Assembly (NCBI GenBank): GCA_964567895.1
Contig: CAZMOX010000004.1
Coordinates: 560 to 64,559, forward strand
DNA: 64,000 nucleotides
Source: an uncultured Spirochaetales bacterium
GTDB lineage: Bacteria > Spirochaetota > Spirochaetia > JABMQR01
Reading direction: 5' to 3'
In this document: in pieces, positions 1-64,000 of the stretch
How positions within the stretch are numbered: the stretch's first letter is position 1
Layout of the letters: every line of letters starts with the position of its first letter
Translations under genes and position numbers: made by a program
Notes under the pieces: model-generated
Database searches by the model: none
What the model saw: only the letters and a program-made list of their open reading frames with translations
What the model was told of the DNA's origin: nothing

Positions 1-715
1 GCATATCCCTATTACCTGCAAAATGCATCACTTGCAATATGCTGAATTTTCATGTGTTGAAAACGGTAAAATTACGCATACAGCCATGTTTGTTGATTTA
101 ATCGGCTTTATGGTCGAAGCCGGGGTGAACCCGCTGCCGCCTGAGACTGGGCACTATTTCAGGTATCCTGGGCCTAGGGACCACAACGGGCTGATGTTTG
201 AGGATGCTCCATACGGGAAGGCGATAGATTCTTTCAAAGTAGTTGACGATATGATAAATGATTTAATTTCATTAAATGTTGGTAACGAAACCCCCCGGGA
301 TATGCTAAAAAAGTCCTGGAATGATGATATGATATGGTATGGTCCTTGTGGTATTGGAGCTAGCTATACCATTCCCCGGTACCAAATGCAGCATCAGATG
401 CCGTTTAGAAAACAGCTGAAGGATAAAACCACTGGACCGCTCAATGCCTTTTTCGCAGAAGGAGATTTTGTTTGTTTCTACTCCAATATGACAGTCACTT
501 CAACCGGAGGATGGCTGGGGCTTCCTGCCAGTGGAAAACCAGGTAATTTGAGAGGAGATATCGATATTTATTATGTTAAAAATGGCAAGATTTCCGAAAA
601 CTGGTGTTTTATCGATCTGCCTAATTATTTAAATAATTTGGGAGTAGATATATTTGAAAGGACTACAAGAATCTGCAATCCGAAAGACCCTGATGGGGAA
701 AATAAAGCTTGGTAG
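1..715 (+). CDS. Tandem SnoaL-like (NTF2-fold, ester-cyclase-type) domain protein, C-terminal ~230 aa; 5' end lies upstream of the window
   Basis: Frame is open from base 2. The C-terminal half aligns by eye with the second domain of the 8186-9193 paralog (VENGKIT..AGV; MIWYGPCGIG vs MMWYGPSGIG; ENWxxIDL..LGVDIFxR). Confidence 0.6.
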   Translation, partial: HIPITCKMHHLQYAEFSCVENGKITHTAMFVDLIGFMVEAGVNPLPPETGHYFRYPGPRDHNGLMFEDAPYGKAIDSFKVVDDMINDLISLNVGNETPRDMLKKSWNDDMIWYGPCGIGASYTIPRYQMQHQMPFRKQLKDKTTGPLNAFFAEGDFVCFYSNMTVTSTGGWLGLPASGKPGNLRGDIDIYYVKNGKISENWCFIDLPNYLNNLGVDIFERTTRICNPKDPDGENKAW

Positions 716-783
716 AAAGACCTGGAATATTGTATTTGATATGCTGAGTTGTTTCTGCTTGAAAACTGTACTATAATTTGCTC

Positions 784-1632
784 ATGGAATTACTAGTATT
801 ATCTGTATTGACAACAATTGAGAAGGAGCTGCCGTATAAATTGTATGGCGCAGGGCACGACTATAAACAGGAAGAGACACATCGTCCCTTCGGTTTTCCC
901 GTATATCAGATGCTTCTTTGCACGGAGGGGCATGGAATCCTGGAAATGAATGGACAGAAGTATCCTGTTCTGCCTGGGAAAGCGGTAATATTATATCCTG
1001 ATGAATCACATATATATTATCCGGAGTCAGATTCCTGGATAGTGAGCTGGATCTCTTTTGGCGGATACCAGCTGCACGACTTGCTGGATAAGATGAATAT
1101 CAAAGGTACAGGTGTATTTGATGTAGAAAATCCGAAACGGATTGAAGATAAGGTGAAACAGGCAGTAAACCTTCTTGTTGAACAGTCACCAGCAAGCCGA
1201 TTGGAATCCAGTGTTCTTGTCTATTCAATGATTCTTGACTGTTATTATCTATTCCATAAACAGGGTGAGATGCTCTATAAAGAGACCGCAAGCATCCTGC
1301 TTCCGGCATTAAGGATCATTAGAAATGAATACAGCAGGTCACTGGTTCTTGAGGAGTTATCAAATGCCTGCGGAATGAGTATTCAGCATTTCTGCAGGAT
1401 TTTTAAAGAGGCGATCCAATACAGGCCGTCAGAGTATATCAACTCAATCCGTATTACGAAAAGCATTGAGCTGCTACTGAATCACCATGACATGAAGATT
1501 CAGGATATTATTGAGCGTGTAGGTTTTAAAAGTGAGAGTTACTTCTGTTCCGTATTCAAGAAGCAGGAGGGAGTTACTCCCGGACAGTTTAGGAAGCGGC
1601 ATTCACGAAATAACGGATCCCGAACCTCTTAA
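784..1632 (+). CDS. AraC family transcriptional regulator with N-terminal cupin-like sensor domain
   Basis: C-terminal double HTH typical of AraC/XylS (LSNACGMSIQHFCRIFK...ESYFCSVFKKQEGVTPGQFRK). The ORF caller used TTG at 778; the first ATG is at 784, so the start is uncertain. Confidence 0.85.
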   Translation: MELLVLSVLTTIEKELPYKLYGAGHDYKQEETHRPFGFPVYQMLLCTEGHGILEMNGQKYPVLPGKAVILYPDESHIYYPESDSWIVSWISFGGYQLHDLLDKMNIKGTGVFDVENPKRIEDKVKQAVNLLVEQSPASRLESSVLVYSMILDCYYLFHKQGEMLYKETASILLPALRIIRNEYSRSLVLEELSNACGMSIQHFCRIFKEAIQYRPSEYINSIRITKSIELLLNHHDMKIQDIIERVGFKSESYFCSVFKKQEGVTPGQFRKRHSRNNGSRTS

Positions 1633-1899
1633 ATCAGGTATTTCCTGTTTTTCAGCCTGTTACTGTGTTGAACGGTTAAAATTCAGTATCTTCTGTTTTT
1701 GCGATTATTTTGATGTGCTCATTGGTCTCTCCCGGAATAAAAAATAAATAATATAAAAATATTAAAGTATTATTAAGATATAACTATCATCCAAACTTGA
1801 AATCTGCAAGGGTGGATATAGCACAACTTAATAATAATGTAAAATAACTATAATTATTAATCTGAATCGCAAAAAAATAAGTCTGACCATATATATTAG

Positions 1900-1928
1900 T
1901 TGACAACTGAATATAAATATTCTATACA
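1900..1928 (+). promoter_or_regulatory. Sigma70-like promoter candidate (TTGACA-17 bp-TATACA) upstream of the SnoaL-like gene
   Basis: TTGACA at 1900-1905, a 17-bp AT-rich spacer, TATACA at 1923-1928. An AGGTGG RBS sits 8 nt before ATG 1967. Confidence 0.35.
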
Positions 1929-1966
1929 TAAAATAACAAAATATACCAATATAGGTGGAAAGTACT

Positions 1967-3112
1967 ATGGAAAAAAATGACAACATACAGAAAAATGACA
2001 AATTGACTGATGAAAAACTGGAAGAGATGGGAAAGATTGAATTTGATCTGAATGGGGATATTTCTGATTTTCTAAAACCTGACAGAGTGAGACAGCAGAG
2101 TCTTGCCGGTTTTGATGATGATTATACAGATATAGTTGATTATATAGTCCGTTGTACATATAAGATTTGGGATGAGCACAATATAGGATTGATTTATTCC
2201 CACTACCAGCATAGATCCAGGGCGCATATGCCTGACGGGCTTGTGTATGGAAGAGAGAAAGTTGTTCAGGCAACCGCTGCTGCTCAGAATGCATTTCCTG
2301 ATTTTCAGCTGGTGGTAGATGATGTAGTTTGGCGGGGAAATGATGTTGATGGATTTGATACTTCTATGCCGAGTACTGCTCTGGGTACAAATACCGGATG
2401 GAGCTTTTTTGGCGCACCAACCGGAAAGAAAATATGCAGAAGAGGAATTGCCAACTGTTTTTCTGTAGAGAATCGAATAGTTGAAGAGTGGGTGGTTCAT
2501 GATGATGTGACGGTTGTTAATCAGCTTGGACTTGATCTTGATGAAGTTATAGATGACCTGATTGCACGGGGTTATTGTGATGATGGGGATAAAGAGCCTG
2601 CTGCTTCTGAGCGTGTGCATGGTGAAGAGACCCCGGCTCCACTTCCTCCTGCCCCTAAAGATGAACATGATGTGGAAGGGCTTATTCGACGTACTTATGC
2701 AGAGGTTTTTAATTGGCGGATGATTGGAAAAGTTGATGCATACTATGATGAACAGTATCGCCATCTTGGATGCCGCAATCTGGATTATTTTGGACATGCT
2801 GAGTATAAGAAATTTCTGTTATCCTGGCTCTCAATGTTTCCGGATGCAGAAATAATAATAGAAGATATTTATTGGAATGGCGATGCGAAGAGAGGTTATC
2901 GGGCATCCACTCGTTGGAAGTTGGTGGGAACTCACCTTGGAAACGGAATATATGGGGCTCCAACCGGTGCTAGAATCGAGGTGATGGGGATAACCAACCA
3001 TCTTATCAGAGGCGGGCAGTTTATTGAGGCTCTTGATGTATATACTGATCTTGAGATTGCAGTGAGGGTCGAACGGGCAAGAAGGAAAAAAGCTGCCAAA
3101 TTGGCGGACTAG
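1967..3112 (+). CDS. Tandem SnoaL-like polyketide-cyclase/ester-cyclase family (NTF2 fold) protein, two domains joined by an acidic Pro-rich linker
   Basis: Two repeats of the SnoaL-like pattern (EEWVVHDDVTVVNQLGLDL; ...GQFIEALDVYTDLEIAVRV). ATG at 1967 is preferred over GTG at 1955 because of the AGGTGG RBS. Confidence 0.7.
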   Translation: MEKNDNIQKNDKLTDEKLEEMGKIEFDLNGDISDFLKPDRVRQQSLAGFDDDYTDIVDYIVRCTYKIWDEHNIGLIYSHYQHRSRAHMPDGLVYGREKVVQATAAAQNAFPDFQLVVDDVVWRGNDVDGFDTSMPSTALGTNTGWSFFGAPTGKKICRRGIANCFSVENRIVEEWVVHDDVTVVNQLGLDLDEVIDDLIARGYCDDGDKEPAASERVHGEETPAPLPPAPKDEHDVEGLIRRTYAEVFNWRMIGKVDAYYDEQYRHLGCRNLDYFGHAEYKKFLLSWLSMFPDAEIIIEDIYWNGDAKRGYRASTRWKLVGTHLGNGIYGAPTGARIEVMGITNHLIRGGQFIEALDVYTDLEIAVRVERARRKKAAKLAD

Positions 3113-3121
3113 GGAGTTGCT

Positions 3122-4072
3122 GTGAGTGGAAAACGGGAGCAAATACGGGAATTTATACATTCCTCTCTTCGAAAAATCATTAATGAGAAGATGATAGGAG
3201 AGATTTATTCCAGGACTACTCACAGGATTAAAGTGGCAATCTCTCCGGATCAGTCTATGTATGGCCGCCAGTCTCTTGTGGATTTAGTTCAGCAGTTAAC
3301 TTCCCTAATATCTGATGCGGAAGTTGTCGTTCGTGAGAGCGCAGTGATGCAGGACCCTTATGATGATGCGATCTGGAATTTTGGAGTTGAGGGATGTTTT
3401 ACCGGGACCTATGATGGGCAGGTGAAAAAACCTGTCTCATTGGATTTTATACTTATGGGATGTGTCGCTCGTGGAAGATTCATCCGACTCTCTCTTGTCT
3501 TTGATTCGGAAGTGTTGAAAAAACAGATTGGTCAGGAACCTGTAAGATTTTTAGCTTCTGTGGAATATGGTCCACGAAGGGATTCTTTGTCCTTAGTTCC
3601 TCAGGATCAATCAATACATCCAAATAGATTCAGCGTACATAGTAGAGATTTTGGCAAGCTTTCTGTTGATGAGTTTGCCGGCAGGATACTTTCCGATATA
3701 TGGGCTTCCAGAAGTTCTGCAGCGTATGATGCTACTTCCGGTACTCGTCATGTGAATGCCGAAAAATGTATTAAAGAGCATGCTTTGTATCGGGATTTGA
3801 ACAGTACATTCTATAACTTCTGCTATGAGCGTAAAAACGATGCTATGCATATTTTTATGTATCATGATAGAACTGGGTTTGCGAGGAATTATAAGCGATT
3901 TGACATTCCAGTATCTGAAAAAGGTGCTGCTTATTTTGGTTTGGGATATGTTCAATTGTCCTTTGATGGAAAGATTATCAGAGATGACTCTTTGGTGAAT
4001 CTTAAAATCTGCGTACAGGGCGATGATGCTGTAGGTGAGCTTGTCTCTGCTAACACACCACATATTGAATAA
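3122..4072 (+). CDS. Hypothetical protein, probable tandem NTF2-like (SnoaL/KSI-like) domains
   Basis: 316-aa ORF with a GTG start 6 nt after a GGAG and the upstream stop, which suggests translational coupling. Composition is NTF2-like (VVVRESAVMQDPYDDAIWNFGVEGCFTGTYDG). The family is not firmly recognised. Confidence 0.45.
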   Translation: MSGKREQIREFIHSSLRKIINEKMIGEIYSRTTHRIKVAISPDQSMYGRQSLVDLVQQLTSLISDAEVVVRESAVMQDPYDDAIWNFGVEGCFTGTYDGQVKKPVSLDFILMGCVARGRFIRLSLVFDSEVLKKQIGQEPVRFLASVEYGPRRDSLSLVPQDQSIHPNRFSVHSRDFGKLSVDEFAGRILSDIWASRSSAAYDATSGTRHVNAEKCIKEHALYRDLNSTFYNFCYERKNDAMHIFMYHDRTGFARNYKRFDIPVSEKGAAYFGLGYVQLSFDGKIIRDDSLVNLKICVQGDDAVGELVSANTPHIE

Positions 4073-4087
4073 GGAAGATAGATTTCT

Positions 4088-4230
4088 ATGTATGAAGATT
4101 TTGAATTTAGCCGATCAATCATGATCAGTGACAGGGCAAAATCCCTGAACAGGCAATCCCTTACCTTTGAACAAATCGGGAAGATACTTGGCGGAAATAT
4201 GATTCGTGTGTATCGGGAATCCCTCTAAAC
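4088..4230 (+). pseudogene. 47-aa mini-ORF resembling the extreme C-terminus of a TIM-barrel amidohydrolase/M19 dipeptidase (...KILGGNMIRVYRESL); possible gene remnant or small protein
   Basis: AAGGAAG RBS 8 nt upstream of the ATG. The C-terminal motif GGNxxRVxRE is typical of the ends of renal-dipeptidase-family proteins. There is no upstream body. Confidence 0.2.
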
Positions 4231-4590
4231 AGCTTGTTTTAATGAGAGCGTAGTCAAGTATAAATATATGAATATTTTCGACTATAAAGTAGAATATTCT
4301 GATAAGCTTTCACCTTTTTGAAGCAATCATATATACTATTATTATACGACAGTTCGTGATGTTCATGAACTGATTTGTAAACTTATCAAAGTAATATAAT
4401 ATAAGTAAATAACAACATTTAGCTTGAGTGAATGATGGGCTATTATTGGTAGTTTTACTGTGGTTTTCTGCTGGTTTTGTCTTGGTGGCTATATGTAAAT
4501 ATATTAACGTAAAATTAGAAATATTTTAGTTGACTTGCTGTATAAGCCATGCTACCATTGACTACGTTATCATAATAAATGGAGGACTAC

Positions 4591-5892
4591 ATGACTAAAA
4601 AACTAATTTTAACAGCAATTATTATTGCTCTTCTGATTCCGGCAGCACTATTTGCTGGAGCAGAACAAGAAGCGGCTGCACCCGTTGAAGGGCTTCAGGC
4701 TCCCGACAAAGCAACCGAAATTGACATGATGGGGTGGAGATATCCGATTACAGAGTTTTATGCTGAAGAATTAACAGGATTAAATGACATTGACAATCTG
4801 AAAGTTACTACACAGTTACTGGATTCAGGTTCTGCGAAAGAACAGATTCGTCTTGCTCTTTCCGGTTCTGGAACATCACCCTATGAAATTATCCATGCAG
4901 ATGATCCTTTTGTAAATGAGCTTGCTTCAAATGGTTGGCTTCTGCCCTTGGATGACCTTATTGCCAAGTACTCTGATGAATACGACCTGACTGATATTTC
5001 CCAGGGATTTTATGACATGGGAACTTATGAAGGAAAAGTCTATGGTATTCCTATTATAGCAAATTCAATGAATTATTTTTATAACATGGAAATGTTTGAA
5101 GAACTTGGTCTTGATGTTCCTGAAACATATGCTGACGTTCTTGCATCAATCGAAGTACTTAGTGCTCTTGACGGTGTTAAACCATTTACTATCAACCTGC
5201 ATGCAGGTTGGGCCTGGAGACTTGAGTTTCATAACTTCCTTATTGCCTGCGGCGGTACATGGCTGAATGAAGATAGTACAGCTGCATTTAACGGACCTGA
5301 AGGTGTTAAAGCTGTTGAAACTATAATGAGCGTAGTTGCTGTAATGGGAGCCGATGGTCTTTCCTGGAGTATTGATGATTCAGAAATCGGACTTGAAACA
5401 GGAACTCTTGCAAGTGCTGTAACCTGGACAAGCCGCGCAGCAGCAATGGATGATCCTAATAAGTCACAATATGTAGGGAAAATCGGATTTGCTCCTGCTC
5501 CCTCTGTAATTGCCGGCGGACCTCATGCAGGACCCGCAGCAGTAGATTTCTATTCAATTCCTGCTGGAACTGATGTAGATCCTGATTTTATATTCCAGGT
5601 AATAATGCAGGCAGCTGACCTTGAGAGTCAGGTTGCAGCAGCAGATTACGGGCTGGTAACAAGGAGTGAAGTAGCTGCATTAGGTGCAGGCGGACGATAC
5701 ATTGATGCTGCTCAGAAAACTATTGCCAATGGATCAGGAAATTACGGCTTTAATCCTGCTATTAAGCTAGCTAAAGTTGCAATTGAAAACATTCTTCCGA
5801 AAGTAGCAAATGGCGACATGAGTGTTCAGGAAGTTCTGGACGAAGCTGCTGCATTATATACAGCAGAAGCAAAAGCTCAGGGATACCTCTAA
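4591..5892 (+). CDS. ABC transporter extracellular solute-binding protein (family 1, sugar/oligosaccharide CUT1-type) with signal peptide
   Basis: GGAGG RBS 4 nt before ATG 4591. N-terminus MTKKLILTAIIIALLIPAALFAGAEQ is signal-peptide-like. Size and motifs fit SBP_bac_1. Confidence 0.85.
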   Translation: MTKKLILTAIIIALLIPAALFAGAEQEAAAPVEGLQAPDKATEIDMMGWRYPITEFYAEELTGLNDIDNLKVTTQLLDSGSAKEQIRLALSGSGTSPYEIIHADDPFVNELASNGWLLPLDDLIAKYSDEYDLTDISQGFYDMGTYEGKVYGIPIIANSMNYFYNMEMFEELGLDVPETYADVLASIEVLSALDGVKPFTINLHAGWAWRLEFHNFLIACGGTWLNEDSTAAFNGPEGVKAVETIMSVVAVMGADGLSWSIDDSEIGLETGTLASAVTWTSRAAAMDDPNKSQYVGKIGFAPAPSVIAGGPHAGPAAVDFYSIPAGTDVDPDFIFQVIMQAADLESQVAAADYGLVTRSEVAALGAGGRYIDAAQKTIANGSGNYGFNPAIKLAKVAIENILPKVANGDMSVQEVLDEAAALYTAEAKAQGYL

Positions 5893-5906
5893 AATCTTAT
5901 ACATCG

Positions 5907-5950
5907 GGATTCAGTCTGTTGTGATGCAGACTGAATCCTGCTTTTCTTTT
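5907..5950 (+). terminator. Rho-independent terminator after SBP gene
   Basis: GGATTCAGTCTG-ttgtgatg-CAGACTGAATCC perfect 12-bp stem followed by tgcttttctttt. Confidence 0.7.
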
Positions 5951-5996
5951 ATAATATACCTATTGATGAGGTTCCGTTAAATTACCTGCATGGAAA

Positions 5997-6018
5997 CGAA
6001 GGGGTTAGCCCCTTTTTG
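5997..6018 (+). terminator. Second weak terminator/attenuator between SBP and permease genes
   Basis: AAGGGG-ttag-CCCCTT followed by TTTTT. Confidence 0.3.
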
Positions 6019-6149
6019 GATGTTTGTAATTCGTTATAAAATAAAAACTCAATTTCACTAGTTCAAAAATTTTGAATCCATGTAAACATGGGTATGAATT
6101 ACTCTCAGTCAGGTGTTACTATCTTTTTTAAGGACATTAAATAATAGTT

Positions 6150-7013
6150 ATGGATAATAAAACGTTTGTTTCATTTGTTAGTCCCAGTGTAATAATAATG
6201 CTTGTACTTATGGTTTTCCCATTGGTTACTGCAATTGTTTTGGGATTTAATTATATCACCTTTCAAAATTTTGCTGATCCGGTCTTTGTAGGCCTTCAGA
6301 ACTATAAAGAATTGCTGGTCGATTCAGCATTTTGGGGATCACTAAAATTTACTCTCATCTATATAGTCTTCACGGTCCCGGTTCAGATTGCCATCGGGTT
6401 TTTAGTTGCGCTTCTTCTTGATCAGGTAGAGCGTTTTCGCGGAGTCTATATTGCGGCTTCTCTTTTACCTTTTGTTGTTACTCCAGTAGTAGGAACATTA
6501 ATGTTTAGAAGCTTGTTTGATAGAGGCGGAGGGCTTTTTTACTATCTCCTTGATGTTCTTTTTAATTATGAATTTTTTATGACTACTACATCGGTAAGGC
6601 TTTTAATAATTCTACAGGGGATTTGGTATACGACCCCATTTTCTATGATTACTCTTTTTGCCGGGCTTCAGACCCTGCCGAAATCAGCAATGGAAGCTGC
6701 TACTGTTGATGGTGCGAATGCGTTTCATAAATTGTGGTATGTGGTTCTTCCTCATCTGCGATCATTATTTGTTTTTATAGGAATGATTGCTGTTATGGAT
6801 GCATATCGTGTATTTGATAATATTCTGGTTATGACGAAAGATAACCCTATATTTAATGCCGATACAATTATGTATTACAACTTCAAGATGGCAATTTCGT
6901 TTGGAAGACAGGGCAAGGCGAACGCTATGTCAATTCTTACAATCTTTGGTATATTTATTGTCTTGATTCCATTCCTTAGAACTACGTATAAACAGCAGAT
7001 GGAGAAGAGATAA
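6150..7013 (+). CDS. ABC transporter permease (MalF/UgpA-like, BPD_transp_1)
   Basis: Six predicted TM segments with an EAA-loop region (AATVDGANAFHKLWYVVLPHL). Confidence 0.85.
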   Translation: MDNKTFVSFVSPSVIIMLVLMVFPLVTAIVLGFNYITFQNFADPVFVGLQNYKELLVDSAFWGSLKFTLIYIVFTVPVQIAIGFLVALLLDQVERFRGVYIAASLLPFVVTPVVGTLMFRSLFDRGGGLFYYLLDVLFNYEFFMTTTSVRLLIILQGIWYTTPFSMITLFAGLQTLPKSAMEAATVDGANAFHKLWYVVLPHLRSLFVFIGMIAVMDAYRVFDNILVMTKDNPIFNADTIMYYNFKMAISFGRQGKANAMSILTIFGIFIVLIPFLRTTYKQQMEKR

Positions 7014-8044
7014 TGAGAAAAATCAAAAACCCTATTGCCAGAGCAGGTATACATATACTGTTATTTGTATGGGTCTTTTATAGTGTTATCCCATTCTTAT
7101 GGACGGTATTAACCTCTCTGAAGCTTCCTGTTGAAGCGAATAACAGGACTCCAAAAATATTCGGATTTAAAGTTACTTTTGATAATTATGCATCATTGTG
7201 GTTGAAGCCTGATCAAAAACGAAGACCTTTTACCTATGATAATTTTATACCTGTGGGTATTATTATTCTGGTGATTTTGGTTTTGCTGGTTGCCTTCTAT
7301 TTTCTTTCTCAGAGATACTTAAAGCTTTCTAAACCCAAAGCGGGACTTATACTGACAGGCATATTGCTGCTCGTTGTTATCTTTTTGCCGAATGTGGCTG
7401 AGATGTCAAAATCCTATGACTATTTTGTAAATAGTATAATTGTTACTTTCTTTACGCTTATTATTTCGATAAGCATAGGCTGTCTTGGCGGGTATGCGAT
7501 TGCCAGATACGATAAGATCTGGGGTGTTGTGATACTGATTGCTGCTCTTGCTTTCAGGGCCTTACCCCGAATGGCTTTTGTACTTCCCTACTACTATCTT
7601 GGAAATGCTATTAATCTGTATGATACAAAAATACTATTGATTATGATACTGGTTGCTGTTAATCAGCCTTTCACTATATGGATGCTTAGAAGTTTTTTTA
7701 TGGATATACCGAAAGAGCTGGAAGAAGCCGCCATGATTGACGGGGCAGGCCGCCTGCAGTCCTTTTTTAGAGTAATACTGCCAATTTCCTGGCCGGGAAT
7801 TATTACCACAAGTCTCTTTACGTTGTTACTTGCCTATAATGAATTCCTACTGCCGAGAATATTGACTCAGTCAAACTGGACTTTTCCTGTTCAGATAGCT
7901 TCTTATACAAGTGGTGAGGATGCAGCTTATAAAACAGTAGCTGCTGCGGCATCGGTATCGATAACCTTACCGTTAATATTTATTATCGTTATTTTCCAGA
8001 AAAGACTAGTGAAAGGATTAGCTGTAGGAGCTGTAAAGGGGTAA
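7013..8044 (+). CDS. ABC transporter permease (MalG/UgpE-like), with long N-terminal periplasmic loop
   Basis: EAA motif AAMIDGAGRLQSFFRVILPISWPG. The start overlaps the upstream stop (ATGA). Confidence 0.85.
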   Translation: MRKIKNPIARAGIHILLFVWVFYSVIPFLWTVLTSLKLPVEANNRTPKIFGFKVTFDNYASLWLKPDQKRRPFTYDNFIPVGIIILVILVLLVAFYFLSQRYLKLSKPKAGLILTGILLLVVIFLPNVAEMSKSYDYFVNSIIVTFFTLIISISIGCLGGYAIARYDKIWGVVILIAALAFRALPRMAFVLPYYYLGNAINLYDTKILLIMILVAVNQPFTIWMLRSFFMDIPKELEEAAMIDGAGRLQSFFRVILPISWPGIITTSLFTLLLAYNEFLLPRILTQSNWTFPVQIASYTSGEDAAYKTVAAAASVSITLPLIFIIVIFQKRLVKGLAVGAVKG

Positions 8045-8185
8045 GGAAATTAATTTTGAAAGAACCTTACATGAGAGTATGAAGCTGTTTTTGAGTAAGC
8101 AAGAAGATATAATTATGACATTAAGTTCAGCCTGCAGTATTCGGGCTGTACCTATTTTTATTTGATAAATATTCAGGAGATGATA

Positions 8186-9193
8186 ATGGATGAGAAATTA
8201 TTACTAGAAGCAAAGGAACTTGTAAGCGCTTATCATAAAAAACTGTCAGAAAAGGGCGGTATCTTCAGCATTAAAAAGATTTTGCCGGATTATTTAGATA
8301 CGCAAACTATTTTTGATTGCTCTCATCCGATAAACAGATTAACTGGCATAGATGAAGTCTATCAGGGTTTCTGGGAACCTTTTATCAAGGCATTTCCTGA
8401 TGTACAAAGAAGAGACGATATTTTTCTTGGCGGAGTATTTAAAGAGGGGTATTGGATATCCTCAACTGGCTACTTTGCAGGAAATTTTGAGAATGATTGG
8501 CTTGATATTCCGGCAACAAAGACTCTGGCCTATGTCAGGTTTGGTGAGTTTAATAAAGTTGAAAATGGTAAGATTACTGAAACGATTATCATCATAGACT
8601 TTCTTGACTTGATGCGGCAGGCGGGTGTCAAAGTCCTTGCAGATAGCTTAGGTTATGAAGGGCTTGTTCCTGCTCCTTCAAACCAGAAGGGACTGATGAG
8701 TGAAATTCAGAATAGAGAAGAGAGCAAAGGGACGCTCAGTCTTGTTGAAGATATGCTTTCTGGTCTCATGACCTATGATGAGTCGGGTGAATTGGGCAGT
8801 ATGGGCCAGAATAGATTTTGGGATGAAAAGATGATGTGGTACGGTCCCTCAGGTATAGGTACTACAAGAGGTCTTGATGGTTTTGAGAAATATCATCAAA
8901 GATCCTTTTTGAAGGCTTTTCCTGATAGGGTTGGAGGAAATCACCGCTCCCGAATTGGGGATGGTATGTTTGCAGCTTCAACTGGTTGGCCGAGCATTAA
9001 TGCAACACATGCAGGTGGGGGATGGCTTATGATGCCTGCAACCAATAAAAAAATAACTATGCGTGTTATGGATTGGTGGCGCAGAGAAGATGACAAGCTA
9101 GTTGAGAACTGGGTGCTTATCGATATAATTGAGTGCCTTAATCAATTTGGGGTGGATTTATTTGCACGTATGAGAGAGATGCTGCAGAAGTAG
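8186..9193 (+). CDS. Tandem SnoaL-like (NTF2-fold ester-cyclase family) domain protein
   Basis: AGGAG RBS 6 nt before ATG 8186; the ORF caller used TTG 8162. Paralog of the 1-715 and 1967-3112 genes (MMWYGPSGIG...ENWVLIDIIECLNQFGVDLFAR). Confidence 0.7.
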   Translation: MDEKLLLEAKELVSAYHKKLSEKGGIFSIKKILPDYLDTQTIFDCSHPINRLTGIDEVYQGFWEPFIKAFPDVQRRDDIFLGGVFKEGYWISSTGYFAGNFENDWLDIPATKTLAYVRFGEFNKVENGKITETIIIIDFLDLMRQAGVKVLADSLGYEGLVPAPSNQKGLMSEIQNREESKGTLSLVEDMLSGLMTYDESGELGSMGQNRFWDEKMMWYGPSGIGTTRGLDGFEKYHQRSFLKAFPDRVGGNHRSRIGDGMFAASTGWPSINATHAGGGWLMMPATNKKITMRVMDWWRREDDKLVENWVLIDIIECLNQFGVDLFARMREMLQK

Positions 9194-9332
9194 CACTGCA
9201 GAAGATTGTAGATTAACGATCAATAAACACAAAAAGAGTGAAATATACGACTTTTTATTCTGGACAATGGAAGTTTATGGCGCTATAATATGACTACGTA
9301 TTCAATGGCTGGTCAAATAGCAAGGAAGAAGA

Positions 9333-10388
9333 ATGGCTGAACAAATATTTTTTAAAGTAGAGAAATTGCAGAACTATCTTTCGGAAATGTACTCGAAAGC
9401 AGGTTTATCAAAAGAGGATGCGGATATTTGTGCGGAATGCACAATACTGACAAACCTTTGGGGAGTAGATTCCCATGGGGTGCTCAGGACTCCTGCCTAT
9501 ATAAAAAGAGTGCTTAAGGGTGCTGTGAATAAGAGTGCAAACCCTTTTTACATAAAAGGAGAAGGTGGACCACTAGCCATTATGGATGGCGATGCCGGAA
9601 TGGGCTATGTAGTTGGTTCCAGGGTAATGGATGCTGCTGTAGCAAAAGCGAAAGAGTTTGGGTTCGGAATGATTGTGGTTAAAAACAGTAATCATTTTGG
9701 AGCTGCCTCTTTGTATACACGTCGGGCTGCAGATGCCGGTATGTTGGGCATTGTGACAACAAATGTTATACCAAATATTGGAATGCCGGGAAATATAAAA
9801 CCAGTATCCGGGAATAATCCATTAGCTTTAGCAGCACCTATTGGTAAACCCTATCCATTTTCATTGGATATCTCTATGAGTGCTGTTGCCGGGGGGAAGC
9901 TTCTTCTGGCTCAAAAAAAAGGTGACAAAATTCCGACCACGTGGTCAATAGATAAAGAAGGAAACCCAACTGATGATCCATTTAAAGGATTTGAAGGGAT
10001 TTTACTTCCCACCGGAATGCACAAAGGTCTGGGAATGTCTTTCTTCATAGATATCATAACTGGTGTTATGAGTGGAGGACCCTTTTTACAGAACATAAAG
10101 AGTATGTACAAGCATGCAGATGAGCCGAGTTTGACATCGCATGTCTTTTGTGTTATCGATCCGGAATTCTTTATGGAGAAAGAAGAGTTTTCCGGGAGAA
10201 TGGCTCAGTGGGTTGATATGATTAAATCTACGCCAATGGCTGCCCCGAAAACTGAACAGATAATTCCCGGAGAGATTGAGTACAACTGTGAGATGGCAAG
10301 AAGGAAGTCGGGGATTCCTTTACCTGCTGAACTGGTTGAAGATCTCAAGGCACTGGAAGAACAATTTAAAATGGATAACAGACTGTAA
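9333..10388 (+). CDS. Ldh2-family (malate/L-lactate/sulfolactate/ureidoglycolate dehydrogenase-type) NAD(P)-dependent 2-hydroxyacid dehydrogenase
   Basis: Ldh_2 hallmark VVKNSNHFGAASLYTRRAADAGMLGIVTTN and overall length. Confidence 0.8.
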   Translation: MAEQIFFKVEKLQNYLSEMYSKAGLSKEDADICAECTILTNLWGVDSHGVLRTPAYIKRVLKGAVNKSANPFYIKGEGGPLAIMDGDAGMGYVVGSRVMDAAVAKAKEFGFGMIVVKNSNHFGAASLYTRRAADAGMLGIVTTNVIPNIGMPGNIKPVSGNNPLALAAPIGKPYPFSLDISMSAVAGGKLLLAQKKGDKIPTTWSIDKEGNPTDDPFKGFEGILLPTGMHKGLGMSFFIDIITGVMSGGPFLQNIKSMYKHADEPSLTSHVFCVIDPEFFMEKEEFSGRMAQWVDMIKSTPMAAPKTEQIIPGEIEYNCEMARRKSGIPLPAELVEDLKALEEQFKMDNRL

Positions 10389-10434
10389 AAGTCTCAATCA
10401 TACACATTACTAAAGATATAGAGGAGAAAGAGTT

Positions 10435-11349
10435 ATGAAAAAACAGACTGAATTTAAGTTAAACCAGAGAGATTCTGTGTGGTTTCAGGAAAATAGTGCA
10501 CATGTAGTTGTTGAATATGCAAAGAATGTTTGTGATATTGCAATCCTTCCAATTGGAGCAATTGAACAGCATTCAGCACATGCGCCAACAGGAATGGACA
10601 CCTATAATGCAATTGGAATTTCAGAGAAAGTGGCTGAGAAAACCGGTGCCATGCTTCTTCCCTGTCCCATGTACGGATCGCATCCCCATCACCATTGGGG
10701 AATGCCCGGAACAATTCCATTAACCTATGAAACACACATTGGACTTCTGATGGATATCATCAGAGGAGCTGCTGTATCCGGTTACAATAAGTTCTTAATC
10801 ATTTCGGCTCATGGTCAAGTTTCCTCTACCATAGTTGCAACACATAAATTGGGTATTGAAGGATTATTTACCATCTCATCAACATGGTACGACTTTCTCC
10901 GGGATGATAAAACAGTTCTTGAAGACTATATGTGGCATGCTGATGAAGCAGAGACTTCTGTTGGTCTCTATCTCTATCCGCAGTTTATAAAGATGGAACT
11001 GGCTGAGGCTGGTTACGGCACTCCTCTTATTGATTCAAAATGGAAAATTGCTCCGGGTCAGGCAGCAAAGGCAGGGACACTCTACCACTTTGAAGGAACC
11101 TTTGCTCTTCCGGAAAAAGATGATCTTGATAATGGCGTTATCGGAGATCCTACAAAAGCAACTTACGAAAAAGGTAAGGGTGTTATTGAAGGTGTTGTAA
11201 AGCATTATGCAGGACTTGTTGATGAAATCAAAACAAAATACCCCTGTGGAATAAATCCGCTTGGATTTAGAAACCCGGCTGGTTATGCAGGTACTTCAGA
11301 TATTGTATATGACAAAGATCATGACAGCAAAGGGCAGTTAATTAAATAA
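10435..11349 (+). CDS. Creatininase-family (creatinine amidohydrolase / ArfB / inosose-hydrolase-type) metal-dependent hydrolase
   Basis: ILPIGAIEQHSAHAPTGMD and His/Glu metal-ligand pattern. ~300 aa, longer than canonical creatininase. Confidence 0.7.
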   Translation: MKKQTEFKLNQRDSVWFQENSAHVVVEYAKNVCDIAILPIGAIEQHSAHAPTGMDTYNAIGISEKVAEKTGAMLLPCPMYGSHPHHHWGMPGTIPLTYETHIGLLMDIIRGAAVSGYNKFLIISAHGQVSSTIVATHKLGIEGLFTISSTWYDFLRDDKTVLEDYMWHADEAETSVGLYLYPQFIKMELAEAGYGTPLIDSKWKIAPGQAAKAGTLYHFEGTFALPEKDDLDNGVIGDPTKATYEKGKGVIEGVVKHYAGLVDEIKTKYPCGINPLGFRNPAGYAGTSDIVYDKDHDSKGQLIK

Positions 11350-11461
11350 TATTTAATTATTGAAATTGCCTACATGTACAGAATTGTAAAAGAGAGCAGA
11401 GCTGAATACCCAGGGGTAATAGGTCTGCACTTCTCTTATTGGAACAGGAGAGCTAAATAAG

Positions 11462-12883
11462 ATGAACAAACCAAGAATTGGTATTATCACTTTCGGTGAT
11501 AACAGAGATCCTGAATGGAATAAAGTATTTAAGCAAATGACTGTTCCCCGGCATGATCTTGCTGTGGAGATGCTTAAAACTCTTCCTATAGAGGTAATAT
11601 CGGTAAAAGAACCTGCAAGATCACGAGAAGAGATTAATAATCAGGTTGATTTGCTGAAAAATGAAGGGATTGATGTATTTATTGCGCATACTCCATGCTG
11701 GACTTCACCCAATTTGGTGGTGCACGGTGTTCAACGAATGGAGATGTTTACCATCATGCTTGGGAATCGTGACATGTCAACACATGGCTGTGTCGGTTTA
11801 TTTGGTGCTGCAGGTGCTCTTTCACAGATTGGACAGAGTCACAAACGAATTCGTGTGGATTATACCGAAGAGATGTATAGGGAGAAGCTGTTGCCGATAC
11901 TTCGTGCATCAGCTGTTAAAAACCGTCTTAAAGGTTCAGTTATGGGCCACTTCGGGGGACGATCGATCGGTATAGATACTGCGACCTTTGACCCGATGGG
12001 ATGGCGGAAGCAGTTTGGGGTTGATGTTGAACATATTGATCAGGTGGAGATTCTTCGCCGAGCAGAATTGGTTTCACAGGAACGTATTGACCGGATGCGG
12101 GAATGGATTGAAAAGAATGCAAAAGAAGTTCTCTATAATGATGATAAATTCACCCCAAAAAAATTTGATTTTCAACTTGCCTGCTATATTGGTACAAAAG
12201 ATATTTGTAAGGATCTTGGTTTGGACTTTACCGCAATTAAGTGTATGCCGGAACTTTCAAATAGTTATGTCCCTCAATGTATGACAGCTACATTTCTTCC
12301 GGACAATTTTGATGGCGAAGAGGGTGAAAAAGAGGGAATTGTCATGGCTTGTGAGGCTGATGGTGATGGGGCTCTTACCCAGCAGATTCTTAAAATTGTT
12401 TCTGGCGGGATGCCGACTCTATTCGCTGATGTCAGCCATATTGATGATAGTGAAAAGATTGTCTACTGTGTGAATTGCGGCGCTCTTTGTGCATGGTATG
12501 CAGGCCGAAACGAAAACCCTAAAAAAAATCTTAATCTCATAACTATTAAACAATCTATCCGGCCAGGCGGTGCAGCTATTTCAGGTTTTTTTGCATCACC
12601 AGGGCCTATACAATTAGCGCGACTCTATCGGGTGGATGGGAAATACCGAATGGCAATTATCCCTGCAGAAGCAGTAACGCCGAATAAAGATACTGTGGAG
12701 AAATTTATTGAAGCCCGGGGCTCTCATCAGCTTCCCACACTGTTTGCTAAAGTGAATTTTTCTGTAGAAGATTTTGTTGATGAATATGGTTCTAACCATA
12801 TTTCAGGTGTTGCCGGGAATTACACGAAAGAGCTGATTGAAGTATGTAAGATGCTTGATATTGAGCCGGTAGTGTTTTCATAA
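11462..12883 (+). CDS. L-fucose/L-arabinose isomerase family (aldose-ketose isomerase) protein
   Basis: MACEADGDGALTQ catalytic-region motif, ~470 aa, fucose-isomerase-like C-terminal domain. Confidence 0.7.
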   Translation: MNKPRIGIITFGDNRDPEWNKVFKQMTVPRHDLAVEMLKTLPIEVISVKEPARSREEINNQVDLLKNEGIDVFIAHTPCWTSPNLVVHGVQRMEMFTIMLGNRDMSTHGCVGLFGAAGALSQIGQSHKRIRVDYTEEMYREKLLPILRASAVKNRLKGSVMGHFGGRSIGIDTATFDPMGWRKQFGVDVEHIDQVEILRRAELVSQERIDRMREWIEKNAKEVLYNDDKFTPKKFDFQLACYIGTKDICKDLGLDFTAIKCMPELSNSYVPQCMTATFLPDNFDGEEGEKEGIVMACEADGDGALTQQILKIVSGGMPTLFADVSHIDDSEKIVYCVNCGALCAWYAGRNENPKKNLNLITIKQSIRPGGAAISGFFASPGPIQLARLYRVDGKYRMAIIPAEAVTPNKDTVEKFIEARGSHQLPTLFAKVNFSVEDFVDEYGSNHISGVAGNYTKELIEVCKMLDIEPVVFS

Positions 12884-12895
12884 GGATTCAATAGG

Positions 12896-14035
12896 ATGAA
12901 TAGAAGAGAAATATTTACTGCAGCTATGAACCATCAGGAAACAGGCCGCGTACTTGTTGATCAGGGAAAACAGGTCGGTTCGATACATAAATTCGGATAC
13001 GCCAGGATACGCGAGATGATGGGACTTCCTCCTAAAGAGGGCATTATTCTTGATAGAATGAGTCAGTGCGTTATCTCCGATGAAGATTTGCTTGAAGCCT
13101 GGGGAATTGATTTTAGATGGTTAATTCCGAACTGGGTACAGATTGAGGAGATTGATGAAGATCATTATAGAAATCTATTTGGTGTTCTATTCAGGAATTC
13201 CGGAGACTATTTTTCTATATATGATGCTCCCATGAAAGGAAAAGAGATTGATGTTCTAGATAGCTACAAGTGGCCGAATCTGCACGATACTGCAATGTTT
13301 GCAGGGTTAAGAGATCGTGCAGAGGATTTACACAACAATACTGACTATGTAATTGGAGCAGATGGGATCAAGGGCGGAATTTTCCAGACAAGTCTTGAGT
13401 TGAGAGGCTATGATCAACTCTATATGGATTTTTACCTTGAACCGGATTTTGCTCATGCACTACTTGATAAAGTCACTGAATGCTATAAAGAGATGTATAC
13501 GGATTACATGCGTGAAGTGGGGGAGTTTGTACAGATTGTCTATCTCACAGATGATTTTGGCAGTCAGAATTCCCTGTTGATGTCCGGAGACATGTGGGAA
13601 ACATTCATGAAACCCCGTCAGGCAGATCTCATTGCACATATCAAATCTTTAGCACCACATGTGAAGGTAATGTTCCATACAGATGGATCGGTACTTCCTA
13701 TTATCGATGGAATGATCGATATGGGTGTTGATATCCTTAATCCTGTACAGACTTCTGTAGAGGAGTTGAAGGATACCCATGCTTTGAATGAGCAATATGG
13801 TGAAAAAATTGCATTTCACGGTGCTATTGATGTACAGAATGTTATGGTGAATGCAACTCCTGGCCAGATTCGGGAAGAAGTTAATCTACGTCTGTGCGAT
13901 CTGGGAAAAGGCGGTGGCTATATTATTGCTACCTGCCATAATATTGGTTACGACATACCTCCTGAGAACTTAAAAGCATTTTATGCTGCAGTTAAGGAGT
14001 TTTCTGCATATCCGTTAAAACGATTGGGAGAGTAG
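12896..14035 (+). CDS. Uroporphyrinogen-decarboxylase (URO-D)-like TIM-barrel protein (MtaA/CmuA-like family)
   Basis: C-terminal pattern VDILNPVQ...IAFHGAIDVQNVM...GGGYIIATCHNI is typical of the UroD/MtaA family. Confidence 0.65.
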   Translation: MNRREIFTAAMNHQETGRVLVDQGKQVGSIHKFGYARIREMMGLPPKEGIILDRMSQCVISDEDLLEAWGIDFRWLIPNWVQIEEIDEDHYRNLFGVLFRNSGDYFSIYDAPMKGKEIDVLDSYKWPNLHDTAMFAGLRDRAEDLHNNTDYVIGADGIKGGIFQTSLELRGYDQLYMDFYLEPDFAHALLDKVTECYKEMYTDYMREVGEFVQIVYLTDDFGSQNSLLMSGDMWETFMKPRQADLIAHIKSLAPHVKVMFHTDGSVLPIIDGMIDMGVDILNPVQTSVEELKDTHALNEQYGEKIAFHGAIDVQNVMVNATPGQIREEVNLRLCDLGKGGGYIIATCHNIGYDIPPENLKAFYAAVKEFSAYPLKRLGE

Positions 14036-14042
14036 TAGGATT

Positions 14043-14828
14043 ATGAAAATTACAAATGATAACTATGTGAAAAAACTGCTGAAAGAGGGGAAGAAAGTTA
14101 CAGCAGCCTGGGCACAGGCTGCAAGTCCTATTACCGCAGAAATATTGGGAGATGCGGGATTTGATGCCGTCATGATAGATATGGAACATGGTCCTGGAGA
14201 TATCATGATGCTTATCAATCAGATCAATGCCTTGAAAGGTCAACCGGCTGTTCCTTTTGTACGGGCACCCTGGAATGATTTTGTTCAGCTGAAAAAGATA
14301 CTTGATGCCGGAGTCTATGGGGTACTTGTTCCGTATGTGAATAGTGCTGAAGAAGCAGAAGCAGCGGTTAAAGCAGTAAGATATCCAACTGAAGGAATCA
14401 GGGGAGTTGCAGGTAGTCCAAAAGCGCCGCACTTTGGGAACAACTCTATGGAATATATGAAAAAGGCAAATGAAGAGATATTTCTCATGACTGCAGTAGA
14501 GACTCCGGAAGCCGTAGCAAATCTGGATGAATTGCTTAAAGTTGAAAAACTTGACGGCATTTTTATCGGTCCAATGGATCTTGCAACGAGCATGGGGTAT
14601 TTTGGAAATCCTCAGCATCCTGAAGTGCAGAAAGCTATACAGGAAGTTGAAGAAAAAGTATTTGCCAGTAACAAAATTCTCTCTACTATTGCCGGTTCCT
14701 GGGAAGATGCAAAAACGAAATACGATAGAGGATATCAGCTGCTGTTACTCATGTCTGATACCGTAACACTTAGCAAGACAGCCAGAGCTCTAACCGGCTC
14801 ATTTGCAGATGCCTATCCCGGACGATAA
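14043..14828 (+). CDS. HpcH/HpaI-family class II aldolase (2-keto-3-deoxy sugar acid aldolase type)
   Basis: GFDAVMIDMEHGPGD and GIFIGPMDLATSMG motifs of the HpcH/HpaI/YfaU family. Confidence 0.8.
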   Translation: MKITNDNYVKKLLKEGKKVTAAWAQAASPITAEILGDAGFDAVMIDMEHGPGDIMMLINQINALKGQPAVPFVRAPWNDFVQLKKILDAGVYGVLVPYVNSAEEAEAAVKAVRYPTEGIRGVAGSPKAPHFGNNSMEYMKKANEEIFLMTAVETPEAVANLDELLKVEKLDGIFIGPMDLATSMGYFGNPQHPEVQKAIQEVEEKVFASNKILSTIAGSWEDAKTKYDRGYQLLLLMSDTVTLSKTARALTGSFADAYPGR

Positions 14829-14875
14829 TATCCGTTTTTAGCTTGATACATAATTATTTATAGAAGGAGAATAGT

Positions 14876-15889
14876 ATGATAAAAGTAGGAGTAGCCGGAT
14901 ACGGCGTAATAGGACAGAGGCTTGCCGATGGAGTTGCATGGCAGAAAGATATGGAGTTGGTTGGAGTTGCAGATGTGGCTCCCACATTACCAATACGTGC
15001 ACTTTATGAGAGTGGAATGCGGTACAAACTGTATACTGCAGTACCTGAGAAGAAAAATCTGCTCACTGATTTAGGTATTCCTGTAAGCGGAACCCTTGAA
15101 GATCTGGTGCAGGAAGTCGACATCATACTTGATGCTACCAGTGCCGGAATTGGAGCTAAGAATAAAGAGCTATACCAAAAATATAATACCAAAGCTATAT
15201 TTCAGGGCGGTGAGAAAAATGATGTAGCAGATGTTTTTTTCCATGGATATGCAAACTATGAAAAAGGTGTTGGAGCTGACTACTTAAAACTTACCAGCTG
15301 TAATACAACCGGATTGATTCGTGCAATTGATGCAATTGACCGTGCAGTTGGTGTGGTGAAGACAGCAATTACGATCATTAGACGTGTTGCAGATCCCGGC
15401 GATTATCATCGTGGACTTACTAATGCCCTACAGGTTGATAAGGCTCCCAGCCATCAGTGTCTTGATTTAATGACAATAATGCCGCATGTGGATGCAACCG
15501 GTATACTGATTCATACACCGGTAACCCATGGACATATTATTACTCCGGTTGTTAGTACCAAGAGTAAAATAAACAAAGAAGAATTGTTGGCAATTTTTAA
15601 TGCACACCCCAGGATCAAAGTGGTACGGATTGAAGATGGGTTTCTTGGTAATGCTTCTTTATTTAAGTATGCCAGAGATCTTGGGAATAAACGCGGTGAC
15701 ATGTATGAAGTTGCTGTTTGGGAAGAGTCTATTGTCAATAGTGGAGATGACATCATGTTTGCTATGAATATCCCGCAGGAGTCTGTCGTTATTCCTGAGA
15801 CTATGGACGGCATACGTGCAGCAATGAAGATGCAGTTGACACGTGATGAAGGAACAGCCGAAACAAATAAATATCTTTGGATGAAATAG
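14876..15889 (+). CDS. gap: Archaeal-type (type II) glyceraldehyde-3-phosphate dehydrogenase homolog
   Basis: 337 aa. Type-II GAPDH signatures: N-terminal GxGxIG Rossmann, active-site TSCNTTGL, and overall similarity to archaeal GAPDH. Confidence 0.8.
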   Translation: MIKVGVAGYGVIGQRLADGVAWQKDMELVGVADVAPTLPIRALYESGMRYKLYTAVPEKKNLLTDLGIPVSGTLEDLVQEVDIILDATSAGIGAKNKELYQKYNTKAIFQGGEKNDVADVFFHGYANYEKGVGADYLKLTSCNTTGLIRAIDAIDRAVGVVKTAITIIRRVADPGDYHRGLTNALQVDKAPSHQCLDLMTIMPHVDATGILIHTPVTHGHIITPVVSTKSKINKEELLAIFNAHPRIKVVRIEDGFLGNASLFKYARDLGNKRGDMYEVAVWEESIVNSGDDIMFAMNIPQESVVIPETMDGIRAAMKMQLTRDEGTAETNKYLWMK

Positions 15890-18436
15890 ATGGAAAAGCG
15901 AACTGAACATATACCTGAGGAAGTTTCAGGCTCCCCGGGATTTCTCCCGATGGAGAGCTTCGAGGTGAAGGGGAAACGAGTCTTGCTGCGGCTGGATGTC
16001 AACTCCCCGATCGACCCGGAGACCAAACGGATCGTAAATGAGAACCGGATGGATAAAAGCCTGCCGACCCTGAAGTGGCTGCTCAATCAGGGTGCGAAAG
16101 TGGCCGTAATCGCCCATCAGGGCGATACGCTGGATTACCAGAATCTGATTCCTTTAAGTGAACATGCAGAAAAGCTGAGTGCAAAACTGGGACGGGAAGT
16201 TGCCTACATCGATGATGTCTGCGGCCCTGCTGCCCGGGAAGCTGTTGCAGGTTTGTCCGATGGACAGTGTATTATCCTTGGTAATCTACGGTATTTGTGT
16301 GAAGAGATATCCACCTTTGAGGATGCAGTGAAACTGCGCCCCGAAGAGATGCTGAACACCTGGTTAGTGCGTTCTCTTGCACCCCTATTCGATCTCTACA
16401 TAAATGATGCCTTTGCTGCAGCTCATCGGAATGCACCGAGTATGGTAGCTTTTCAGGAACTGCTTCCCAGTGCAGCCGGACCGCTGCTCTATAAGGAAGT
16501 AAGTGCGCTTACAAAGGTGATGAAATCACCTGAGCATCCAGCCGTTTTTGTTCTAGGCGGGGCCAAAATATCCGACGCCTTTGGGATGATGGAACAGGTT
16601 CTGGCCAACGGGACAGCCGATACGATTCTGACAATCGGGGTAACCGGAGAAATATTCCTGATAGCCGCAGGGTATGACTTAGGCTCTGCAGTACAGAAAT
16701 TCATAGAAGACCGGCACCTGGGAGTTTTTATTACCGAGGCAAAGAAGTACCTGAAATCCTATCCGGGACATATTGTACTGCCCGAAGATCTGGCCTATGG
16801 GGACGGAGGTTTGCGTAAAGAAATTCCAGTCTCAGAGCTGCCGGTTGATGAACTGTTTATGGATATAGGGAGTAATACGATACAAAGCTATAAAGAGATT
16901 ATTGCTAATGCAGGAACCTTGTTTGTGAACGGACCGGCAGGAGTATTTGAAGATGGATTGTTTGCCAAAGGGACGGAAGAGTTGTGGAAAGCGATTGCAG
17001 CTTCAAACGGATACTCGGTAGTAGGCGGTGGAGATAGTGTAAGTGCGGCAGCGAGGTTTACCGAGCTTTCAGACTACAGCTATGTCTGTACCGCAGGCGG
17101 TGCAATGGTACGGTTTCTTTCGGGGAAAAAGCTTCCGCTGATTGAGGCGATGGAGAAAGCGGGAGGCAAGGGAGCGGAGACGGGAGACGGGAGGATGAAG
17201 ATAAACCTTCCGTATAAGAGAGATGCTATACAGATAGATATACCGGCAGAACGGTTGGCCGGGGTGCTTGAGCCTAATGAGGTAGTGAGTGCTGAGGATC
17301 CGATCGCTGTTGTTCGCAAATCTTTTTCTCACGTTTATGGGACTCAGAGTTTTGCCGAATTTCTGGAAGCACCCGGTGAACTGCTGGTTATCGTAAATGA
17401 CGGAACAAGGCCGACTCCTACCCGGTTTGTTATCGAGGCCATAGCCGATGAGCTGGAAATTGCCAAAGCAACATTCATGATCGCTACCGGAGTACACCGC
17501 GGACCGACAGCAGAAGAGTATGAATTTATCTTTGGCAGCCAATATACTCGATTCGCGGAACGCATTCTGGTGCATGATGCCCGCAAGGATGAGATGGAGT
17601 ATCTGGGAGTCTCAAAGAACGGCACCGAAATGTATCTGAATAAAAAAGGAGTAGGGTTTGACAAGATCCTGATCATTGGGTCAGTAGAGCCGCACTACTT
17701 TGCAGGCTATACCGGAGGCCGGAAAGGATTGCTTCCGGGGATAGCTTCCTATCATACCATTGAACAGAACCACAAACATGCACTTTCTCCGAAGGCCTGT
17801 GCCTTGGCGCTGGAAGGCAATCCGGTGCATGAGGATATGATTGATGCGTTGAAAGTGGTGAAGAATAACCTATTCACGATAATGACGGTATTGGACAAAC
17901 ATCAGGAGATCTATGGGGTAACATCCGGGGATATTTATGCAGCCTTTTCCGGAGCAATTGGCAAAGCGAATGAGGTATTTGTGGCACCGATAGCAGAGAA
18001 GGTTGATGTAGTAGTAACGTGTGCAAAGTATCCTATGGATGTTGATTTGTATCAGGCACAGAAAGCGATAGAGAATGCGAAGCTGGCACTGAAGCCCGGC
18101 GGAATACTGATACTGGTGGCAGCGTGTCGGGACGGGATAGGGGAGAAAGCTTTTAGCGATCTGCTGAGTTCCTGTGAAACTAGTGAAGCGGTTTTGGCAA
18201 AGATAGAGCAGGAGTATAAGCTGGGGTATCACAAGGCGGGAAAGATAGCCGAGGTGAACCAGTGGGCGCAGATATGGGCGTATACGGAATTAGCAGATGA
18301 GACATTGGAGCAGATATTTCTGCATCCGGTTAACAATTTGCAGGAAGCGATAGATAAGGCCTTACGGGAGAAGGGTGATAGAGCGAAAGTGCTCTTTCTG
18401 CCTGACGGCAGTGTCACTGTCCCTCAATTATCATAA
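15890..18436 (+). CDS. pgk: Fusion protein: archaeal-type phosphoglycerate kinase (N-terminal ~410 aa) + LarA-like nickel-pincer-nucleotide 2-hydroxyacid racemase/epimerase domain (C-terminal ~420 aa)
   Basis: PGK motifs LLRLDVNSP, YINDAFAAAHR, VLGGAKISD, NGPAGVFE, GGGDSVSAA. The C-terminal LarA/DUF2088 motifs are IVNDGTRPTP, ATGVHRG and GSVEPHYFAGYTGGRK. The 848-codon ORF is uninterrupted. Confidence 0.8.
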   Translation: MEKRTEHIPEEVSGSPGFLPMESFEVKGKRVLLRLDVNSPIDPETKRIVNENRMDKSLPTLKWLLNQGAKVAVIAHQGDTLDYQNLIPLSEHAEKLSAKLGREVAYIDDVCGPAAREAVAGLSDGQCIILGNLRYLCEEISTFEDAVKLRPEEMLNTWLVRSLAPLFDLYINDAFAAAHRNAPSMVAFQELLPSAAGPLLYKEVSALTKVMKSPEHPAVFVLGGAKISDAFGMMEQVLANGTADTILTIGVTGEIFLIAAGYDLGSAVQKFIEDRHLGVFITEAKKYLKSYPGHIVLPEDLAYGDGGLRKEIPVSELPVDELFMDIGSNTIQSYKEIIANAGTLFVNGPAGVFEDGLFAKGTEELWKAIAASNGYSVVGGGDSVSAAARFTELSDYSYVCTAGGAMVRFLSGKKLPLIEAMEKAGGKGAETGDGRMKINLPYKRDAIQIDIPAERLAGVLEPNEVVSAEDPIAVVRKSFSHVYGTQSFAEFLEAPGELLVIVNDGTRPTPTRFVIEAIADELEIAKATFMIATGVHRGPTAEEYEFIFGSQYTRFAERILVHDARKDEMEYLGVSKNGTEMYLNKKGVGFDKILIIGSVEPHYFAGYTGGRKGLLPGIASYHTIEQNHKHALSPKACALALEGNPVHEDMIDALKVVKNNLFTIMTVLDKHQEIYGVTSGDIYAAFSGAIGKANEVFVAPIAEKVDVVVTCAKYPMDVDLYQAQKAIENAKLALKPGGILILVAACRDGIGEKAFSDLLSSCETSEAVLAKIEQEYKLGYHKAGKIAEVNQWAQIWAYTELADETLEQIFLHPVNNLQEAIDKALREKGDRAKVLFLPDGSVTVPQLS

Positions 18437-18459
18437 AAATAAAATAACAGGAGAAACAG

Positions 18460-19119
18460 ATGAAGAAGAAAGTAGGAGTAATACATACCTTTCTCTATTC
18501 AGTAGAAGCACTTAAAGAACTCTTTGAAGAGTTAATTCCCGAAGTGGAAATGATTAATATCATAGATGACTCACTTTTAAAAGAAGTATTGGCAAATGGC
18601 GGACCTACCCCGGCAGTAGTACGAAGAATATGCAACTATGCACAGGAACTTGAGAACCTTGGATGTGATATAATTCTTAATCAGTGCTCATCAGTCGGAG
18701 AAGCTGCAGATATAGCACAGAAGCTGATATCAATACCCTACATCAAAGTTGATTCACCTATGGCCTGTGAAGCAATACGGCTGGGGAAAAAGATTGGTAT
18801 GGTCGCAACTGCATATACTACACTGGGACCATCAGTACGTCTTGTAGAGACAACAATCAAAGAGTTGGGTTCTGATGCCGTGGTGAACGAATGTTTTGCT
18901 GAGGGTGCATATGATGCACTGCTGAATGAGGGAAACAAAGCAAAGCATGATGAAATATTAATGGCTACCATTGATAAAGCGTGTGCTGAAAACGATGTAG
19001 TATGTTTGGCACAGGGTAGTATGATTAGTTTGCTCGAGAAATGTAAAGATAAACCTGTTCCTGTAATACACAGTTTCCGTAGCGGCGTAGCTCAGATTCG
19101 TGATATACTAGGGCTCTAA
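18460..19119 (+). CDS. Asp/Glu/hydantoin racemase family protein
   Basis: ~220 aa with a Cys-containing two-subdomain pattern (ILNQCSS...VVCLAQGSM) typical of Asp/Glu racemase-like enzymes. Confidence 0.65.
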   Translation: MKKKVGVIHTFLYSVEALKELFEELIPEVEMINIIDDSLLKEVLANGGPTPAVVRRICNYAQELENLGCDIILNQCSSVGEAADIAQKLISIPYIKVDSPMACEAIRLGKKIGMVATAYTTLGPSVRLVETTIKELGSDAVVNECFAEGAYDALLNEGNKAKHDEILMATIDKACAENDVVCLAQGSMISLLEKCKDKPVPVIHSFRSGVAQIRDILGL

Positions 19120-19141
19120 TTCAATGTAGGAGTGGTTATCT

Positions 19142-20176
19142 ATGGCAAAGGTTCTGCAGAATAAACGCGCAACATCAAAAGATGTAGCCAGAGAGGCAGG
19201 AGTCTCACAATCAACTGTTTCCAGAGTGTTCAACAGCAGCGGTATCAGTGTCTCTGATGCGAAAAAGCAAAGGATATTTGAGACTGCTGAGAGGTTGGGA
19301 TACAGACCCAGTCAGATAGCCAGATCCCTGAACTCGCAGAGTACTAAAATTATTGGTTTTGTTCTTAGTGAATTTGAGAATGTATTTTATATGAGAGTTC
19401 TCTCACTCTTTACAAAAAAGCTGCAGGAGGCCGGATATTCGGTAATGATTTTCAATCTGAATGATGATCATGAAGTAGAGAAAAATCTCAAAACAGCACT
19501 TGAATATCAGGTTGCTGGTCTGATAATTACTTCCGCAACCCTTTCCTCACCATTAGTTGAGGGCTGTCTCCGATATAAGACACCGGTCTTTCTTTTTAAT
19601 CGAATTAGTGATGGACTGAATGTAAATACGGTGTGCTGTGATAATATTGATGGTGGAAAAACTATAGCAAATTATCTGATAGATCGCGGTCATCAAAAAT
19701 TGGTCTATATTTCTGGTGAAGAAAAATCTTCAACCAACCGTGACAGGAAAAAGGGATTTATTGAGCAGTCGAAAAGCAGGGGGTTGGCAGAAGTTGTTGT
19801 TCTCCCCGGGAATTATAAGTATGAAGCAGGATTTGCTGCTGCCGATACATTAACTAAGGAAAAAGTAGAGTTTGATGGTGTTTTTTGCGCTGCCGATGCA
19901 ATGGCATTGGGTTTTATTGATTATATAAAATATAGAACCGAACTGAGAATACCTGAAGATATCTCTATCATAGGGTTTGATGGAATTCCGCTGCATAACG
20001 AGATCCATTACCAGTTAACTACTTTCAAACAACCGATGGAGAGAATGGTTGATAAAACTATAGAAGGACTGCTTGATAAGATTAAAAATTTTAGGACAGA
20101 TGCAGTGCATTATCTCTTTTTTGGCCAAATCATGGTACGTGGGTCAGTTGCAGATAGAAATAAAGAGTTAAGGTAA
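19142..20176 (+). CDS. LacI family transcriptional regulator
   Basis: N-terminal HTH ATSKDVAREAGVSQSTVSRVFN plus a periplasmic-binding-protein-like sugar-binding fold. Confidence 0.85.
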   Translation: MAKVLQNKRATSKDVAREAGVSQSTVSRVFNSSGISVSDAKKQRIFETAERLGYRPSQIARSLNSQSTKIIGFVLSEFENVFYMRVLSLFTKKLQEAGYSVMIFNLNDDHEVEKNLKTALEYQVAGLIITSATLSSPLVEGCLRYKTPVFLFNRISDGLNVNTVCCDNIDGGKTIANYLIDRGHQKLVYISGEEKSSTNRDRKKGFIEQSKSRGLAEVVVLPGNYKYEAGFAAADTLTKEKVEFDGVFCAADAMALGFIDYIKYRTELRIPEDISIIGFDGIPLHNEIHYQLTTFKQPMERMVDKTIEGLLDKIKNFRTDAVHYLFFGQIMVRGSVADRNKELR

Positions 20177-20353
20177 TCATACTGTACCTATGAGCTGTAC
20201 CGTGGTTTTACATCCGGATTTTTTCGTTTTGATCCTTCATCAGGTTAATTAATATTACTGGCGGATAAATTTCACTTCCAATGGTCTGTGTTTTTCTCCT
20301 GATGAAAGGTACTTAATCTATTGCTGCCAGCCAAATATCTGGTTCTAATGCTT

Positions 20354-21823
20354 CTAAGCCTGGAATGAGCCGATAATATCCGGAATTTCAGGAACGGATC
20401 CACAGATTCGGTTATAATCGCCGCTATTTTTATCAAAGGCATACTGCTTACTCCACTCTTCTGCATGCAGAAGAATTTCTTTTACAGCCCGGCCTATATA
20501 CCTGATTTCATCGTCTGTCATAGTGGGATGAATGGAAATCCTCACCCAACCAGGTTTTTCAGTTAGATCTCCCCCTGTTATCATGGATTGGATTTTAGAG
20601 CTGGAGGTCTTATTGATATGGAACAGGATATGTCCGTATGTACCGGCACAGCTGCACCCGCCCCTGGTTTGGATACCAAATCTATCATTTAACAGTCGTA
20701 CAATCAGATTGTGATGTACCCCTTTTGTAAAGAATGAGAGTATTCCCAGACGGTTCTTGTTGTGTTTTTCCAGAATGAAAATATCCTCTTCACCCTCAAG
20801 TTCACTAAACAGAATTTGCATCAATTCCTTTTCGCGAGCTTTTATATTATCAACCCCCATTGCCTCTTTTACTTTGAGGGTTAAAGCCGTTCTAATAGCC
20901 TGCAGGAATCCTGGAGTTCCCCCATCTTCACGAATTTCAATATCATCTATATAGAGATGAGTACCGAAAGGATTTGTCCACTGGACGGTTCCTCCCCCAG
21001 GATTATCCGGAACAGTGTTGTGATAGAGATCCCGGTTCATGATAAGTACACCGGAAGATCCAGGGCCTCCCAGAAACTTGTGTGGTGAGAACATCACTGC
21101 ATCTAGTTGTGCTCCAGCTTCTGTGGGGTGCATATCAATAGACACATAGGGAGCACTTGCTGCAAAATCTACGAAACATCTCCCGCCATATTGGTGGATG
21201 ATTTTAGCCATTTCATGATAAGGCGACATTATACCGGTAACATTTGAGCCGGCAGAAAAAGCACCGATCAACAGTGGTCTTGTACTGAATTTTTTTGCCA
21301 TTTTTTCTAATTGGTGTAAATCCGAGAGTCCTGTTTCGCTATCAGGTGGAATTATTCTTATCTCTACATTGCACTCTTCCCAGGTGATCTGATTTGAATG
21401 ATGTTCCATGTGAGTAATCAGTACAACAGGTTTTTCTTCTTCAGTTATTTTGCTCTTCATGGATTCAGGGACTCTTAATCCCAGGATCCTCTGAAGTTTA
21501 TTGATAGCAGCTGTCATCCCGTATCCGGCTAGAAACAGACAGTCTTTCTTATTCGCATTGACGTGAGATTTAATTGTTTCACGAGCTGAACGATAGGCCT
21601 GGAACATTGTTGTTCCGGTGAGGGTGGTCTCAGTATGTGTGTTTGCGACATAGGGACCTGCGGTTTCAAGCATATGCCTTTCAATAGGTTCGTACAATCG
21701 TCCTGAAGCAATCCAGTCAGCATAGAGCAGAGGTTTCTCTTCCTGTATATCAGGTAGATATATCTTGTTATCTATACCTACAATGTTGTTTCTAAATTTT
21801 GAAAAGTACTGCTCTAAAGACAA
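20354..21823 (-). CDS. Class V aminotransferase / cysteine-desulfurase-like PLP-dependent enzyme with ~90-aa C-terminal extension
   Basis: PLP-lysine motif FSPHKFLGGPGSSGVL. The class V fold signature is HxxSN in HMEHHSNQITW. Confidence 0.75.
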   Translation of the reverse strand: MSLEQYFSKFRNNIVGIDNKIYLPDIQEEKPLLYADWIASGRLYEPIERHMLETAGPYVANTHTETTLTGTTMFQAYRSARETIKSHVNANKKDCLFLAGYGMTAAINKLQRILGLRVPESMKSKITEEEKPVVLITHMEHHSNQITWEECNVEIRIIPPDSETGLSDLHQLEKMAKKFSTRPLLIGAFSAGSNVTGIMSPYHEMAKIIHQYGGRCFVDFAASAPYVSIDMHPTEAGAQLDAVMFSPHKFLGGPGSSGVLIMNRDLYHNTVPDNPGGGTVQWTNPFGTHLYIDDIEIREDGGTPGFLQAIRTALTLKVKEAMGVDNIKAREKELMQILFSELEGEEDIFILEKHNKNRLGILSFFTKGVHHNLIVRLLNDRFGIQTRGGCSCAGTYGHILFHINKTSSSKIQSMITGGDLTEKPGWVRISIHPTMTDDEIRYIGRAVKEILLHAEEWSKQYAFDKNSGDYNRICGSVPEIPDIIGSFQA

Positions 21824-22007
21824 AACAATCTCCTGCTTGAAGGGTATTTATCAAGTGTATCATGAGTTACTGATTTATGGTATATGCCAAGAATATAAAT
21901 ATCTAATCATCTTTTGATCTTGAGTAATTTGGAAAATTGCATGATGATATCTGGACAATACAGATGCAATTGAAGTGAGAAAAACGCTGCACAATAGGGG
22001 TTGCAAC

Positions 22008-22322
22008 ATGAGAAGAAATGATTTGGAAATTTCAGATAAAAGTATAATTGAGAATATTCTCAACACAAATACTGTCTGTAGAATTGGTTTAATTGATGGA
22101 GAGGTTCCCTATATTGTTCCTATGTCTTATGGGTATACACCGGATTATATCTATTTGCATGCGGCACTTGAGGGGAAAAAACTTGATTTACTGGAAAAGA
22201 ATAATCGGGTTTGCTTTGAGGTTTCTGACTCTATAGAGATGGTTCCGGCAGATGCAGCCTGCGGATTCTCCGTACAGTACCGTTCTGTTATTGGTTTCGG
22301 AAAAGCTGAATCAGCTCTATGA
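22008..22322 (+). pseudogene. Pyridoxamine-5'-phosphate-oxidase-like (NimA/FMN-binding split-barrel) gene, apparently truncated at the 3' end
   Basis: N-terminal 104 aa match the family (MRRNDLEISDKS...VCRIGL...PYIVPMSYGY...NNRVCFEV...VIGFGKA). The ORF then stops about 40 aa short of typical length. Confidence 0.45.
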
Positions 22323-22391
22323 TACCTGGATTGAGTATTTTACCCTCTGCCCGGTATTATTCGAATAACTGGCAGACAATAAAGGAGAAAA

Positions 22392-22541
22392 GCGTATGAC
22401 AGCGCAGCCTATATTCTTGAGGAGATGGGACTTGAGTCAGTCGGGGCACCCGGAACAACTGCTGCTCTGGCACTGTTAAATGATGCGGTTAAGAAGGGCG
22501 GGCTTCTTGGGGCGGCGCCTGTGATGCCGGTAAATCGTTGA
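22392..22541 (+). pseudogene. Orphan C-terminal fragment of a UPF0210/DUF711-like gene (...[32 protein letters not shown])
   Basis: 49-aa in-frame segment ending in a stop, with a GGLLGxAPVMPVN motif recalled from UPF0210 C-termini. No upstream body or start. Confidence 0.3.
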
Positions 22542-22628
22542 CATTACATAGATTCTGATAAGTGGAAACTTGAAAAATAGATATAAATGTGTTATATTTA
22601 ACTCGTAAACGTATATAGTGGGGTATTT

Positions 22629-22970
22629 ATGACACAAAAACAAATAAAAGAATCATTGCCTTTAGATACTTCTGATATTATATCCAGGCTTGGCGAAAGG
22701 ATAAGGATTGCCAGAAAACGGCGAAGATTTTCAAGCGAAGTAATGGCAAAAAGAATGTTCGTTTCAAGAAAAACCCTTTTTCGTTTGGAAAAAGGTGATC
22801 CCGGTATCTCTCTTGGAGTCTTTGCATCTGCATTATGGGTTCTGGGACTTGAAAGGGAGTTATTAAAAATCGTAGATCCCGAGAAGGATAAAGTCGGAAT
22901 TTTCCACGAACGTCAACAACTCTCTAAACGTATCCGTAAGAAATCTACGGATAACAAGTTGGATTTTTAA
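22629..22970 (+). CDS. hipB: XRE-family HTH antitoxin (HipB-like)
   Basis: HTH region LGERIRIARKRRRFSSEVMAKRMFVSRKTLFRLEKG. It lies immediately upstream of a HipA kinase gene. Confidence 0.7.
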   Translation: MTQKQIKESLPLDTSDIISRLGERIRIARKRRRFSSEVMAKRMFVSRKTLFRLEKGDPGISLGVFASALWVLGLERELLKIVDPEKDKVGIFHERQQLSKRIRKKSTDNKLDF

Positions 22971-22987
22971 TAATAATGGAATAAAAT

Positions 22988-24217
22988 ATGGCAATTAAAG
23001 AAATTATTGTTTTTGTTTATCTACCGGGAGAACCGGTTGCTGTTCCAGCGGGTATATTTACTCACGACTCTGATTTAAGAGTGGGGAATTTTGCTTACGG
23101 GCACCGTTACCTTGAACGAGACAATGTCATTCCTGTCGATCCTATTTCACTGAAATTGGGAACCCTTCCTGAAGCAGTAACAACAAATGCCGGATTGTAT
23201 GGGGCTTTTCGTGATGCTTCACCGGATTACTGGGGCAGATTGGTGATTGCAGCTGAACAGAAAACGGTATCTGAGAACATTTCAGAAATTGATTTTCTAT
23301 TGGGTGCAAATGCAACACGGGTCGGGAATCTTGACTTTAGGGACAATCCTGATTCTCCAGAACCAAAGCTGGAACCTCCTGTGTTTAATCAGCTTTCAAA
23401 TATAATTCGTGCTGTAGAAAATATCGAAGCTGGAAAAACAGCAGAAGAACATATACTGCATCTACTCCGGCAGGGAAGCAGCATGGGGGGAGCACGTCCA
23501 AAATGCACAGTCGAGTGGGATGATTCTCTTTGGATTGCTAAATTCCCGGCAAAAGGAGATACGGTAAACATTCCTGGAATTGAGTATGCTACTATGAAAC
23601 TTGCTAAACGATGCGGAATTGATGTGCCGAAAGTAAGAGTGAAGTCTATAGCAGGTAAAGATGTATTTCTTATTCAGCGTTTTGACCGGGAAAGAGCTGC
23701 GGCTGGATGGCTAAGAAAAGGTTTTATCAGTGCACTTTCTTTAATGCGGCTTGATGAAAAAGAGAGACTTAAATGGAGTTATTTGTCAATTGCAGCTTTT
23801 ATGCGTCAATATTGTTCCACGCAGGATATTTCCCAACTGTTTCGTAGAATAATTTTCAATATTCTGGTACGGAACACCGATGACCATCCCAGGAATCATG
23901 GGTTTCTTGTAACTGAAAATGGATTATCTCTTTCACCCGCATATGATATTGTTCCTGAACTGACACCAATAGGTGTGTGTACTGGTTTTAACCTTGCGAT
24001 GACCGTTGGTAAAACAGGGCGCGAAGGAACCCTGGAGAATGCCATGAGTTCCTGCGAACAGTTCGGACTTTCAGGACAACGGGCAAAAGAGATTCTCGGG
24101 CAAATGATCGAAACTGCACATAACTGGGAAAATTTTTTTGTCGAGTTAGGTGTTATGGAAAGAGAAATTAAACTCCTTGCTCCCAGTTTCGAACGATGTC
24201 GTGAAGTAATTAAATAA
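22988..24217 (+). CDS. hipA: HipA-family serine/threonine kinase toxin
   Basis: HipA motifs GGARPKCTV, NTDDHPRNHGFL and SPAYDIVP. Confidence 0.85.
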   Translation: MAIKEIIVFVYLPGEPVAVPAGIFTHDSDLRVGNFAYGHRYLERDNVIPVDPISLKLGTLPEAVTTNAGLYGAFRDASPDYWGRLVIAAEQKTVSENISEIDFLLGANATRVGNLDFRDNPDSPEPKLEPPVFNQLSNIIRAVENIEAGKTAEEHILHLLRQGSSMGGARPKCTVEWDDSLWIAKFPAKGDTVNIPGIEYATMKLAKRCGIDVPKVRVKSIAGKDVFLIQRFDRERAAAGWLRKGFISALSLMRLDEKERLKWSYLSIAAFMRQYCSTQDISQLFRRIIFNILVRNTDDHPRNHGFLVTENGLSLSPAYDIVPELTPIGVCTGFNLAMTVGKTGREGTLENAMSSCEQFGLSGQRAKEILGQMIETAHNWENFFVELGVMEREIKLLAPSFERCREVIK

Positions 24218-24435
24218 CCGGAGTATGCTCTTGATGCTATTCTATTTTCAGAAGATAAGGAGAGTGTTCTTAAGCTTCTGTAGCCCTGGAAAATCTGAAT
24301 AGTTGCAAAAAATATTTCCGATATTGAATCCGCAGAATAATTCATCAGGAATATGAGCTCCAAAGCTGCACTTCCTCGCGCCTTCTTGAAAAATCTATTG
24401 GAATATAATCAGGAATTTGTGGTATACTAACGCTC

Positions 24436-27141
24436 ATGAATTCACAGATAACTATTACCATAGATAATAAACATATTACTATTCCTGAGGGAACCACGAT
24501 ACTGAACGCAGCTAAACAGTTGGATATTGATATACCGCATCTCTGTAAAGATGATCGACTGACTTACACAGGAGCCTGTAGGCTCTGCTTAGTGGAGATA
24601 GAGGGGCAGCCAAAGCTGCAGACCTCCTGTTCACGCCTTGCCGAAGAAGGCATGGTGATCCAGACAGAGACAAAAGAGATTAAAAAGTTACGAAAGATTG
24701 TTCTTGAACTCTTTATTGCAGAGCATCGCCTCTCCTGTACAACCTGTGACAAGGATGGTGATTGCCTGCTGCAGGACTACGCATACCGATATCATATCAA
24801 TGAGTATAAATTTCCTCATCTGGAACAAAAAATAACCAGCATGAATTATACAGATAGAGAGAAAGCTTTTGTCTATGATCCTTCAAAATGCATTCGCTGC
24901 GGGCGTTGCATTAAAATTTGTCGTGAAGTTCAGGGAGTTGAGGCGATTGCTTTCCAGAAACGTTCTCATGAAGTGATGGTTACCACAGGGTTTGATGTTC
25001 CTTTGAAAAATACCGTTTGTGAAACCTGCGGGCAGTGTGTGGGAACATGCCCAACTGGTGCCCTCTACGCCAAGGCGGCTAAAGGAAAAGGACAGGCGAA
25101 AAACCTGAAAAAAACCCGGACAACCTGTACCTATTGCGGGGTAGGGTGCCAGCTTGATCTGAATGTGAGCAGGCAGACCGGAAAAATCGTTATGGTTACT
25201 ACCGAAATCGGATCAATCCCCAATGATGGAAATACCTGTGTGAAAGGCCGCTTCGGCATGGATTTTATTCATTCAGAAAAACGGCTTACGAAGCCGCTTA
25301 TCAGGGAGAATGGAGAGTTTAGGGAAGCTGAGTGGGAGGAAGCACTGAATCTTGTTGCTGATAAATTCAATACCATTAAAGAGCAATTTGGTTCCGACTC
25401 ACTTGCCGGCCTTAGTTCAGCAAGAACTACCAATGAAGAAAATTATGTCATGCAGAAATTTATCCGTGCTGCTGTAGGTACAAACAATATAGATCACTGT
25501 GCACGTCTTTGCCATGCATCTACGGTTGCCGGACTTGCCAAGGCTTTCGGCAGCGGTGCTATGACAAATAGTATAGAGGAGATCAAACGAGCCTCTCTGA
25601 TTTTTGTTATAGGATCGAATACCACGGAATGCCATCCTGTAATCGGCATAACTATTCGGCAGGCAGTTGCCTCGGGGAAAACAACACTGATCGTAGCAGA
25701 TCCCCGTAAAATATCTCTTACAGAAGATGCTTCTCTGCACCTTCAGCACAAACCGGGTACAGATGCAGCTTTAATTAATGCCATGATGCACGTGATCCTC
25801 TCTGAGGGTCTTGAAGATAGAGAGTTTATTGAGAGCCGGACTGAAGGGTTTTCAGAGATTACAGAGTCATTAAAACGCCATCCTCCTGAATTTGCAGAAA
25901 AAGTTTGCGGAATTCCTGCGGATGATATCCGGAAAGCCGCACGGCTTTTTGCTAAAGCAGAAACAGCCTCAATTATCTACTCAATGGGAATCACTCAGCA
26001 TACAACAGGAACTGATAATGTTCTTGCGCTGGCAAATCTTGCCATGATGACTGGGAATATCGGGAAAGAGTGTGCAGGAGTAAATCCATTGCGAGGACAG
26101 AATAATGTGCAGGGTGCCTGTGATATGGGTGCTTTGCCTGATGTTTACAGTGGGTATCAGAAAGTTGCTAATACTGCAGCAACTAAGAAATTTGAGAAAG
26201 CCTGGAATGTGAGCTTAAGTAATACACCGGGTTTGACCGTAATCGAAATAATGAACAACGCAGGTGAAGGCTCAGTGAAAGGACTCTATATTGTGGGTGA
26301 AAACCCTATGTTGAGTGATCCTGATATTGCCCATGTGGAAGAGGGCTTGAAAAACCTCGACTTTCTGGTGGTACAGGACATATTTCTTACAGAAACAGCA
26401 CTTTTAGCCGATGTGGTTCTTCCTGCAGCAAGTTTTGCTGAGAAGGAAGGAACCTTTACCAATACCGAGAGACGTGTTCAGCGTGTCCGGAAAGCTGTTG
26501 AATCCCCGGGAGAAGCACGTGAGGATTGGGATATCATCTGTGATCTGTCGCGGAGAATGGGATATCCTATGTCATATAACTCAGCAAGTGAAATTCAGGA
26601 TGAAATAGTACGAATTACTCCTATCTATGGGGGGATTGACTACGATAGAATTGAAGAGGTTGGAATCCAGTGGCCCTGTCCTGACCGTAACCATCCTGGA
26701 ACAAAATTTCTCCATAAAGGAGAGTTCTCCCGTGGTAAAGGGAAATTCCATGCTGTTTCCTATCTTCCTCCAACGGAGATGCCTGATAATGATTACCCCT
26801 TTATTCTGACAACTGGCAGAATGCTTCAGCACTGGCATACCGGTACCATGACAAGAAAGAGTGTTGTTCTGCATGATTTGGTGCCTCATGGAGCTCTTGA
26901 GCTGCATCCTGATGATGCCGAACTCTATGGAATAACGAAAGGTGATACTCTATCGGTAAGTTCGCGCCGAGGAAACATAACTGTTCCTGCAAATATTACG
27001 GATAAGGTGCGCCAGGGGACTGTCTTTATGGCTTTTCACTTTCATGAACATCCAGCAAATGCGCTTACTATTGCAGCCCTGGATCCCATAGCAAAAATCC
27101 CGGAATTTAAGGCCTGCGCGGTAAAGGTAGAAAAAGCATAG
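24436..27141 (+). CDS. fdhA: Formate dehydrogenase alpha subunit (NuoG-like 2Fe-2S/4Fe-4S N-terminus + molybdopterin oxidoreductase), cysteine type
   Basis: N-terminal ferredoxin cysteine clusters. Mo-bisPGD domain with HCARLCHAST at the Sec/Cys position. There is no in-frame TGA. Architecture is YjgC/YrhE/FdhF-like. Confidence 0.85.
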   Translation: MNSQITITIDNKHITIPEGTTILNAAKQLDIDIPHLCKDDRLTYTGACRLCLVEIEGQPKLQTSCSRLAEEGMVIQTETKEIKKLRKIVLELFIAEHRLSCTTCDKDGDCLLQDYAYRYHINEYKFPHLEQKITSMNYTDREKAFVYDPSKCIRCGRCIKICREVQGVEAIAFQKRSHEVMVTTGFDVPLKNTVCETCGQCVGTCPTGALYAKAAKGKGQAKNLKKTRTTCTYCGVGCQLDLNVSRQTGKIVMVTTEIGSIPNDGNTCVKGRFGMDFIHSEKRLTKPLIRENGEFREAEWEEALNLVADKFNTIKEQFGSDSLAGLSSARTTNEENYVMQKFIRAAVGTNNIDHCARLCHASTVAGLAKAFGSGAMTNSIEEIKRASLIFVIGSNTTECHPVIGITIRQAVASGKTTLIVADPRKISLTEDASLHLQHKPGTDAALINAMMHVILSEGLEDREFIESRTEGFSEITESLKRHPPEFAEKVCGIPADDIRKAARLFAKAETASIIYSMGITQHTTGTDNVLALANLAMMTGNIGKECAGVNPLRGQNNVQGACDMGALPDVYSGYQKVANTAATKKFEKAWNVSLSNTPGLTVIEIMNNAGEGSVKGLYIVGENPMLSDPDIAHVEEGLKNLDFLVVQDIFLTETALLADVVLPAASFAEKEGTFTNTERRVQRVRKAVESPGEAREDWDIICDLSRRMGYPMSYNSASEIQDEIVRITPIYGGIDYDRIEEVGIQWPCPDRNHPGTKFLHKGEFSRGKGKFHAVSYLPPTEMPDNDYPFILTTGRMLQHWHTGTMTRKSVVLHDLVPHGALELHPDDAELYGITKGDTLSVSSRRGNITVPANITDKVRQGTVFMAFHFHEHPANALTIAALDPIAKIPEFKACAVKVEKA

Positions 27142-27144
27142 CCA

Positions 27145-27669
27145 ATGAAAACTATCTGTGTTACCGCAGCAGCAAGCAAGCTGGGAAAAACCACCCTGAT
27201 TCAGAAACTCATTCCGGTTCTTAAGGATTGGGCGGTCTGCAAAGTAACTGCCTGTGTCCGCCATGTTGAAAATAATTGCCCCCGTGGTCATGAGGATAGT
27301 TGTGGAATCTGCAACAGCCTGGAACTTCCGTATGTGCTCATCGATGAGGCTGAAGTAATTACTGCTCCGGGAACAGATACCGGGAAATATACAGCAGCAG
27401 GTGCATCAAAGGTAATCTGGGTTCAAGTTCGGCCGGAATTTCTTGCAGAGGCTTTGCAGGAAGTTCTGAATCTGCTTTCAGATAGCCCTGGTATTATATT
27501 TGAGGGAAATCATGTATTAAAATATATTGTTCCTGATTTCTCGATTATGATGACGGCTAAAAATGGGAAGTATAAACAATCTGCCTTGGATGTACGGGAT
27601 TTGGTGGATCTTTTTATAGAAGACTGGAATTTTGAGAAGGCAGTGGATGAAGTTCGAAAAAGATTCTGA
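27145..27669 (+). CDS. mobB: MobB-like molybdopterin-guanine dinucleotide biosynthesis adapter protein with atypical Walker A
   Basis: MobB-like layout: P-loop-like AAASKLGKTTL, CKVTACVRH, GIIFEGNHVLK. The first Walker glycine is replaced by Ala. Confidence 0.5.
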   Translation: MKTICVTAAASKLGKTTLIQKLIPVLKDWAVCKVTACVRHVENNCPRGHEDSCGICNSLELPYVLIDEAEVITAPGTDTGKYTAAGASKVIWVQVRPEFLAEALQEVLNLLSDSPGIIFEGNHVLKYIVPDFSIMMTAKNGKYKQSALDVRDLVDLFIEDWNFEKAVDEVRKRF

Positions 27670-28318
27670 ATTCAGCTCTTCTTTGGCAGAGCTGCAGGTA
27701 TCGACGATACCAGTATCGGCTATCATTCTCGCAGGTGGTTCAGGCTCTCGTATGGGTGGAATCTCCAAATCAAATCTTACGCTGGGAAACGAAACCTTTA
27801 TCAACAGAAATATTCGCAGTATGGAAAAAATAGTTTGTGAAATTGTGATCTCTGTTGTGGGATCGAACCTACCGGATCTAACGGATTATACAGGCAGGAA
27901 TATTCCGGTTCATGTGGTGGTTGATGAATCCAAAGGGCATGGCCCACTCATGGGAATTCTTTCAGCACTGAAAGCAAGCAAGTTTGAGATTAATTTTATA
28001 ACAACTGTTGATTCCCCTTTTGTGAGTATTTCATTTGCAAAATACCTTATTCAGGGATTAGGAAAAAAGGATGCCCATGTGCCTATCTGGAATGGGTATC
28101 CAGAGCCTTTGTTTGCGGTATATCGAAAAAGCTGTATCCCATTCATTCAGGAGAGCCTTCAGGAAAACAAGCGAAAAATAGTCTCATTTTATGATAAAAT
28201 AGCTGTTAAGTATGCTGATTCTGAAGTAGTTAAAAAATATGATGAAAAAGGATTATCATTTATAAATATTAATACACAAGAAGAGTATCGGAAATTGATT
28301 CATTTCACTGATCTTTAA
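27647..28318 (+). CDS. mobA: Molybdenum cofactor guanylyltransferase
   Basis: AIILAGGSGSRMGG motif. ATG 27647 follows a GAGAAGG RBS, and the gene overlaps the end of mobB. Confidence 0.8.
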   Translation: MKFEKDSEFSSSLAELQVSTIPVSAIILAGGSGSRMGGISKSNLTLGNETFINRNIRSMEKIVCEIVISVVGSNLPDLTDYTGRNIPVHVVVDESKGHGPLMGILSALKASKFEINFITTVDSPFVSISFAKYLIQGLGKKDAHVPIWNGYPEPLFAVYRKSCIPFIQESLQENKRKIVSFYDKIAVKYADSEVVKKYDEKGLSFININTQEEYRKLIHFTDL

Positions 28319-28802
28319 AGAGTTCGTATGAGAGGGATTCATTTGCAACTCTTAGACGTCGGCTTATCTCCCTGGCTAAATTCATGATGATCATAGTATG
28401 GGTCTTGAGATTCCATTTTGACAGATTGTAGAGATCGTTGTTGGTGAAGGTGTAAACAACTGTCTCTGTATCAGCACGGACAGATGCTGCACACGGCCGG
28501 ATATCAATGAGCTCCATCTCCCCGAATGTATCACCGCTGGTGAATTGACTCAGTACTACGATATCATCGATGTGCTCGTTTTCTACTTTTTGGGATTGAT
28601 CATGGTTTTTGATGATTGAGACATTTCCTGAAATAATGAAGAAGATCCTGTTATTCGGTTCGCTTTCGTGCAGGATGATCTCGCCTGCTTTATAGCGCTC
28701 CTCTTTGAAATAAGTTTTTATCTTTTCAAGTTCATTTTCTGTCAAACCGCCGAATAAACTATGACTGTATAAAAACTTATTATCTATTTTGCATGAATCC
28801 AT
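28305..28802 (-). CDS. Cyclic-nucleotide-binding domain protein (Crp-like effector domain, no DNA-binding domain)
   Basis: cNMP-binding beta-barrel motifs GEIILHESEP and FGEMELI; 165 aa. Confidence 0.7.
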   Translation of the reverse strand: MDSCKIDNKFLYSHSLFGGLTENELEKIKTYFKEERYKAGEIILHESEPNNRIFFIISGNVSIIKNHDQSQKVENEHIDDIVVLSQFTSGDTFGEMELIDIRPCAASVRADTETVVYTFTNNDLYNLSKWNLKTHTMIIMNLAREISRRLRVANESLSYELFKDQ

Positions 28803-28986
28803 ATATCCATGATAGTCAGTATGTCTTCAGATTACAAGTTTGAATATTTCATAATCTGTGAAATAGTCAAGGATATTGCTATACTGCTAATATAAATGAC
28901 CTATTGAAGGAAGAGGTGTAAATGGGAGACCAAAGAGGATATTGGGATAAAGTTGCACATGAAAAGAGTTTCACTCTGCCATTTGA

Positions 28987-29931
28987 TCATCGTAATTTTA
29001 GAATTCTTCCATCTATTAACATTAAACCGACAAACAGCAGAACAGCACCGGCAATGGTGTTAATGGTAAGAATTTCCCCCAATATTATGATACCGAGAAG
29101 GGAAGCGGTTACCGGAACAAGAAATGTTACCAGCAGTACATTTGTAGGACCTGCAGTAGCAAGTACCCTATAGTAGATAAGATATGCTGTGCCGGTACAA
29201 ACTACTCCCAGCATTACTGCAGCTCCAATTGCCATAAAACTGATACCGGGAATCAATGTCCATGGTTGTTCTATAATAAGTGCAGTAGGGATAGCAACAA
29301 CAGAGCCGCAGGTCAGCATGGCAGAAGCAGCTGTCAGCGGGCTGAACTTCTTAAATCTTCTCCCAAAAATTGCCGAAAGAGCATAGGAGCTTGATGCCCC
29401 CAAAACCGCAAATTGACCCCCGATATGCCCATCCATATGAAGTATAGCTCCCAGGCCAATAAGTACTGCAACTCCAAACCATCCGGTTATTACACCAATA
29501 ATACGATTTGGGGTGAGCTGATCATCTTTTGTTAAAATCGAGACAAGAATTACGCTGAATATTGGAGTAGTGGCATTTAGCAGCGAGCCCAGACTGCTGT
29601 CTATATACTGCAGTCCCCAGATGATAAGGCTGAAAGGAATAACATTGCTTAACAATCCCATTATGAGAAATTCTCCCCAATTTTTCCATGTGTTTGGAAG
29701 GTTTTCTCTTCTAACTGCCGATACAATCAGGAGGAAAACCGCTGCTATAGAGATTCTTGCAGCCATTATTGTCAATGGTGGTATTTCAGCTACAGCAAAC
29801 TTCATAAAGAAAAAGGAGCTTCCCCAAAAGACAGACAATAAGCCTATAAGTGCCCACTCTCTAATAGTCATTTGTTTATTAGCAGAACGCTCTCTTTTTA
29901 TATTTAGAGCTGGAGTAGTTGTCTTACTCAT
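28987..29931 (-). CDS. DMT-superfamily (EamA/RhaT-like) transporter
   Basis: 10 TM segments with two EamA repeats. Confidence 0.8.
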   Translation of the reverse strand: MSKTTTPALNIKRERSANKQMTIREWALIGLLSVFWGSSFFFMKFAVAEIPPLTIMAARISIAAVFLLIVSAVRRENLPNTWKNWGEFLIMGLLSNVIPFSLIIWGLQYIDSSLGSLLNATTPIFSVILVSILTKDDQLTPNRIIGVITGWFGVAVLIGLGAILHMDGHIGGQFAVLGASSSYALSAIFGRRFKKFSPLTAASAMLTCGSVVAIPTALIIEQPWTLIPGISFMAIGAAVMLGVVCTGTAYLIYYRVLATAGPTNVLLVTFLVPVTASLLGIIILGEILTINTIAGAVLLFVGLMLIDGRILKLR

Positions 29932-30198
29932 AATACGGCACCTTCTAAAGAGCTAAACTCTTTCATTATCTTAAGATTATCATACTATATAGAGTTTATT
30001 ATCAACCGGCTTTGTGAGAAAAGTTAGTAATAATCCTCATCATCTCTTGCCATGGTAGAACTTCATGATGATGAAGTTGCACAGTTGTCTGACTCTGTAA
30101 CCGATATGCTGAACTCGAACCCACAACACATGCATTTGCAGAGTATAGCACGGTACGGGAAGATGTAGCAAATAATTACCCTATCCCTTCGGGGAATT

Positions 30199-30462
30199 TT
30201 GTTGAAAATGCTTGCGGGTGGTACTATCCATGCCAATATTGCACGTCAGTTACTTGAATTGATTTTGGATCAGGATGAAGATCCTGAAATATTACTGGAA
30301 AGAGAGGGCCTGACCGGATCAAATGATAATGCAGAACTTGCAGCTATTCGAGGCCGCTTTGCAAAGAAGTTTGGTTTAATTAAGAAAGATGCTTTTGCCT
30401 GGGTAGTAGATTTTCCCCTATTTGAAGCGGATGATGAAGATGAAGAAGAGGATGACGATTAG
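30199..30462 (+). pseudogene. 87-aa ORF derived from the aspartyl-tRNA synthetase GAD-insertion region, with poly-acidic tail; likely gene fragment
   Basis: AIRGRFAKKFGLIKKDAFAWVVDFPLFEADDED parallels the AspRS segment ALRLKxGKxLxLxDxxKxxxLWVxDFPxFE. No catalytic core is present in any frame nearby. Confidence 0.35.
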
Positions 30463-30518
30463 ACGATTAGATCTAAAAAAGATTGACCCTTGAATTAAGG
30501 ACGTGTTATTCTCTGCTT

Positions 30519-31772
30519 ATGAGTATAGTTAAACCGAGTAAACTTGGAGTTATATCAGGACCTGGAACTGAGGCCTTTTCTTCGAAGGTACTTAAGCATC
30601 TCAGGAAGCTGTATACAATACGTTACAAAAAATTATCATCAGCTCTGGCAAAACGTCATGAGATGGGTGAAACAGAGATATTGAAATTTGTAACCTTGAT
30701 TGAGGACCTGAACAACAAACGGATTCCACATAATAAACCTGCAAGCACCTATCAGGCTCTAAATCTGGAAATACCGGTTAGATATACTAAATTTGCTAAT
30801 GGTGAAGTTAAGGCAGAAATTCTGCAGTCAGTCAGGAGTCTTCGGGTCTTCATTATTTATGATTTATCTATTCAGTATCCTGTACATATTTTTGGGCCGG
30901 ATGAACCGGAAATTCTTAGTATAAACGATCATCTTATGTTTCTTTACAATACTATTAATGCCGTGAATGTGGCAGGTGCAGAGAGTGTTCAGTTAGTTCT
31001 TCCTACATACCCCTATTCCCGTCAACATAAAAAAAGTGGCCGTGAGGCTCTTACCGCCAGTTGGTTTGGCCATATCTGTGAGTTCATGGGTGTAGATCGA
31101 ATAATTACTCTCGATATCCACTCAAGAGAGATTGAGAACAGTTTTCATACACTGCGCCTGGAGAATCTGCATGCGAGTTACCAAATTCTTCTTCAGTTAA
31201 AAAAACTGGTGAAGTTTGATGACCCTGATCTTGCCGTGGTAAGCCCCGATACCGGTGCAATTCTGAGAAATAAGTTTTATGCTGAAAGTCTGCAAAAACC
31301 TCTCGCTTTACTCTATAAAGAGAGGGATTATTCCAAAATCAGCCGGAATGCGAACAACACAAACATCAAAGTGGTGAAATTACTTGGTGAAGTGGAAGGG
31401 AAAACAGTCTTCATGGCTGATGATATGATTGGTACCGGTGGGACTCTTTTAACTGCTATGCGTGAAATTCGTAAATGCGGGGCAAAAAAAATCATCTGTG
31501 CAATTAGTCTGCCGTTTTTTAACAAAAACTCGATAGAGGTTTTTGACGAAGCATATAAGAGTGGACTTTTTTACCGTATTATTGGTACCAATGCGGTGTA
31601 TCATGATCAGACTCTACTTAGTAAAGAGTGGTACATACATACCGATGTTTCGGATCTCTTTGCACGTATTATATCCAGGCTGCACCATGGCAGATCCTTG
31701 AGTCCTCTTCTTGATAATAGAAAATTTATTCAGAATCTGATTAATGTTAATAATGAAAAGAAGGGCACGTAG
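30519..31772 (+). CDS. prs: Ribose-phosphate pyrophosphokinase (PRPP synthetase), long form with N-terminal insertion
   Basis: PYSRQHKK, DIHS and the PRPP-binding loop DDMIGTGGTL. A ~55-aa insertion precedes the flexible-loop region. The start is ATG 30519 or TTG 30483. Confidence 0.75.
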   Translation: MSIVKPSKLGVISGPGTEAFSSKVLKHLRKLYTIRYKKLSSALAKRHEMGETEILKFVTLIEDLNNKRIPHNKPASTYQALNLEIPVRYTKFANGEVKAEILQSVRSLRVFIIYDLSIQYPVHIFGPDEPEILSINDHLMFLYNTINAVNVAGAESVQLVLPTYPYSRQHKKSGREALTASWFGHICEFMGVDRIITLDIHSREIENSFHTLRLENLHASYQILLQLKKLVKFDDPDLAVVSPDTGAILRNKFYAESLQKPLALLYKERDYSKISRNANNTNIKVVKLLGEVEGKTVFMADDMIGTGGTLLTAMREIRKCGAKKIICAISLPFFNKNSIEVFDEAYKSGLFYRIIGTNAVYHDQTLLSKEWYIHTDVSDLFARIISRLHHGRSLSPLLDNRKFIQNLINVNNEKKGT

Positions 31773-31783
31773 TAGAACTGAAT

Positions 31784-32344
31784 TTACAATCTAGTACTAG
31801 TGTTTTTTGCACTCTTTTTTACCTCTTCATATTCAAAATTAATAAGAAAAGTTTTATCGTTTAACAGGAATTTGACTTTTACTCTGCGTTTTCGCCTGTC
31901 CACTTTTATAATTTTCCCTTCACAGTCTTTCAGAGGTCCTGACAGGGGTATGACTTTATTGTTTTTATCAAAGGATACAACTGATCTTTTGGTTGTTTCA
32001 CCAGTAGCAGTAAGTTGTATCAGCAGCTCTCTATCATTGTTTGAAAGTGGAATCAGTTCTCCTTTATCATTTCTCATATATCTCATAAAACCCGGAATTG
32101 ATCTAAGCAGGGTTCTGTCTTCCGGTTCAATACAATCACTAACCAGGAATATATAACCGGGGAAAATTGGTTTTATCACTTGCTGTTCTTTGCCCTTTTT
32201 TCGAATGGTTAATTGGCGTTTTGGTACTACAAGCTGAAATCCCGGTTTGCTGCCTGCCAGGTTTTTTACATGAATGATATAGGTCTCTTCTTTTCCGGTA
32301 GCTACCTGAATCAGATAGATTGCACTATTAGAAATATTATTCAT
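31784..32344 (-). CDS. NusG-family paralog (NGN + KOW; LoaP/UpxY/RfaH-like specialised antiterminator)
   Basis: NGN-like N-terminus IYLIQVATGKE...PGYIFLV and KOW GPLKDCEGKIIKVDRRKRRVKVKF. It is too short and divergent for housekeeping NusG. Confidence 0.6.
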   Translation of the reverse strand: MNNISNSAIYLIQVATGKEETYIIHVKNLAGSKPGFQLVVPKRQLTIRKKGKEQQVIKPIFPGYIFLVSDCIEPEDRTLLRSIPGFMRYMRNDKGELIPLSNNDRELLIQLTATGETTKRSVVSFDKNNKVIPLSGPLKDCEGKIIKVDRRKRRVKVKFLLNDKTFLINFEYEEVKKSAKNTSTRL

Positions 32345-32371
32345 ACTACTCCACTGGTAAAACAGAGATGT

Positions 32372-32878
32372 TTAGGAAAGTTGTTTTTCCATCCACTGAA
32401 TATCACGGTATTTTCCGAACTTAAAACCAGATTCAGTAAACAGACCCACTTTTTTAAATTGGAATTTGTTATGCAGAGAAACAGATACAGGATTAGGTAT
32501 GGTTATGCATGCATATACTCTGTGGATGTCGGTCTCTTCCAGGAGTGAGAAAAGTTTTGCATAAAGATTGAATCCTGCTCCGCGGCCGGTATAATCCGGA
32601 TGCATATAAATACTGGATTCAACTGAGGTTGCATATGCAGCTTTTTCTCTAAAGATGCTGGTACATGCATAACCGATTACCGTATTGTCCAGCATAGCCG
32701 TAATCAGTTTATATCTGCTTTCAGGAGTGTGATAATTAAACCACTCCTGACGATTCTCAATAGTTACCGGTTCAAGGTCGAACGTGGCAGTAGTATGCCT
32801 GATGTAGTGATTATAAATTGAGGTAATATCCGGAATGTCAACGTGTTCGGCATATCTATAGTGTATTGAATTTTCCAT
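32372..32878 (-). CDS. GNAT-family N-acetyltransferase (phosphinothricin-acetyltransferase-like)
   Basis: Acetyl-CoA binding region HPDYTGRGAGFNLYAKL; 168 aa. Confidence 0.8.
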   Translation of the reverse strand: MENSIHYRYAEHVDIPDITSIYNHYIRHTTATFDLEPVTIENRQEWFNYHTPESRYKLITAMLDNTVIGYACTSIFREKAAYATSVESSIYMHPDYTGRGAGFNLYAKLFSLLEETDIHRVYACITIPNPVSVSLHNKFQFKKVGLFTESGFKFGKYRDIQWMEKQLS

Positions 32879-33055
32879 GGATGGTATTGTACGAGAAAAT
32901 TCAATATATGCCTAGGAGCCTGTCGGGATTAATTCCACTCATTGTGACAATCAAATTTGTATAGAATTGATAGTGAAAATACAGTATAGTAAAATGAGGC
33001 TGGAATTAGTACTACATATATTGTTTTTTGATCATCTATTTGTGGAGGGACAAAA

Positions 33056-34120
33056 TTGAGTCAGACTAGCAGGGATCAGTTAAATCTGGAAGAGTCCCAA
33101 GATCTCTATTTTTCTCTTCAGAAATATCCATGGGTTTACCCGATAATAATGATGATTCTGTCATTTTTAGATTCTGGCTTACTGCTTCTCTATTATAAAT
33201 GGCAATATCTGGAAGGAAGAGCAGTTCTGCCGCAGCTTCTGGCTTTACATGTTGTAGTATTTATCATTGTTGTTATAATTCGGCGAAGCTCATCACCACA
33301 GACAAGGGAAATATCACCCCTTATGTTTCTCATTCTTCCCGGTGTAGGGAGCTTATTGTTCAGCCTTTCCTATCTGGTTCTCTATTTTGTAGGATCCAAG
33401 TTTGTGAAAAAAGAGCTGAGACACTCCTATATGGATGAGGATGTAAAATATAATAAAGATGTATCAATTGATTTTAAACAAATCGGACGATTGATGGATA
33501 TGGCGGGAGTTTTCTCATACTCTGACTCCTCCCACAAAAAAGATATGATTGTTGACCTGTTATCCGGAGATATTTCTGCAAACTCAAAACTGCTGAAACA
33601 GGGTTTAGGAGACAAAGATCCTGAAGTGGTGCATTATACTGCATCAACGCTTAATTATATGGAAGAAAAGTATGAAAAAGCCATTCAGACAGCAAGAGCT
33701 GCCTGTGTGGAGAAACTTACACGAAAAAAACTAATGAATGTAGCCGTATTATATGAAGATTATATGAATTCAGGACTGCTTGAAGACGATATACTTCCAA
33801 TTTATCGAAATAGTTATTTGCAGGTTCTTGAGCTGGTATTAAAGGAGTTCGGCAGGGATGAAGAGATCCTGGAATTGCTGATTCAGGGCTATCTGATCAA
33901 TGATCAACCCCATGATGCTGAAATTATTTTGCTGGAAGCTGTTTCTATTTTTCCTCAAAGTCTTATTATTAGATTTGCACAAATGAAGTTCTACTACAGT
34001 TTGAATAAGCTGAAAGATCTTGTGAGTATAGCCCAGATCATTCTTGATATGCCCCTTGAATTAACTAAAGAGCAGAAGGGGATGATTGACTTTTGGCTTC
34101 AGGAGGATCATCCGGCATGA
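33056..34120 (+). CDS. pelE: PelE-like inner-membrane protein (N-terminal TM helices + helical/TPR-like cytoplasmic domain)
   Basis: Three hydrophobic segments followed by a ~230-aa helical domain. The gene immediately precedes pelF and its stop overlaps the pelF start. TTG start 6 nt after GGAGGG. Confidence 0.45.
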   Translation: MSQTSRDQLNLEESQDLYFSLQKYPWVYPIIMMILSFLDSGLLLLYYKWQYLEGRAVLPQLLALHVVVFIIVVIIRRSSSPQTREISPLMFLILPGVGSLLFSLSYLVLYFVGSKFVKKELRHSYMDEDVKYNKDVSIDFKQIGRLMDMAGVFSYSDSSHKKDMIVDLLSGDISANSKLLKQGLGDKDPEVVHYTASTLNYMEEKYEKAIQTARAACVEKLTRKKLMNVAVLYEDYMNSGLLEDDILPIYRNSYLQVLELVLKEFGRDEEILELLIQGYLINDQPHDAEIILLEAVSIFPQSLIIRFAQMKFYYSLNKLKDLVSIAQIILDMPLELTKEQKGMIDFWLQEDHPA

Positions 34121-35637
34121 GTAGAAGAAGCAAAGCCCTATTCAGAGGAAAGTTGGATCCGAAAAAAACCCGGCAGTGGGGTAAACCTGGAATTGATCTT
34201 GAGCCCGATGGGAAAACAATTTGCTTAATTCTTGAAGGAGCATACCCTTATGTTGCAGGAGGTGTTTCATCATGGATTCAGCAAATGGTTACAAGGATGA
34301 AAGATTATCGTTTTAAAATACTTACTATAATGGCATCTGATGAAAAAGATATGGAGCTTAAGTATACATTTCCGGATAATATAATAGAGTTCAGAACAAT
34401 TTTCCTCTATGAATATCTCAATGTTAGGCAGGAGCGCTTTCGGAAAAAACTTCTACTTACCACAGAAGAGAGAGAGCAGCTTCGAAAATTCATTCTATTT
34501 GACAGAAGTGTTGACTGGGATATGATTACAGATATTATTTGCCGGGAGGATAAAATAGGAAATACTATTGATTTTCTTATGAGCTATGATTTTTTTGATG
34601 AACTCATTGTTCTCTATCATACAAAATATGAGGGTGAAGGATTTAATATTTTCTTTTGGACATTCCGTTCAATGTTGGCAACCTTGATCTGTGTTATGCA
34701 GCAGCCGATGCCCAATGCAGATCTGTATCATGCTATATCTACGGGATATGCAGGTCTTATGGGATTGATTGCAAAAAACTCCTATAAAAAGCCCTTTCTC
34801 CTTACTGAACATGGGATTTATGCCAGAGAGCGGGAGGAAGAACTGCTAAAGGCAGATTGGGTTAAAGGAGTATACAAATATCTTTGGATAGACTATTTCT
34901 ACTTTTTGTCGGTTGGTGCATATAAGACCGCAAACAAGACCATAGCACTATTTCGTCTCAACAGAGAAATTCAGGTCTCTTTGGGAGTAACCCCGAGGAA
35001 TGCTCTGGTAATACCAAATGGGGTAGATGACAGCACTTTTCCGAAGGAGAAAGAGGATCATCCTGAGATTAATGTAGCGGCAATTCTCCGGGTTGTACCC
35101 ATTAAGGATGTAAAAACACTTATACGTGCTTTTAATTTCGTAGTAAGGGCATATCCGGAGGCGCGGCTGCTGTTAATCGGACCCGCAGAAGAGGATGAAG
35201 AGTATGCAAAGGAGTGCATAAATTTAATTGATGATCTGGGATTGAAAGAGGTCATTATATTTACCGGACAAGTAAATATAAAGGAGTATATGCCTAAAAT
35301 TGATATGATAGTTCTGACTTCCATATCAGAAGCACAGCCCCTTGTCATTTTGGAAGCTTATGCCTGTGCTACAGCAGTTGTTGCAACGGATGTTGGTTCA
35401 TGCCGGGAGCTTGTTGAAGGTGATGGTGATGAGTTTGGTTTTGGTGGAATTATCACAAAACCGGTATCCCCTAAAGAGACAGCTGAGGCGATAATGAAAT
35501 TGTGTGCAGATCCTGAATTGAGAAAAGAGTATGGAAACAACGGATTGGCAAGAATTAGGAAATTGTACAATAGTAAGAATGTCTTTAGAACTTATGCACG
35601 AACGTATGAACAAATATTAGAGGATGCGACACTTTAG
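34117..35637 (+). CDS. pelF: PelF-like GT4 glycosyltransferase (DUF3492 N-domain + GT1/GT4 C-domain)
   Basis: ICLILEGAYPYVAGGVSSWIQQMV matches the PelF N-terminal signature. C-terminal GT4 fold motif EAQPLVILEAYACATAVVATDVG. AGGAGG RBS; ATGA overlap with the upstream stop. Confidence 0.85.
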   Translation: MSRRSKALFRGKLDPKKTRQWGKPGIDLEPDGKTICLILEGAYPYVAGGVSSWIQQMVTRMKDYRFKILTIMASDEKDMELKYTFPDNIIEFRTIFLYEYLNVRQERFRKKLLLTTEEREQLRKFILFDRSVDWDMITDIICREDKIGNTIDFLMSYDFFDELIVLYHTKYEGEGFNIFFWTFRSMLATLICVMQQPMPNADLYHAISTGYAGLMGLIAKNSYKKPFLLTEHGIYAREREEELLKADWVKGVYKYLWIDYFYFLSVGAYKTANKTIALFRLNREIQVSLGVTPRNALVIPNGVDDSTFPKEKEDHPEINVAAILRVVPIKDVKTLIRAFNFVVRAYPEARLLLIGPAEEDEEYAKECINLIDDLGLKEVIIFTGQVNIKEYMPKIDMIVLTSISEAQPLVILEAYACATAVVATDVGSCRELVEGDGDEFGFGGIITKPVSPKETAEAIMKLCADPELRKEYGNNGLARIRKLYNSKNVFRTYARTYEQILEDATL

Positions 35638-37368
35638 ATGGCTGGAATTGGATTTTCACTTAGAAAAATGATGAAAGAAGGGGATAATTACGGCACGCAG
35701 GTTCGTGCCTGGTTTCATACCTCTATTGTCGCTGCCGGTCCCTGGATTATAAGTATTGTAACGATAAATTTGCTTATGATTTTCTCACGCAAGTGGGATG
35801 TTCCCTATGCTGAACGGGAACTTATTATAGCAGCAGTTGTCTATTCAACGCTTTTCTCGCAGATTCTCACAGCACCATTTCAGATGCTGATTACCCGATA
35901 TATCGCAGATAGAATTTACACCAGTGAATATGAGTATATTAAACCATCATTCTGGGGACTCACTCTAATAATGCTTGTGCTAAGCTTTGGTTTGGCTATT
36001 TTTTTTTATCGTGGCAGCGGGCTTCCTAATGAATTTATCTATGTTGCTGCTGCTTTATTTATCTTATTGTCAATTCTCTGGATACTTAATGTCTATTTAT
36101 CCACTATGAAAAATTTCAAGCTTATCACTTTTTCCAACTTGTTAGGGGCAATAATTACTTTTGCTGTAATTCTATTTTTAACTAATAATCCAATTAAATT
36201 TCCAGAGATGCAGGGGGCTACAAATTTGCTCCTGTCCTATTTAATAGGTATGTTTGTAACACTGTTATTCTTATTAGTTGTTCTGATGTCTGAATTGGGG
36301 GAAGACAATGGAAAGGTTTTTCACTTTATCCGTTATTTCCATGCAGTGCCCAGTCTTTGGCCTATCGGTTTACTTTATACCGCTTCATTATGGGTTGATA
36401 ATATAATTATGTGGTTTTCTCCCATAAGTTTGAATCTGTATGGTGTCTACCGGTATGCACCATTTTATGATGTAGCTTCATTCTATGCCTATCTTTCCAT
36501 ATTACCCTCTATAATGATGTTTATGGTTTTAATAGAGACCGACTTTTATGTGAAATGCCGTGAATTTTATCTTGCAGTAATAGAGAACGGCCCGCTAAAA
36601 GAGCTTGAATCATTTGCTAAAAGAATGCGTGAATCTTTATTTCAGAATGTCTTAACAACCGTTGAACTGCAGTTATTTATTACTCTACTGATAATAGCAC
36701 TCTCTTCAACACTTTTTCCATTGCTTAATGTTCCTGATGCTACCAGGAGAATCTTTGTCATTTACTCTTTGGGGGCAATGTGTAACTCATTTATTCTCAT
36801 TTTTTTGCAAGTACTTCTCTACATAGGTGAACGTAACAGAGCTATGTTTCTTATGGGACTATTCTTTTTCTCTAATTTTGTTTTTACACTGATAAGTATG
36901 AATATGGGGGAGAACTTCTATGGAGCTGGTTTTTTTGTTTCTTCCTTCCTAACCATGATTGCAGGGGCTTTTGTCTCCTATAACAGCTATCATCGGGTTA
37001 TTCAGCATACCTTTATGACACAGCCTGTATTTACCCGGGAGAGAGAAAAAGTATTTGAAAGATTAGAGAAGTGGGTTGATGATCGAATGGTTGCAAAGGA
37101 TTCATTTGAACTAAAGTTTCTCAGGCAGAAAGACAAGCAGAAAACAGCAGCTGCTGCCACTGTGAAACAGAATTCTTATTCAGGGAGCAAGCGTGCCTCT
37201 GCTCACTCTGGTCAACAGGCTGCTGGTTATGGTTCTGGTATGACTAAAACTGAAAGTAATTGGGAGACTCCCTATCGTAAGCCTTTTGGTAGTGATAAGA
37301 GTCCTGTGATGGCAACACGATCTCAACGATATGTACATAAATATTATAAGTTTGGGAAAAAGAGTTAA
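35638..37368 (+). CDS. pelG: PelG-like polysaccharide exporter (12-TM MOP-like) with ~110-aa basic low-complexity C-terminal extension
   Basis: N-terminus MAGIGFSLRKMMKEGDNYGTQVRAWFHTSIVAAGPWIISI closely parallels the PelG N-terminus (MAGIGFELRKIL...). Multiple TM segments. Confidence 0.85.
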   Translation: MAGIGFSLRKMMKEGDNYGTQVRAWFHTSIVAAGPWIISIVTINLLMIFSRKWDVPYAERELIIAAVVYSTLFSQILTAPFQMLITRYIADRIYTSEYEYIKPSFWGLTLIMLVLSFGLAIFFYRGSGLPNEFIYVAAALFILLSILWILNVYLSTMKNFKLITFSNLLGAIITFAVILFLTNNPIKFPEMQGATNLLLSYLIGMFVTLLFLLVVLMSELGEDNGKVFHFIRYFHAVPSLWPIGLLYTASLWVDNIIMWFSPISLNLYGVYRYAPFYDVASFYAYLSILPSIMMFMVLIETDFYVKCREFYLAVIENGPLKELESFAKRMRESLFQNVLTTVELQLFITLLIIALSSTLFPLLNVPDATRRIFVIYSLGAMCNSFILIFLQVLLYIGERNRAMFLMGLFFFSNFVFTLISMNMGENFYGAGFFVSSFLTMIAGAFVSYNSYHRVIQHTFMTQPVFTREREKVFERLEKWVDDRMVAKDSFELKFLRQKDKQKTAAAATVKQNSYSGSKRASAHSGQQAAGYGSGMTKTESNWETPYRKPFGSDKSPVMATRSQRYVHKYYKFGKKS

Positions 37369-37421
37369 TTTCAAAAATCCAAGAAATTAAATCTGTGATT
37401 TAATTCGATTTTTGAAATTAA
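37365..37421. terminator. Long nested AT-rich palindrome between convergent pelG and the 618-aa gene; candidate bidirectional terminator
   Basis: Outer 15-nt arms TTAATTTCAAAAATC / GATTTTTGAAATTAA, plus inner arms GAAATTAAATC / GATTTAATTC around a tgt loop. The left arm overlaps the pelG stop codon. Confidence 0.35.
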
Positions 37422-37462
37422 CTAAAAAATTCACATCCATCAAAAACTTCTGACGTTAATTA

Positions 37463-39319
37463 TTAATCATGGACTTTAATTGTTACATCTGGTTTGGTTA
37501 TTTCGAGAATATACAAAAAATCCCGTTTTAAAGGCTTTAAAATTCCTCCCTTGATACTCGCTATTGGTGACTCACAGCGGAAATAGAATTTTTGCGGCAG
37601 TAGAACATTTTCCAATCGGATAGATATAGTGTTCTCATCACGGATTGTATAGAAACGCATATCCTCATTTTGAATATACTCATTGTAAGCTTCGATATTT
37701 GTTTTTGGTTCCAGAAAAGGATAGTTCTGAGACAGTGCCTGAAATGTATCTTCAAACTCTCTAAACAGCGGCCCCCATCGCAGATCCTCAGATCTTTCCG
37801 GATCCAGTATCTCTATGGAATTGATTGAATGGTTTACCATACCAAATTCAGCCACTCCATTTACCATCGCCCAAAGTATATCAGGTGTAATCTCATAACC
37901 CTGACTGAATTTTGGGATATCATAGACTCCGGTTATATCCGGGTCAGGACCAAATTCCTGAATAAATACGCCATCATCCTGATCAGGATTAGTATAGACT
38001 CCCGAAAATACCTTTAATTTGGGAAAAGTATTGAGAACAGCCTCTTTTGTATATTTTCCAATAAGATTGGATGGAGAAGAATATGTGTAATACTCAATTT
38101 CTCCAAAAATAGAATCCAGAGTATCTCTGAGCTTATCAAGGCTGGCTGTCATGTCTGATTCATCTTTCCATAATGATGGATATAAACTTAGTGACGGATT
38201 ATTGGTAATTTCACCAGGTGTTAGTAAGGGTGTATGGCTGTAACCCAGTATTCCCAGCTCTCCATCTGATGAGCTGAGCATTGCACCGAATTGACTGATG
38301 GTGTCCAGGTTGGTTTTTGGTTCGTCCGGCAGGGGATTTCCTGTATTTGTAGTATAGGAACCAATTGTCATTCCGGTAAAAGCCAAATTGTATCTGTTTT
38401 TTAAGGTTAAAAGATCTGTCCACCAGATTTCACGATAAAACTTACCATTATCCCGCAGGTAATCATTATAAATATGATCTGTTATGCCCATAGGAATAGG
38501 AGCTGGGAGATCCTCAATATTAAAAATTTTATCTGCATGTATATATGAGAGACTATAATCATTATTCAGATGTAAAAGTTGAAGGAGCAGTCCGCGATTT
38601 ATCTTGTCCAGAAAGAGTGTACTGTTTGTATAGAGTACCGATCCTTCTCCCCAGGAATTAAGCCAGATAAGGGGAATGCCTTCAGATGATACAGCAATTG
38701 GGGTTACTGAATCACTGAGGGTGATATTCAGACTGGAAGAAGTAATAAAATCTGAATCGATAGTCATTTCATCCATCATAGGGAAAAAAGGTGCTGAAAA
38801 TGTTATTCCAATGGGATTTTTTGATAGGGTTCCCTCAATTTTCTGTATGCCGGCAATTTCTGCAAGAGCCGGGTGAGTGGTGCTGACCAGTATGGATATG
38901 TCTGCACCGAGAGAGATAATATTTACCATATAATCAATATCTTTCTGTGTGAGGATGTCTATATCATCTACAGCAATAATGATCGTATCCCCGATCTCTA
39001 TCTCACTGATTGTTTGTGAGCTCTCTTCTGAATTAATATCAGCAAGTAGGTATGGTATATGAGTATTTCGGAAAATTTGTTTGAGATGTTCTGTGACAAT
39101 AATTGATTCATCGTTGATTGATGAATACAGGATTACATACTGATCAAAATTTATAGGTATGTTTTCCGAGGTGAAGACACTTTCTTCTTCTACCTGCTCA
39201 ACAATCCTGGTAGAGTTTGACCGGAATATTGAGGTGAAGTTTACTATTTTGAATACCTGCAGAATAATTCCGGTTGCCAGGATGATCAGGACAACTATCA
39301 AAAACCTGAATTTTATCAT
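37463..39319 (-). CDS. Exported/membrane-anchored 618-aa protein of unknown function in the Pel locus (possibly a YdaL/DUF2194-like polysaccharide-modifying protein)
   Basis: N-terminal TM anchor MIKFRFLIVVLIILATGIILQV followed by a large hydrophilic domain. Its start overlaps the pelD stop by 4 bp, which suggests a shared operon. Confidence 0.5.
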   Translation of the reverse strand: MIKFRFLIVVLIILATGIILQVFKIVNFTSIFRSNSTRIVEQVEEESVFTSENIPINFDQYVILYSSINDESIIVTEHLKQIFRNTHIPYLLADINSEESSQTISEIEIGDTIIIAVDDIDILTQKDIDYMVNIISLGADISILVSTTHPALAEIAGIQKIEGTLSKNPIGITFSAPFFPMMDEMTIDSDFITSSSLNITLSDSVTPIAVSSEGIPLIWLNSWGEGSVLYTNSTLFLDKINRGLLLQLLHLNNDYSLSYIHADKIFNIEDLPAPIPMGITDHIYNDYLRDNGKFYREIWWTDLLTLKNRYNLAFTGMTIGSYTTNTGNPLPDEPKTNLDTISQFGAMLSSSDGELGILGYSHTPLLTPGEITNNPSLSLYPSLWKDESDMTASLDKLRDTLDSIFGEIEYYTYSSPSNLIGKYTKEAVLNTFPKLKVFSGVYTNPDQDDGVFIQEFGPDPDITGVYDIPKFSQGYEITPDILWAMVNGVAEFGMVNHSINSIEILDPERSEDLRWGPLFREFEDTFQALSQNYPFLEPKTNIEAYNEYIQNEDMRFYTIRDENTISIRLENVLLPQKFYFRCESPIASIKGGILKPLKRDFLYILEITKPDVTIKVHD

Positions 39320-40602
39320 TCGATCTCCTCAACAGAATCCTTTAAGGAAGATCTTATTCTATTTGAAACTAAATCGTAATTCCCCTTACCTGTTGCTGGC
39401 AGCAGTATTTCAAGTATATTATGAATCTCATCATAACAAACAAAATCTACGCTTCTTAGAACTTTTCTCATGGAAAATATAACCGTCTCTATATCTGTGG
39501 TTAATACATTATATTTACCATAGCAATATGGCAGCCCATATTTAGTGAGTCGAATCTCCTCTTCTTCCAACTGCATATCAAACTGATTCTTTTTTAACAA
39601 ATTGGACCAGCTTACACCGGTTACGTTATACTTTCTGTCAATATCAATCGCCTGAGAAAGAGCTTTATTGATCCATTCAGTTATAACACAGAAAACACTA
39701 AAACTGTATTCAGTAATATGCTCAAATTCTATTGCATCAATATTAATAAGACCAATTACTGTACCCTCATTAATAATTGGAGCACTAAACAGCGGGAAAT
39801 CCTCGTTCTCCTCTTTTGTCCACCTGACAGGCTTCCTGGATTCCACCAGTTCCATATATTTAGGTTCATCTACAAATCTGATAGAACTTCTTTTTTTGCC
39901 ATATTCACCATAAATAAGCTTCAGGCGTAAATACCCGCCGCTTTCAAGAGTATATATTGCTATAGTAGTAGCCTTAATAAATTTATGCAGAACTCCAATT
40001 GCCTCTGTGTATACTTTTTCCGGATTTGTTGTCTGAAGTGATGCAGCAATTTCATAGAGAGAGAAGATACTGTATTCTGACCCTACTATCTGTTCTTTTA
40101 GTTCATTGTACATGAGAATTGTTTTGCGGTAATCTTCCTCAAGTTTAGTATACTCTTCCAGAATTTCGCTATTTGCAGTCTTCATAGTTCTTACATTTCT
40201 GGAGTAGGTATCCCTGACGCGTCCGGTTGTATACCCTGCAATGAAAAACATAATAGGAAATTTATAGTAATCAAAGACCTTGAAAAAGAGCACTAAGTCC
40301 AGACCTTTATAGAGATAAGCTACTATATAAACAGTTGAGGCAATTAATGCAGCAAACAGGCCGGACAGATAACCATGACGAATAGCGATGATTGCAGTAA
40401 GCACAAACAACGGGTGAAGATTCATGGTCAGAAACTGGTTCTGAATATTCGGTACAAAGAAAAAGAAGAGCATCGTTGCACCGTTTGTTATGAGAACCTC
40501 TATCAAGATGCCGGTGATCGTAATAATGAACTCATGTTTCGATTGTATCTCCCAGCCGGGAAATAATCTATTATATATTTTTATTTTGCTTTTTTCTGCC
40601 AT
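39316..40602 (-). CDS. pelD: PelD-like c-di-GMP receptor (4 TM + GAF + degenerate GGDEF with RxxD I-site)
   Basis: Four N-terminal TM helices and a GAF-like middle region. The C-terminal GGDEF-like fold lacks the GGDEF motif but retains RSVD (an RxxD I-site). Confidence 0.65.
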   Translation of the reverse strand: MAEKSKIKIYNRLFPGWEIQSKHEFIITITGILIEVLITNGATMLFFFFVPNIQNQFLTMNLHPLFVLTAIIAIRHGYLSGLFAALIASTVYIVAYLYKGLDLVLFFKVFDYYKFPIMFFIAGYTTGRVRDTYSRNVRTMKTANSEILEEYTKLEEDYRKTILMYNELKEQIVGSEYSIFSLYEIAASLQTTNPEKVYTEAIGVLHKFIKATTIAIYTLESGGYLRLKLIYGEYGKKRSSIRFVDEPKYMELVESRKPVRWTKEENEDFPLFSAPIINEGTVIGLINIDAIEFEHITEYSFSVFCVITEWINKALSQAIDIDRKYNVTGVSWSNLLKKNQFDMQLEEEEIRLTKYGLPYCYGKYNVLTTDIETVIFSMRKVLRSVDFVCYDEIHNILEILLPATGKGNYDLVSNRIRSSLKDSVEEIE

Positions 40603-40694
40603 AAATCAATTCTAAATTAAAACGTCCTCTTAATCCATTATAATTGAGCCAATTTCATAAATCAAAGATGAGCCATCCTTACGGTGGGCTCACT

Positions 40695-42047
40695 TTAACT
40701 GCTTATTGCTTCTGCCTGCTGTTCATTTGCCTCTCCACGCTTAACTCCGCCCATAATGAAGTAGGCAATAACCATACAAACTGCCGCAAACAGGAAAATC
40801 GCTCTGAATCCGAATAAGTCGATAAACCCGCCGGTAATTGGCGGTGCTATTATTGAGGCGAGCTGGGAAAAGAAGTAGTACAAACCGGTATAAATTCCCA
40901 TATCACTATAGGTTGCCATTTGCCAGAGCATAGGAAATGAGTTTGTGATAATTGAAACCCAAAACATTCCAAAAAAGAACATAAGTACCCAGAAGGTGAT
41001 TTGTCGGAGAAATGGGCTTAATCCCAATGCTTTGGTAATCGGATCATGTAAGAAAACGAGGAGAAGAACTCCTGTAAGAAAAAGCAGTGCAGTTCTGATT
41101 GTGACTTTTCTACCGCGTCTGTGGGCAATTATGCCTGAGGGGATTGCAAAGATTGCATAAGCAATACCCACCATTCCGGCTGCAAAGGCAGCTGTTCCGG
41201 AAGAGGTAGCCAAAATCTCGGTTGAATAGAGTCCGATAAACGGCAGAACACCCTGATATCCTATGAACCAGAAAAGCAGGGAGAGTAGTATCAGCAGAGC
41301 ACTTTTATCTTTGGAGCCCATAATCATTTTCAGGGACTGGGAAAGGGATGTTCTTTTCTCCTGCTCCCGTTCACCATCCGCTCTTTTCCCCCGTTTCTCT
41401 TTTACAAATAAGAAGAGGAGAATTGTTGAGAGAATTACCAGTAGACCGGCAACCGGAAAGGCCAGGATTTCTTTCACTGATCCGTGTCCGGGAATATTTA
41501 CTACTACATTCATCAACTGTGCAAGCCCGATAGTTCCGACTATCGATGCAATTCCACCCATAGTATTTATTACCCCATTAGCTTCGGATCTGAGCTCGCC
41601 GGGAATCATGTCCGGCATAAGAGCAACGACAGGACCACGAGCGGATTGTTTGAAAATATTCAGGATAAAGATAGAGATGATTAGAGCGGTGAGAGTACTT
41701 AATGCAGTGAACGGGATTATTCCAAAGGCAATAGCTGTTAAGGGAAGTGTGCTTATTATATAGGGCATTCTGCGGCCTATAGCAGTCCTTGTTCTATCTG
41801 AGAGTGCTGAGACAATAGGGATTAGCAAAATTGCAAATACATTATCAAGAGTCATAATTGTTCCGATTAATCCTTTTGATTCTATGAATTTACTGAGAAA
41901 AATGGGTACATAGGTATCATACAGCGGATCCATTAATCCCATGGTAAAGAATCCCAGACCGATGAGGAATGTTATACCGTAATAACCCTTCAAACCTGTT
42001 TTAGTCTCTGCTTTCTCTTTCATTTGGTTCTCCTGCACTTGTTTCAT
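40695..42047 (-). CDS. MFS transporter (GPH/LacY-like sugar or glycoside:cation symporter type)
   Basis: 12 TM segments with MFS loop motifs (GRRMPYII). Confidence 0.75.
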   Translation of the reverse strand: MKQVQENQMKEKAETKTGLKGYYGITFLIGLGFFTMGLMDPLYDTYVPIFLSKFIESKGLIGTIMTLDNVFAILLIPIVSALSDRTRTAIGRRMPYIISTLPLTAIAFGIIPFTALSTLTALIISIFILNIFKQSARGPVVALMPDMIPGELRSEANGVINTMGGIASIVGTIGLAQLMNVVVNIPGHGSVKEILAFPVAGLLVILSTILLFLFVKEKRGKRADGEREQEKRTSLSQSLKMIMGSKDKSALLILLSLLFWFIGYQGVLPFIGLYSTEILATSSGTAAFAAGMVGIAYAIFAIPSGIIAHRRGRKVTIRTALLFLTGVLLLVFLHDPITKALGLSPFLRQITFWVLMFFFGMFWVSIITNSFPMLWQMATYSDMGIYTGLYYFFSQLASIIAPPITGGFIDLFGFRAIFLFAAVCMVIAYFIMGGVKRGEANEQQAEAISS

Positions 42048-42178
42048 AGTATATACACTTTACGTGTTCTCTGCCGGCAAGTCAAATAGAACTTGAGCTA
42101 ATTTTAAAAGACGCGGCCAGCTTACCTGTTTAACTGATGGACGAATATATGAATTCATGATAGTGATAGAAGTAAGTT

Positions 42179-43264
42179 ATGAAACAAGAAAAAAAACATA
42201 CGCTATCCAGATCCTGTATATTGAGGGAGCAGGAAGAGCTGGAATCACTACTCAACCTATCTCTGCGAAGTGAAGAAAAGGAATGGTTTCGTGCCGAAAG
42301 AGGCAGAATGCCGTTTTTGTTACCATCCTATTATGCAGGGTTAATGAATATATCTGATCCCCATGATCCTATACGGTTACAGTCAATTCCCACGGACAAA
42401 GAGTTTAACATTACTCCGCAGGAGTTAGCAGATCCGCTTGGGGAAAAGAATTTTATGCCCGTAGATTTTCTTATCCATAGATATACATCCCGGGCACTAT
42501 TTCTTTCAACAGGAATATGTGCAATGTACTGCCGTTATTGTTTTAGGAGAAACTATACCGGGAAACCGCAAATTCCAACCGGGGAGCAGATAGTGAGGGC
42601 TGCACAGTACCTCAAAGATCATACGGGAATAAAGGAGCTGCTGATCAGCGGGGGAGATCCTCTTACCCTGTCCCTTGATGCATTGGATCGTTTACTTGGA
42701 ATATTCAGAGAGTATCGTTCGGATATAGTCTTCAGAATTTGTACCCGAATACCAGTAGTTATGCCGCAGATGATAACAGAGGCATTGGTTGAAATATTGG
42801 CTAAATATCGAAAAAACGGATTGTATGTAATAACGCAATATAATCATCCTATTGAACTCTCCTCTGAAAGTACGGGAGCAGTACGACGTATTTTGGATGC
42901 TGGAATTCCTGTATTGAATCAGACGGTCCTTCTGAAAGGGGTAAATGATGATGCAGGTGTACTTGGAGATTTAATGAATGGACTTGTTGGTGCAGGAGTA
43001 ATTCCCTATTACCTGTTTCACCCGGATATGGCTGAAGGTATATCTCATTTTCGTATTCCTCTAAAGAAAGGACTGGCTATTTTTAAACAGCTTACGGCGA
43101 AACTTTCACGTTTGGCACTTCCGGAATATGCTGTAGATATACCGGGTGGATGGGGGAAAGTAAGTCTGTCAGCTAATGGAATAATAGATAGTATTGATAA
43201 TACCTATAAGTTGAGAAATGGTAGTGATCAGATTTTCACCTACATCGACACCGTTATTGAATAG
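42179..43264 (+). CDS. epmB: KamA-family radical-SAM lysine 2,3-aminomutase-like enzyme (EF-P beta-lysylation EpmB type)
   Basis: CAMYCRYCFRRN radical-SAM cysteine motif and a KamA-family C-terminus. Genomic linkage to efp and epmA. Confidence 0.75.
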   Translation: MKQEKKHTLSRSCILREQEELESLLNLSLRSEEKEWFRAERGRMPFLLPSYYAGLMNISDPHDPIRLQSIPTDKEFNITPQELADPLGEKNFMPVDFLIHRYTSRALFLSTGICAMYCRYCFRRNYTGKPQIPTGEQIVRAAQYLKDHTGIKELLISGGDPLTLSLDALDRLLGIFREYRSDIVFRICTRIPVVMPQMITEALVEILAKYRKNGLYVITQYNHPIELSSESTGAVRRILDAGIPVLNQTVLLKGVNDDAGVLGDLMNGLVGAGVIPYYLFHPDMAEGISHFRIPLKKGLAIFKQLTAKLSRLALPEYAVDIPGGWGKVSLSANGIIDSIDNTYKLRNGSDQIFTYIDTVIE

Positions 43265-43688
43265 TTGCCGGATATTTCCCATCAACAATATTCTGGATTG
43301 TAACACTTGCAAAATATTTCCGCATAACATTATATGTATGCCTCCAGAAATAACATGCGGTACATTCATCAGCGTAATCGCATTCCAAATGTTTCTGATC
43401 ATCAAGCACAGAACAGGGGGTTATGAAATATCCTTCATCAATAGCCATGAAAATATCATCAATTGAGACATCTGAAGGGGATTTGATAAATGCAAACCCA
43501 CCGCCTGGTCCACGGGTTGAGGTTATCAAATCAGCCTTTCTCAATCTAAAAAAGATCTGTTCAAGGAATTCAGGGGAGAGACAGGTCTGTTCTGAAAGTA
43601 CTCGTATTGAGATGGGTTTTTCTGATTTATTTTTAACCATTTGAAGAATTGCCCTAAGTGCATATCTACCTTTTGTTGTAATTCTCAT
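43254..43688 (-). CDS. Rrf2-family (IscR-like) Fe-S-binding transcriptional regulator
   Basis: MRITTKGRYALRAIL HTH start. Cys ligands CSVLDDQKHLECDYADECTAC. The 3' end overlaps the epmB 3' end by 11 bp (convergent). Confidence 0.8.
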   Translation of the reverse strand: MRITTKGRYALRAILQMVKNKSEKPISIRVLSEQTCLSPEFLEQIFFRLRKADLITSTRGPGGGFAFIKSPSDVSIDDIFMAIDEGYFITPCSVLDDQKHLECDYADECTACYFWRHTYNVMRKYFASVTIQNIVDGKYPATIQ

Positions 43689-43858
43689 AATATATCCCCG
43701 CAATATTTCTAAGTTTTTAATTATATTGCTTACTAAAAATGCATAACATTCTTCAAATTCTGATTCAAATCATTAACAGGGTAATACAAATAGTCTATTA
43801 AGTAAATGATTGTAATGGTAATGTAACACTAATTCGATAAAAATAACGCGATTGCTTG

Positions 43859-44422
43859 TTATTTATTGACACGTTCAAGATACTCTCTGGTCTCGGTATT
43901 TACCAGAATCCTTTCACCTTGTTTAATAAAAATGGGGACTTTTACTTTCAGGCCGGTCTCTGTAACAATTACTTTTGTTGCTCCAGTTACGGTATCACCT
44001 TTAATAGCATCCTGTGCTTCAGCTACTTTATAAATAACTTTATAGGGTATTATAATATCGAGCGGGGTGTCTCCCCAGAAACTTATTCGGTAGGTTTCGC
44101 CATCTTTCATAAGAAATTGGTAATCCTCGAAGGATGCCATGGGGATTTCAAACTGATCGAATGTAACCGTATTCATGAAATGATAGTTTTCACCATCATT
44201 ATACAGATACTGACTGTCTATATCGTCAACGGTGATATCTTCAACTGAATCCTGTGTTTTCATAGTTTCCCGAAGTACCCGACCGGTGCTCGGGCTTTTC
44301 AACTTTGCACGTACAAAGGCTGATCCTTTTCCGGGGTTAACAAATTCTCTTTCTACTACGATAAAAGGGGCGCCCTTAATCAGGAGTGCCATACCTTTTT
44401 CTATCTGGCCTGCTTTGATCAT
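43859..44422 (-). CDS. efp: Elongation factor P
   Basis: NPGKGSAFVRAKLK loop with the modifiable Lys; 187 aa, three OB/KOW-like domains. Confidence 0.9.
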   Translation of the reverse strand: MIKAGQIEKGMALLIKGAPFIVVEREFVNPGKGSAFVRAKLKSPSTGRVLRETMKTQDSVEDITVDDIDSQYLYNDGENYHFMNTVTFDQFEIPMASFEDYQFLMKDGETYRISFWGDTPLDIIIPYKVIYKVAEAQDAIKGDTVTGATKVIVTETGLKVKVPIFIKQGERILVNTETREYLERVNK

Positions 44423-44500
44423 GTTGTTTAGTCCTTATATAATTGTTCTATTGTTTTTACCACTGAATCCAATTTTGCAAGATTGAAATGGAAAAAGAGG

Positions 44501-45490
44501 CTAAAGTGTAGCAGATAACGGGAATAAAATCACCCCCTCAATAGTATCATATCCTCCTAACAGCATGAGCAATCTATCCAACCCCAGGGCTGTACCTGAG
44601 CACGCTGGAAAGGGTTTATCCGGATTGTTAAATAGGTGGTGATATGTATGAGGGATGTCAGGAATTGCTGCATTGGGGACATCGGTTCGTGAAGCAATTG
44701 CGGCCGATTCCTCACGAAAAAATTCCGCAATTAAATCCGGATTAGTCTCTTCTGTATAACAGTTTGCAAGCTCAACACCTCCGGCATACAGTTCCCAACG
44801 CTCTTTATAGGGAGATTGTGCTTTGTTTGATGCAAGGCAATGAATCTGTGCGGGATAGTCTGTAATTATCAAAGGCCGATCCTGCGGAATATAAGGTTCA
44901 ACTAATGTAAGAAAAATTCGATTGAAGAGTGATTCCCATGTTTCAGGGGTGTCAGATTCAGACAGGCCGATTCGGGATGCTGCTGATTTCAGCTTTCCCA
45001 AAGTCTGGAGTTTGTCCAAATCGATTCCTGCATGGGAAAAACAGAGGTCATGCATCGATTCAATCCTGAAGGGAGGCAGCAGATGCTCAGGTGTACCCGG
45101 TGGTGCAACTGCAGAGAGGTACTCTTCTGTGTGAGCGATTGAATCTCTATAATCTGCATCAATCGTATACCACTCGAGCATGGAGAATTCAGGATTGTGG
45201 TAGGTTCCTATCTGCTCACTATTCCTGAAACATTTATTAATCTGGAAAATACTTCCGGATCCATCAGCCAGCAACTGTTTCATAAATACTTCAGGAGAAG
45301 GAATTAGCCAGCACAAGGAGGATGAATGAAAGGGGCTGGCGAAAGATGTTTCGAAGACGTGAATTGCCGGTTCCGGAATGAGTCCTGCGGCAATAGTCGG
45401 TGTTTCAACTTCCAGATACCCTTTTCCGGTAAACTGTTTCCTTGTATTGGCATACAAATGGCTGCGCTGTAAAATACTCTCTCTGTTCAT
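44501..45490 (-). CDS. epmA: EF-P lysine beta-lysyltransferase (class II LysRS paralog, GenX/PoxA)
   Basis: Class II aaRS catalytic core without an anticodon-binding domain (GYLEVETP...EFSMLEWY). Adjacent to efp. Confidence 0.85.
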   Translation of the reverse strand: MNRESILQRSHLYANTRKQFTGKGYLEVETPTIAAGLIPEPAIHVFETSFASPFHSSSLCWLIPSPEVFMKQLLADGSGSIFQINKCFRNSEQIGTYHNPEFSMLEWYTIDADYRDSIAHTEEYLSAVAPPGTPEHLLPPFRIESMHDLCFSHAGIDLDKLQTLGKLKSAASRIGLSESDTPETWESLFNRIFLTLVEPYIPQDRPLIITDYPAQIHCLASNKAQSPYKERWELYAGGVELANCYTEETNPDLIAEFFREESAAIASRTDVPNAAIPDIPHTYHHLFNNPDKPFPACSGTALGLDRLLMLLGGYDTIEGVILFPLSATL

Positions 45491-45650
45491 ATTGCTGATA
45501 CTATCAGATGGTTGCTGAAATTAACAAGTCCTGATAAAATTTTTCACAAGGATTTTGAAAGATCAGTGGTTCTCTTTACTTTACCTAGTGGAATAAACTA
45601 TAATCAAAATCTTATCAGTACATATCAAATCGATTTTCAAACAGGATGTT

Positions 45651-48629
45651 ATGGATTTATTAGAACCGGGTAGTTTTCTTCATGGATTTACAGTTGTTTC
45701 TCAAATAGATTTGCCTGAATATAATGGTACAGGAATAAGGCTGAATCACAAGGCTACAGGACTTGATCTTTTTCATATCCATAATTCTGACCCTGAAAAT
45801 TTCTTTGCATATATTTTTAAGACACCACCAAAAAACAGTAATGGAACAGCTCATATACTTGAACACTCTGTTCTTGCCGGTTCCAGAAAATATCCTGTCA
45901 AAGATCCATTTCTGGAACTGATGAAAGGAAGTGCACAAACTTTCCTAAATGCATTCACCTTTCCTGACAAAACAGTCTATCCTGCTGCATCTCCCATAAA
46001 AAAAGATTTTTTTAATCTATTTGATGTATTTGGTGATGCTGTCTTTTTTCCTTTATTAAAGAAAGAGGTTTTTCAGCAGGAAGGCGTACGGGTTGTTTGC
46101 GGTCCTAAAGGTCAAATCTCATTTGACGGCATTGTCTTTAATGAGATGCGGGGTGTCTATTCCGATCATGACTCAATTATAGCTGAAAAATCATTTAGAT
46201 CCCTGTTTCCTGATACACCCTATGGAATGGATTCGGGTGGTGCTCCTGTTGATATTGTAAATCTTTCATATGAGGAATTCCGCGGATTTCACGCTGAATA
46301 TTACCATCCATCTAATTGCCGGATTTTTATTTATGGGGATATCCCAACTGAGGAACATTTACAGTTTCTTGAAGAAAAATTTCTGCATGAATTTACCGCA
46401 ATAAAGACTGATTCTGCAATTCCCGTTCCCAGACCGTGGAAAAAGCCGGAATCATTCACTTTTAGTGGCCCGGGGATGGAAACAGAGGTTGAGGATCAGA
46501 GAGGATCTGCAGTAATTAACTGGATTGTCGGTTCTTCTACTAATCCTGTTGAGATTATGACACTTGAAGTATTAACAGAGACTCTTTTAGGGAATCCAGG
46601 GGCTCCCCTGTATCAGGCGATTATTGAATCAGGGTTGGGCATGGATATATCTTCGATGAGCGGGATGGAAGCTGATTTTCGGGAAATAGTATTTAGTGTT
46701 GGTATTAAAGGAATAGTTCCGGATGATGTTGCGGAGTTTGAGTGCATCGTTCTGCAGTGTCTGGAGAAACTGGTGAAAGAGGGTATTCCGGAAAAGAGTA
46801 TTTCGTCAGCTGTTAAAAGGATTGAATTCAGCCATCGTGAATTGCGGGGCGGCATACCCACGGGACTAAGAGCAATGTCACGATCACTACGCGGATGGCT
46901 TCATGGAGCTGCCCCGGAAGATACAATGATATTTAATTCAGTTATGGGTCGTATTAAGCAGCATCTTGAAGAGGATGGTTTGTATCTTGAGACTTTTATC
47001 ACAAAACATCTTCTGCAGAACCTGCACCGGTCACTTGTTACCGTTATCCCAAAAAAGGATTATATTAAGCAGCAGAATAGACAAATCCGTAAGGCTTCCC
47101 GTGAAATTGAAGGAAAGATAAAGACGAATAAGAAGAACCTCAAGCCTATTCAGGATGATCAAAAAAGGTTGAAAATATATCATGATCAGGTTGAAACTGA
47201 AGAATCACTCAAATGTATTCCAGGATTGTCAGTTAAGGATATGCCGGAACAGGTAAAAACTATTATCACTCAGAAGTCAATATTGAAGGGGATTTCGGGA
47301 TATCGGCATACTTTTTTCACCAATGGGATTGTCTATATTGATTTTTCATTTAATGTAAGTGGACTAACACATGAAGAGACCATGCTGCTTCCTTTGTTCA
47401 GCAGGTTGATCTATATGACAGGTATTCCCGGATATAGCTATAATGAGGTTTCTCAGCTTCTTGCCGAAAAGACGGGAGGTTTTTATGCATTCCTGGATAC
47501 CGGTACTCCGGTTGATTCAAAGTCTGCATCAAGATATCTGTTTTTTCGGTGTAAAGTGTTGGAGACTGAAGCCGATGCAGCTTTAGAGTTGATCCGTGAT
47601 ATTTTAACCAATGCCGAGCTGTGGGATAAAAAACGTATAAAAGATATTATTCAGGAACAGATTAGTGACTTTTCTTCAGAAATCATTCCTTCAGGTAATG
47701 CTTTTGCGGGTTTAAGAGCATCAAGCAGGATGCGGGAAGTTCCTGCCATAGAAGAGCAGTGGCGTGGAATTGAGCAGCTTATGTATATTCAGTCGCTGCG
47801 TGATATATCAGATGATGAAATAAGGAATATTGGTGATGTTTTGGGGGCTATACGGCAAAAAATTCTTTTGCAGAATCGTCTGATCTACAATTTAACCGCC
47901 GATGACTCTTTTCAGGATTCACTTAACCTGCTGGCCGGAGGATTTTTTAGCGCATTTAAATCCGGAAGTTCTTCAAATGATATTGATATCGATTCTGCAC
48001 AGTCAGAAATTTTAGAACTTAACCCGATTCCATTTGAAACCTTTGTTACATCATCAGATGTTGCATTTAATGCAATAGTACTCCCTGCTCCAAAAGTCTT
48101 TGAATCCGGACAATCTGCATACACCATTCTTTCACATATACTTACCACTAATTTTCTGTGGGAGAAAATCCGGGTGCATGGCGGAGCCTATGGGGCACAT
48201 GCTGAGGTAAGTCTGCTTGAGGGATTATTTACGATATCATCTTACCGTGATCCGCGTATAGCCGGATCCTATAAAGATTTTACTGACTCTCTTCAGAACA
48301 TGGCCAAAGGGGACTTCAGTGCTTCTCTCATTGAGAAATCTATTATTTCCCTGATAAGCAGGGATTTAAAGCCGCTTACTCCCCGTGAGAAAAGTATGCT
48401 TGGATTCCGCAGGAATATGTTTGGTATAACTGATGAACTTCGTCAGAAAAGAAGAGATGAGTTTTTTGCAATGACAAAAGAGACTATATCCGAGGCAGCC
48501 GGGACATTACTTACTGCATATGAATCCGGGGATTCAGCCTCGGTCACCATAGCTGGACAGGAATTGGTTGATGCAAATCTTAAAAAATTTCCAAAGATTT
48601 TAGAAAACATGAAAAAGCTGATAATTTAG
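45651..48629 (+). CDS. M16C-family (PreP/Cym1-like) zinc metallopeptidase
   Basis: Inverzincin motif HILEHSVLAGS, ~990 aa, four M16 half-domains. Confidence 0.85.
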   Translation: MDLLEPGSFLHGFTVVSQIDLPEYNGTGIRLNHKATGLDLFHIHNSDPENFFAYIFKTPPKNSNGTAHILEHSVLAGSRKYPVKDPFLELMKGSAQTFLNAFTFPDKTVYPAASPIKKDFFNLFDVFGDAVFFPLLKKEVFQQEGVRVVCGPKGQISFDGIVFNEMRGVYSDHDSIIAEKSFRSLFPDTPYGMDSGGAPVDIVNLSYEEFRGFHAEYYHPSNCRIFIYGDIPTEEHLQFLEEKFLHEFTAIKTDSAIPVPRPWKKPESFTFSGPGMETEVEDQRGSAVINWIVGSSTNPVEIMTLEVLTETLLGNPGAPLYQAIIESGLGMDISSMSGMEADFREIVFSVGIKGIVPDDVAEFECIVLQCLEKLVKEGIPEKSISSAVKRIEFSHRELRGGIPTGLRAMSRSLRGWLHGAAPEDTMIFNSVMGRIKQHLEEDGLYLETFITKHLLQNLHRSLVTVIPKKDYIKQQNRQIRKASREIEGKIKTNKKNLKPIQDDQKRLKIYHDQVETEESLKCIPGLSVKDMPEQVKTIITQKSILKGISGYRHTFFTNGIVYIDFSFNVSGLTHEETMLLPLFSRLIYMTGIPGYSYNEVSQLLAEKTGGFYAFLDTGTPVDSKSASRYLFFRCKVLETEADAALELIRDILTNAELWDKKRIKDIIQEQISDFSSEIIPSGNAFAGLRASSRMREVPAIEEQWRGIEQLMYIQSLRDISDDEIRNIGDVLGAIRQKILLQNRLIYNLTADDSFQDSLNLLAGGFFSAFKSGSSSNDIDIDSAQSEILELNPIPFETFVTSSDVAFNAIVLPAPKVFESGQSAYTILSHILTTNFLWEKIRVHGGAYGAHAEVSLLEGLFTISSYRDPRIAGSYKDFTDSLQNMAKGDFSASLIEKSIISLISRDLKPLTPREKSMLGFRRNMFGITDELRQKRRDEFFAMTKETISEAAGTLLTAYESGDSASVTIAGQELVDANLKKFPKILENMKKLII

Positions 48630-48697
48630 TAGACTGGCAGTACTCGTAGTCCGACAGACTCCTAGGTTAAAGGGATGTTTTTGGATATAATATCAAC

Positions 48698-49576
48698 ATG
48701 AAAAAAACGATAGGTTTCAGTAAAATAGAGCAGTCTGTCTATAATACCGTATTAAAAGCTGGAGTTATTTTACCCGGCGATGTAAAAGACTCTTTACAAA
48801 AAGCGGTTGCAGATGAGGCGAAACACGAATTAACGGTAAAATCCAGAGGCTCTGCCGTTATAAGTAAAATTCTGGAAAATCTTGATGCTGCCGAAAGTAT
48901 GAATATACCTATGTGTCAGGATACTGGTATGGTAATAGTATTTGCCGATATCGGTACGGAAGCTCCCGTAGCATTATCAGATATTGACAAGGCAATAAAT
49001 GCGGGCATTGAATCGGCGTTCCTGGATGGATTTTTTCGTAAATCTATAGTATTGGATCCTGTTTTTGATAGGAAAAATACCGGAAATAATCTCCCTGCAG
49101 TCATCTATCACCAGCTTGTTCCGGGGTATCAACTTACACTGCAGATCATGCTTAAAGGGTTTGGAAGCGAAAACTGCAGCGGGCTTGCCATGCTGAATCC
49201 AACTGCTGGTGTAAAGGGAGTGCTTGATGCTGTCGCAAAAATCGTCTCAGATGCAGGCGGGAAACCCTGTCCGCCGATAATTGTCGGTATTGGGATAGGG
49301 GGAACTGCAGACCGTGCAATGCATCTCTCAAAGAGGGCACTTTTTCGGGATGTCCAGGATGAACATCCTGAAAGTGATTATGCAGATCTGGAAAGACTGA
49401 TTCTCGACCGGCTGAATGGGCTGAATATCGGACCTGGCGGGTTGGGCGGGATAACAACTGCCATGGCAGTGAAGATCGAGGCTGAATCGACGCATATAGC
49501 AGGGATGCCTGTCGGGGTGAGTATCAGCTGCTGGGCTGATAGAAAGTATAAGATTATCTTGGGGGAACCTGTATGA
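48698..49576 (+). CDS. Fe-S hydro-lyase, class I fumarate hydratase / L(+)-tartrate dehydratase alpha-type subunit
   Basis: CQDTGMVIVF and the downstream cysteine pattern of the FumA N-domain/TtdA family. Confidence 0.8.
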   Translation: MKKTIGFSKIEQSVYNTVLKAGVILPGDVKDSLQKAVADEAKHELTVKSRGSAVISKILENLDAAESMNIPMCQDTGMVIVFADIGTEAPVALSDIDKAINAGIESAFLDGFFRKSIVLDPVFDRKNTGNNLPAVIYHQLVPGYQLTLQIMLKGFGSENCSGLAMLNPTAGVKGVLDAVAKIVSDAGGKPCPPIIVGIGIGGTADRAMHLSKRALFRDVQDEHPESDYADLERLILDRLNGLNIGPGGLGGITTAMAVKIEAESTHIAGMPVGVSISCWADRKYKIILGEPV

Positions 49577-50103
49577 GTGATACTATTCGTTCATTTCAGC
49601 TGCCAATATCAAAGGATACTGCTTCAGAGCTCAATGCCGGAGAGGAGATACTGCTTTCAGGAACTATGCTGGTCGGTCGTGATCAGGTACATGAACAGTT
49701 TCAGAAGCTTCTCAATGCAGGGAAGCCTCTGCCTGTTTCGCTGGAGGGTGAGACAATATTCTATATGGGACCGGCGCCTGCACCAGAGGGAGCGGTAATT
49801 GGATCCTGCGGTCCGACAACTTCATCCAGGATGGATCCCTTTACTCCTGATCTGCTTGATGCAGGTCTTGTCGGCATGATCGGAAAGGGTCCCAGAAATT
49901 CGGCTGTGAAGGAAGCTGTCAAAAGAAATGGAGCAGTCTATTTTTATGCTTTCGGCGGCTGCGGGGCTCTCTATGCACAAAAAGTTGAATCAATAGAATG
50001 TATCGCATTTCAGGAATTTGGCCCGGAATCCCTCTATCGGATCACAGTCAAAGATTTTCCGGTGATTGTAGCTATGGATATCAGCGGGAATACAATTTTG
50101 TGA
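49573..50103 (+). CDS. Fe-S hydro-lyase beta-type subunit (FumA C-domain/TtdB-like)
   Basis: GPAPAPEGAVIGSCGPTTSSRMD...GMIGKGPR motif. Translationally coupled to the alpha subunit (ATGA overlap). Confidence 0.8.
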   Translation: MSDTIRSFQLPISKDTASELNAGEEILLSGTMLVGRDQVHEQFQKLLNAGKPLPVSLEGETIFYMGPAPAPEGAVIGSCGPTTSSRMDPFTPDLLDAGLVGMIGKGPRNSAVKEAVKRNGAVYFYAFGGCGALYAQKVESIECIAFQEFGPESLYRITVKDFPVIVAMDISGNTIL

Positions 50104-50227
50104 CTATCAAATAATCAAATAATCATGCAAGAATGAAATTTACGTCCTAACGGGAGTGTGCTACACTGATGTATGTAAATGAATAGGGTTTTGATTTCTA
50201 TTTAAAGTATAATTAGGTTAAAGACAG

Positions 50228-51070
50228 ATGTTTACACAAACAGTTCCTGAAAATACCAGATTTTATATTCTCCGGAATTCAAGACTTCTGGAACGTCAAA
50301 TGTATTCGGTACTATTTGAGGGGACTCCGGTAGAAATGGCTATAAAGGCAATTTCTGCTTATCAAAATCTTGACGGAGGTTTTGGGAACGGGATTGAACC
50401 CGATCTTCTGACCCCGGTAAGTACCGGTATCGGTATGGAAACTGCTTTTTATTACCTGGATATGCTGACCAATAAAATGCATTGTATCGATCAAGTCAAA
50501 CCTCTGCTGCAGAAGGCTAGAGAATGGGTTGAACATACTATAACTGAGAGCGGAATTATCCCTTTTACTCCGGAGGATGTTCAAACGTATCCACATCAGG
50601 TATGGTGGCTCAACTCTGATGAAACACGAATTTTATCTCTGGCCGGATATTTGGCAAAATTCAATATGCCTCTTCGTCAACGTGCGAAGAAAATCGTGGC
50701 AAACTTTGCTGACACTCTTGCTATTCCGGAAGTTCTCACAGAATACAACTATCCCCTTTTTGTCTATGCAGTAGATGAGACGTCTTTCAGCCGCTGGGAT
50801 CAGGTTCTTGATGTTCTCCAGCAGAAACTGACTGAGCATATATATGAGGAGAGAGAAACCTATTTCTTATTAACCCGCTACTGGTACCATTTTATTGATA
50901 TGATGCCTGAGGAACTCGTAGACAGACAAATAGAACGCTATTTTGAATCTATAGAGGAAGATGGAGGTTTGCCGAATCCCTACCCTGAACTTCCCTGGTG
51001 GAGGCCGATATTCACTCTGGATTATCTCTTGATTCTCAATAGGATGGATCTTCTTGATCGGTTAAAATGA
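50228..51070 (+). CDS. Hypothetical protein with prenyltransferase/terpenoid-cyclase-like alpha-alpha-toroid repeat motif
   Basis: AISAYQNLDGGFGNG resembles the QxxDGGWG repeats of the prenyltransferase/squalene-cyclase superfamily. 280 aa, otherwise unassigned. Confidence 0.35.
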   Translation: MFTQTVPENTRFYILRNSRLLERQMYSVLFEGTPVEMAIKAISAYQNLDGGFGNGIEPDLLTPVSTGIGMETAFYYLDMLTNKMHCIDQVKPLLQKAREWVEHTITESGIIPFTPEDVQTYPHQVWWLNSDETRILSLAGYLAKFNMPLRQRAKKIVANFADTLAIPEVLTEYNYPLFVYAVDETSFSRWDQVLDVLQQKLTEHIYEERETYFLLTRYWYHFIDMMPEELVDRQIERYFESIEEDGGLPNPYPELPWWRPIFTLDYLLILNRMDLLDRLK

Positions 51071-52942
51071 GTGTCCCGAATGTATAACGAAACAATTTTT
51101 CCCCTGTTCTTTTGCTCTGAGCAGGGCGGTATCGGCATATTGGATTAAACGGTCAATATTTATAAACCCGTTCTCATGAACCGCAATTCCAATTGAGCAG
51201 GTAAGCTGTCGTTCGCGGGATATTACTACCTTATGGTTAACCATATCGCTCAGCATCGAAGTTGCCGAAGCATTAAAAGAATCGAGAATATTCAGAATCC
51301 TTTGAGAAAAATTTGCTGCACCTGCTGTATCTGTTTTAGGCAAAAATATCACAAATTCATCTCCACCCATACGAAAAATAGTATCAGATTTTCTGCTTAG
51401 CTCTGATAGTACCTCAGCAAAAATTTTCAGGATCTTATCCCCGGCTTCGTGGGAAAAAGTATCATTATAATACTTAAAATTGTCCAGATCCAAGTAGAGT
51501 AGGGAAAAATAGGTTGAGTTTGTCGTATAGTAGCGGTTGTATTTTGCTGTCTCTTCTTCTGATCTTCGCTGAAGTTCCGTTCTGTTCCAAAGATTTGTTA
51601 ACTCATCTTTTGTGGCCATTAGCAGCAGCTTGCTATTTAGCTCACTGAGCTGCCGGGTTCGTGCAAGTACCTTATTTTCCAAATCTTTTGTTGTCTCGGA
51701 TGCGATTTTTAATGCATGCAGAAACTTGTAAGAAAACTCATTTGAGTGCGTGATGATAAAAAATGTTAATCCGAATGCACTTAATTCGGCAGCAAAAAGA
51801 TTTGTTGTACCGGTAAAATAGTAGATAATATCATTAAAAACAGCCAATGCCAGAATAAATCCGCCCAAAAGAATAATTCCTGATGTCTGTTCCTTTTTAA
51901 ACCAGGAAAAGAACAATGCAGTAAGCCAGTAAACAGCAAATATTACCATCAATATATTAAAGGAGAGGAGGCCATGATTATAGATGCGAATAGGGAAAAT
52001 AATTATAGCCAGAGAGTAGGCAGAAGAGATTCCAATAAATATTTTTTCAGCTATGGTATGGATCAGGTTGGGAAATGCATGTTTACTATAAAGAAGGAAC
52101 ATGCAGAAAGTTAACGATATAGATAGATATTCAAGTTTCAGCTGCAGCCAAGTGGGAATAGTGGGAAAATAGAAGGTTAATATCGTGTTCACCGTTATAG
52201 TTCTTAAAGAAATTAAAATACAGAGAACAGAAAAGTAGAGGATACTTCTATCTTTATTGTTTTCACTGTAGAAAAAGATCATGAAGAGTGCAGTCATACA
52301 GAGAATTCCCACCAAGAATAGGGACGTGCTGTGTGAAACGATCATTATCCGGTTTATTTCAGCGGGTAGGCCAAAAATAGGAGCTTTTCCGAAACCGCTG
52401 AAAGGGTGGGTAAAATTGCTGATAGTAAACACAATATCAGCTTGCGGTTCAGGGCAGTAAAAAGTAATAATCCTATCTGAAAAACGTGGGTAGTGGGTTT
52501 CTTTACTAATTCCAAAAGTTCCGGCTTTAGCAACCTGAATACCATCCACATACATGGTGTATGCAGTATAGACATTATCAACGGCAATACTGTAGTAGCC
52601 CGGTTCCGGCAGGATCAATTGAATCTGGTAGGCAGCATACCCGAAAGATTTAAATTTTTCTCCCTCATCATTGAGAGAGAGGGTTGTCCAGTTTGAGGGG
52701 ACTTGTATGTAAAGCGGTTCAGTTGAAGTGTTCCATTGGCCAAAATCGGTCAACTGATCAGGGTAAATTTCCCATTCTCCCTTCAACAGCGTAGGTGATA
52801 TTGATGTATATGAATATTCTGAAAAATCGATTATACCCTTCTCTGCAGATTTTACATTGAGATTCAGTCCAAAATTAAATACAACACTAAAAACAGTTAC
52901 CGCAAGTAGTATAAAACCCAGAAAAAGTACAATTTTTCTCAT
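51062..52942 (-). CDS. Diguanylate cyclase (GGDEF) with 7TMR-DISM extracellular and 7TM sensor domains
   Basis: Signal/TM, then a ~180-aa periplasmic beta-rich domain and seven TM segments. C-terminal GGDEF domain with intact RMGGDEFVIF and the upstream RxxD-like context. Confidence 0.8.
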   Translation of the reverse strand: MRKIVLFLGFILLAVTVFSVVFNFGLNLNVKSAEKGIIDFSEYSYTSISPTLLKGEWEIYPDQLTDFGQWNTSTEPLYIQVPSNWTTLSLNDEGEKFKSFGYAAYQIQLILPEPGYYSIAVDNVYTAYTMYVDGIQVAKAGTFGISKETHYPRFSDRIITFYCPEPQADIVFTISNFTHPFSGFGKAPIFGLPAEINRIMIVSHSTSLFLVGILCMTALFMIFFYSENNKDRSILYFSVLCILISLRTITVNTILTFYFPTIPTWLQLKLEYLSISLTFCMFLLYSKHAFPNLIHTIAEKIFIGISSAYSLAIIIFPIRIYNHGLLSFNILMVIFAVYWLTALFFSWFKKEQTSGIILLGGFILALAVFNDIIYYFTGTTNLFAAELSAFGLTFFIITHSNEFSYKFLHALKIASETTKDLENKVLARTRQLSELNSKLLLMATKDELTNLWNRTELQRRSEEETAKYNRYYTTNSTYFSLLYLDLDNFKYYNDTFSHEAGDKILKIFAEVLSELSRKSDTIFRMGGDEFVIFLPKTDTAGAANFSQRILNILDSFNASATSMLSDMVNHKVVISRERQLTCSIGIAVHENGFINIDRLIQYADTALLRAKEQGKNCFVIHSGHSF

Positions 52943-53107
52943 GCTGCATTATAATACCCAATATGTGAGAGTTCAATAGTTATTCTGAGAATATGTTATT
53001 CTGAGAATATTAACCGATAGATAAAGAGAGACTCTTTGCTTTTTTTGTTCTCTTTGATACAGTACAGAAGTTGTACTAAAAAAGTTTGCACAAGGAAGGT
53101 ATTTATC

Positions 53108-53845
53108 ATGAAAAAAGGTATGTTAACAGCAGTTATCATTATCACAATACTGTTGGTTTTATTTATAGGCTGCTCAACTAAAGATACGGTTGAGGAAGCT
53201 GTCACGCCGGATGCTCTTGCAGCACCGGAATCATTGATTGAGCGTGTGAGTTATTCTCTTGGTTATTTAATGTCTGACAGCTATAAGAGTCAGGGGGTTG
53301 ATCTTGATTCCCGTTATTTTGCATTGGCAATGGAAGCCGTTTATGGAGAAGCGGAGGCACTATATACTGCAGAAGAGATGGATCAGATAATGATGGAGTA
53401 TCAGGAAGTTCTTACGGCAGAGCAGGCTGAACTGACTGCTGCATCTGCGGGTGCAAATCTTGAAAAGGCTGAAACTTTTCTTGCAGAGAACAAGGATAGA
53501 GATGGAATTATAACTACTGCAAGCGGTTTGCAATATGAGGTTATTGTAGAGGGTGAAGGGGTCAAACCAACAGCTGAAGATGAAGTTACTGTTCATTACA
53601 GTGGAACTCTTCTTACTGGAATAGTATTTGACAGCTCCTACCAAAGAGGAACACCGGCTACTTTCCCGCTTAATGAAGTAATCTCTGGATGGACTGAAGG
53701 TGTTCAGTTGATGAATGTAGGAAGCAGTTACCGTTTCTATATTCACCCGGATCTGGGTTATGGTGAAATAGGCGCCGGAGACATGATCGGCCCGAACGAA
53801 CTATTGATTTTTGATGTTGAACTTATTTCAATAACCGGAAAATAA
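53108..53845 (+). CDS. fkpA: FKBP-type peptidyl-prolyl cis-trans isomerase lipoprotein (FkpA-like)
   Basis: Lipobox LFIGCST after the signal peptide. N-terminal dimerisation helix domain plus a C-terminal FKBP domain (VTVHYSGTLLTGIVFDSSYQRGTPATFPLNEVISGW). Confidence 0.8.
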   Translation: MKKGMLTAVIIITILLVLFIGCSTKDTVEEAVTPDALAAPESLIERVSYSLGYLMSDSYKSQGVDLDSRYFALAMEAVYGEAEALYTAEEMDQIMMEYQEVLTAEQAELTAASAGANLEKAETFLAENKDRDGIITTASGLQYEVIVEGEGVKPTAEDEVTVHYSGTLLTGIVFDSSYQRGTPATFPLNEVISGWTEGVQLMNVGSSYRFYIHPDLGYGEIGAGDMIGPNELLIFDVELISITGK

Positions 53846-53883
53846 CTGTTTGTTATGGAATATTTGGTTCTCAGGAGGCTTTT

Positions 53884-54618
53884 ATGTTTCCAGATCAATA
53901 TAAAACCTATTTTCGACAACTTATTTATCCCGGTTGGGGTGTTGAGGTACAGGAAAAAGTTGAACAGGCTACTGTTCTTCTTGCAGGTGCCGGTGGACTA
54001 GCTGGTTCCGCAGCTCTGTATCTTGCAGCAGCCGGGATTGGAAAGCTTATTCTCTGCGATCATGATGTTGTTGAGGAGACTAATCTCAATAGACAAATTC
54101 TGCACACTGAATCAAATCTTGGAAAACTCAAAGTTGATTCTGCAAAAGAGATGATATCGCAGCTGAATCCACGGGTAGCGGTGACCGCTTTACCTATAAG
54201 GCTAACAGATGAAACAATATCGGAAGCTGCGGCTGGAGCAGATATCATAGTGGATTGTCTTGATTCCATTGAGTCAAGATTTGTCCTTAATCGGTATTGT
54301 GTTTCCCGGAAAATCCCCATGGTTCACGCCGGTATGTACGGGATGAGTGGACAGATAACTGTATTCTATCCTGATACATATCCCTGTTTAGCTTGTTTGA
54401 TTTCGGAAAAGGCAGACTCCAAAGGACCAATTCCGGTAGTTGGTGCTGCCGTTGGGATACTCTCATCAATGCAGGCTCTTGAAGTATTGAAATTGATTAC
54501 CGGCATTGGAGAACCTCTGTTAGGCAGAATGCTGCTGTTTAATGGGTTAAAATCTGAGTTTGATGAGATCCGGATTTCCCGTGACCCCGATTGCCTTGTA
54601 TGCAGGGATATTGAGTAA
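53884..54618 (+). CDS. ThiF/MoeB/HesA-family E1-like adenylyltransferase
   Basis: Nucleotide-binding LLAGAGGLAGSAALYLAAAGIG, DHDVVEETNLNRQ, and CxxC pairs near the C-terminus. Confidence 0.8.
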   Translation: MFPDQYKTYFRQLIYPGWGVEVQEKVEQATVLLAGAGGLAGSAALYLAAAGIGKLILCDHDVVEETNLNRQILHTESNLGKLKVDSAKEMISQLNPRVAVTALPIRLTDETISEAAAGADIIVDCLDSIESRFVLNRYCVSRKIPMVHAGMYGMSGQITVFYPDTYPCLACLISEKADSKGPIPVVGAAVGILSSMQALEVLKLITGIGEPLLGRMLLFNGLKSEFDEIRISRDPDCLVCRDIE

Positions 54619-54634
54619 TACCTCAGCCTATATC

Positions 54635-54690
54635 TGAATAATTGAAGTTTTGAAAAAACTTCTGAATAATTGAAGTTTTGAAAAAACTTC
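54635..54690. repeat. Two tandem copies of a 28-bp unit, each forming a GAAGTTTT/AAAACTTC hairpin (second copy extends to a 12-bp AATTGAAGTTTT stem); probable terminator/regulatory element
   Basis: Copy 1 is 54635-54662 and copy 2 is 54663-54690, both tgaataattgaagttttgaaaaaacttc. They sit in the intergenic region between the thiF-like gene and tex. Confidence 0.6.
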
Positions 54691-54735
54691 AATTATAGGT
54701 TCCTTCAAAAATGATTTCATGCTACGGTTCTTACT

Positions 54736-56958
54736 ATGAAAATACAAATGATTAAACATATAAGCAGTGTTACACAAACAACGGTATCTCAGGTTGATGC
54801 AGTTCTTCGTCTTTTTGATGAGGGATGTACAGTTCCCTTTATTGCCCGATACAGGAAAGAGGCTACCGGTGAGCTGGATGAAGTCCAGATTCTGGCTATT
54901 CGTGATACACGTGATGCCTATATTGAGCTTGAAAAGAGGCGGGAAGCTATTCTGAAATCCCTCATGGAGAGAGACTTACTAACCCCGGAGTTGGAGAAGG
55001 CGGTTAGGGACTCGGAGAATCTGATTCAACTGGAGGATGTATATCTTCCCTTCAGACCGAAAAAGCGAACCAGAGGAACTATCGCCAGAGCCGCCGGTTT
55101 GGAAGATCTTGCTGAATGGATTTTATCTAAGGGCTCCGGGGCTGAACTGACTGATCCGCTCAGAAATGCATTATGCAGACCGGTCTCTGAAGAAATAGTA
55201 ACTGCAAAAGCTTCAGAATTTCTCAATCCTGAAAGTAAGATAGCAACTCCAAAAGATGCTTTGGCAGGTGCAAGGGACATAATCGCAGAGGTGTTGAACG
55301 AAACAAAAGAGCTTCGCCAGGAACTCCGGCTTCTTTTCACCAAACGGGCTTCGATGTCATCCCGCATAATCAGCATTATGGAAAAAGATCCAAAAGCAGC
55401 AAAATTTCGGGATTATTTCGAGTGGTCTGAGGGAGCTGCCGCTGCACCATCTCACAGAATTTTGGCCGTACTTAGAGGAGCAGCGGAAGGATTTCTCATA
55501 GTTCATTTTCTTCCTGAAGAGGATGATGCTCTCCGGATTATTGATGAGATGGTAATGGGGAGAAACCGGGTTGAGAGTAATGCGGCATCTGCAATGGTAT
55601 GGGAAGCAGCAGTTGAAGGTTTTAAAAGGCTAACTTCTCCATCTCTTGAATATGCTATGGAAAAAGAGTGCAAGGAACGGGCTGATGAGGAGGCCATTCG
55701 GGTTTTCGCAGAAAATATGCGTGAGCTGCTGCTTGCATCACCATTGGGGCAAAAAAGTATTCTTGCCCTGGATCCGGGACTTATTTCCGGTTGTAAGCTT
55801 GTATGTCTTGATGCGAAGGGTGACTTGAAACATAATGATGTAATCTATCCGCTTGTCCCTAAACAGCGTATTGTTGAGTCAGCGAGAATTGTACAGAATC
55901 TGTGTAAACAGTTCGATATAGCGGCTATTGCAGTAGGGAACGGTACCGGCGGCCGTGAAGCAGAGGATTTCGCCCGTCAGGCAGTTGAGGAAATAAAAAC
56001 TGCTGAAGGTGAACCGATTGTTGTGGTGATGGTAAATGAGAGCGGAGCTTCTATCTATTCAGCATCCGCAATTGCCCGGGAAGAGTTTCCTGATAAAGAT
56101 TTAACCGTTCGGGGAGCGGTTTCTATAGGGCGTCGCCTCATGGATCCACTGGCTGAATTGGTTAAAATCGATCCCCAGTCGATAGGTGTGGGACAATATC
56201 AGCATGATGTAAATCAGCGGCTTCTAAAAAGGGCTCTGGATGATGTAGTGCTCTCCTGTGTTAACTCTGTTGGTGTAGAGATAAATACTGCCAGTAAGCA
56301 GCTCCTCAGCTATGTGTCGGGCATTTCCAGCCGGACTGCTGAGGCTATCTGCAGTTATCGTGAGGCGCATGGAAAAATCAGGGGTCGGAATCAGCTGAAA
56401 GAGGTTGCCGGGATCGGTGCAAAAGTATTCGAGCAGGCTGCAGGATTTCTCCGAATTCGCAATGCAGTAAATCCTCTCGATTCCAGTGCCGTTCACCCGG
56501 AAGCATATCCTGTAGTGCAGAAGATGGCTGAGGATTTAGGCTGTTCAGTTTCTGAACTTGTTTCCAGTAATGATTTTCGCCGAGAAATCAATCTGGAAAA
56601 GTATGTCTCTGATGCATTCGGTCTTCCCACGCTTCGGGATATTCTACAGGAGCTGGAAAAACCGGGCAGAGATCCAAGGGCGGAGTACGAGATATTCCAA
56701 TTCTCTGATCAAGTGCATACGCCAAAGGATTTGGCTGATGGGATGGTTCTTCCCGGTATCGTGACGAATGTTACGGCTTTTGGTGCTTTTGTGGATATTG
56801 GTGTACATCAGGATGGGCTGGTTCATATAAGTCAGCTTGCTGATAAGTTTGTACAGGATCCTTCTGCTATTGTGAAGGTTCACCAGAAAGTTATGGTAAA
56901 AGTATTGAGCCTCGATCTTGAAAGGAATAGAATCGGACTATCAATGAAGGGTCTGTAA
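54736..56958 (+). CDS. tex: Transcription accessory protein Tex (HhH + YqgF + S1 domains)
   Basis: N-terminal VPFIARYRKEATG motif, a central YqgF-like region, and a C-terminal S1 domain (GMVLPGIVTNVTAFGAFVDIGVHQDGLVHISQL). Confidence 0.9.
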   Translation: MKIQMIKHISSVTQTTVSQVDAVLRLFDEGCTVPFIARYRKEATGELDEVQILAIRDTRDAYIELEKRREAILKSLMERDLLTPELEKAVRDSENLIQLEDVYLPFRPKKRTRGTIARAAGLEDLAEWILSKGSGAELTDPLRNALCRPVSEEIVTAKASEFLNPESKIATPKDALAGARDIIAEVLNETKELRQELRLLFTKRASMSSRIISIMEKDPKAAKFRDYFEWSEGAAAAPSHRILAVLRGAAEGFLIVHFLPEEDDALRIIDEMVMGRNRVESNAASAMVWEAAVEGFKRLTSPSLEYAMEKECKERADEEAIRVFAENMRELLLASPLGQKSILALDPGLISGCKLVCLDAKGDLKHNDVIYPLVPKQRIVESARIVQNLCKQFDIAAIAVGNGTGGREAEDFARQAVEEIKTAEGEPIVVVMVNESGASIYSASAIAREEFPDKDLTVRGAVSIGRRLMDPLAELVKIDPQSIGVGQYQHDVNQRLLKRALDDVVLSCVNSVGVEINTASKQLLSYVSGISSRTAEAICSYREAHGKIRGRNQLKEVAGIGAKVFEQAAGFLRIRNAVNPLDSSAVHPEAYPVVQKMAEDLGCSVSELVSSNDFRREINLEKYVSDAFGLPTLRDILQELEKPGRDPRAEYEIFQFSDQVHTPKDLADGMVLPGIVTNVTAFGAFVDIGVHQDGLVHISQLADKFVQDPSAIVKVHQKVMVKVLSLDLERNRIGLSMKGL

Positions 56959-57039
56959 GTCTGGAGATTGAAATTTTTTGTTCTCATACTGTCTAAATAG
57001 CCTGCAGAGAGACAAATATTTTTCTGGAAAAGGGTTCCT

Positions 57040-60000
57040 ATGAAGATTACTTCCAAGTATACATTGAGTTTATTTATTATAGGGTTACTTATTACCAGCA
57101 TAACAAGTCTGTTCTATTTTATTACCTATCGGAATGAAGTTATACAGAATACTCAAAATCAACTATTGAACTTTAGCAACGATTCAGCCTACCACCTACA
57201 GGAAGAGTTGTTAAACAAGACACAAATGGCTCTCACGATTACCACAACCCCATTGGTAAAAGAGATTCTTGCAGAGAGTAATCAGTATTTTGGGAGCATG
57301 GAAGATTATAGACGAGTAGATGTAATTAACCAATTAAATTCTGAGTGGATGGCCTCAGATGCAGATAGCTCGCTAGTACGCAGCAGAATGGAAAACGATA
57401 TTGCTGAATACTTAATCGACTTGCAGAGTCAATTCCCTGATACTATTGGAGAAATTTTTCTGACCAACATCTATGGTGCAGTAGTTAGTACAACGACAAA
57501 ACTTACTACCTTTGCGCATGCGGATAAGTATTGGTGGCAAGGAGCATATAATGCGGGAGAAGGGATCTCTTATTTTGATGATCGTGGATACGATACGAGT
57601 GTAGATGGATATGTACTGGGCGTAGTTACTCCAGTAAAAATTGATGGGCAGATAGCAGGGATCCTGAAAATCAATTTTTTACTTGGAAACCTTCTACAGA
57701 ACACCGTAAAAGAATCACCTTTAGAGGGAAGAAATCTTATAATTTCGCGCTTGGGAGGAGAGATTGTTAAAGAGAAAGGCAAAGAACCACTTTCAACAGA
57801 GATGGATAATGCCTATATGCAGTGGATGCAGAGCGGCCAGGCAAATAGTGCGGTAACATATGATAGAAAAGAGAATAGATTCATCTCCTATTCAGTCCTG
57901 CAGTTCTCTGATAAGTATCAGTTTGGCGGGTCATCTGAATCAATTGATCATCGGCAGGGGAATCAGGGAGAACCCTGGGTTGTAGTGTCTACATATGACC
58001 AGAATGCGGCGTTCTCTGGTTTTATTACGCAAATATGGTATATCGCAGTAAGTGGATTAGTAGTTCTGATTGGTCTTGCTTTTCTCTCAATTGTTATCAG
58101 CAGATTTATGGTTCGCCCAATAAAAGAGTTGGTGGAATTTTCCAAGCGTATAGGTTCAGGTAATTTTGGTGTCAAGGTGCTTAGTCATCGTACTGATGAA
58201 TTGGGTATGCTTGCACAAACCATGAATACCATGGCGAACGATCTTTTTGCAACAATGGCATCACGAAATGAGCTTGAGGAGCAAATTGCTTTACGTAAAA
58301 AGGAAGAAGAGAAGTTCCAGCAGCTTTTTACCACTATGAGTGAGGGATTTGCAACACATGAAATAATTCTTGATGAACAGGGGAATCCGGTAGACTATCG
58401 ATTTTTCTCAATCAATCCCGCTTTTGAACGGGAAACAGGATTGATAGCATCAGAAATAGTAGGGAAAACGGTACGGGAAGTAATGCCTGGAACTGAGGAG
58501 TATTGGATACGGAAATATGGTGAGGTTGCACTTACGGGGGAATCTGTTATATTTGAGCAGTACTCCTCTGAAATTGATAAATATTTTCGAGTTGTTGCAT
58601 TTTCTCCATCGTATGGAGAGTTTGCTACCATATTTTCTGATATTAGCAACATAAAAAAAGCTGAGCAGCAGCTAACTAATGATGGAAATTTATTTTATAC
58701 CACATTAAACACTATTTCAGATGCAGTAATTGTTACTGATGCTTCGGGATGTATCTCTTTTATCAATAAGGAAGCACAAGCGTTAATGCAATGGAGTGTC
58801 GCTGAAACTCTCGGGAATCCCGTTGCCGATGTATGCGATTTTTTTCATCTGGATGAAGATGAGTGTCCCGTATCAATTGCCCTGAAAGAGGGGAGAGGGT
58901 ACGAGACACAGGTGCCAATTCAGGTAGTTTTACATGATGGGATGGAGAGGCAGATTGAGTATGCTATTTCTCCAATTTCTACAAATGAGGGGAAGATTTT
59001 CGGCATCGTTATTGTCTGCAGGGATGTTACGGCGAAAGAGAGACAACGTGAAATCTTGATACGCTCGGATAAGCTTGATTCACTGGGTGAATTGGCAGGT
59101 GGAATAGCACATGATTTCAATAATTACTTGGCGGGAATCTTTGGGTATATTGAACTTGCAATCAGTATGTTGGAAACAACAGGAGAGAGAACAGAAATTG
59201 AGTATCTTCAGAAGGCACTTGGGGTGTTTGAGAAGACGAAAGAGCTTACCCAGCGATTGTTAACATTTTCAAAAGGCGGATCACCGAAAACAGAGGTAGT
59301 ATCTCTGGGAACATTGTTGCGAAACAGTACAGAATTTACTCTTAGCGGTTCTAATATTATCCCTCGTTTTGGTATAAATGAAGACCTTTGGGAATGCTCG
59401 TGCGATGTGCAGCAGATAGAACAATGCATTGCAAATATGGTTATTAATGCAAAACAGGCAATGTTTGAATGTGGAGAACTTGTTATAACAGCAGAAAATA
59501 TAGCTAATATTCCGTACCATTTTGATATGGCTAAAGAGGCAGCTAATTACATAAAGATTTGTATTGCTGATGAAGGGCCTGGAATTCCCCCGGAAGTGCT
59601 TTCAAAGATTTATGATCCATTTTTTTCAACAAAAGAGACAGGGCAGGGACTGGGATTGGCAATGGTGTATTCAATTATAAAGAAACACAAAGGGTGGATA
59701 GATGTAGAAACAACATTGGGAAAAGGAACTGATTTCACCTTTTTCCTGCCTGCAGATCAGCAGGATTTGCGAAAGGTAAAAGGAAAGGTTAATTCAGATT
59801 TTCACAAAGGTGAAGGACAAATTTTAGTTATGGATGACCATGAGTTTATGCGGAAAATAACAACTGAAATGCTTCAGCTTTTGGGTTATACGGTGATAGC
59901 AGTTGCAAGTGGGGATGAGGCTCTCATAGCTGTTCAGGAGTCTCTGAATGCCGATGTAGGATCCAAAATTTCTGCATGTATTTTGGATCTGATACTCCCC

Positions 60001-60207
60001 GGTGATATGGGCGGTAAAGAGGTAGCTGGTAAAATCAAACAATTATCTCCGGAATTAGTGTGTATAGCTTCCAGCGGGTATGCTGAAGATCCTGTTATGG
60101 CATCACCTAAGAGTTTTGGTTTTACAACCAGCATTGCCAAACCCTTTTTGCTTAATGACTTATCACGAATTTTAAAGGATGCGCTGGAAGCAGAACGCAT
60201 AATATGA
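57040..60207 (+). CDS. Hybrid sensor histidine kinase (periplasmic Cache-like sensor, HAMP, 2x PAS, HisKA, HATPase, C-terminal receiver)
   Basis: Two TM segments flank a ~300-aa periplasmic domain. H-box LGELAGGIAHDFNNYL. A REC domain has the phospho-Asp context ILDLILPGDMGG. Confidence 0.85.
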   Translation: MKITSKYTLSLFIIGLLITSITSLFYFITYRNEVIQNTQNQLLNFSNDSAYHLQEELLNKTQMALTITTTPLVKEILAESNQYFGSMEDYRRVDVINQLNSEWMASDADSSLVRSRMENDIAEYLIDLQSQFPDTIGEIFLTNIYGAVVSTTTKLTTFAHADKYWWQGAYNAGEGISYFDDRGYDTSVDGYVLGVVTPVKIDGQIAGILKINFLLGNLLQNTVKESPLEGRNLIISRLGGEIVKEKGKEPLSTEMDNAYMQWMQSGQANSAVTYDRKENRFISYSVLQFSDKYQFGGSSESIDHRQGNQGEPWVVVSTYDQNAAFSGFITQIWYIAVSGLVVLIGLAFLSIVISRFMVRPIKELVEFSKRIGSGNFGVKVLSHRTDELGMLAQTMNTMANDLFATMASRNELEEQIALRKKEEEKFQQLFTTMSEGFATHEIILDEQGNPVDYRFFSINPAFERETGLIASEIVGKTVREVMPGTEEYWIRKYGEVALTGESVIFEQYSSEIDKYFRVVAFSPSYGEFATIFSDISNIKKAEQQLTNDGNLFYTTLNTISDAVIVTDASGCISFINKEAQALMQWSVAETLGNPVADVCDFFHLDEDECPVSIALKEGRGYETQVPIQVVLHDGMERQIEYAISPISTNEGKIFGIVIVCRDVTAKERQREILIRSDKLDSLGELAGGIAHDFNNYLAGIFGYIELAISMLETTGERTEIEYLQKALGVFEKTKELTQRLLTFSKGGSPKTEVVSLGTLLRNSTEFTLSGSNIIPRFGINEDLWECSCDVQQIEQCIANMVINAKQAMFECGELVITAENIANIPYHFDMAKEAANYIKICIADEGPGIPPEVLSKIYDPFFSTKETGQGLGLAMVYSIIKKHKGWIDVETTLGKGTDFTFFLPADQQDLRKVKGKVNSDFHKGEGQILVMDDHEFMRKITTEMLQLLGYTVIAVASGDEALIAVQESLNADVGSKISACILDLILPGDMGGKEVAGKIKQLSPELVCIASSGYAEDPVMASPKSFGFTTSIAKPFLLNDLSRILKDALEAERII

Positions 60208-60860
60208 CTACAAAAATTATAGTGTACGCAGTTGCCTGCCTGATAATTCTCTATATAGTTGAACAGGTACTAATGACCCCCTATATCATTAAAACAATCG
60301 TCAAGGTACCCATGTTTACCTTGTTTCCATTTCTTCTTCAACAACATTTGTTAAAATCAAAAGTCTCTCTAAAGATGAAAAGGTCAGAGCAGAAATTTAC
60401 TCTTTTCTGGTCAATTTTCGTTTTTGTACTTATCTTTGCTGCTGCTTTTTCTTTGAAATCATTCATCGATACCGAGGCAATCAGTTCTGATTTCGGCAAC
60501 CGTATGCAGTTGAGCAGGAACAGCATGATTATAGCCGGAATATATACCATATTTGTCAATTCATTCATTGAAGAGTACTTTTTTAGAGGATTCATATTTC
60601 AGGAAATGTTTAAACAGGGACGGAATAGATCTGCTTATCTTATCTCGTCAGCTGCTTTCGCTATCTATCATGTAAGTATATTTGAAGCATGGTTTAGTGT
60701 ATGGCTCATGATGATTATGCTGCTTGGTTTGTTTGTCGGTGGATTGCTGTTTGCATATTTTGTGAAGAAAACCGGGAGTATCTTGGCCTCCTGGCTGATA
60801 CATGTTAGTGCCGATCTTGCACTGGTTCTCTTTGGTTTTTTGGTTCTGGATTTATTGTGA
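60204..60860 (+). CDS. CPBP-family (CAAX/Abi) intramembrane metalloprotease
   Basis: Motifs EEYFFRGFIF, FAIYH and HVSADL. ATGA start-stop overlap with the upstream kinase. Confidence 0.8.
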   Translation: MTTKIIVYAVACLIILYIVEQVLMTPYIIKTIVKVPMFTLFPFLLQQHLLKSKVSLKMKRSEQKFTLFWSIFVFVLIFAAAFSLKSFIDTEAISSDFGNRMQLSRNSMIIAGIYTIFVNSFIEEYFFRGFIFQEMFKQGRNRSAYLISSAAFAIYHVSIFEAWFSVWLMMIMLLGLFVGGLLFAYFVKKTGSILASWLIHVSADLALVLFGFLVLDLL

Positions 60861-60882
60861 TGATTCTTTGGTAGTGATTTTG

Positions 60883-62388
60883 CTAGCCTTTATACCACTT
60901 CTGGATATCCTCAAATAACTGCTTCCGACTCTCCTCCCAGATATAGAACATATGCCCGCCTTTATAATACTTCACGGTGAGTTTTTCTTTCTGTTCATCG
61001 GTAAGTTTCATAAGGTGTGTGAGCCGTTCAGCAGCGAAATATGCGGTAACCAGATCGAATATTCCATGAGTAAGAAATACTTTCATATCGGGATTAAGGC
61101 TCATACCGAAACGCAGATCATCGGTTGCTCCCACTTGTGAATCCAGGGCATGTTCACGAGTATCGACTTCCCACTTCTTGTTTACTTCCATACTGAGTAG
61201 TTCATAGTTACGTTCTGTCTGAAGCCCTATGGTCTTCCGGAGTTGTGTATTTATACCCGCAGCAAAGACCCGTTCAGCCTGATGCAGAGTTGGATCCGGT
61301 CCGCTGTAGCTGTCCCTATCCGGATAGGGGTCGGTTACTTTGAGCGATATATCGTAAAGCCCCAGGTGTTTCCCTTCATCCCGTAAAAGATTTTTTGCAA
61401 AATAATCTATTTCAATCCGTCCATTTTTGGCCTGCATCACTTTTCTGGGGAGTCCAATATAGTCAGCTGCCTGATTGAGTATTTGGTTTTTTTTCGCCTC
61501 TCCGTACAGGTCTCCGGCTGCAAGGATAGGTAAAAGCTGTTTAACTGCAAACTGCTCCGCTTTCTTCATATAACTTTCCAGAGTTTCATTATCATCGGTT
61601 TTACGGCTCTTCTTGTGGAGTTTTGCTGCTGCAGCCATAACTGGGAACGAGTCGATCCAGTTCAGGACGGAGTAATCCGATCCGTCGAGCAGCGAAAATT
61701 CCATAGCCGGGGAAATTATGACCGCTCCGCTTAAACCTACCCCAAAATCCTTCTGCAGAATTTTGGTCAGTTTTGCAGTTCTATAGCCACCGTAACTTTC
61801 ACCGGCAATGTAAATGGGAGACTCCCAGCGGTTATTCTTTGATAAATATGAGCTGATAAATTCACCAAGTGACTCAAGGTCACGTTTTACTTTCCAGTAT
61901 TCACTACGCTCTTTTCCCGATTCATCTTTTACAGCAGCAGAATCCTTTTTTTCCGAATCATCTATAGTGGAGCTAAACCCGGTTCCGATTGGATCGATAA
62001 AAACCAGATCAGTGAACTGCAGCCAGGTGTCAGCATTATTCTCAAGTTGATAAGGGGGTGGGTTGACTGTTCCATTCTGAGCAAATATTGCTTTCTGGGG
62101 TCCAAGAGCTCCCAGGTGAAGGTAGACTGAAGATGCGCCCGGGCCGCCGTTAAATACAAAAGTTATGGGTCTGTCTGGATTTTCACTGGAAGTTGAATAA
62201 CTGATATAAAACATCTCTGCTTTCGGTTTTTTATCTTTACGCAATATGAGCCAATCAGCTGATGCTGAGTAAGGTGTTTCCTTCTTATTCATCACCATTT
62301 TCAAATTTACTGCTGAGCCAACGGGCGGGGTGTATGAAGTTGGATTCTCAGTTCTGCTTTTTTGTTCGTTTTTTTCTACTTCTGCCAT
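60883..62388 (-). CDS. S10-family serine carboxypeptidase-like protein
   Basis: GESYGG nucleophile motif, FNGGPGASS oxyanion region, ~500 aa. Confidence 0.7.
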   Translation of the reverse strand: MAEVEKNEQKSRTENPTSYTPPVGSAVNLKMVMNKKETPYSASADWLILRKDKKPKAEMFYISYSTSSENPDRPITFVFNGGPGASSVYLHLGALGPQKAIFAQNGTVNPPPYQLENNADTWLQFTDLVFIDPIGTGFSSTIDDSEKKDSAAVKDESGKERSEYWKVKRDLESLGEFISSYLSKNNRWESPIYIAGESYGGYRTAKLTKILQKDFGVGLSGAVIISPAMEFSLLDGSDYSVLNWIDSFPVMAAAAKLHKKSRKTDDNETLESYMKKAEQFAVKQLLPILAAGDLYGEAKKNQILNQAADYIGLPRKVMQAKNGRIEIDYFAKNLLRDEGKHLGLYDISLKVTDPYPDRDSYSGPDPTLHQAERVFAAGINTQLRKTIGLQTERNYELLSMEVNKKWEVDTREHALDSQVGATDDLRFGMSLNPDMKVFLTHGIFDLVTAYFAAERLTHLMKLTDEQKEKLTVKYYKGGHMFYIWEESRKQLFEDIQKWYKG

Positions 62389-62484
62389 ATTAGTATCCTT
62401 TACAAGTTTTTCACAAATAAATTATACATTACTTTTTATATTTTGATATACTCAAATCTTTAATTAATAAGAAATAGACTCAAC

Positions 62485-63162
62485 TTGCTGCTGAAAAAAG
62501 GAAATATAGATGCAGATTATAAATATATTGGCTCCAGTACTTCTGCTGGTCTGCCGGTAATCTTATATGCACTAATTATAGGGGCTGAGAACAGCAGATT
62601 GATCGATGCCGCAAGTATGGCTGTTGCCCCGATGATTCCCTTTGTTAATCTTCTTTCGATTGTTGTCATGGGGGGAGGGGAAGCTGGTGATAAGGGTATA
62701 GTCAGGAGATTGCTGATGATATTGAAAAAGATACTTCTGAATCCACTTATCATAGCCTGTATAAGTGGTTTGCTGGTCTCCTATTTAGGCATAACTCTGC
62801 CAAGTTTATTGAACCGCAGTTTGGATTCATTAGGCAATATGGCTCTGCCTCTGGCTCTCTTAAGTATAGGTGCCGGCCTCTCATTTGGATCATTGAAAGG
62901 AACTGTTTTTCCCACAGTGACTGCTGCTTTTTTTAATGTATTTCTGCTGCCTGTTGTTGGTTATCTATGCAGTCGTTACTTTGGACTATCTGATAACTAT
63001 ACTCTGATTGCCATGATTTTTCTTGCCTGTCCGACAGCGGCTGCAACATTTGTGTATGCCCGGGAAATGGATGGTGATCATATATTTGCTGGGAATGTAA
63101 TTGTTTTAAGCACGCTATTCTCAATCATATCCTTGGGGCTGGTATTAGCATTATTTCTCTAG
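62485..63162 (+). pseudogene. AEC-family (auxin-efflux-carrier/Mem_trans) transporter, apparently disrupted: strong RBS+ATG (62510, MQIINILAPVLLLV) terminates after 16 codons; remaining ORF in -1 frame lacks ~TM2-TM4
   Basis: AAGGAA RBS 7 nt before ATG 62510, with a stop at 62558. The downstream frame encodes only the C-terminal 5-TM half (LLNPLIIAC...ACPTAAATFVYARE) plus a short piece of the N-terminal half. Confidence 0.4.
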
Positions 63163-63644
63163 GGAATGATATCAATTATTTTTTGGATATTATCTCTACT
63201 CTTCATAAACTTCCTGAACATCTCTCCGGATAATTCGAGAGACGCGGTATTCCGGTTTGGGTGAAATGATACAATATCGGCTTCCCAAACATCCCGGTCA
63301 ACTAAAACATATACGCTGTTTTCAGTATCGTTAATCAAACCAAAGGGTGAAACAGCGCCGGGGGTGAGGCCGAGGAATTCCTTAAGCTTTTTTACATTTG
63401 CGAAGCTGACACTTTTTTCTCCGACTATTGCGGCAATCTGTTTCAAGTCAGCACGTTTAGCTGCTGGAAGGATACAAAGGTAGTATGCTCTTTTTTTCTC
63501 ATTTCGCAAGAACAGATTCTTACAGGGAAGTCCGGGAATATGGCTGCAGTGCTTTTCGGCCTCTTCACAGGTGTAAACTGCCGGGTGTTCATGGAGGATG
63601 AATTCAACGTGGTGTTCGTTTAGGTATGTTTCAACTGTTGTCAT
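63159..63644 (-). CDS. YbaK/ProX-family aminoacyl-tRNA deacylase
   Basis: YbaK-domain pattern CKNLFLRN...GAVSPFG; 161 aa. Confidence 0.75.
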   Translation of the reverse strand: MTTVETYLNEHHVEFILHEHPAVYTCEEAEKHCSHIPGLPCKNLFLRNEKKRAYYLCILPAAKRADLKQIAAIVGEKSVSFANVKKLKEFLGLTPGAVSPFGLINDTENSVYVLVDRDVWEADIVSFHPNRNTASLELSGEMFRKFMKSRDNIQKIIDIIP

Positions 63645-63660
63645 GTTTTTTCCTATTACC

Positions 63661-64000
63661 TTAAAATTTTTTGAATTTATATCCCCGACCCCGCACTGTT
63701 ATGATAAATTTTGGGATATCACTTTTTTCCAGTTTATGGCGGAGCTTGCCAATATGGACATCAACAGTCCGTGTTGTTGATTCACTGTCATATCCCCACA
63801 CCTCATCCAGCAGTTTGTTTCTGGATAAGATCTGATTGGGATGATTTACCAGATAGAGCAGGAGGCGATACTCTTGAACCTGCAGGGGAATGACTTCATC
63901 ACCTCTACGCAGCTCTTCCAACTGCGTATCAAAAGTGAATGGTAGAAATTGTATTATGGCGGGGAGGGCAGGATCAGCCTTCGTGATTTCTCCATTGTAT
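63661..64000 (-). CDS. OmpR/PhoB-family response regulator, C-terminal winged-helix part; N-terminal receiver lies beyond the window end
   Basis: Winged-helix motifs LLLYLVNHPNQILSRNKLLDEVWG and TVDVHIGKLRHKL. The ORF is open to the window edge. Confidence 0.7.
   Translation of the reverse strand, partial: YNGEITKADPALPAIIQFLPFTFDTQLEELRRGDEVIPLQVQEYRLLLYLVNHPNQILSRNKLLDEVWGYDSESTTRTVDVHIGKLRHKLEKSDIPKFIITVRGRGYKFKKF

Follow-up and report, generated by a model that had tools for sequence, protein, structure and literature searches.

A LacI-linked spirochaete gene block, possibly a variant of a widespread pathway for a methylated substrate

A block of co-directional genes in a 64-kb stretch of DNA (the whole of which is called the window here) is tentatively interpreted as a system for uptake and catabolism under LacI control, the form that a widespread uncharacterised pathway takes in spirochaetes. 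Its substrate would be methylated and is probably a carbocyclic C7 polyol; we give this reading a little less than even credence. The first-pass annotation had proposed a single functional, LacI-linked catabolic unit, and this was borne out by synteny across genomes and by an operator palindrome common to the core and tail operons. It also held that no nameable pathway fits. We came to the same view, the closest PDB and NCBIfam hits being under the family cut-offs and a literature search having returned no publication describing either module (the core pathway or the GAPDH-II/PGK pair).

Extent, gene content and regulation of the block

An ORF check of the window gave 13 co-directional ORFs, all on the plus strand, from 4579 to 20176, and a Pfam profile scan assigned a family to each of the 13 in gene order, in agreement with the block as first listed (Table 1). 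Family calls are those of Pfam, and equivalog scores were read against NCBIfam cut-offs. The genes of this span stood but its start did not: the island reaches upstream to position 23 or beyond, which adds three SnoaL-type genes and an AraC regulator, the membership of the latter being uncertain. Homologues of the 230-aa SnoaL-like protein co-occur with the cluster in eight related loci. The 385-aa paralogue type adjoins a corrinoid/pterin methyltransferase/glyoxalase sub-block in seven loci, and the 316-aa protein is similar at its N-terminus to the 385-aa protein's first domain (BLASTP E value, 9e-7).

As reported earlier, the solute-binding protein (SBP) and two permeases are encoded without an ABC ATPase, none being found across the 64-kb window. 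Among solved structures the SBP has weak matches, the nearest being 5iai ("Sugar ABC transporter") and 4rya ("ABC transporter substrate binding protein (Sorbitol)"). The position of the 343-aa double-SnoaL protein, 3' of the transporter, is common to many related loci, and in five of them one to six SnoaL paralogues follow the SBP and permease genes. The LacI gene at the operon end is kept in six related loci. A conserved 14-bp palindrome, TGWATACGTATWCA, is the mark of the LacI regulon and its predicted operator. Besides the copies in Table 1, a weaker one lies at 4243-4256; that ahead of the Ldh_2 gene lies just 3' of a promoter-like site (9261-9289). The motif is also found 5' of orthologous operons in ten spirochaete loci. 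In locus L017 it precedes both the core operon and a divergent tail operon, which argues that the two are coregulated.

PGK and LarA are genuinely fused in frame in the 848-aa PGK::LarA protein, as had been proposed. The identical protein, with its neighbours, was present on two independent metagenome contigs and is therefore not an assembly artefact.

Table 1. Features of the block and its upstream extension, in window coordinates
Position	Strand	Feature	Evidence or remark
23..715	+	SnoaL-like protein, 230 aa, upstream island member	Pfam SnoaL
778..1632	+	AraC-family regulator	Pfam AraC_binding and HTH_18
1955..3112	+	Double-SnoaL protein, 385 aa	Pfam SnoaL, two stretches
3122..4072	+	Divergent SnoaL-like protein, 316 aa	Without Pfam hit
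4559..4572	none	Operator-like palindrome TGACTACGTTATCA	Ends 7 nt 5' of the SBP start codon
4579..5892	+	CUT1-type solute-binding protein, N-terminal signal peptide	Pfam SBP_bac_1; hydrophobic N-terminus
5905..5940	+	Strong hairpin and T-run 3' of the SBP gene (terminator or attenuator)	15-bp stem
6150..7013, 7013..8044	+	Two ABC permeases	Pfam BPD_transp_1; ATPase gene absent
8162..9193	+	Double-SnoaL protein, 343 aa	Pfam, double SnoaL domain
9291..9304	none	Predicted operator palindrome TGACTACGTATTCA	29 nt before the Ldh_2 start
9333..10388	+	Ldh_2-family 2-hydroxyacid dehydrogenase	Pfam, 365 bits; core gene
10435..11349	+	Creatininase-family hydrolase, closest to IolN (3-dehydro-scyllo-inosose hydrolase)	Core gene
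11462..12883	+	Short FucI-family aldose-ketose isomerase	Pfam Fucose_iso N1, N2 and C domains; core gene
12896..14035	+	UroD/MtaA-fold protein, proposed corrinoid-dependent methyltransferase	Pfam URO-D
14043..14828	+	HpcH/HpaI class II pyruvate aldolase	Pfam HpcH_HpaI, 149 bits
14876..15889	+	Type II (archaeal-type) GAPDH paralogue	Pfam Gp_dh_C; NCBIfam type II GAPDH, 408 bits (cut-off, 185)
15890..17161	+	PGK domain of the fusion	Pfam PGK; HQGDT motif with Asp at the Arg65/Lys position
17162..17194	+	11-residue linker GGKGAETGDGR	Stands where relatives have a stop codon and spacer
17195..18436	+	LarA domain, malate-racemase-like	Pfam Lar_N and LarA_C; best PDB match Mar2 (6D6Z), 244 bits
18460..19119	+	Asp/Glu-racemase-superfamily protein, proposed isomerase	Pfam Asp_Glu_race; single catalytic Cys
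19142..20176	+	LacI-family repressor	Pfam LacI

Conservation of the core and its link to methyl transfer

Five genes make up a core: Ldh_2, the IolN-like hydrolase, the FucI-like isomerase, the UroD/MtaA-like protein and the HpcH aldolase. Its order is kept in 48 of 80 genomes found via the UroD-like protein (about 50 species-level genomes from at least eight phyla), and the syntenic groups are Spirochaetota, Desulfobacterota, Chloroflexota, Gamma-, Alpha- and Betaproteobacteria, Firmicutes and Acidimicrobiia. Related loci were searched for the query gene set only, and about 40 selected ORFs also against Pfam. The first-pass annotation's description of the whole combination as unprecedented did not survive: the gene order of the island recurs in five loci, including the closest relative, L023, and the core in 48.

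The Ldh_2 gene is under the cut-off for every NCBIfam equivalog, its best name being L-sulfolactate dehydrogenase (257 versus 500 bits), and the best name for the FucI-like gene is the sulfoquinovose isomerase SftI (78 versus 700 bits). In L136 a 2-Hacid_dh gene replaces Ldh_2 and a KduI/IolB-type isomerase gene replaces the FucI-like one, and this non-orthologous displacement supports the functional roles of both. The two names bear on a sulfonate route, suggested previously, in which isomerisation and cleavage of a sulfosugar such as sulfoquinovose give sulfolactaldehyde; this is oxidised with ATP gain to sulfolactate, which is then racemised and dehydrogenated. Sulfoglycolysis (sulfo-TAL and sulfo-ED) does share with these loci a FucI-family isomerase, an SDR, an SMP-30-type lactonase, an aldolase or transaldolase and a GAP-isosteric aldehyde; some relatives have a transaldolase after the isomerase, as in sulfo-TAL clusters, and sulfolactate is isosteric with malate. 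However, both sulfo-specific matches are far under cut-off, and the window ORFs scanned against Pfam included no sulfoquinovosidase, desulfonating enzyme or sulfolyase, sulfoacetaldehyde enzyme or sulfite/sulfonate exporter family, related loci having been searched to the extent given above. The LarA partner is malic enzyme, and the corrinoid link described below would be left over. We regard this route as highly improbable.

The creatininase-family hydrolase scored 149 bits against NCBIfam IolN (cut-off, 245) versus 75 bits against creatininase. By sequence, it is nearest to a ring-opening diketone hydrolase, a point that the first reading had missed. The Thermotoga maritima myo-inositol pathway likewise places such a hydrolase (IolN) in a sugar-type operon with ABC import, and the chemistry proposed for the island is the same, a retro-Claisen reaction that opens a 2-hydroxy-1,3-diketone ring. 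Unlike that pathway, the island has other partner enzymes and lacks Gfo/Idh/MocA dehydrogenases and IolO. The HpcH gene, which adjoins the UroD-like gene in most loci, is a full-length Pfam match to the GarL/HpaI/HpcH 2-keto-3-deoxy-acid aldolases, for which pyruvate is an expected product. It differs from them in falling under all equivalog cut-offs, GarL and HpaI included, and its proposed substrate would carry a tertiary carbinol and yield a ketone rather than an aldehyde.

The UroD/MtaA-like gene is tied to corrinoid methyl-transfer proteins in other phyla, which the first-pass annotation had also overlooked. A corrinoid protein is encoded within 10 kb of it in 36 of 80 loci and directly adjacent in 11; once, in L085, the two are fused. 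Pterin-binding methyltransferase genes (Pterin_bind) occur in 17 of the loci, and MTHFR and MetE-like genes are also found. This linkage suggests that the substrate is probably methylated, which in turn makes an L-sugar or a sulfonate less likely. The corrinoid O-demethylases and methyltransferases of anaerobes comprise MT1, a corrinoid protein, MT2 and an activase (MtaA/MtaC type), and related loci similarly pair the UroD/MtaA-fold enzyme with a B12-binding protein, a Pterin_bind methyltransferase, MTHFR and RACo. Unlike those systems, the module forms part of a sugar-like catabolic operon, and their zinc motif, His-x-Cys...Cys, becomes His-x-Asp ... Cys-His in the island protein. No corrinoid protein or pterin methyltransferase gene was found in the window, nor within 10 kb in any spirochaete locus, so that demethylation is argued here solely from orthology (46-88% identity).

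This pattern is consistent with a second account, in which the spirochaete protein is a cofactor-free decarboxylase or other lyase, the substrate has no methyl group and the corrinoid genes of other phyla belong to a neighbouring function, for example betaine demethylation. Indeed, MttB-family betaine methyltransferase genes lie directly beside the cluster in Woeseiaceae loci. In the AF2 model (pLDDT 92) MtaA (4ay7) was the top structural match and UroD structures scored almost as well; as modelled, the fold does not discriminate between methyltransferase and decarboxylase. Against this account stand the L085 fusion, the direct adjacency in 11 loci of several phyla with MttB genes absent, and the tight conservation of the family, whose invariant residues (H261, D263, H308, C347 and H348) resemble an MtaA/MetE-type metal site. 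We consider a decarboxylase or other lyase improbable.

The GAPDH-II/PGK::LarA module

A pyruvate aldolase beside an oxidising, ATP-yielding aldehyde module is present in the block, as first described. The GAPDH-II and PGK pair is a distinct clade and a widespread module. Both proteins share families and catalytic residues with archaeal type II GAPDH and phosphoglycerate kinase (the SCNTTG Cys; the PGK hinge and nucleotide motifs), and the logic is that of lower glycolysis, in which a 2-hydroxyaldehyde gives an acyl phosphate and then an acid and ATP. Unlike the glycolytic pair, the clade lies in catabolic operons and carries variant motifs: the GAPDH loop reads PSHQCLD (clade form PSHQxxD) where PSHHGPD is usual, and HQGDT instead of HxG(R/K) was seen in 420 PGK relatives in metagenomes.

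Of the 88 loci that carry this PGK clade, 82 also have GAPDH-II, 32 have LarA and 20 have malic enzyme; in 15, LarA adjoins malic enzyme. The cultured Sediminispirochaeta smaragdinae has a four-gene GAPDH-II/PGK/LarA/malic enzyme operon. The LarA domain retains the NPN-binding Arg, Lys and His, both catalytic His residues and the LG-x-HKA motif, and shares its H-K motif with the nickel-pincer malate racemase Mar2/LarAH6 of Thermoanaerobacterium (PDB 6D6Z), where it is thought to bind the second carboxylate (PMC7583248). Unlike Mar2, it is fused to PGK, is under the NCBIfam equivalog cut-off (384 versus 500) and has no larB, larC or larE, the nickel cofactor genes, in the window. The pairing with a Mar-like LarA and malic enzyme suggests that the GAPDH-II substrate is a carboxylate analogue of GAP and that the product is most likely malate, not 3-phosphoglycerate. 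The module thus most likely converts a small aldehyde-acid to malate while yielding ATP. Counting against this reading, L023 lacks LarA, and same-clade pairs with the same motifs occur in unrelated contexts in three loci (L129, L147 and L163), where they could be ordinary glycolytic enzymes; in mutagenesis of yeast PGK, Arg65 was reportedly dispensable for catalysis.

The earlier interpretation was that a rare or L-sugar yields a 2-keto-3-deoxy acid, then pyruvate and an unusual triose phosphate, which GAPDH and PGK convert to L-3-phosphoglycerate for racemisation by LarA. It accords with a GAPDH above the cut-off for genuine type II enzymes, with the six of seven checked 3-PG-site residues retained in the PGK domain and with clade members that stand alone and look housekeeping-like. 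The island nevertheless has no kinase to phosphorylate any intermediate, the HpcH family is known for aldolases of non-phosphorylated substrates, the LarA domain is Mar-like with malic enzyme as its recurrent neighbour in many genomes, and neither the corrinoid link nor the ring hydrolase is accounted for. We judge it very unlikely.

The protein first called an Asp/Glu-type racemase belongs to that superfamily by Pfam but lacks the second catalytic Cys. Its gene accompanies GAPDH-II/PGK in 10 loci without transketolase (aldolase-type or unresolved context) versus 0 of 33 transketolase-type loci, which supports an isomerase role.

Proposed pathway and substrate

Two patterns among the core loci bear on the steps after ring opening. 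An SDR gene is present in 43 of 43 loci without GAPDH-II versus 1 of 5 with it, a contrast that supports GAPDH-II/PGK as the probable means of aldehyde oxidation here. A histidinol-dehydrogenase (HisD)-like gene is present in 19 of 48 core loci and alternative tails (GAPDH-II/PGK, transaldolase or DUF1537 kinase) in 14, with no co-occurrence in the 48 (Fisher P = 2e-4, uncorrected for phylogeny). This exclusivity points to a primary-alcohol or C4 problem.

An alternative keeps this architecture with another methylated substrate: an O-methyl-inositol (pinitol or quebrachitol), an O-methylated sugar or uronic acid, or a methoxylated hydroaromatic acid. In that case the SnoaL-type proteins would be dehydratases (scytalone-dehydratase fold) supplying the deoxy position for the aldolase. 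The closest characterised relative of the hydrolase works in an inositol pathway, the weak SBP matches include a sorbitol-binding protein, TRAP transporters of some variants suggest acidic substrates, and the GAPDH-II/PGK module lies mostly in IolB/IolD-type clusters. However, the expected products from a C6 cyclitol or hexuronate are pyruvate and a C3 unit, which leaves the Mar-like LarA, malic enzyme, the DUF1537 four-carbon-acid kinases and the exclusivity with a CH2OH-oxidising HisD-like enzyme unexplained. Plain alkyl methyl ethers are also poor substrates for the Co(I) chemistry of corrinoid O-demethylases. We judge this alternative unlikely.

In the C7 reading, the pathway would run through demethylation, ring opening, isomerisation, oxidation and aldol cleavage to pyruvate and a C4 unit, ending in malate and ATP. 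The compound would be imported by the CUT1 ABC system and preprocessed by SnoaL-type enzymes. The UroD/MtaA-like enzyme would transfer its methyl group to a corrinoid protein encoded outside the window, leaving a 2-hydroxy-1,3-diketone ring for the IolN-like hydrolase to open. The FucI-like isomerase may then convert the terminal hydroxyketone to a 2-hydroxyaldehyde, to be oxidised to a 2-hydroxy acid, here probably by the GAPDH-II/PGK pair and in other lineages by SDR and lactonase or by AFOR. Ldh_2 would form the 2-oxo acid, and HpcH would cleave it to pyruvate and a C4 hydroxy-keto acid. The one-Cys Asp/Glu-racemase-like protein is proposed to turn the latter into 3-hydroxy-4-oxobutanoate (malate semialdehyde, the carboxylate analogue of GAP), from which GAPDH-II would make an acyl phosphate and the PGK domain ATP and malate, the fused LarA domain racemising the malate. 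The transaldolase and DUF1537-kinase tails are not accounted for by this chemistry, a point against it. The sequence itself names no substrate, and reaction logic alone suggests, speculatively, one top candidate: 4-deoxygadusol or gadusol, the methoxy-cyclohexenone core of the mycosporine-like amino acids (sunscreens).

Gene content and regulation of the island

All 13 co-directional ORFs expected from the SBP gene through the LacI gene were present, with coordinates exactly as the first-pass annotation implied. Pfam and NCBIfam analysis identified their products as a CUT1 SBP, two permeases, a double-SnoaL protein, an Ldh_2 dehydrogenase, a creatininase-family hydrolase, a short FucI-family isomerase, a URO-D-fold protein, an HpcH/HpaI aldolase, a type II GAPDH (GAPDH-II), a PGK followed by Lar_N and LarA_C domains, an Asp_Glu_race protein and a LacI regulator. 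No ABC ATPase was found among the genes of the whole 64-kb window; CUT1 systems usually share an ATPase encoded elsewhere. The island reaches further upstream, with three extra SnoaL-type genes and an AraC regulator ahead of the SBP gene. The window belongs to an uncultured spirochaete, and the closest named relatives are Spirochaetia and Spirochaetales MAGs.

Coordinates of the island features discussed here and of neighboring genes in the window
Feature	Position	Strand	Remarks
SnoaL-type gene	23-715		upstream of SBP gene
SnoaL-type gene	1955-3112		upstream of SBP gene
SnoaL-type gene	3122-4072		upstream of SBP gene, divergent
Related palindrome copy, TGACTACGTTATCA	4559-4572		candidate operator; ends 7 nt ahead of SBP start codon
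14-bp palindrome, TGACTACGTATTCA	9291-9304		candidate operator; 29 nt upstream of Ldh_2 start, directly downstream of a promoter-like site
GAPDH-II	14876-15889	+
PGK::LarA	15890-18436	+	848 aa
Class-V aminotransferase	20354-21823	-	489 aa; convergent to LacI
HipA-like kinase (PF07804) and small upstream ORF	22629-24217		immediately downstream of island; probably a hipBA-type toxin-antitoxin pair
FdhA-like molybdopterin oxidoreductase with 2Fe-2S and 4Fe-4S domains, then MobB- and MobA-like genes	24436-28318		oxidoreductase could be a formate dehydrogenase
Pel-type exopolysaccharide genes	33056-40602		PelF-like DUF3492 glycosyltransferase, PelG, DUF2194
EF-P beta-lysylation system	42179-45490		EF-P, EpmA-like truncated lysyl-tRNA synthetase, EpmB-like radical-SAM aminomutase

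The class-V aminotransferase keeps its position in four related loci (L001, L002, L008 and L023; handles L001 to L169 denote related loci in other genomes or metagenomes) and may be a member of the system, handling, for example, a released amino acid.

The genes from the FucI-like gene through LacI are separated by 0 to 47 nt, and hairpins 3' of the SBP gene and of the second permease gene point to the presence of several transcription units ahead of Ldh_2. The two palindromes in the table conform to the consensus TGWATACGTATWCA, which is palindromic with a central CG. The same consensus was found upstream of Ldh_2, UroD-like, SGL lactonase, SBP, DctP (TRAP) and GAPDH-II operons in ten spirochaete loci. 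Across the window, the pattern occurred 7 times at 3 mismatches compared with 4.9 expected, which is not significant alone; the case for a candidate operator rests on position and conservation across genomes. Generic promoter counts in the window were at chance level, and Rfam revealed no riboswitch there, cobalamin or other. In spirochaete locus L017, the palindrome precedes both the core operon and a divergent operon encoding GAPDH-II, PGK, LarA, malic enzyme, the racemase-like protein and LacI. These positions are good comparative evidence for a single LacI regulon that takes in the core and the GAPDH-II/PGK/LarA tail.

A conserved core and its probable link to methyl transfer

The UroD-like protein, for which more than 1000 strong homologues exist, was used as a probe. 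Scanning one genome per species gave 80 loci, and the window genes and accessory genes were mapped onto these by phmmer. A recurrent order emerged: (SMP-30 lactonase)-(SDR)-Ldh_2-creatininase-like-(SDR)-FucI-like-UroD-like-HpcH. It was found in Spirochaetota, Desulfobacterota, Chloroflexota, Acidimicrobiia, Woeseiaceae and other Gammaproteobacteria, Paracoccaceae, Rhodoferax, Noviherbaspirillum and Firmicutes (Alkalibacter rhizosphaerae, Faecalicatena orotica and Vallitaleaceae), and it is accompanied by CUT1 ABC or TRAP transporters, LacI regulators and one to six SnoaL-type paralogues. Of the 80 UroD-like loci, 48 contain, at minimum, the hydrolase, the isomerase and the UroD-like gene. The combination had been called unprecedented; it is instead one variant of a common cluster that recurs across phyla. 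Reduced versions in Paracoccaceae and relatives (L068, L070, L071, L075, L076 and L087) consist only of UroD-like, HpcH, corrinoid-protein, SnoaL-type and LacI genes and lack the hydrolase, isomerase and Ldh_2. Within the core, linkage seems tightest between the UroD-like and HpcH genes.

All the proteins can be placed in known superfamilies, and together they make up a catabolic gene cluster. For the core, every NCBIfam equivalog model scored below its cut-off, and sequence searches returned no close PDB relative of the UroD-like, FucI-like or creatininase-like proteins. Literature searches on PGK-LarA fusions, on inositol, transketolase and malate semialdehyde, on the enzyme combination, and on corrinoid demethylation of methylated sugars and mycosporine catabolism retrieved nothing relevant; the mlp gene clusters (PMC10418091) represent another system. 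The conserved core order, the common palindrome and these negative searches uphold the earlier view of a coherent, regulated and uncharacterized catabolic unit.

The UroD-like protein matches Pfam URO-D, and its AF2 model (pLDDT 92) has as top Foldseek match the methylcobalamin:CoM methyltransferase MtaA (4ay7, TM 0.68), closely trailed by uroporphyrinogen decarboxylases, so that the fold does not separate a methyltransferase from a decarboxylase. The His-x-Cys...Cys zinc motif of MtaA-type enzymes is absent from the UroD-like family, which has the invariant set H261-x-D263, H308 and C347-H348 where MtaA and MetE bind zinc. A corrinoid (B12-binding) protein is encoded in 36 of the 80 loci and directly adjoins the UroD-like gene in 11; in L085 the two form a single 663-aa ORF. 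A Pterin_bind methyltransferase occurs in 17 loci, and MTHFR, a MetE-like protein and the RACo activase also occur with the corrinoid genes. Our reading is that a three-component system operates, with the UroD-like protein as its substrate:corrinoid methyltransferase, and that a methyl group is probably involved in the pathway. This reading is weakened by the spirochaete loci: neither the corrinoid protein nor the pterin methyltransferase was present in the window or, within a reach of 10 kb, at any spirochaete locus, and those found belong to other phyla. In one gammaproteobacterial MAG (L006/L007), the core is part of a large methyl-group-harvesting island, where it adjoins three MttB-family methyltransferases, another corrinoid protein, two MTHFR genes and a RACo activase.

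The GAPDH-II/PGK/LarA module

The window GAPDH-II matches NCBIfam NF003251 with 408 bits (cut-off 185), and the window PGK matches Pfam PGK with 360 bits and aligns over its full length with 2cun, 1vpe and 3uwd, including the nucleotide and hinge motifs. Both proteins are archaeal type, and the nearest structures are the GAPDHs of M. fervidus and P. horikoshii and the PGK of P. horikoshii. The GAPDH keeps the SCNTTG catalytic Cys motif, whereas the archaeal PSHHGPD loop, which lies near the anion sites and presumably has a role in phosphate binding, is replaced by PSHQCLD; P(S/N/T)HQ(A/C)xD was found in 81 of the 81 members of the GAPDH clade that matched the search pattern. In the PGK, the equivalents of His62, Arg122 and Arg170 (human numbering) of the 3-phosphate basic patch are kept, and that of Arg65 is Asp. 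The corresponding motif reads HQGDT in the clade, in contrast to HLGRP in bacteria and HQGKP in Pyrococcus, and is invariant in 88 clade members except for one HQGDS, which still has the Asp. A metagenome scan for the PGK motifs gave 576 pattern matches, among them 420 confirmed relatives, which clustered at 50% into essentially one representative. Judged by their sequences, GAPDH-II and PGK are members of a distinct clade.

The clade PGK is accompanied by GAPDH-II in 82 of 88 loci, by a split transketolase, often with IolB- and IolD-like genes, in 33, by LarA in 32 and by malic enzyme in 20; LarA adjoins malic enzyme in 15. A clean GAPDH-II/PGK/LarA/malic-enzyme operon is present in the cultured spirochaete Sediminispirochaeta smaragdinae (L169; CP002116, 1022319-1043566), where it is divergent from genes for a GntP permease, a PEP_mutase-family lyase, a GntR regulator, a 2-Hacid_dh protein, an FGGY kinase and a class II aldolase.

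The PGK::LarA fusion, which the first-pass annotation had picked out as the key oddity, is genuine: an identical protein with the same neighbors was found on two independent metagenome contigs. The junction reads ...LPLIEAMEKA-GGKGAETGDGR-MKINLPYKR..., whereas in relatives the PGK ends at a stop codon and LarA begins a few bases later. PGK and LarA are separate genes in L008, L010 and L017, and L023 is without LarA. The nearest LarA homologues (95, 89, 87 and 86% identity) stand alone at 413 to 423 aa, and no fused LarA was present among the best 120 LarA homologue matches. (A search with the entire fusion protein was overrun by ordinary PGKs.) The identity on two contigs and the unfused relatives indicate that the fusion is real, recent and lineage specific. 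The GC content over PGK::LarA (16001-18000) is 0.49, compared with approximately 0.40 in the surrounding genes, which is consistent with a foreign, archaeal-type ancestry of the module. In locus L088, the PGK is fused to transketolase (PGK::transketolase), and genes for LarA and a tungsten aldehyde:ferredoxin oxidoreductase (AFOR) come after it.

The LarA domain is closest to the malate racemase Mar2 (6D6Z; 244 bits). Alignment with Mar2 and LarA revealed that the Arg, Lys and His that bind the nickel-pincer cofactor (NPN), the two catalytic His residues and the H-K motif are all kept; these NPN-binding and catalytic residues were listed, and the H-K motif tied to the second carboxylate of malate, by Desguin and coworkers (PMC7583248). 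Against the malate racemase (LarAH5/6) model NF052593 the domain scored 384 bits, below the cut-off of 500. No larB, larC or larE was found in the 64-kb window. Two papers on the LarA superfamily (including PMC7583248) do not refer to a PGK fusion or to phosphoglycerate or sulfolactate as substrates.

The first-pass annotation had proposed that a sugar is converted via an unusual triose phosphate to 3-PG. The pairing of an aldolase with an ATP-yielding aldehyde-oxidizing module stands, but the specific reading is not supported: there is no kinase to supply a triose phosphate, and LarA and the recurrent malic enzyme point to malate. This context argues against glyceraldehyde 3-phosphate as the physiological substrate. 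A caveat comes from L129, L147 and L163, in which GAPDH-II and PGK of this clade, variant motifs included, stand amid unrelated genes (sulfatase, TonB receptor, LeuA); these could be ordinary glycolytic genes. The simplest reading of the module is that 3-hydroxy-4-oxobutanoate, the carboxylate analogue of glyceraldehyde 3-phosphate, is converted via an acyl phosphate to malate and ATP. L-malate for malic enzyme or central metabolism would then come from LarA. A second suggestion, a sulfonate route, found no support, as the matches to SftI and sulfolactate names are subthreshold (no SftI or sulfolactate enzyme reached equivalog level) and no supporting gene, such as one for a sulfoquinovosidase or sulfonate exporter, was found among the window ORFs scanned against Pfam.

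Genes for IolB-like (KduI), IolD-like (TPP), split transketolase, GAPDH-II, PGK, LarA and malic enzyme form a recurrent cluster in L095, L102, L103, L162, L003 and about 30 other loci, without IolC kinase, IolJ aldolase or IolA. This seems to be an undescribed transketolase variant of inositol catabolism with ATP conservation, in which 3-hydroxy-4-oxobutanoate would be the remainder after a ketol unit leaves 5-dehydro-2-deoxygluconate. Deducing D- or L-malate from the stereochemistry of this variant proved unreliable and was dropped.

The aldolase clusters would give a C4 ketone, for which an isomerase would be required ahead of GAPDH-II. The Asp/Glu-racemase-like gene accompanies the module in 10 transketolase-free loci, seven of which have an HpcH aldolase within reach, and is absent from all 33 transketolase loci. 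In the window protein and five orthologues, the first catalytic Cys is kept (NQCSS), whereas the second is missing (LAQGSM, compared with AGCTE in 1jfl). A single catalytic Cys fits a single-base, TPI-like isomerase better than a racemase.

A proposed pathway and its candidate substrate

For the core enzymes other than the UroD-like protein, we infer roles from family matches and gene distribution. The best-scoring named family for the hydrolase is IolN (149 bits, below the cut-off of 245), a 3-dehydro-scyllo-inosose hydrolase that opens a 2-hydroxy-1,3-diketone ring; creatininase and MftE gave 75 bits. The FucI-like protein has 473 aa, compared with approximately 590 aa for L-fucose/D-arabinose isomerase, and scored 40 bits with the FucI model (cut-off 775) and 78 with SftI (cut-off 700). 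In the metagenomic variant L136, the hydrolase and aldolase are kept, a D-2-hydroxyacid dehydrogenase takes the place of Ldh_2, a KduI/IolB-type isomerase takes that of the FucI-like protein, and an AFOR is added. This nonorthologous displacement supports the generic roles of 2-hydroxyacid dehydrogenase and aldose-ketose isomerase.

Two patterns of gene distribution narrow down the chemistry. A histidinol-dehydrogenase-like (HisD-like) gene, for an activity of the type that oxidizes CH2OH to COOH, is present in 19 core loci, and a GAPDH-II/PGK, transaldolase or DUF1537-kinase tail, the last of which comes with a class II aldolase, in 14, with no overlap (Fisher P = 2e-4 over 48 core loci, kinship ignored). 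An SDR is encoded in all 43 core loci without GAPDH-II, compared with one of the five with it; L023 and L136 have an AFOR in place of the SDR.

A scheme can be drawn that employs each enzyme once. An enol methyl ether would be demethylated, and retro-Claisen ring opening would give a hydroxy-keto acid, which ketol isomerization would turn into a 2-hydroxyaldehyde. This would be oxidized to the 2-hydroxy acid by SDR and lactonase, by AFOR or, in the window, by GAPDH-II/PGK. Ldh_2 would oxidize the acid to a 2-oxo acid, and HpcH would split the latter into pyruvate and a C4 ketone. The C4 ketone would be oxaloacetate if the HisD-like enzyme had first oxidized a side-chain CH2OH, and 4-hydroxy-3-oxobutanoate otherwise.

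[quoted passage not shown] It is proposed because its ring, in which two carbonyls flank a methoxy group alongside two CH2 groups and a C(OH)(CH2OH) center, matches exactly; we consider it rather unlikely. The SnoaL-type paralogues, variable in number, could in that case remove the variable amino-acid arms of MAAs. A C6 cyclitol or hexarate scheme was rejected; it gives tartronate semialdehyde and explains neither LarA nor malic enzyme. In its full form, the 4-deoxygadusol reading would have the first pathway for breaking down MAAs and gadusol encoded by the island and by related clusters of at least eight phyla, with arm removal by SnoaL-type proteins, cobalamin-dependent demethylation, IolN-like ring opening, cleavage of the C7 compound to pyruvate and a C4 unit and, in spirochaetes, conversion of the C4 unit to malate; taken whole, this is quite improbable. 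The spirochaete route would run through the isomerase, GAPDH-II and PGK via malate semialdehyde and malyl phosphate to malate, a carboxylate copy of lower glycolysis. MAAs and gadusol are globally abundant microbial and algal sunscreens, and the malate route, if true, would be a previously unknown substrate-level phosphorylation.

Two features are apparently undescribed: the widespread cobalamin-linked core pathway and the widespread GAPDH-II/PGK/LarA(/malic enzyme) module, which implies a new substrate-level phosphorylation whose mechanism we infer. If this holds, a GAPDH/PGK paralogue pair with at least 420 copies in public metagenomes conserves energy from a nonphosphorylated hydroxy-aldehyde acid; together with a nickel-pincer racemase and malic enzyme, it would give anaerobic metabolism one more substrate-level phosphorylation reaction and LarA homologues a clear physiological role. 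The core cluster, whose hosts are marine-sediment, mat, freshwater and gut bacteria, would likewise join cobalamin-dependent methyl transfer with the degradation of a compound that is sugar-like or carbocyclic. For the two features taken together, cultured carriers are Sediminispirochaeta smaragdinae, Marispirochaeta aestuarii, Alkalibacter rhizosphaerae, Faecalicatena orotica DSM 1287 and Aliiroseovarius salicola. Both modules are common in nature and testable in cultured organisms.

Follow-up and report, generated by a model that had tools for sequence, protein, structure and literature searches.

What does an archaeal-type glyceraldehyde-3-phosphate dehydrogenase (GAPDH) do beside a phosphoglycerate kinase (PGK)-like domain in a bacterial catabolic operon? 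The 64,000-nucleotide stretch from an uncultured Spirochaetales bacterium analyzed here (the window) carries such a pair in the order HpcH aldolase, GAPDH, PGK, racemases, LacI (Table 1), the LacI-linked catabolic setting that the first-pass annotation had described. That annotation also suggested that the pair was horizontally acquired, was unlikely to be core glycolysis, and had been recruited to oxidize a noncanonical aldehyde-phosphate, such as L-glyceraldehyde-3-phosphate (L-GAP) or sulfolactaldehyde, with substrate-level ATP gain. We compared the cassette with ~170 related loci. From sequence and gene context, we give about an even chance to the view that GAPDH2 (the bacterial clade to which the window GAPDH belongs), PGK, and the racemase LarA form a portable three-step module, rather than a part of glycolysis, with D-malate semialdehyde as its most likely substrate.

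Table 1. Features assigned in the window, with the evidence for each assignment
Feature	Positions	Strand	Evidence
ABC uptake: solute-binding protein (4579-5892), permeases (6150-7013, 7013-8044)	4579..8044	+	Pfam SBP_bac_1, BPD_transp_1
SnoaL-like (NTF2-fold) protein	8162..9193	+	Pfam PF07366
Ldh_2-family (malate/L-lactate/sulfolactate-type) 2-hydroxyacid dehydrogenase	9333..10388	+	PF02615, 365 bits
Creatininase-family hydrolase, nearest IolN (ring-opening 3-dehydro-scyllo-inosose hydrolase)	10435..11349	+	PF02633
L-fucose-isomerase-like aldose/ketose isomerase	11462..12883	+	Pfam Fucose_iso_N1/N2/C
URO-D/MtaA-like protein	12896..14035	+	PF01208, 92 bits
HpcH/HpaI class II pyruvate aldolase, proposed aldehyde source	14043..14828	+	PF03328
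Type II (archaeal-type) GAPDH homologue, bacterial GAPDH2 clade	14876..15889	+	Profile and PDB matches, alignments
PGK-like kinase domain of 848-aa fusion	15890..17179	+	Pfam PF00162, PDB matches, alignment
LarA nickel-pincer-nucleotide 2-hydroxyacid racemase domain	17180..18436	+	Lar_N + LarA_C, malate-racemase-like signature
Asp/Glu/hydantoin-racemase-family protein	18460..19119	+	PF01177; PDB matches weak
LacI-family regulator, operon's last gene	19142..20176	+	Profile matches

The Window GAPDH Belongs to a Tight, Exclusively Bacterial Clade

The GAPDH2 reading frame encodes exactly 337 aa plus a stop codon, is preceded by a GGAG ribosome-binding site 8 nt upstream, and contains LKLTSCNTTGL, which includes the TSCNTTGL active-site motif. 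It scores above cutoff against both type II GAPDH models (NCBIfam NF003251, 408 bits against a cutoff of 185; TIGR01546, 307 against 233), whereas type I GAPDH models reach E~1e-4 at best and solved type I GAPDHs only E~4e-4. The top solved structures are archaeal GAPDHs of the same family and length (Methanothermus fervidus 1cf2, Pyrococcus horikoshii 2czc, M. jannaschii 2yyy, and Sulfolobus 1b7g; 228-251 bits), all four aligning end to end at 36-42% identity. Catalytic Cys142, Arg169/170, His193, and the G8/G10/G13 glycines of the GxGxxG dinucleotide fold are conserved. The archaeal-type assignment given to this gene in the first-pass annotation is borne out by length, motif, model scores, and structures.

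The SCNTT, RRxxDP, and PSH motifs are shared with the archaeal enzymes, but GAPDH2 sequences form a separate clade present in at least 555 bacterial genomes of five or more phyla. Identity within the clade has a minimum of 57% and a median of 75% over a host GC3 range of 0.12-0.78, and reaches at most 47% with any other type II GAPDH, archaeal included. Two changes at active-site motifs are invariant, R to K138 and PSHH to PSHQ194, with Gln replacing the second His in 87 of 87 members. All 87 also carry Asp33 in place of Lys33, which we take to be the NADP-preference site in solved archaeal GAPDHs; Asp33 predicts NAD+ use. GAPDH2 sits in catabolic operons, whereas the archaeal enzyme is the cell's gluconeogenic GAPDH.

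Recent acquisition of gap as an island finds no support. The window gap gene has a GC3 of 0.34, equal to its flanks, and we rejected it as a recent genomic island on that ground; its identity to archaeal sequences is also at most 47%. The compositionally foreign segment is pgk-larA only (GC3 0.50 vs. 0.27-0.45 in the remaining window). Elsewhere the cassette occurs twice per genome, in Clostridium magnum (L034/L035) and in Spirochaetia OY782041 (L074/L082), and one gap2-pgk-larA unit of 3.6 kb exists as two copies, 99.4% identical in DNA, that follow different operons.

The Linked Kinase Lacks a Basic Phosphate-Patch Residue and Is Fused to LarA

The window PGK domain matches PF00162 over its full length (360 bits, profile positions 2-379 of 379). 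Among solved structures it scores highest against P. horikoshii 2cun, at 265 bits vs. 206 for Thermotoga 1vpe, and at that level the domain is archaeal in character, as first described. Alignment with both structures shows that the nucleotide-site motifs GGAK, NGPxGxFE, and GGGD are kept; with 2cun the domain has in common the two-domain fold, these motifs, and most 3-phosphoglycerate (3-PG) ligands. It departs from 2cun-type PGKs in its LarA fusion, its constant pairing with GAPDH2, the lack of a tpi partner, and an Asp at the phosphate-patch position Arg/Lys65, with His62, Arg122, and Arg170 retained. Among GAPDH2-linked PGKs, position 65 is Asp in 59, Ser in 19, and Gly in 1, and is basic in none of 79. 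In Thermococcales, 118 of 120 PGKs have Lys or Arg there, and the bacterial structures have Arg. Asp23, Asn25, Arg38, His62, Arg122, and Arg170 are invariant in the linked set. Yeast PGK Arg65 mutants remain active, so the loss of Arg65 is no more than suggestive.

The kinase is fused in frame to LarA (Lar_N + LarA_C) in a single 848-aa reading frame (15890..18436, + strand). The identical protein is encoded on an independent contig from a JGI metagenome (L085), where the match extends over 6.8 kb at 100% identity; the fusion is therefore real, and sequencing error is ruled out as its source. A homology search with the whole fusion protein returned nine proteins, with no second PGK-LarA fusion among them, and the fusion is known from the two identical contigs only. 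Locus L086 carries a PGK-transketolase_N fusion. A GAPDH2-PGK fusion (P0277, locus L087) has odd domain lengths and was set aside as evidence. The closest relative, the collinear locus L005, has lost the LarA segment and keeps the other operon genes.

Window Lar_N and LarA_C score 167 and 67 bits in Pfam, and equivalents of H108, H174, K184, and H200 (the catalytic His pair, the NPN-tethering Lys, and the Ni-binding His) are present. With the malate racemase Mar2/LarAH6 of Thermoanaerobacterium thermosaccharolyticum (6d6z), the domain shares fold, catalytic residues, and the LYQAQK and GxHK (Lys351) motifs; unlike Mar2, it is fused to a kinase, has Phe for Lys173, and scores 384 bits against the LarAH6 model NF052593, below the cutoff of 500 that the C. 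magnum operon LarA exceeds (585 bits). The Mar2 residue assignments, including Lys351 as the proposed second-carboxylate ligand, are those of the published study (PMC7583248). Three of the four Mar2 specificity residues (Tyr172, Lys173, Gln293, and Lys351) are present in the window LarA. All 53 linked LarAs fall into two lineages, only ~33% identical to each other, that share the catalytic His/His/Lys/His set together with Mar2-type Tyr172, Gln293, His350, and Lys351; Phe stands at the Lys173 position in 53 of 53, including those above the malate-racemase cutoff. LarAH group 4, uncharacterized, is also among the closest known systems, and Desguin et al. list PGK (COG0126), without comment, beside 3 of 18 group-4 LarAHs. 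The window ORFs scanned with Pfam contain no larB, larC, or larE for NPN biosynthesis.

Inositol, Transketolase, and Malic Enzyme Genes Accompany the Cassette

Within 11 kb of 84 GAPDH2 genes we found PGK at 82 (the remaining two lie at contig ends), LarA at 55, iol genes at ~36, and malic enzyme and transketolase at 31 each. Typical neighbors are a split transketolase, iolG/E/D/B, a malate-racemase-type LarA, and malic enzyme. Full inositol operons with the cassette, comprising a transporter, IolG/E/D/B, split transketolase, GAPDH2, PGK, LarA, and usually malic enzyme, occur in C. magnum, Fonticella, Thermincola, and one Lachnospiraceae MAG. The same cassette recurs in metagenome loci L092, L125, L131, L146, and L167, and IolD, IolE, and IolG of locus L002 exceed their equivalog cutoffs. 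The upper steps IolG/E/D/B are common to these operons and the classical Bacillus-type pathway (IolG, E, D, B, C, J, A), whereas the IolC kinase, IolJ aldolase, and IolA are replaced in transketolase-type operons by transketolase, GAPDH2, PGK, LarA, and malic enzyme: IolC, IolJ, IolA, and any aldehyde dehydrogenase are absent from annotated operons L035, L049, L026, and L070. A metagenome scan with a split-transketolase profile, which mostly matched generic split transketolases, found no aldehyde dehydrogenase replacing GAPDH2/PGK; loci L111 and L114 carry transketolase, malic enzyme, and iol genes with neither a nearby GAPDH2 nor an aldehyde dehydrogenase.

The window operon itself has a different makeup. 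IolG/E/D/B are absent from the window, Pfam and NCBIfam scans found no sugar kinase in the operon, and the operon has no sulfo-sugar dehydratase, sulfoquinovose dehydrogenase, or sulfolyase gene. The nearest solved enzymes to its HpcH aldolase are 4-hydroxy-2-oxoheptanedioate aldolases (197 bits) and 2-dehydro-3-deoxygalactarate aldolase (184 bits). The Ldh_2-family protein has L-sulfolactate dehydrogenase as its top NCBIfam match (257 bits; cutoff 500), the IolN-like hydrolase reaches 149 bits against NF041098 (cutoff 245), and the fucose-isomerase-like protein reaches 78 bits against the sulfoquinovose isomerase SftI (cutoff 700), all below cutoff. The Asp/Glu/hydantoin-racemase-family protein joins the cassette in nine other loci. 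The SnoaL-like protein is one of three paralogues in the window (the others at 23-715 and 1955-3112), and a strong hairpin (5905-5940) lies 3' of the solute-binding protein gene; Rfam found no RNA family anywhere in the window.

A Candidate Route from D-Malate Semialdehyde to ATP and Malate

We infer the substrate, reaction order, cofactor, and aldehyde source of the module from the family memberships, fusion, clade structure, contexts, and residue patterns above. The module would take in a nonphosphorylated, carboxylate-bearing 2-hydroxy-aldehyde and put out ATP and a usable hydroxy acid; D-malate semialdehyde (3-hydroxy-4-oxobutanoate) would enter as the carboxylate analogue of D-glyceraldehyde-3-phosphate (D-GAP). 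GAPDH2 would oxidize the aldehyde to D-malyl phosphate by way of its catalytic Cys, with inorganic phosphate and probably NAD+ as cosubstrates; the PGK-like domain would use this acyl phosphate to make ATP from ADP, leaving D-malate; and LarA, fused to the kinase in the window, would turn D-malate into L-malate, which would then enter central metabolism.

In most other genomes, a split transketolase acting on 5-dehydro-2-deoxy-D-gluconate, formed by IolG/E/D/B, would release the aldehyde, and malic enzyme would complete the route to pyruvate. In the full inositol operons, the proposed route uses each enzyme exactly once and ends in pyruvate. Transketolase is specific for D-threo ketoses; reasoning from that specificity, the aldehyde would be D-configured and the acid therefore D-malate, so that a racemase would be needed before the L-specific malic enzyme. 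In the window, the HpcH aldolase would instead supply the aldehyde by cleaving a 2-keto-3-deoxy acid to pyruvate and aldehyde. This aldolase is nearest to HpaI, whose product succinate semialdehyde is the deoxy analogue of malate semialdehyde, and the window operon would need a putative C7 precursor giving pyruvate and malate semialdehyde. Tartronate, succinate, and malonate semialdehyde were rejected as substrates because their acids are achiral or have no 2-hydroxyl, leaving LarA no role.

We counted the loss of Arg65, the Mar2-type LarA residues, and the PGK-LarA and PGK-transketolase fusions in favor of D-malate semialdehyde, along with the recurrent gene neighbors, the tightness of the GAPDH2 clade, the duplication of gap2-pgk-larA as a unit, and the lack of tpi in the loci and of a sugar kinase in the window operon. 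Counted against it were the GAPDH2 score above the type II equivalog cutoff; the retention of RR169/170 in GAPDH2 and of Arg38/122/170 and His62 in PGK; the need for a C7 precursor; the failure of the metagenome scan to turn up an aldehyde dehydrogenase in place of GAPDH2/PGK; and, for LarA, the subcutoff malate-racemase score, the Phe at Lys173, and the LarA-less relative L005.

Weighing Other Substrates

The pair could instead be a canonical one, an archaeal-derived, probably NAD+-linked D-GAP dehydrogenase and 3-phosphoglycerate kinase serving as an operon-borne booster of lower glycolysis. Triose phosphate would come from the adjacent aldolase, transketolase, or transaldolase, and LarA and malic enzyme would have some unrelated function. 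We regard this as unlikely, though the likeliest of the alternatives. The equivalog-level type II match, the nearly complete set of 3-PG ligands in a full PGK domain, and a protein conservation as high as in glycolytic enzymes all agree with it. Because GAP, too, is ordinarily made by transketolase, transaldolase, and aldolases, co-occurrence with these enzymes also fits a canonical role; a transaldolase does neighbor the cassette in locus L062. In many inositol loci of Sphaerochaetaceae, neither transketolase nor malic enzyme lies within 10 kb, and a P-loop kinase (Cyt_kin2) is present instead; in locus L001, an ADP-dependent kinase occurs together with a class II aldolase and an IolB-like isomerase. 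Such contexts look like the classical phosphorylated route to DHAP and malonate semialdehyde, would yield DHAP/GAP, and are left unexplained by the malate-semialdehyde model.

A canonical role in turn leaves unexplained the PGK-LarA fusion, the movement of gap2-pgk-larA as a single unit, and the recurrence of malic enzyme with malate racemase, and it leaves the C4 aldehyde of transketolase-type inositol operons without an oxidizing enzyme. Clostridium species also have type I gapA/pgk, which makes the pair redundant there. Position 65 of the PGK domain is never basic, the window operon has no sugar kinase, and tpi is never adjacent, lying beside none of 87 loci or the window (1.47 Mb of loci). 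The original judgment that the pair is unlikely to be core glycolysis finds support in the varied sugar-acid operons, the two copies in single genomes, the absence of tpi, and the Clostridium hosts; a noncanonical aldehyde with substrate-level ATP gain remains the best fit to the gene contexts.

The same chemistry might act on another 2-hydroxy-aldehyde. Free D- or L-glyceraldehyde would give glycerate and make LarA a glycerate racemase; further candidates are tartrate semialdehyde derived from keto-uronates and a wider set of acidic aldehydes formed from sugars. The carbon-carbon-cleaving enzymes that precede the cassette are indeed varied (HpcH aldolase, transketolase, transaldolase, class II aldolase), a C6 2-keto-3-deoxy acid cleaved by an HpcH aldolase is expected to yield a C3 aldehyde, and certain LarA homologues are glycerate racemases (PMC11770544). 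We nonetheless consider these substrates improbable: the invariant PGK Arg122, Arg170, and His62 favor an anionic tail over CH2OH, the LarA signature resembles that of Mar2 and not that of lactate or glycerate racemases, malic enzyme accompanies the cassette, and the proteins from different contexts are at least 73% identical, which speaks for one substrate.

The two substrates named in the first-pass annotation fare worst, and we think either very improbable. A PGK-fused racemase would suit the conversion of L-3-PG (from L-GAP) to D-3-PG, but no operon kinase is available to form the aldehyde-phosphate, transketolase yields only D-configured aldehydes, the lost phosphate-patch Arg65 speaks against a phosphate tail, and the LarA specificity residues are mostly of malate-racemase type. 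Sulfolactaldehyde, which would yield sulfolactate, is nearly isosteric with malate semialdehyde; the Ldh_2 and isomerase proteins best match sulfolactate dehydrogenase and sulfoquinovose isomerase, both far below cutoff, and TauE-family genes adjoin 12 loci. Those TauE genes lie on the opposite strand, however, the sulfoquinovose genes sought in the operon are missing, and elsewhere the cassette is accompanied by genes for malic enzyme, transketolase, and inositol breakdown, dominant contexts without sulfur chemistry.

Relation to Known Pathways and Implications

A literature search on LarA, PGK, inositol, transketolase, malate racemase, and type II GAPDH found no paper linking these enzymes. 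A transketolase-based route for sulfoquinovose exists, and a split transketolase acting on a nonphosphorylated ketose would parallel it. For Dysosmobacter, a 2026 paper on inositol sets out the classical kinase/aldolase route. Aspartate kinase with aspartate-semialdehyde dehydrogenase, and the engineered malate kinase with malate semialdehyde dehydrogenase (PMC5481828), share the acyl-phosphate/semialdehyde chemistry and the C4 dicarboxylate skeleton, but belong to other protein families and run in the opposite physiological direction; the engineered route, moreover, uses L-malate and its distal carboxyl (malyl-4-phosphate, 2-hydroxy-4-oxobutanoate), unlike the route proposed here. The same paper states that a natural malate kinase and malyl phosphate have not been reported. 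In the Acinetobacter baumannii carnitine pathway, a stereospecific malic semialdehyde dehydrogenase acts on the aldehyde proposed here, 3-hydroxy-4-oxobutanoate, to give D-malate, which needs a dedicated enzyme, D-malate dehydrogenase, to reach pyruvate (PMC11353897). That pathway differs in using a nonphosphorylating ALDH-family enzyme with no ATP gain and a decarboxylating dehydrogenase, where the cassette would use a racemase and malic enzyme.

The broader claim, to which we give somewhat under an even chance, is that anaerobes of at least five phyla have evolved a natural counterpart of lower glycolysis for carboxylates, hitherto undescribed, in which GAPDH2 is a phosphorylating D-malate semialdehyde dehydrogenase and PGK a D-malyl-phosphate:ADP kinase. 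To date, reports of both activities concern engineered enzymes only, of another family and different regiochemistry; if the claim is true, metabolic engineers would gain natural malate-kinase-type and phosphorylating malate-semialdehyde-dehydrogenase activities that they had to build by design. Nickel-dependent malate racemases would gain a physiological role; the physiological source of their D-malate was posed as an open question by their discoverers (PMC7583248).

With a split transketolase added, a kinase-free, ATP-yielding route for myo-inositol would run from 5-dehydro-2-deoxygluconate to a C2 unit and D-malate, then through L-malate to pyruvate. Metabolic reconstructions for anaerobes of the gut, sediments, and the sea would be misassigning cassette genes to glycolysis and overlooking a kinase-free, ATP-yielding fermentation of inositol and sugar acids. 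The window would represent a cassette with fused kinase and racemase, recruited behind an HpcH aldolase in a pathway for a cyclitol or C7 sugar acid. Two textbook glycolytic families would have a widespread neofunctionalized branch, whose members in hundreds of genomes are labeled type II GAPDH or phosphoglycerate kinase by automated annotation.

Archaeal-Type GAPDH and a PGK–LarA Fusion in One Operon

The type II GAPDH of the window, a member of the bacterial clade GAPDH2 (gene gap2), contains the motif LKLTSCNTTGL and scores 408 bits against the NCBIfam model NF003251 "type II GAPDH" (cutoff 185) and 307 bits against TIGR01546 (cutoff 233). Its full-length alignments with four solved archaeal GAPDHs give 36–42% identity, and type I GAPDHs match it at E~4e-4 only. 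The following ORF holds a complete phosphoglycerate kinase (PGK) domain (PF00162, 360 bits), whose top solved relative is Pyrococcus horikoshii PGK (265 bits vs. 206 for Thermotoga), and a complete LarA nickel-racemase domain (Lar_N + LarA_C), closest among solved proteins to the malate racemase Mar2 (243 bits). This fusion is genuine, because it recurs in an independent JGI metagenome contig that matches at 100% identity across 6.8 kb. The first-pass annotation had described a 337-residue archaeal-type GAPDH with TSCNTTGL, a PGK of archaeal character, and their position between an HpcH aldolase and racemases in a LacI-linked locus; all three descriptions are borne out. From upstream to downstream, the operon reads ABC transporter, SnoaL-like protein, Ldh_2 dehydrogenase, creatininase/IolN-like hydrolase, FucI-like isomerase, URO-D-like protein, HpcH aldolase, gap, pgk-larA, Asp/Glu-racemase-family gene, and LacI. 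No kinase gene was found among the window operon genes, and + strand positions 8150–20176 hold no terminator-like site with >8 stem pairs or >4 G–C pairs.

Features of the window
Feature	Position	Strand	Details
SnoaL-like (NTF2-fold) paralogues	23–715, 1955–3112, 8162–9193		two double-length
AraC regulator	778–1632
ORF	3122–4072		316 aa; no Pfam match
Type II GAPDH	14876–15889	+	337 aa; GGAG ribosome-binding site upstream
PGK–LarA fusion	15890–18436		848 aa; starts at the base right after the gap stop codon
Asp/Glu/hydantoin-racemase-family protein	18460–19119
HipA-like toxin kinase	22629–24217		HipA_C 175 bits; small HTH gene precedes
Molybdopterin oxidoreductase	24436–27141		901 aa; N-terminal 2Fe-2S/4Fe-4S domains; formate-dehydrogenase/NuoG-like; local GC bump
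MobA-like NTP transferase	27632–28318		follows the molybdopterin oxidoreductase
Pel-like exopolysaccharide locus	33056–39319		DUF3492 glycosyltransferase (PelF-like), PelG, DUF2194 protein
Two ORFs at the Pel-like locus	33056–34120, 39316–40602		no Pfam match
EF-P modification set (EpmA/EpmB-type)	42179–45490		lysine-2,3-aminomutase-like radical SAM gene; truncated class II lysyl-tRNA-synthetase-like gene
EF-P	43859–44422		between the two preceding genes
Class I fumarate hydratase alpha subunit	48698–49576		PF05681, 311 bits; 30 kb downstream, in second GC bump

The SnoaL-like paralogues, the AraC gene, and the 316-aa ORF lie upstream of or inside one sugar-acid locus. Immediately downstream of the operon region, the HipA-like gene and its neighbor look like a HipBA-type toxin–antitoxin pair, and the genes around EF-P are an EpmA/EpmB-type set. 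Across the whole 64-kb window (1–64000), no Rfam family scored as high as its gathering threshold.

A Compact Clade and a Duplicated or Mobile Cassette

The 120 best database relatives of the window GAPDH2 are all ≥79% identical to it, and their source-named entries are all Spirochaetota (Sphaerochaeta, Pleomorphochaeta, Alkalispirochaeta). Scanning a single genome for each GTDB species gave at least 555 relatives; the best 80 of these (≥73% identical) occur in Spirochaetota, Atribacterota, Kiritimatiellia, Leptolinea, Lucifera, and many Clostridia (Clostridium magnum, C. pascui, C. peptidivorans, C. tanneri, Fonticella, Caloramator, Christensenellaceae, Lachnospiraceae, and Intestinibacillus). 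When 1.84 billion cluster representatives were searched exhaustively, only 146 clusters came up at E≤1e-30. Members of the clade are ≥57% identical to one another (median 75%), whereas other type II GAPDHs—with Hodarchaeota, Aenigmarchaeota, and the bacterium Caldinitratiruptor among the named outgroups—reach ≤47% identity to it. Across hosts, the gene's GC3 spans 0.12–0.78, each time matching its neighbors. On these results the archaeal ancestry is real but old, and unusually strong constraint acts on the clade.

Horizontal acquisition, as proposed in the first-pass annotation, is not supported in the form of a recent gap island: Window gap has a GC3 of 0.34, like its flanks. Both pgk-larA domains reach ~0.50, outside the 0.27–0.45 of every other window gene examined, so it is pgk-larA rather than gap that looks foreign. 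In the closest relative, L005, the unfused pgk shares the anomaly (0.52), which suggests that a higher-GC donor copy replaced pgk-larA before these lineages diverged. The L005 locus aligns collinearly with the window at 82–87% DNA identity and lacks exactly the 1.27 kb coding for LarA; pgk and larA are separate genes in the more distant L006.

A 3.6-kb gap2-pgk-larA segment occurs on two contigs of one assembly (L001, 9996–13614; L002, 9996–13617) at 99.4% DNA identity but with unrelated flanks—a class II aldolase/IolB operon and an iolG/B/D/E operon, respectively—so the cassette acts as a unit that is either duplicated or mobile. Two GAPDH2 copies are present in C. magnum (L034, L035) and on chromosome OY782041 (L074, L082). 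Locus L086 encodes a 699-aa PGK–transketolase_N fusion (130–2229) followed by transketolase_C, LarA, and an aldehyde:ferredoxin oxidoreductase. A possible 543-aa GAPDH2–PGK fusion (L087, 1963–3594) has domain lengths that look truncated and may be an assembly artifact.

Gene Neighborhoods

Neighbors ≤11 kb from the GAPDH2 gene were counted in 84 loci, whose ORFs took their labels from BLASTP matches to Pfam- or NCBIfam-annotated reference proteins; many loci are truncated contigs, so these are minimum counts. This PGK type is present in 82/84, the remaining two contigs ending at that point. LarA homologues follow (55/84), then iolB/D/E/G (~36/84), malic enzyme and split transketolase (31/84 each), the Asp/Glu-racemase-like gene (9/84), Ldh_2 (7/84), and HpcH (4/84; the window type, in L005, L006, L074, and partly L008). 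Neither tpi nor type I gap was found in 1.47 Mb of loci plus the window. The cassette recurs in metagenome loci L092, L125, L131, L146, and L167, with lactonase, dehydrogenases, and transaldolase in L062, and with aldehyde:ferredoxin oxidoreductases in L031. The Asp/Glu/hydantoin-racemase-family protein accompanies it in L005, L006, L009, L014, L018, L022, L043, L069, and L074; since it is kept in L005 and L074, both without LarA, it might replace or complement the nickel racemase.

Full annotation of four inositol operons (C. magnum L035, Fonticella L049, Thermincola L026, and Lachnospiraceae L070) shows a transporter, IolG, IolE, IolD, IolB, transketolase N and C subunits, GAPDH2, PGK, and a LarA that clears the NCBIfam malate-racemase equivalog cutoff (585 bits vs. 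500); malic enzyme is usually present too. IolC, IolJ, IolA, and any aldehyde dehydrogenase are absent from these four. Homologues of the FucI-like isomerase directly adjoin split transketolase genes in unrelated metagenome contigs (L104, L113, L115, L127, L128, L160), which hints at other isomerase-plus-transketolase sugar pathways.

A Candidate D-Malate Semialdehyde Route

The intermediate after IolB is 5-dehydro-2-deoxy-D-gluconate. By established inositol biochemistry, in which the FBP-aldolase homologue IolJ acts on its phosphorylated counterpart, it is a free ketose, fructose-like (D-threo) at C3'/C4'. Transketolase would remove C6–C5 as a glycolaldehyde unit and leave OHC-CHOH-CH2-COO-, D-malate semialdehyde, which is D-glyceraldehyde-3-phosphate (D-GAP) with a carboxylate replacing the phosphate ester. 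GAPDH2 would then convert the aldehyde to an acyl phosphate while reducing NAD(P)+, PGK would yield D-malate and ATP, malate racemase would form L-malate, and malic enzyme would release pyruvate and CO2. The racemase would be needed because the malate would be D-configured and malic enzymes are L-specific. These four are the only operon enzymes left over, and the route would use each once. To the reading of the cassette as a D-malate semialdehyde/D-malyl phosphate/D-malate module we give an even chance. In the window, an HpcH aldolase, not transketolase, would supply the aldehyde; its nearest solved relatives split a C7 diacid into pyruvate and succinate semialdehyde, which is malate semialdehyde minus its hydroxyl group. 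The class I fumarase subunit shows that this genome codes for an L-malate-converting enzyme.

Acinetobacter oxidizes the same aldehyde to D-malate, but with a nonphosphorylating aldehyde dehydrogenase, unlike the phosphorylating step proposed here (PMC11353897). Walther et al. built a malate kinase and malate semialdehyde dehydrogenase from aspartate-pathway enzymes, which act on the other carboxyl of L-malate, and noted that neither a natural malate kinase nor malyl phosphate had so far been reported (PMC5481828). A supplementary table of Desguin et al. places PGK beside 3/18 "group 4" LarA homologues without comment, and the authors term the in vivo role of malate racemases an open question (PMC7583248). 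Our literature search found no paper linking type II GAPDH or PGK with inositol, transketolase, or malate racemase, and NCBIfam release 20 has no dedicated model for GAPDH2-clade proteins, which are named simply type II GAPDH.

Active-Site Residues and Alternative Substrates

Against 77 other type II sequences, the GAPDH2 clade shows invariant R→K138 (two residues before SCNTT), PSHH→PSHQ194, A→L211, and A→G19, and retains Cys142, Arg169/170, and His193. Position 33 is Asp in 87/87 members and Lys in the four solved, NADP-preferring archaeal enzymes; the substitution predicts NAD+ use and a catabolic direction. The 53 linked LarAs form two lineages only ~33% identical to each other, yet all 53 share the catalytic residues and Mar2 Tyr172, Gln293, His350, and Lys351, with Phe at the Mar2 Lys173 position. 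Lys351 has been proposed as ligand of malate's second carboxylate (PMC7583248). On the malate-racemase model, the window LarA domain reaches 384 bits, short of the cutoff of 500.

We aligned 79 GAPDH2-linked PGKs with 2cun (P. horikoshii), 1vpe (Thermotoga), and 3uwd. Asp23, Asn25, Arg38, His62, Arg122, and Arg170 are invariant in 79/79, whereas the third phosphate-patch residue, Arg65, is Asp in 59, Ser in 19, and Gly in 1, and basic in none; Thermococcales controls carry Lys or Arg there in 118/120. Because yeast PGK Arg65 mutants are still active, this loss is suggestive, not decisive, against the canonical alternative, in which GAPDH2/PGK act on GAP and 3-phosphoglycerate. We consider that alternative rather unlikely overall. 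It would be sensible in L001, where the cassette accompanies an ADP-dependent kinase, a class II aldolase, and an IolB-like isomerase; this set looks like the classical phosphorylated route to DHAP and malonate semialdehyde and would leave LarA without an obvious substrate.

Many Sphaerochaetaceae inositol loci also fit the malate route poorly: Transketolase and malic enzyme are absent within 10 kb, with a small P-loop kinase there instead. The settings of the cassette in L062 and L031 and the loss of LarA in L005 fit it poorly as well. In the Sphaerochaetaceae inositol loci L002, L010, L011, L012, L016, and L021, the gene immediately upstream of gap2 (about 9330–9980) encodes a 216-aa cytidylate-kinase-like (PF13189) P-loop protein. 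It could be an unrecognized sugar-acid kinase in place of IolC, and in that case it speaks for a phosphorylated route in these organisms. Among metagenome loci from a split-transketolase profile scan, no case was found of an aldehyde dehydrogenase in place of GAPDH2/PGK. Another 2-hydroxy-aldehyde as substrate is improbable, and L-GAP or sulfolactaldehyde, the first-pass candidates, are unsupported and most improbable. The broader part of that annotation is the best-supported direction from these comparisons: The pair would have been recruited to a catabolic operon to oxidize a noncanonical aldehyde with substrate-level phosphorylation, outside core glycolysis.

Follow-up and report, generated by a model that had tools for sequence, protein, structure and literature searches.

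The window (the whole 64-kb stretch of DNA from an uncultured Spirochaetales bacterium that we analyzed) carries an operon on its plus strand, whose upstream genes are annotated as a CUT1-type ABC sugar transporter, with its substrate-binding protein (4579-5892) and permeases (6150-7013 and 7013-8044), and as a SnoaL-like protein (8162-9193). They are followed by genes assigned through Pfam and NCBIfam to an Ldh_2-family 2-hydroxyacid dehydrogenase (9333-10388), an IolN-like creatininase-family hydrolase (10435-11349), a FucI-like isomerase (11462-12883) and a URO-D/MtaA-like protein (12896-14035), and this catabolic gene order (9333..14035) recurs in loci L004, L006, L016, L025 and L036. Next come an HpcH/HpaI-family pyruvate aldolase (14043..14828; Pfam HpcH_HpaI), the likely aldehyde source in this operon type, which matches the NCBIfam models GarL and HpaI at 234 and 224 bits, both under cut-off, and a homologue of the type II (archaeal-type) phosphorylating GAPDH, GAP2 (GAPDH-II; 14876..15889), whose stop codon is immediately followed by the start codon of the ORF under study (15890..18436). 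Downstream of this ORF lie a gene matching the Asp/Glu/hydantoin-racemase family (18460..19119) and, as the last gene of the operon, an annotated LacI-family regulator (19142..20176). Transketolase and iolG, iolE, iolD and iolB are absent from the window operon.

A single gene encoding PGK-like and LarA domains

The original prediction described one uninterrupted 848-codon ORF joining an archaeal-type phosphoglycerate kinase (PGK) to a LarA-like racemase. The ORF indeed runs from ATG to stop at 15890..18436 (+) without internal stop, giving a product of 848 aa, and the opposite strand has stop codons throughout. It comprises a PGK-like domain (residues 1-424, 15890..17161), an 11-residue linker, GGKGAETGDGR (residues 425-435, 17162..17194), and a LarA domain (residues 436-848, 17195..18436). 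Pfam matches the full PGK model at residues 22-413 (E 2e-107), Lar_N at residues 442-635 (E 4e-49) and LarA_C at residues 705-840 (E 2.5e-18), and all the LarA motifs quoted initially (IVNDGTRPTP, ATGVHRG and GSVEPHYFAGYTGGRK) are present.

The exact fusion protein is also found on independent contigs, and the junction, at about 17.1 kb, is identical and in one frame in three further metagenome assemblies: L045 (JGI 3300031657; nucleotide identity to the window fusion 100%), L046 (ENA ERZ27316679; 99.94%, 13 mismatches) and L047 (JGI 3300025628; 99.98%, 2 mismatches). An assembly or base-calling artefact in an organism that truly has two genes is thus barely conceivable, even though all other lineages have two genes and the join falls within a short tandem repeat, since the same junction recurs on four contigs that differ in sample and assembler and, for L046 and L047, carry SNPs outside it, and a 7-bp duplication is atypical of short-read error. 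The 848-codon gene is confirmed as real.

Origin and distribution of the fusion

At the junction, the 7-mer GGAGACG is perfectly duplicated in tandem (17176..17189). Removing one copy in silico restores a stop: the PGK-like domain then ends in ...AETGG*, and its TGA overlaps the LarA ATG. A single copy is present in the closest relatives, L050 (LarA 95% identical) and L051 (89%), whose PGK and LarA genes are separate and out of frame. At the same boundary, the stop and start codons of L006-L009 overlap as ATGA, in L036 a spacer of 11 codons, as long as the linker, contains an in-frame TGA, and L004, the nearest species representative, is missing exactly the LarA segment. The linker is a former intergenic or overlap region that is now translated; it is purine-rich and still resembles a Shine-Dalgarno sequence preceding the LarA ATG (17195), so that free LarA could still be produced from the retained start. 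The comparison traces the shared reading frame of PGK and LarA to the 7-bp duplication and shows that the fusion is an evolutionarily very young, accidental in-frame join of adjacent genes that are normally translationally coupled.

A database survey for the same architecture found it in one population only. No PGK-LarA fusion occurs in the 44 related loci retrieved from 185,579 species-representative genomes, an exhaustive search of these representatives returned no fused protein, and a PGK domain is missing from all 120 top-ranking LarA relatives (up to 95% identical) in a set of 5.8 billion proteins. Two proteins matching in two stretches, P0094 and P0109, were rejected as both are PGK-PGK tandems. 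The fusion is therefore restricted to one population and is not a conserved architecture. As an event at strain or species level, arising from a 7-bp duplication, with separate genes in relatives whose LarA is 89-95% identical, it gives no support to the channelling that had been proposed as an evolved feature. The Thermotoga PGK-triosephosphate isomerase (PRK13962) likewise has an N-terminal PGK in a two-enzyme polypeptide joining pathway neighbours, but it is lineage-conserved and unites two glycolytic enzymes, whereas the window fusion pairs a PGK paralogue with a racemase in one population. The surmise that a PGK-LarA fusion was undescribed agrees with the open-access literature, where neither papers on the LarA superfamily nor text searches yielded one; the sole trace of a PGK-LarA link there is a supplementary table placing COG0126 beside 17% of 'group 4' LarA homologues.

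A GAPDH-II/PGK module with altered substrate sites

The related loci (44, or 45 in some counts) carry this PGK subfamily, and in about 38 of 44 the gene immediately preceding PGK encodes GAPDH-II; two others have GAPDH-II at a distance of one or two genes. The pair is found in Spirochaetia, Clostridia, Negativicutes, Desulfobacterota and Gammaproteobacteria. Of 45 loci, 23 have a split transketolase, 13 have iol genes and 21-22 have LarA; malic enzyme occurs in 9, 8-9 of them with LarA as well, and a LacI regulator accompanies the module in 22. Transketolase and malic enzyme were identified by NCBIfam, as were IolG (460 bits, cut-off 355), IolE (409, cut-off 290), IolD (928, cut-off 715) and a tartrate/D-malate decarboxylating dehydrogenase (472, cut-off 470), which occurs in L021 and L022 and sometimes replaces LarA plus malic enzyme; the IolB-like protein scores 87 bits, below the cut-off of 205. 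No IolC, IolJ or IolA is recognisable in complete operons, L022 and L023 among them. Carriers of the iol-transketolase operon include Bacilliculturomica massiliensis and Sediminispirochaeta smaragdinae. In the operon transketolase C-subunits, the position of human His416, presumably a substrate-site residue, is occupied by Asp. Other fusions link the same partners, LarA to GAPDH-II in L026 and PGK to transketolase_N in L049, where TK_C and LarA follow. At least four copies of the pair occur in a single genome (OY782041.1), distributed across transketolase/iol-type and HpcH-type operons, with GAPDHs 96-98% and PGKs 86-94% identical. In three Clostridial loci (L002, L024 and L030), the gene after LarA encodes a TauE/SafE-family permease.

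LarA can be dispensed with: L004, L016 and L025 have otherwise identical operons that lack it, and in such operons the Asp/Glu-racemase-like gene is more constant than LarA. The Asp/Glu-racemase-like gene occurs in most HpcH-type operons seen (not in L010) and is absent from transketolase-type operons.

The archaeal assignment of the PGK half was borne out by its closest match, Pyrococcus horikoshii PGK (2CUN, E 5e-78), and its nucleotide-binding and phosphoryl-transfer motifs (LDVNSP, NENR, GGAK, NGPAGVFE and GGGDS) are in place. All 42 complete sequences of the subfamily have an AHQGDTL-D motif, with HQGD where the canonical sequence is HLGR or HQGK. In the subfamily alignment, the Asp79 codon (16124..16126) thus replaces an Arg, equivalent to human PGK1 Arg65 (Lys in P. 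horikoshii), which we take to bind the substrate phosphate. LLENxRF has become LLGNLRY, turning the neighbouring Glu into Gly, and two of the basic-patch arginines, equivalent to human R122 and R170, are kept. More distant archaeal-type PGKs (38-44% identical) retain HQGR or HQSR.

The window GAPDH matches the NCBIfam type II model at 408 bits (cut-off 185), and its best PDB match is the Methanothermus fervidus enzyme (1CF2, E 1.5e-73). Cys140, His219 and Arg167/168 are retained, and all 38 subfamily members compared have Lys33 changed to Asp, which suggests use of NAD instead of NADP. His194, presumably a substrate-phosphate site, is Gln in 38 of 38. The archaeal pair and the module pair, in which the catalytic residues are all conserved, would thus share their chemistry, a thiohemiacetal being oxidised to an acyl phosphate that is passed to ADP; unlike the archaeal pair, the module pair is bacterial, multicopy, housed in LacI-regulated catabolic operons and invariantly changed at the phosphate sites.

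In the LarA domain, the predicted catalytic and cofactor residues Arg507, His536, His602, Lys612, His628 and Gln724-Lys725 align with those of the solved LarA and Mar2 structures, confirming the expected conservation of the active-site Lys and His. larB, larC and larE, the genes for biosynthesis of the nickel-pincer (NPN) cofactor, for which a search had been proposed, do not occur within the 64-kb window. The best NCBIfam match is the malate racemase LarAH6 (384 bits, cut-off 500), and the best PDB match is Mar2, the LarAH6 enzyme of Thermoanaerobacterium thermosaccharolyticum (6D6Z, E 1.5e-71; ~35% identical). Mar2 shares with the window LarA its fold, its NPN-binding and catalytic residues and a malic enzyme neighbour, and its determinants Tyr172, Gln293 and Lys351 (PMC7583248) are conserved as Tyr603, Gln724 and Lys782. 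The two differ at Lys173, which is Phe604 in the window LarA (HYK vs HYF), and in GGHK vs GGRK; Mar2 is neither fused to PGK nor part of a GAPDH-II/PGK operon. Eight of eight Clostridial module LarAs pass the LarAH6 cut-off (535-577 bits); LarAH6 is also the best family match of the Spirochaete clade (384-396 bits), and both clades retain the three determinants. The window LarA falls in a clade of Spirochaete proteins that is sister to LarAH6, and malate racemases are its nearest characterised relatives.

A proposed route to malate and its alternatives

Gene context and residue patterns, from which we infer every substrate and product of the module, lead us to favour with modest confidence a young fusion within an ATP-yielding module that would convert a sugar-derived aldehyde to D-malate and then L-malate, and not phosphoglycerate. 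The starting substrate would be a non-phosphorylated ketose acid resembling xylulose-5-phosphate, with a carboxylate in place of the phosphate; in the inositol operons, it would be 5-dehydro-2-deoxy-D-gluconate, made by IolG, IolE, IolD and IolB. This compound is a D-threo ketol, as transketolase requires. Cleavage by transketolase would leave a D-configured 2-hydroxyaldehyde, D-malic semialdehyde (OHC-CHOH-CH2-COO-), an analogue of D-glyceraldehyde-3-phosphate, hence the proposed D-malate. GAPDH-II, as a phosphorylating D-malic semialdehyde dehydrogenase, would convert the aldehyde and Pi to D-malyl 1-phosphate, and the PGK-like domain, as an acyl-phosphate:ADP kinase, would release D-malate and ATP. 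The LarA domain, as an NPN-dependent 2-hydroxyacid racemase, would then invert C2 to give L-malate, to be consumed by malic enzyme or central metabolism. In the window operon, the HpcH-family aldolase would take the place of transketolase. To yield malic semialdehyde, this pyruvate aldolase would need the C7 diacid 4,5-dihydroxy-2-oxoheptanedioate, whose source is not evident.

That missing precursor is one reason to consider that the window aldolase releases a different or uncharged 2-hydroxyaldehyde (D-glyceraldehyde, L-lactaldehyde or tartronate semialdehyde), which the pair would convert to glycerate, lactate or tartronate plus ATP, with LarA as a glycerate or lactate racemase. Such aldehydes come from 2-keto-3-deoxy sugar acids via HpcH-family aldolases, the window aldolase has similar scores for GarL and HpaI, glycerate and lactate racemases are known in the LarA superfamily (PMC11770544), and LarA is optional in HpcH-type operons. 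We nevertheless regard this possibility as unlikely: malic enzyme directly follows LarA in the HpcH-type operon of Sediminispirochaeta (L006), GAPDH-II is nearly the same in both operon types of OY782041.1, the window LarA has the Mar2 Gln293/Lys351 equivalents and not the hydrophobic residues of lactate racemases, and two retained anion-patch arginines of PGK fit an anionic tail.

It is improbable that the pair merely supplies extra lower-glycolysis copies to sugar operons, handling glyceraldehyde-3-phosphate from transketolase or aldolase beside an unrelated LarA. GAPDH does exceed the type II cut-off, the catalytic residues of both enzymes are intact and glyceraldehyde-3-phosphate does take part in transketolase reactions, but both enzymes carry invariant, subfamily-specific substrate-site changes, three different pairwise fusions together with stop/start overlaps link LarA, GAPDH-II, PGK and transketolase, no TPI, PGM or enolase is recognised among the annotated neighbours, and one genome maintains its several copies inside LacI-regulated catabolic operons. 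The module is thus probably catabolic rather than glycolytic.

In the known transketolase-based sulfoglycolysis, a sulfosugar is processed by the split transketolase SqwGH, and sulfoacetaldehyde or isethionate is formed at the end; this pathway resembles the module in using a split transketolase on a non-phosphorylated anionic ketose in a catabolic operon of an anaerobe, but has neither a GAPDH/PGK step nor LarA. A sulfonate version of the module, in which sulfosugar-derived sulfolactaldehyde, likewise an anionic analogue of glyceraldehyde-3-phosphate, is converted to sulfolactate plus ATP and LarA racemises sulfolactate, would accommodate the TauE/SafE-family permeases and the best NCBIfam matches of the window Ldh_2 protein (L-sulfolactate dehydrogenase, 257 bits) and isomerase (sulfoquinovose isomerase SftI, 78 bits). 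We consider it decidedly improbable, as the respective cut-offs, 500 and 700, are far above these scores, neither the window nor the loci showed genes for a sulfoquinovosidase, a sulfo-lyase or sulfite handling, and the transketolase-type operons combine iol genes (iolG/E/D/B) with malic enzyme or D-malate dehydrogenase and with LarAs that pass the malate-racemase model.

The original prediction, a true 3-phosphoglycerate kinase channelling D- or L-3-phosphoglycerate to or from 1,3-bisphosphoglycerate with LarA as a phosphoglycerate racemase, is very improbable: against a PGK domain that is complete, has its phosphoryl-transfer and nucleotide motifs and two of the basic-patch arginines, and is covalently joined to a LarA with an intact active site, stand the loss of the phosphate-binding Arg/Lys and the adjoining Glu in the PGK subfamily, the change at His194 in its GAPDH-II partner, malate-racemase relatives with the second-carboxylate residues of Mar2, non-glycolytic neighbours (malic enzyme, D-malate dehydrogenase, transketolase and iol genes) and the accidental origin of the fusion, and we know of no pathway that requires L-3-phosphoglycerate. 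The part of that prediction that survives is the link itself, as kinase and racemase are functionally connected, LarA most likely acting on the 2-hydroxyacid released by the kinase.

The proposed malate route has partial precedents. The Acinetobacter baumannii carnitine pathway proceeds from malic semialdehyde through D-malate to pyruvate (PMC11353897) and includes a decarboxylating dehydrogenase homologous to that of L021 and L022, but it uses a non-phosphorylating ALDH and yields no ATP, whereas the phosphorylating GAPDH-type enzyme and kinase of the module would conserve energy, and the usual exit would be through racemase and malic enzyme. A synthetic pathway to 2,4-dihydroxybutyrate also passes through malate, a malate acyl phosphate and malate semialdehyde, but it is engineered with mutated aspartate kinase and aspartate-semialdehyde dehydrogenase, runs in the reductive direction through L-malyl 4-phosphate, on the carboxyl distal to the hydroxyl, and treats its intermediates as non-natural (PMC5481828).

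In the strain or species that carries it, the fusion sets a 1:1 stoichiometry and proximity of kinase and racemase. The module itself is widespread in bacteria and, in the open-access literature, apparently undescribed. The first four steps of the Bacillus subtilis inositol pathway (IolG-E-D-B-C-J-A) are encoded beside it in the iol-containing loci, where, unlike in B. subtilis, transketolase, GAPDH-II, PGK, LarA and malic enzyme stand in place of the IolC kinase, the IolJ aldolase and IolA. If the proposed route is correct, it would spend one ATP less than the canonical inositol route, yield one ATP more and lead to pyruvate instead of acetyl-CoA and DHAP.

Structure and origin of the PGK-LarA fusion

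On the + strand of the window, positions 15890-18436 form a single ORF of 848 codons, with no comparable frame on the opposite strand, and the original prediction was correct in describing it as an archaeal-type PGK fused in frame to a LarA-like domain. Pfam PF00162 matched residues 22-413 (E 2e-107; 360 bits, gathering score 27; model positions 2-379 of 379), and Lar_N (residues 442-635, 167 bits) and LarA_C (705-840, 67 bits) also exceeded their Pfam cut-offs. The nearest structure to the PGK half is the archaeal PGK of P. horikoshii (2CUN, E 5e-78), while the LarA half matched first the malate racemase Mar2 (6D6Z, E 1.5e-71) and next lactate racemases. Aligned with the T. maritima and P. 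horikoshii enzymes, the PGK half keeps LDVNSP, NENR, GGAK, NGPAGVFE and GGGDS, which cover phosphoryl transfer and nucleotide binding (the DxN Asp/Asn, Arg38, Lys215, NGPxGxFE and GGGDS). In the LarA half, alignment to LarA and Mar2 places Arg507, His536, His602, Lys612, His628 and Lys725 at the catalytic and cofactor positions, bearing out the predicted catalytic Lys/His set; the roles in LarA are those of two catalytic His, the Lys that tethers the nickel-pincer cofactor (NPN), a Ni-binding His and the equivalents of Arg75 and Lys298 (PMC7583248). A Pfam scan of the ORFs of at least 150 aa in the 64-kb window found no larB, larC or larE.

The same 848-aa protein, exact or with the single change P838S, is encoded by three further contigs from other samples (L045, JGI 3300031657; L046, ENA ERZ27316679; L047, JGI 3300025628), which share 99.94-100% nucleotide identity with the window. 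The junction is identical on these contigs from separate samples, making an assembly error unlikely, and we are highly confident that the fusion is real and recent. The architecture is limited to one population; the database survey recovered the fusion in these contigs and nowhere else among the sets examined. Among 185,579 species, each scanned through one genome, a close PGK relative turned up at 44 loci, and frame analysis found PGK and LarA as one ORF in none of the 44; tblastn spans of 2.5 kb that resembled fusions in other genomes each held a stop or a frame change. The best 120 LarA-domain relatives among 5.8 billion proteins are all stand-alone (359-455 aa, at most 95% identical), and an exhaustive search of cluster representatives found no fused PGK-LarA representative. 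Two proteins matching in two stretches (P0094 and P0109) proved to be PGK-PGK tandems. A representative library can hide fusions, because an unfused protein, the stand-alone LarA P0161 (95% identical), stands for the fusion's own 90% cluster. The full-length query against a word index of the 5.8 billion proteins returned just nine matches, PGK-transketolase and GAPDH-PGK fusions among these, since the candidate list was swamped by PGK words.

The junction carries two perfect tandem copies of GGAGACG (17176-17189). The two nearest relatives, L050 (LarA 95% identical) and L051 (89%), have a single copy and their genes are out of frame; in-silico removal of one copy from the window yields ...AETGG-stop, with a TGA that overlaps the LarA ATG. 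These one-copy junctions, together with the stop restored by deletion, indicate that slippage duplicated 7 bp of a purine-rich junction resembling a Shine-Dalgarno site and so fused the two genes. The former spacer is now translated as the 11-residue linker GGKGAETGDGR. In locus L036, PGK and LarA share a frame with a TGA between them and a spacer also of 11 codons, in Sediminispirochaeta (L006-L009) the LarA start overlaps the PGK stop (ATGA), and Clostridia have either an intergenic spacer or another gene order. The LarA ATG (17195) and the GGAG/GGGAGG upstream of it are still in place, so free LarA might still be made from this internal start. In L004, the closest species representative, the operon proteins share 84-98% identity with those of the window, and exactly the LarA segment is missing; at that site (L004:11260-11320) a GATA-repeat stretch (GAGAGATAGATAGATAGATAGG) ends the PGK gene, which looks like a deletion scar. 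The fusion is a clean example of a 7-bp slippage duplication joining genes at a translationally coupled junction, and it is not the evidence of evolved channelling that the original prediction took it to be.

A conserved GAPDH-II/PGK gene neighbourhood

Conservation extends to the gene neighbourhood, not to the fusion. In about 38 of the 44 loci the gene immediately 5′ of PGK encodes a type II (archaeal-type) GAPDH; L018 and L028 have it at a distance of one or two genes, and for a few loci its position could not be assigned. The loci belong to Spirochaetia, Clostridia, Negativicutes, Desulfobacterota and Gammaproteobacteria. The window GAPDH-II (14876-15889) scores 408 bits against an NCBIfam equivalog cut-off of 185 for type II GAPDH, and its stop codon abuts the PGK start. 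We clustered the ORFs of 45 non-redundant loci, naming clusters by NCBIfam and Pfam, and found a split transketolase in 23, LarA in 21 (22 with L026), iol genes in 13, malic enzyme in 9 (8-9 of these also with LarA), an HpcH aldolase in 7 and a tartrate/D-malate decarboxylating dehydrogenase in 2 (L021 and L022). NCBIfam scores (cut-offs in brackets) were 460 (355) for IolG, 409 (290) for IolE, 928 (715) for IolD, 87 (205) for the IolB-like protein and 472 (470) for the decarboxylating dehydrogenase. The L023 operon reads ABC transporter, IolD, IolG, IolE, LacI, LarA, GAPDH-II, PGK, the transketolase subunits TK-N and TK-C, IolB, malic enzyme. Such complete operons lack any recognisable IolC, IolJ or IolA. 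In the canonical iol operon, IolG/E/D/B are followed by the IolC kinase, the IolJ aldolase and IolA, whereas the related loci combine IolG/E/D above cut-off and an IolB-like gene without recognisable IolC/J/A. The functional coupling of kinase and racemase anticipated by the original prediction is real, and GAPDH-II and PGK quite likely form a specialised catabolic module.

Other members of this neighbourhood are also joined. In an uncultured Clostridium MAG, L026:6100-8544 is one 814-aa frame with LarA and GAPDH-II (Lar_N, LarA_C, Gp_dh_C), its LarA being of the malate-racemase type, and L049:130-2229 (P0002) encodes a 699-aa PGK-transketolase_N fusion followed by a transketolase C-subunit, LarA and an aldehyde:ferredoxin oxidoreductase. 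We did not retain P0007 (GAPDH-II joined to PGK) as a reliable fusion, as its locus has a truncated PGK and a short transketolase and looks degenerate. A 996-aa frame in L030 (7011-10001), which combines a molybdopterin aldehyde-oxidase/xanthine-dehydrogenase-type protein with GAPDH-II, may be a real fusion or a stop or frameshift missed by the ORF caller. In the Spirochaetia genome OY782041.1 (L011, L013, L014, L025), different sugar operons together contain four or more GAPDH-II/PGK pairs; the PGK copies are 86-94% identical and the GAPDH copies 96-98%, the latter value suggesting a recent duplication or gene conversion. In L027, L033, L041 and L044, where iol genes are absent, genes for a deoxyribose-phosphate aldolase and a phosphomutase adjoin the GAPDH-II/PGK/transketolase cassette. 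The cassette is probably fed by more than one pathway. In three Clostridial loci (L002, L024, L030) a TauE/SafE (TSUP) anion permease lies directly 3′ of LarA (e.g., L024:4212-5021).

The window operon belongs to a second, HpcH-type setting, also found in L004, L006, L016, L025 and L036. It comprises a CUT1 ABC transporter (4579-8044), a SnoaL-like protein (8162-9193), an Ldh_2 dehydrogenase (from 9333), an IolN-like creatininase-family hydrolase (from 10435), a FucI-like isomerase (from 11462), a URO-D-like protein (from 12896), an HpcH aldolase (from 14043), GAPDH-II, the fusion, an Asp/Glu-racemase-like protein (from 18460) and a LacI regulator (from 19142), with no transketolase and no iolG/E/D/B or iolC/J/A; LarA is optional in operons of this type. 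Three paralogues with a SnoaL-like (NTF2-fold) C-terminal domain (23-715, 1955-3112 and 8162-9193) are found on either side of the sugar transporter, together with an AraC regulator (778-1632); the two complete genes have long N-terminal regions without a Pfam match, and a 316-aa protein at 3122-4072 has no Pfam or NCBIfam match.

Farther along the window, 22629-28318 holds an HTH/HipA-like toxin-antitoxin pair (22629-24217) and a formate-dehydrogenase-like molybdopterin oxidoreductase with an N-terminal 2Fe-2S/4Fe-4S module (24436-27141), followed by MobB- and MobA-like genes. Pel-like exopolysaccharide genes occupy 34093-39319 (a PelF-like DUF3492 glycosyltransferase, PelG and a DUF2194 protein), and an EF-P modification set resembling EpmB/EF-P/EpmA lies at 42179-45490: a lysine-2,3-aminomutase-like radical SAM protein (42179-43264), EF-P (43859-44422, - strand) and a short class II LysRS-like protein (44501-45490, - strand).

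Substrate-site residues and a proposed carboxylate-for-phosphate route

We then compared substrate-site residues. In human PGK, the 3-phosphate of 3-PG is bound by a basic patch made up of His62, Arg65, Arg122 and Arg170. This patch is incomplete in the PGK subfamily: all 42 complete sequences read HQGD, against HLGR in canonical and HQGK or HQGR in archaeal enzymes, and the window protein has Asp79 at the Arg65 position, with the His, Arg122 and Arg170 equivalents present. LLENxRF has likewise become LLGNLRY (Glu to Gly) in 42 of 42, and more distant archaeal-type PGKs (38-44% identical) retain HQGR. Among the GAPDH-II partners, His194 is replaced by Gln and Lys33 by Asp (38 of 38 each), the site PSHHGPD reading PSHQ(A/C)(L/V)D; His194-Gly195 are presumably substrate-binding positions. 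The catalytic Cys140 and His219 are kept (SCNTTG and THGH, 38 of 38). The split transketolases of the module form a divergent subfamily whose C-subunits have Asp at the position of human His416. Their motifs are G(S/T)D(P/A)G instead of (T/S)H(A/C)G, and either FNGG or MNGG instead of GEDG (L001, L005, L011, L012, L015, L017, L022, L023, L026, L027, L031-L035, L040, L041 and L043), suggesting an altered substrate pocket. We assume that the altered positions in all three enzymes are phosphate contacts. The 3-phosphoglycerate (or sulfonate) substrate of the original prediction found no support.

Among the racemases, all eight Clostridial module LarAs tested pass the LarAH6 malate-racemase cut-off (NCBIfam NF052593; 535-577 vs. 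500 bits). The same model is the best family match of the Spirochaete clade, at 384-396 bits, below the cut-off (window 384, L036 396, L006 396). For Mar2, Desguin et al. proposed malate recognition by Tyr172, Lys173 and Gln293, with Lys351 for the second carboxylate (PMC7583248). Tyr172, Gln293 and Lys351 are kept in both LarA clades (Tyr603, Gln724 and Lys782 in the window), and Lys173 is Phe in both (Phe604); the window motif is GGRK, whereas that of Mar2 is GGHK.

The product of IolG/E/D/B is 5-dehydro-2-deoxy-D-gluconate, which, read from its ketol end, is xylulose-5-P with -CH2-COO- for -CH2-OPO3 and has the D-threo configuration that transketolase requires. On this basis, we propose that transketolase would cleave non-phosphorylated 5-dehydro-2-deoxygluconate to D-malic semialdehyde, the carboxylate analogue of D-GAP, that GAPDH-II would oxidize this with phosphorylation to D-malyl phosphate, and that the PGK-like kinase would transfer the phosphoryl group to give D-malate and ATP. 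D-malate would then reach pyruvate via the nickel-pincer malate racemase and malic enzyme, or via a D-malate decarboxylating dehydrogenase; a racemase with L-malic enzyme, or that dehydrogenase, is what D-malate needs, and these are exactly the two gene sets found. We infer every one of these substrates, and lean slightly toward a series running from D-malic semialdehyde through D-malyl phosphate to D-malate, in which LarA is a malate racemase. The wider idea, that anaerobes run a carboxylate-for-phosphate copy of xylulose-5-P to GAP to 1,3-BPG to 3-PG with dedicated paralogues, yielding ATP and D-malate, is about as likely as not. A natural route from malic semialdehyde through D-malate to pyruvate exists in A. 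baumannii, where the dehydrogenase is non-phosphorylating, in contrast to the phosphorylating GAPDH-II proposed here (PMC11353897).

We extended the D-malate reading to the HpcH-type operon because L006 has a malic enzyme directly 3′ of LarA and because the GAPDH-II of the L025 operon is 96-98% identical to copies in transketolase-type operons of the same genome. Forming malic semialdehyde with a pyruvate aldolase would require a C7 diacid substrate; tentative candidate feeds are a C7 cyclitol acid, its ring opened by the IolN-like hydrolase, and an inositol route of the Thermotoga type. A two-subunit class I fumarate hydratase/tartrate-dehydratase-type enzyme (48698-50103), encoded some 30 kb away from the operon, could link malate to fumarate metabolism.

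Precedents and implications

In line with the original prediction, searches of open-access full text and of the LarA superfamily literature found no description of a PGK-LarA link, apart from one supplementary-table line in which COG0126 adjoins 17% of group 4 LarA homologues. Nor did the open-access searches recover a transketolase-dependent inositol route or natural malyl phosphate, or, for sulfolactaldehyde with PGK, anything describing the GAPDH-II/PGK module. In the June 2026 NCBIfam release, the module GAPDH is named an ordinary type II GAPDH and the PGK subfamily lacks a specific model. What is probably new is the pathway with its substrates, the protein families and types of reaction being known already.

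PGK and phosphorylating GAPDH are usually regarded as single-purpose glycolytic enzymes. If the proposed route is true, a widespread paralogous pair retuned to a carboxylate analogue would represent a new instance of substrate-level phosphorylation, with the first natural non-glycolytic substrates for a GAPDH/PGK pair, and LarA-superfamily malate racemases would gain a physiological role in D-malate rescue. The automatic annotation of module genes, whose database names read glyceraldehyde-3-phosphate dehydrogenase, phosphoglycerate kinase and lactate racemase, would need correcting as well. Finally, the route would add a new, energy-conserving branch to the fermentation of inositol (and other substrates), such that fermenting Spirochaetes and Clostridia would gain ATP from inositol-type substrates, as against the ATP spent at the IolC step.
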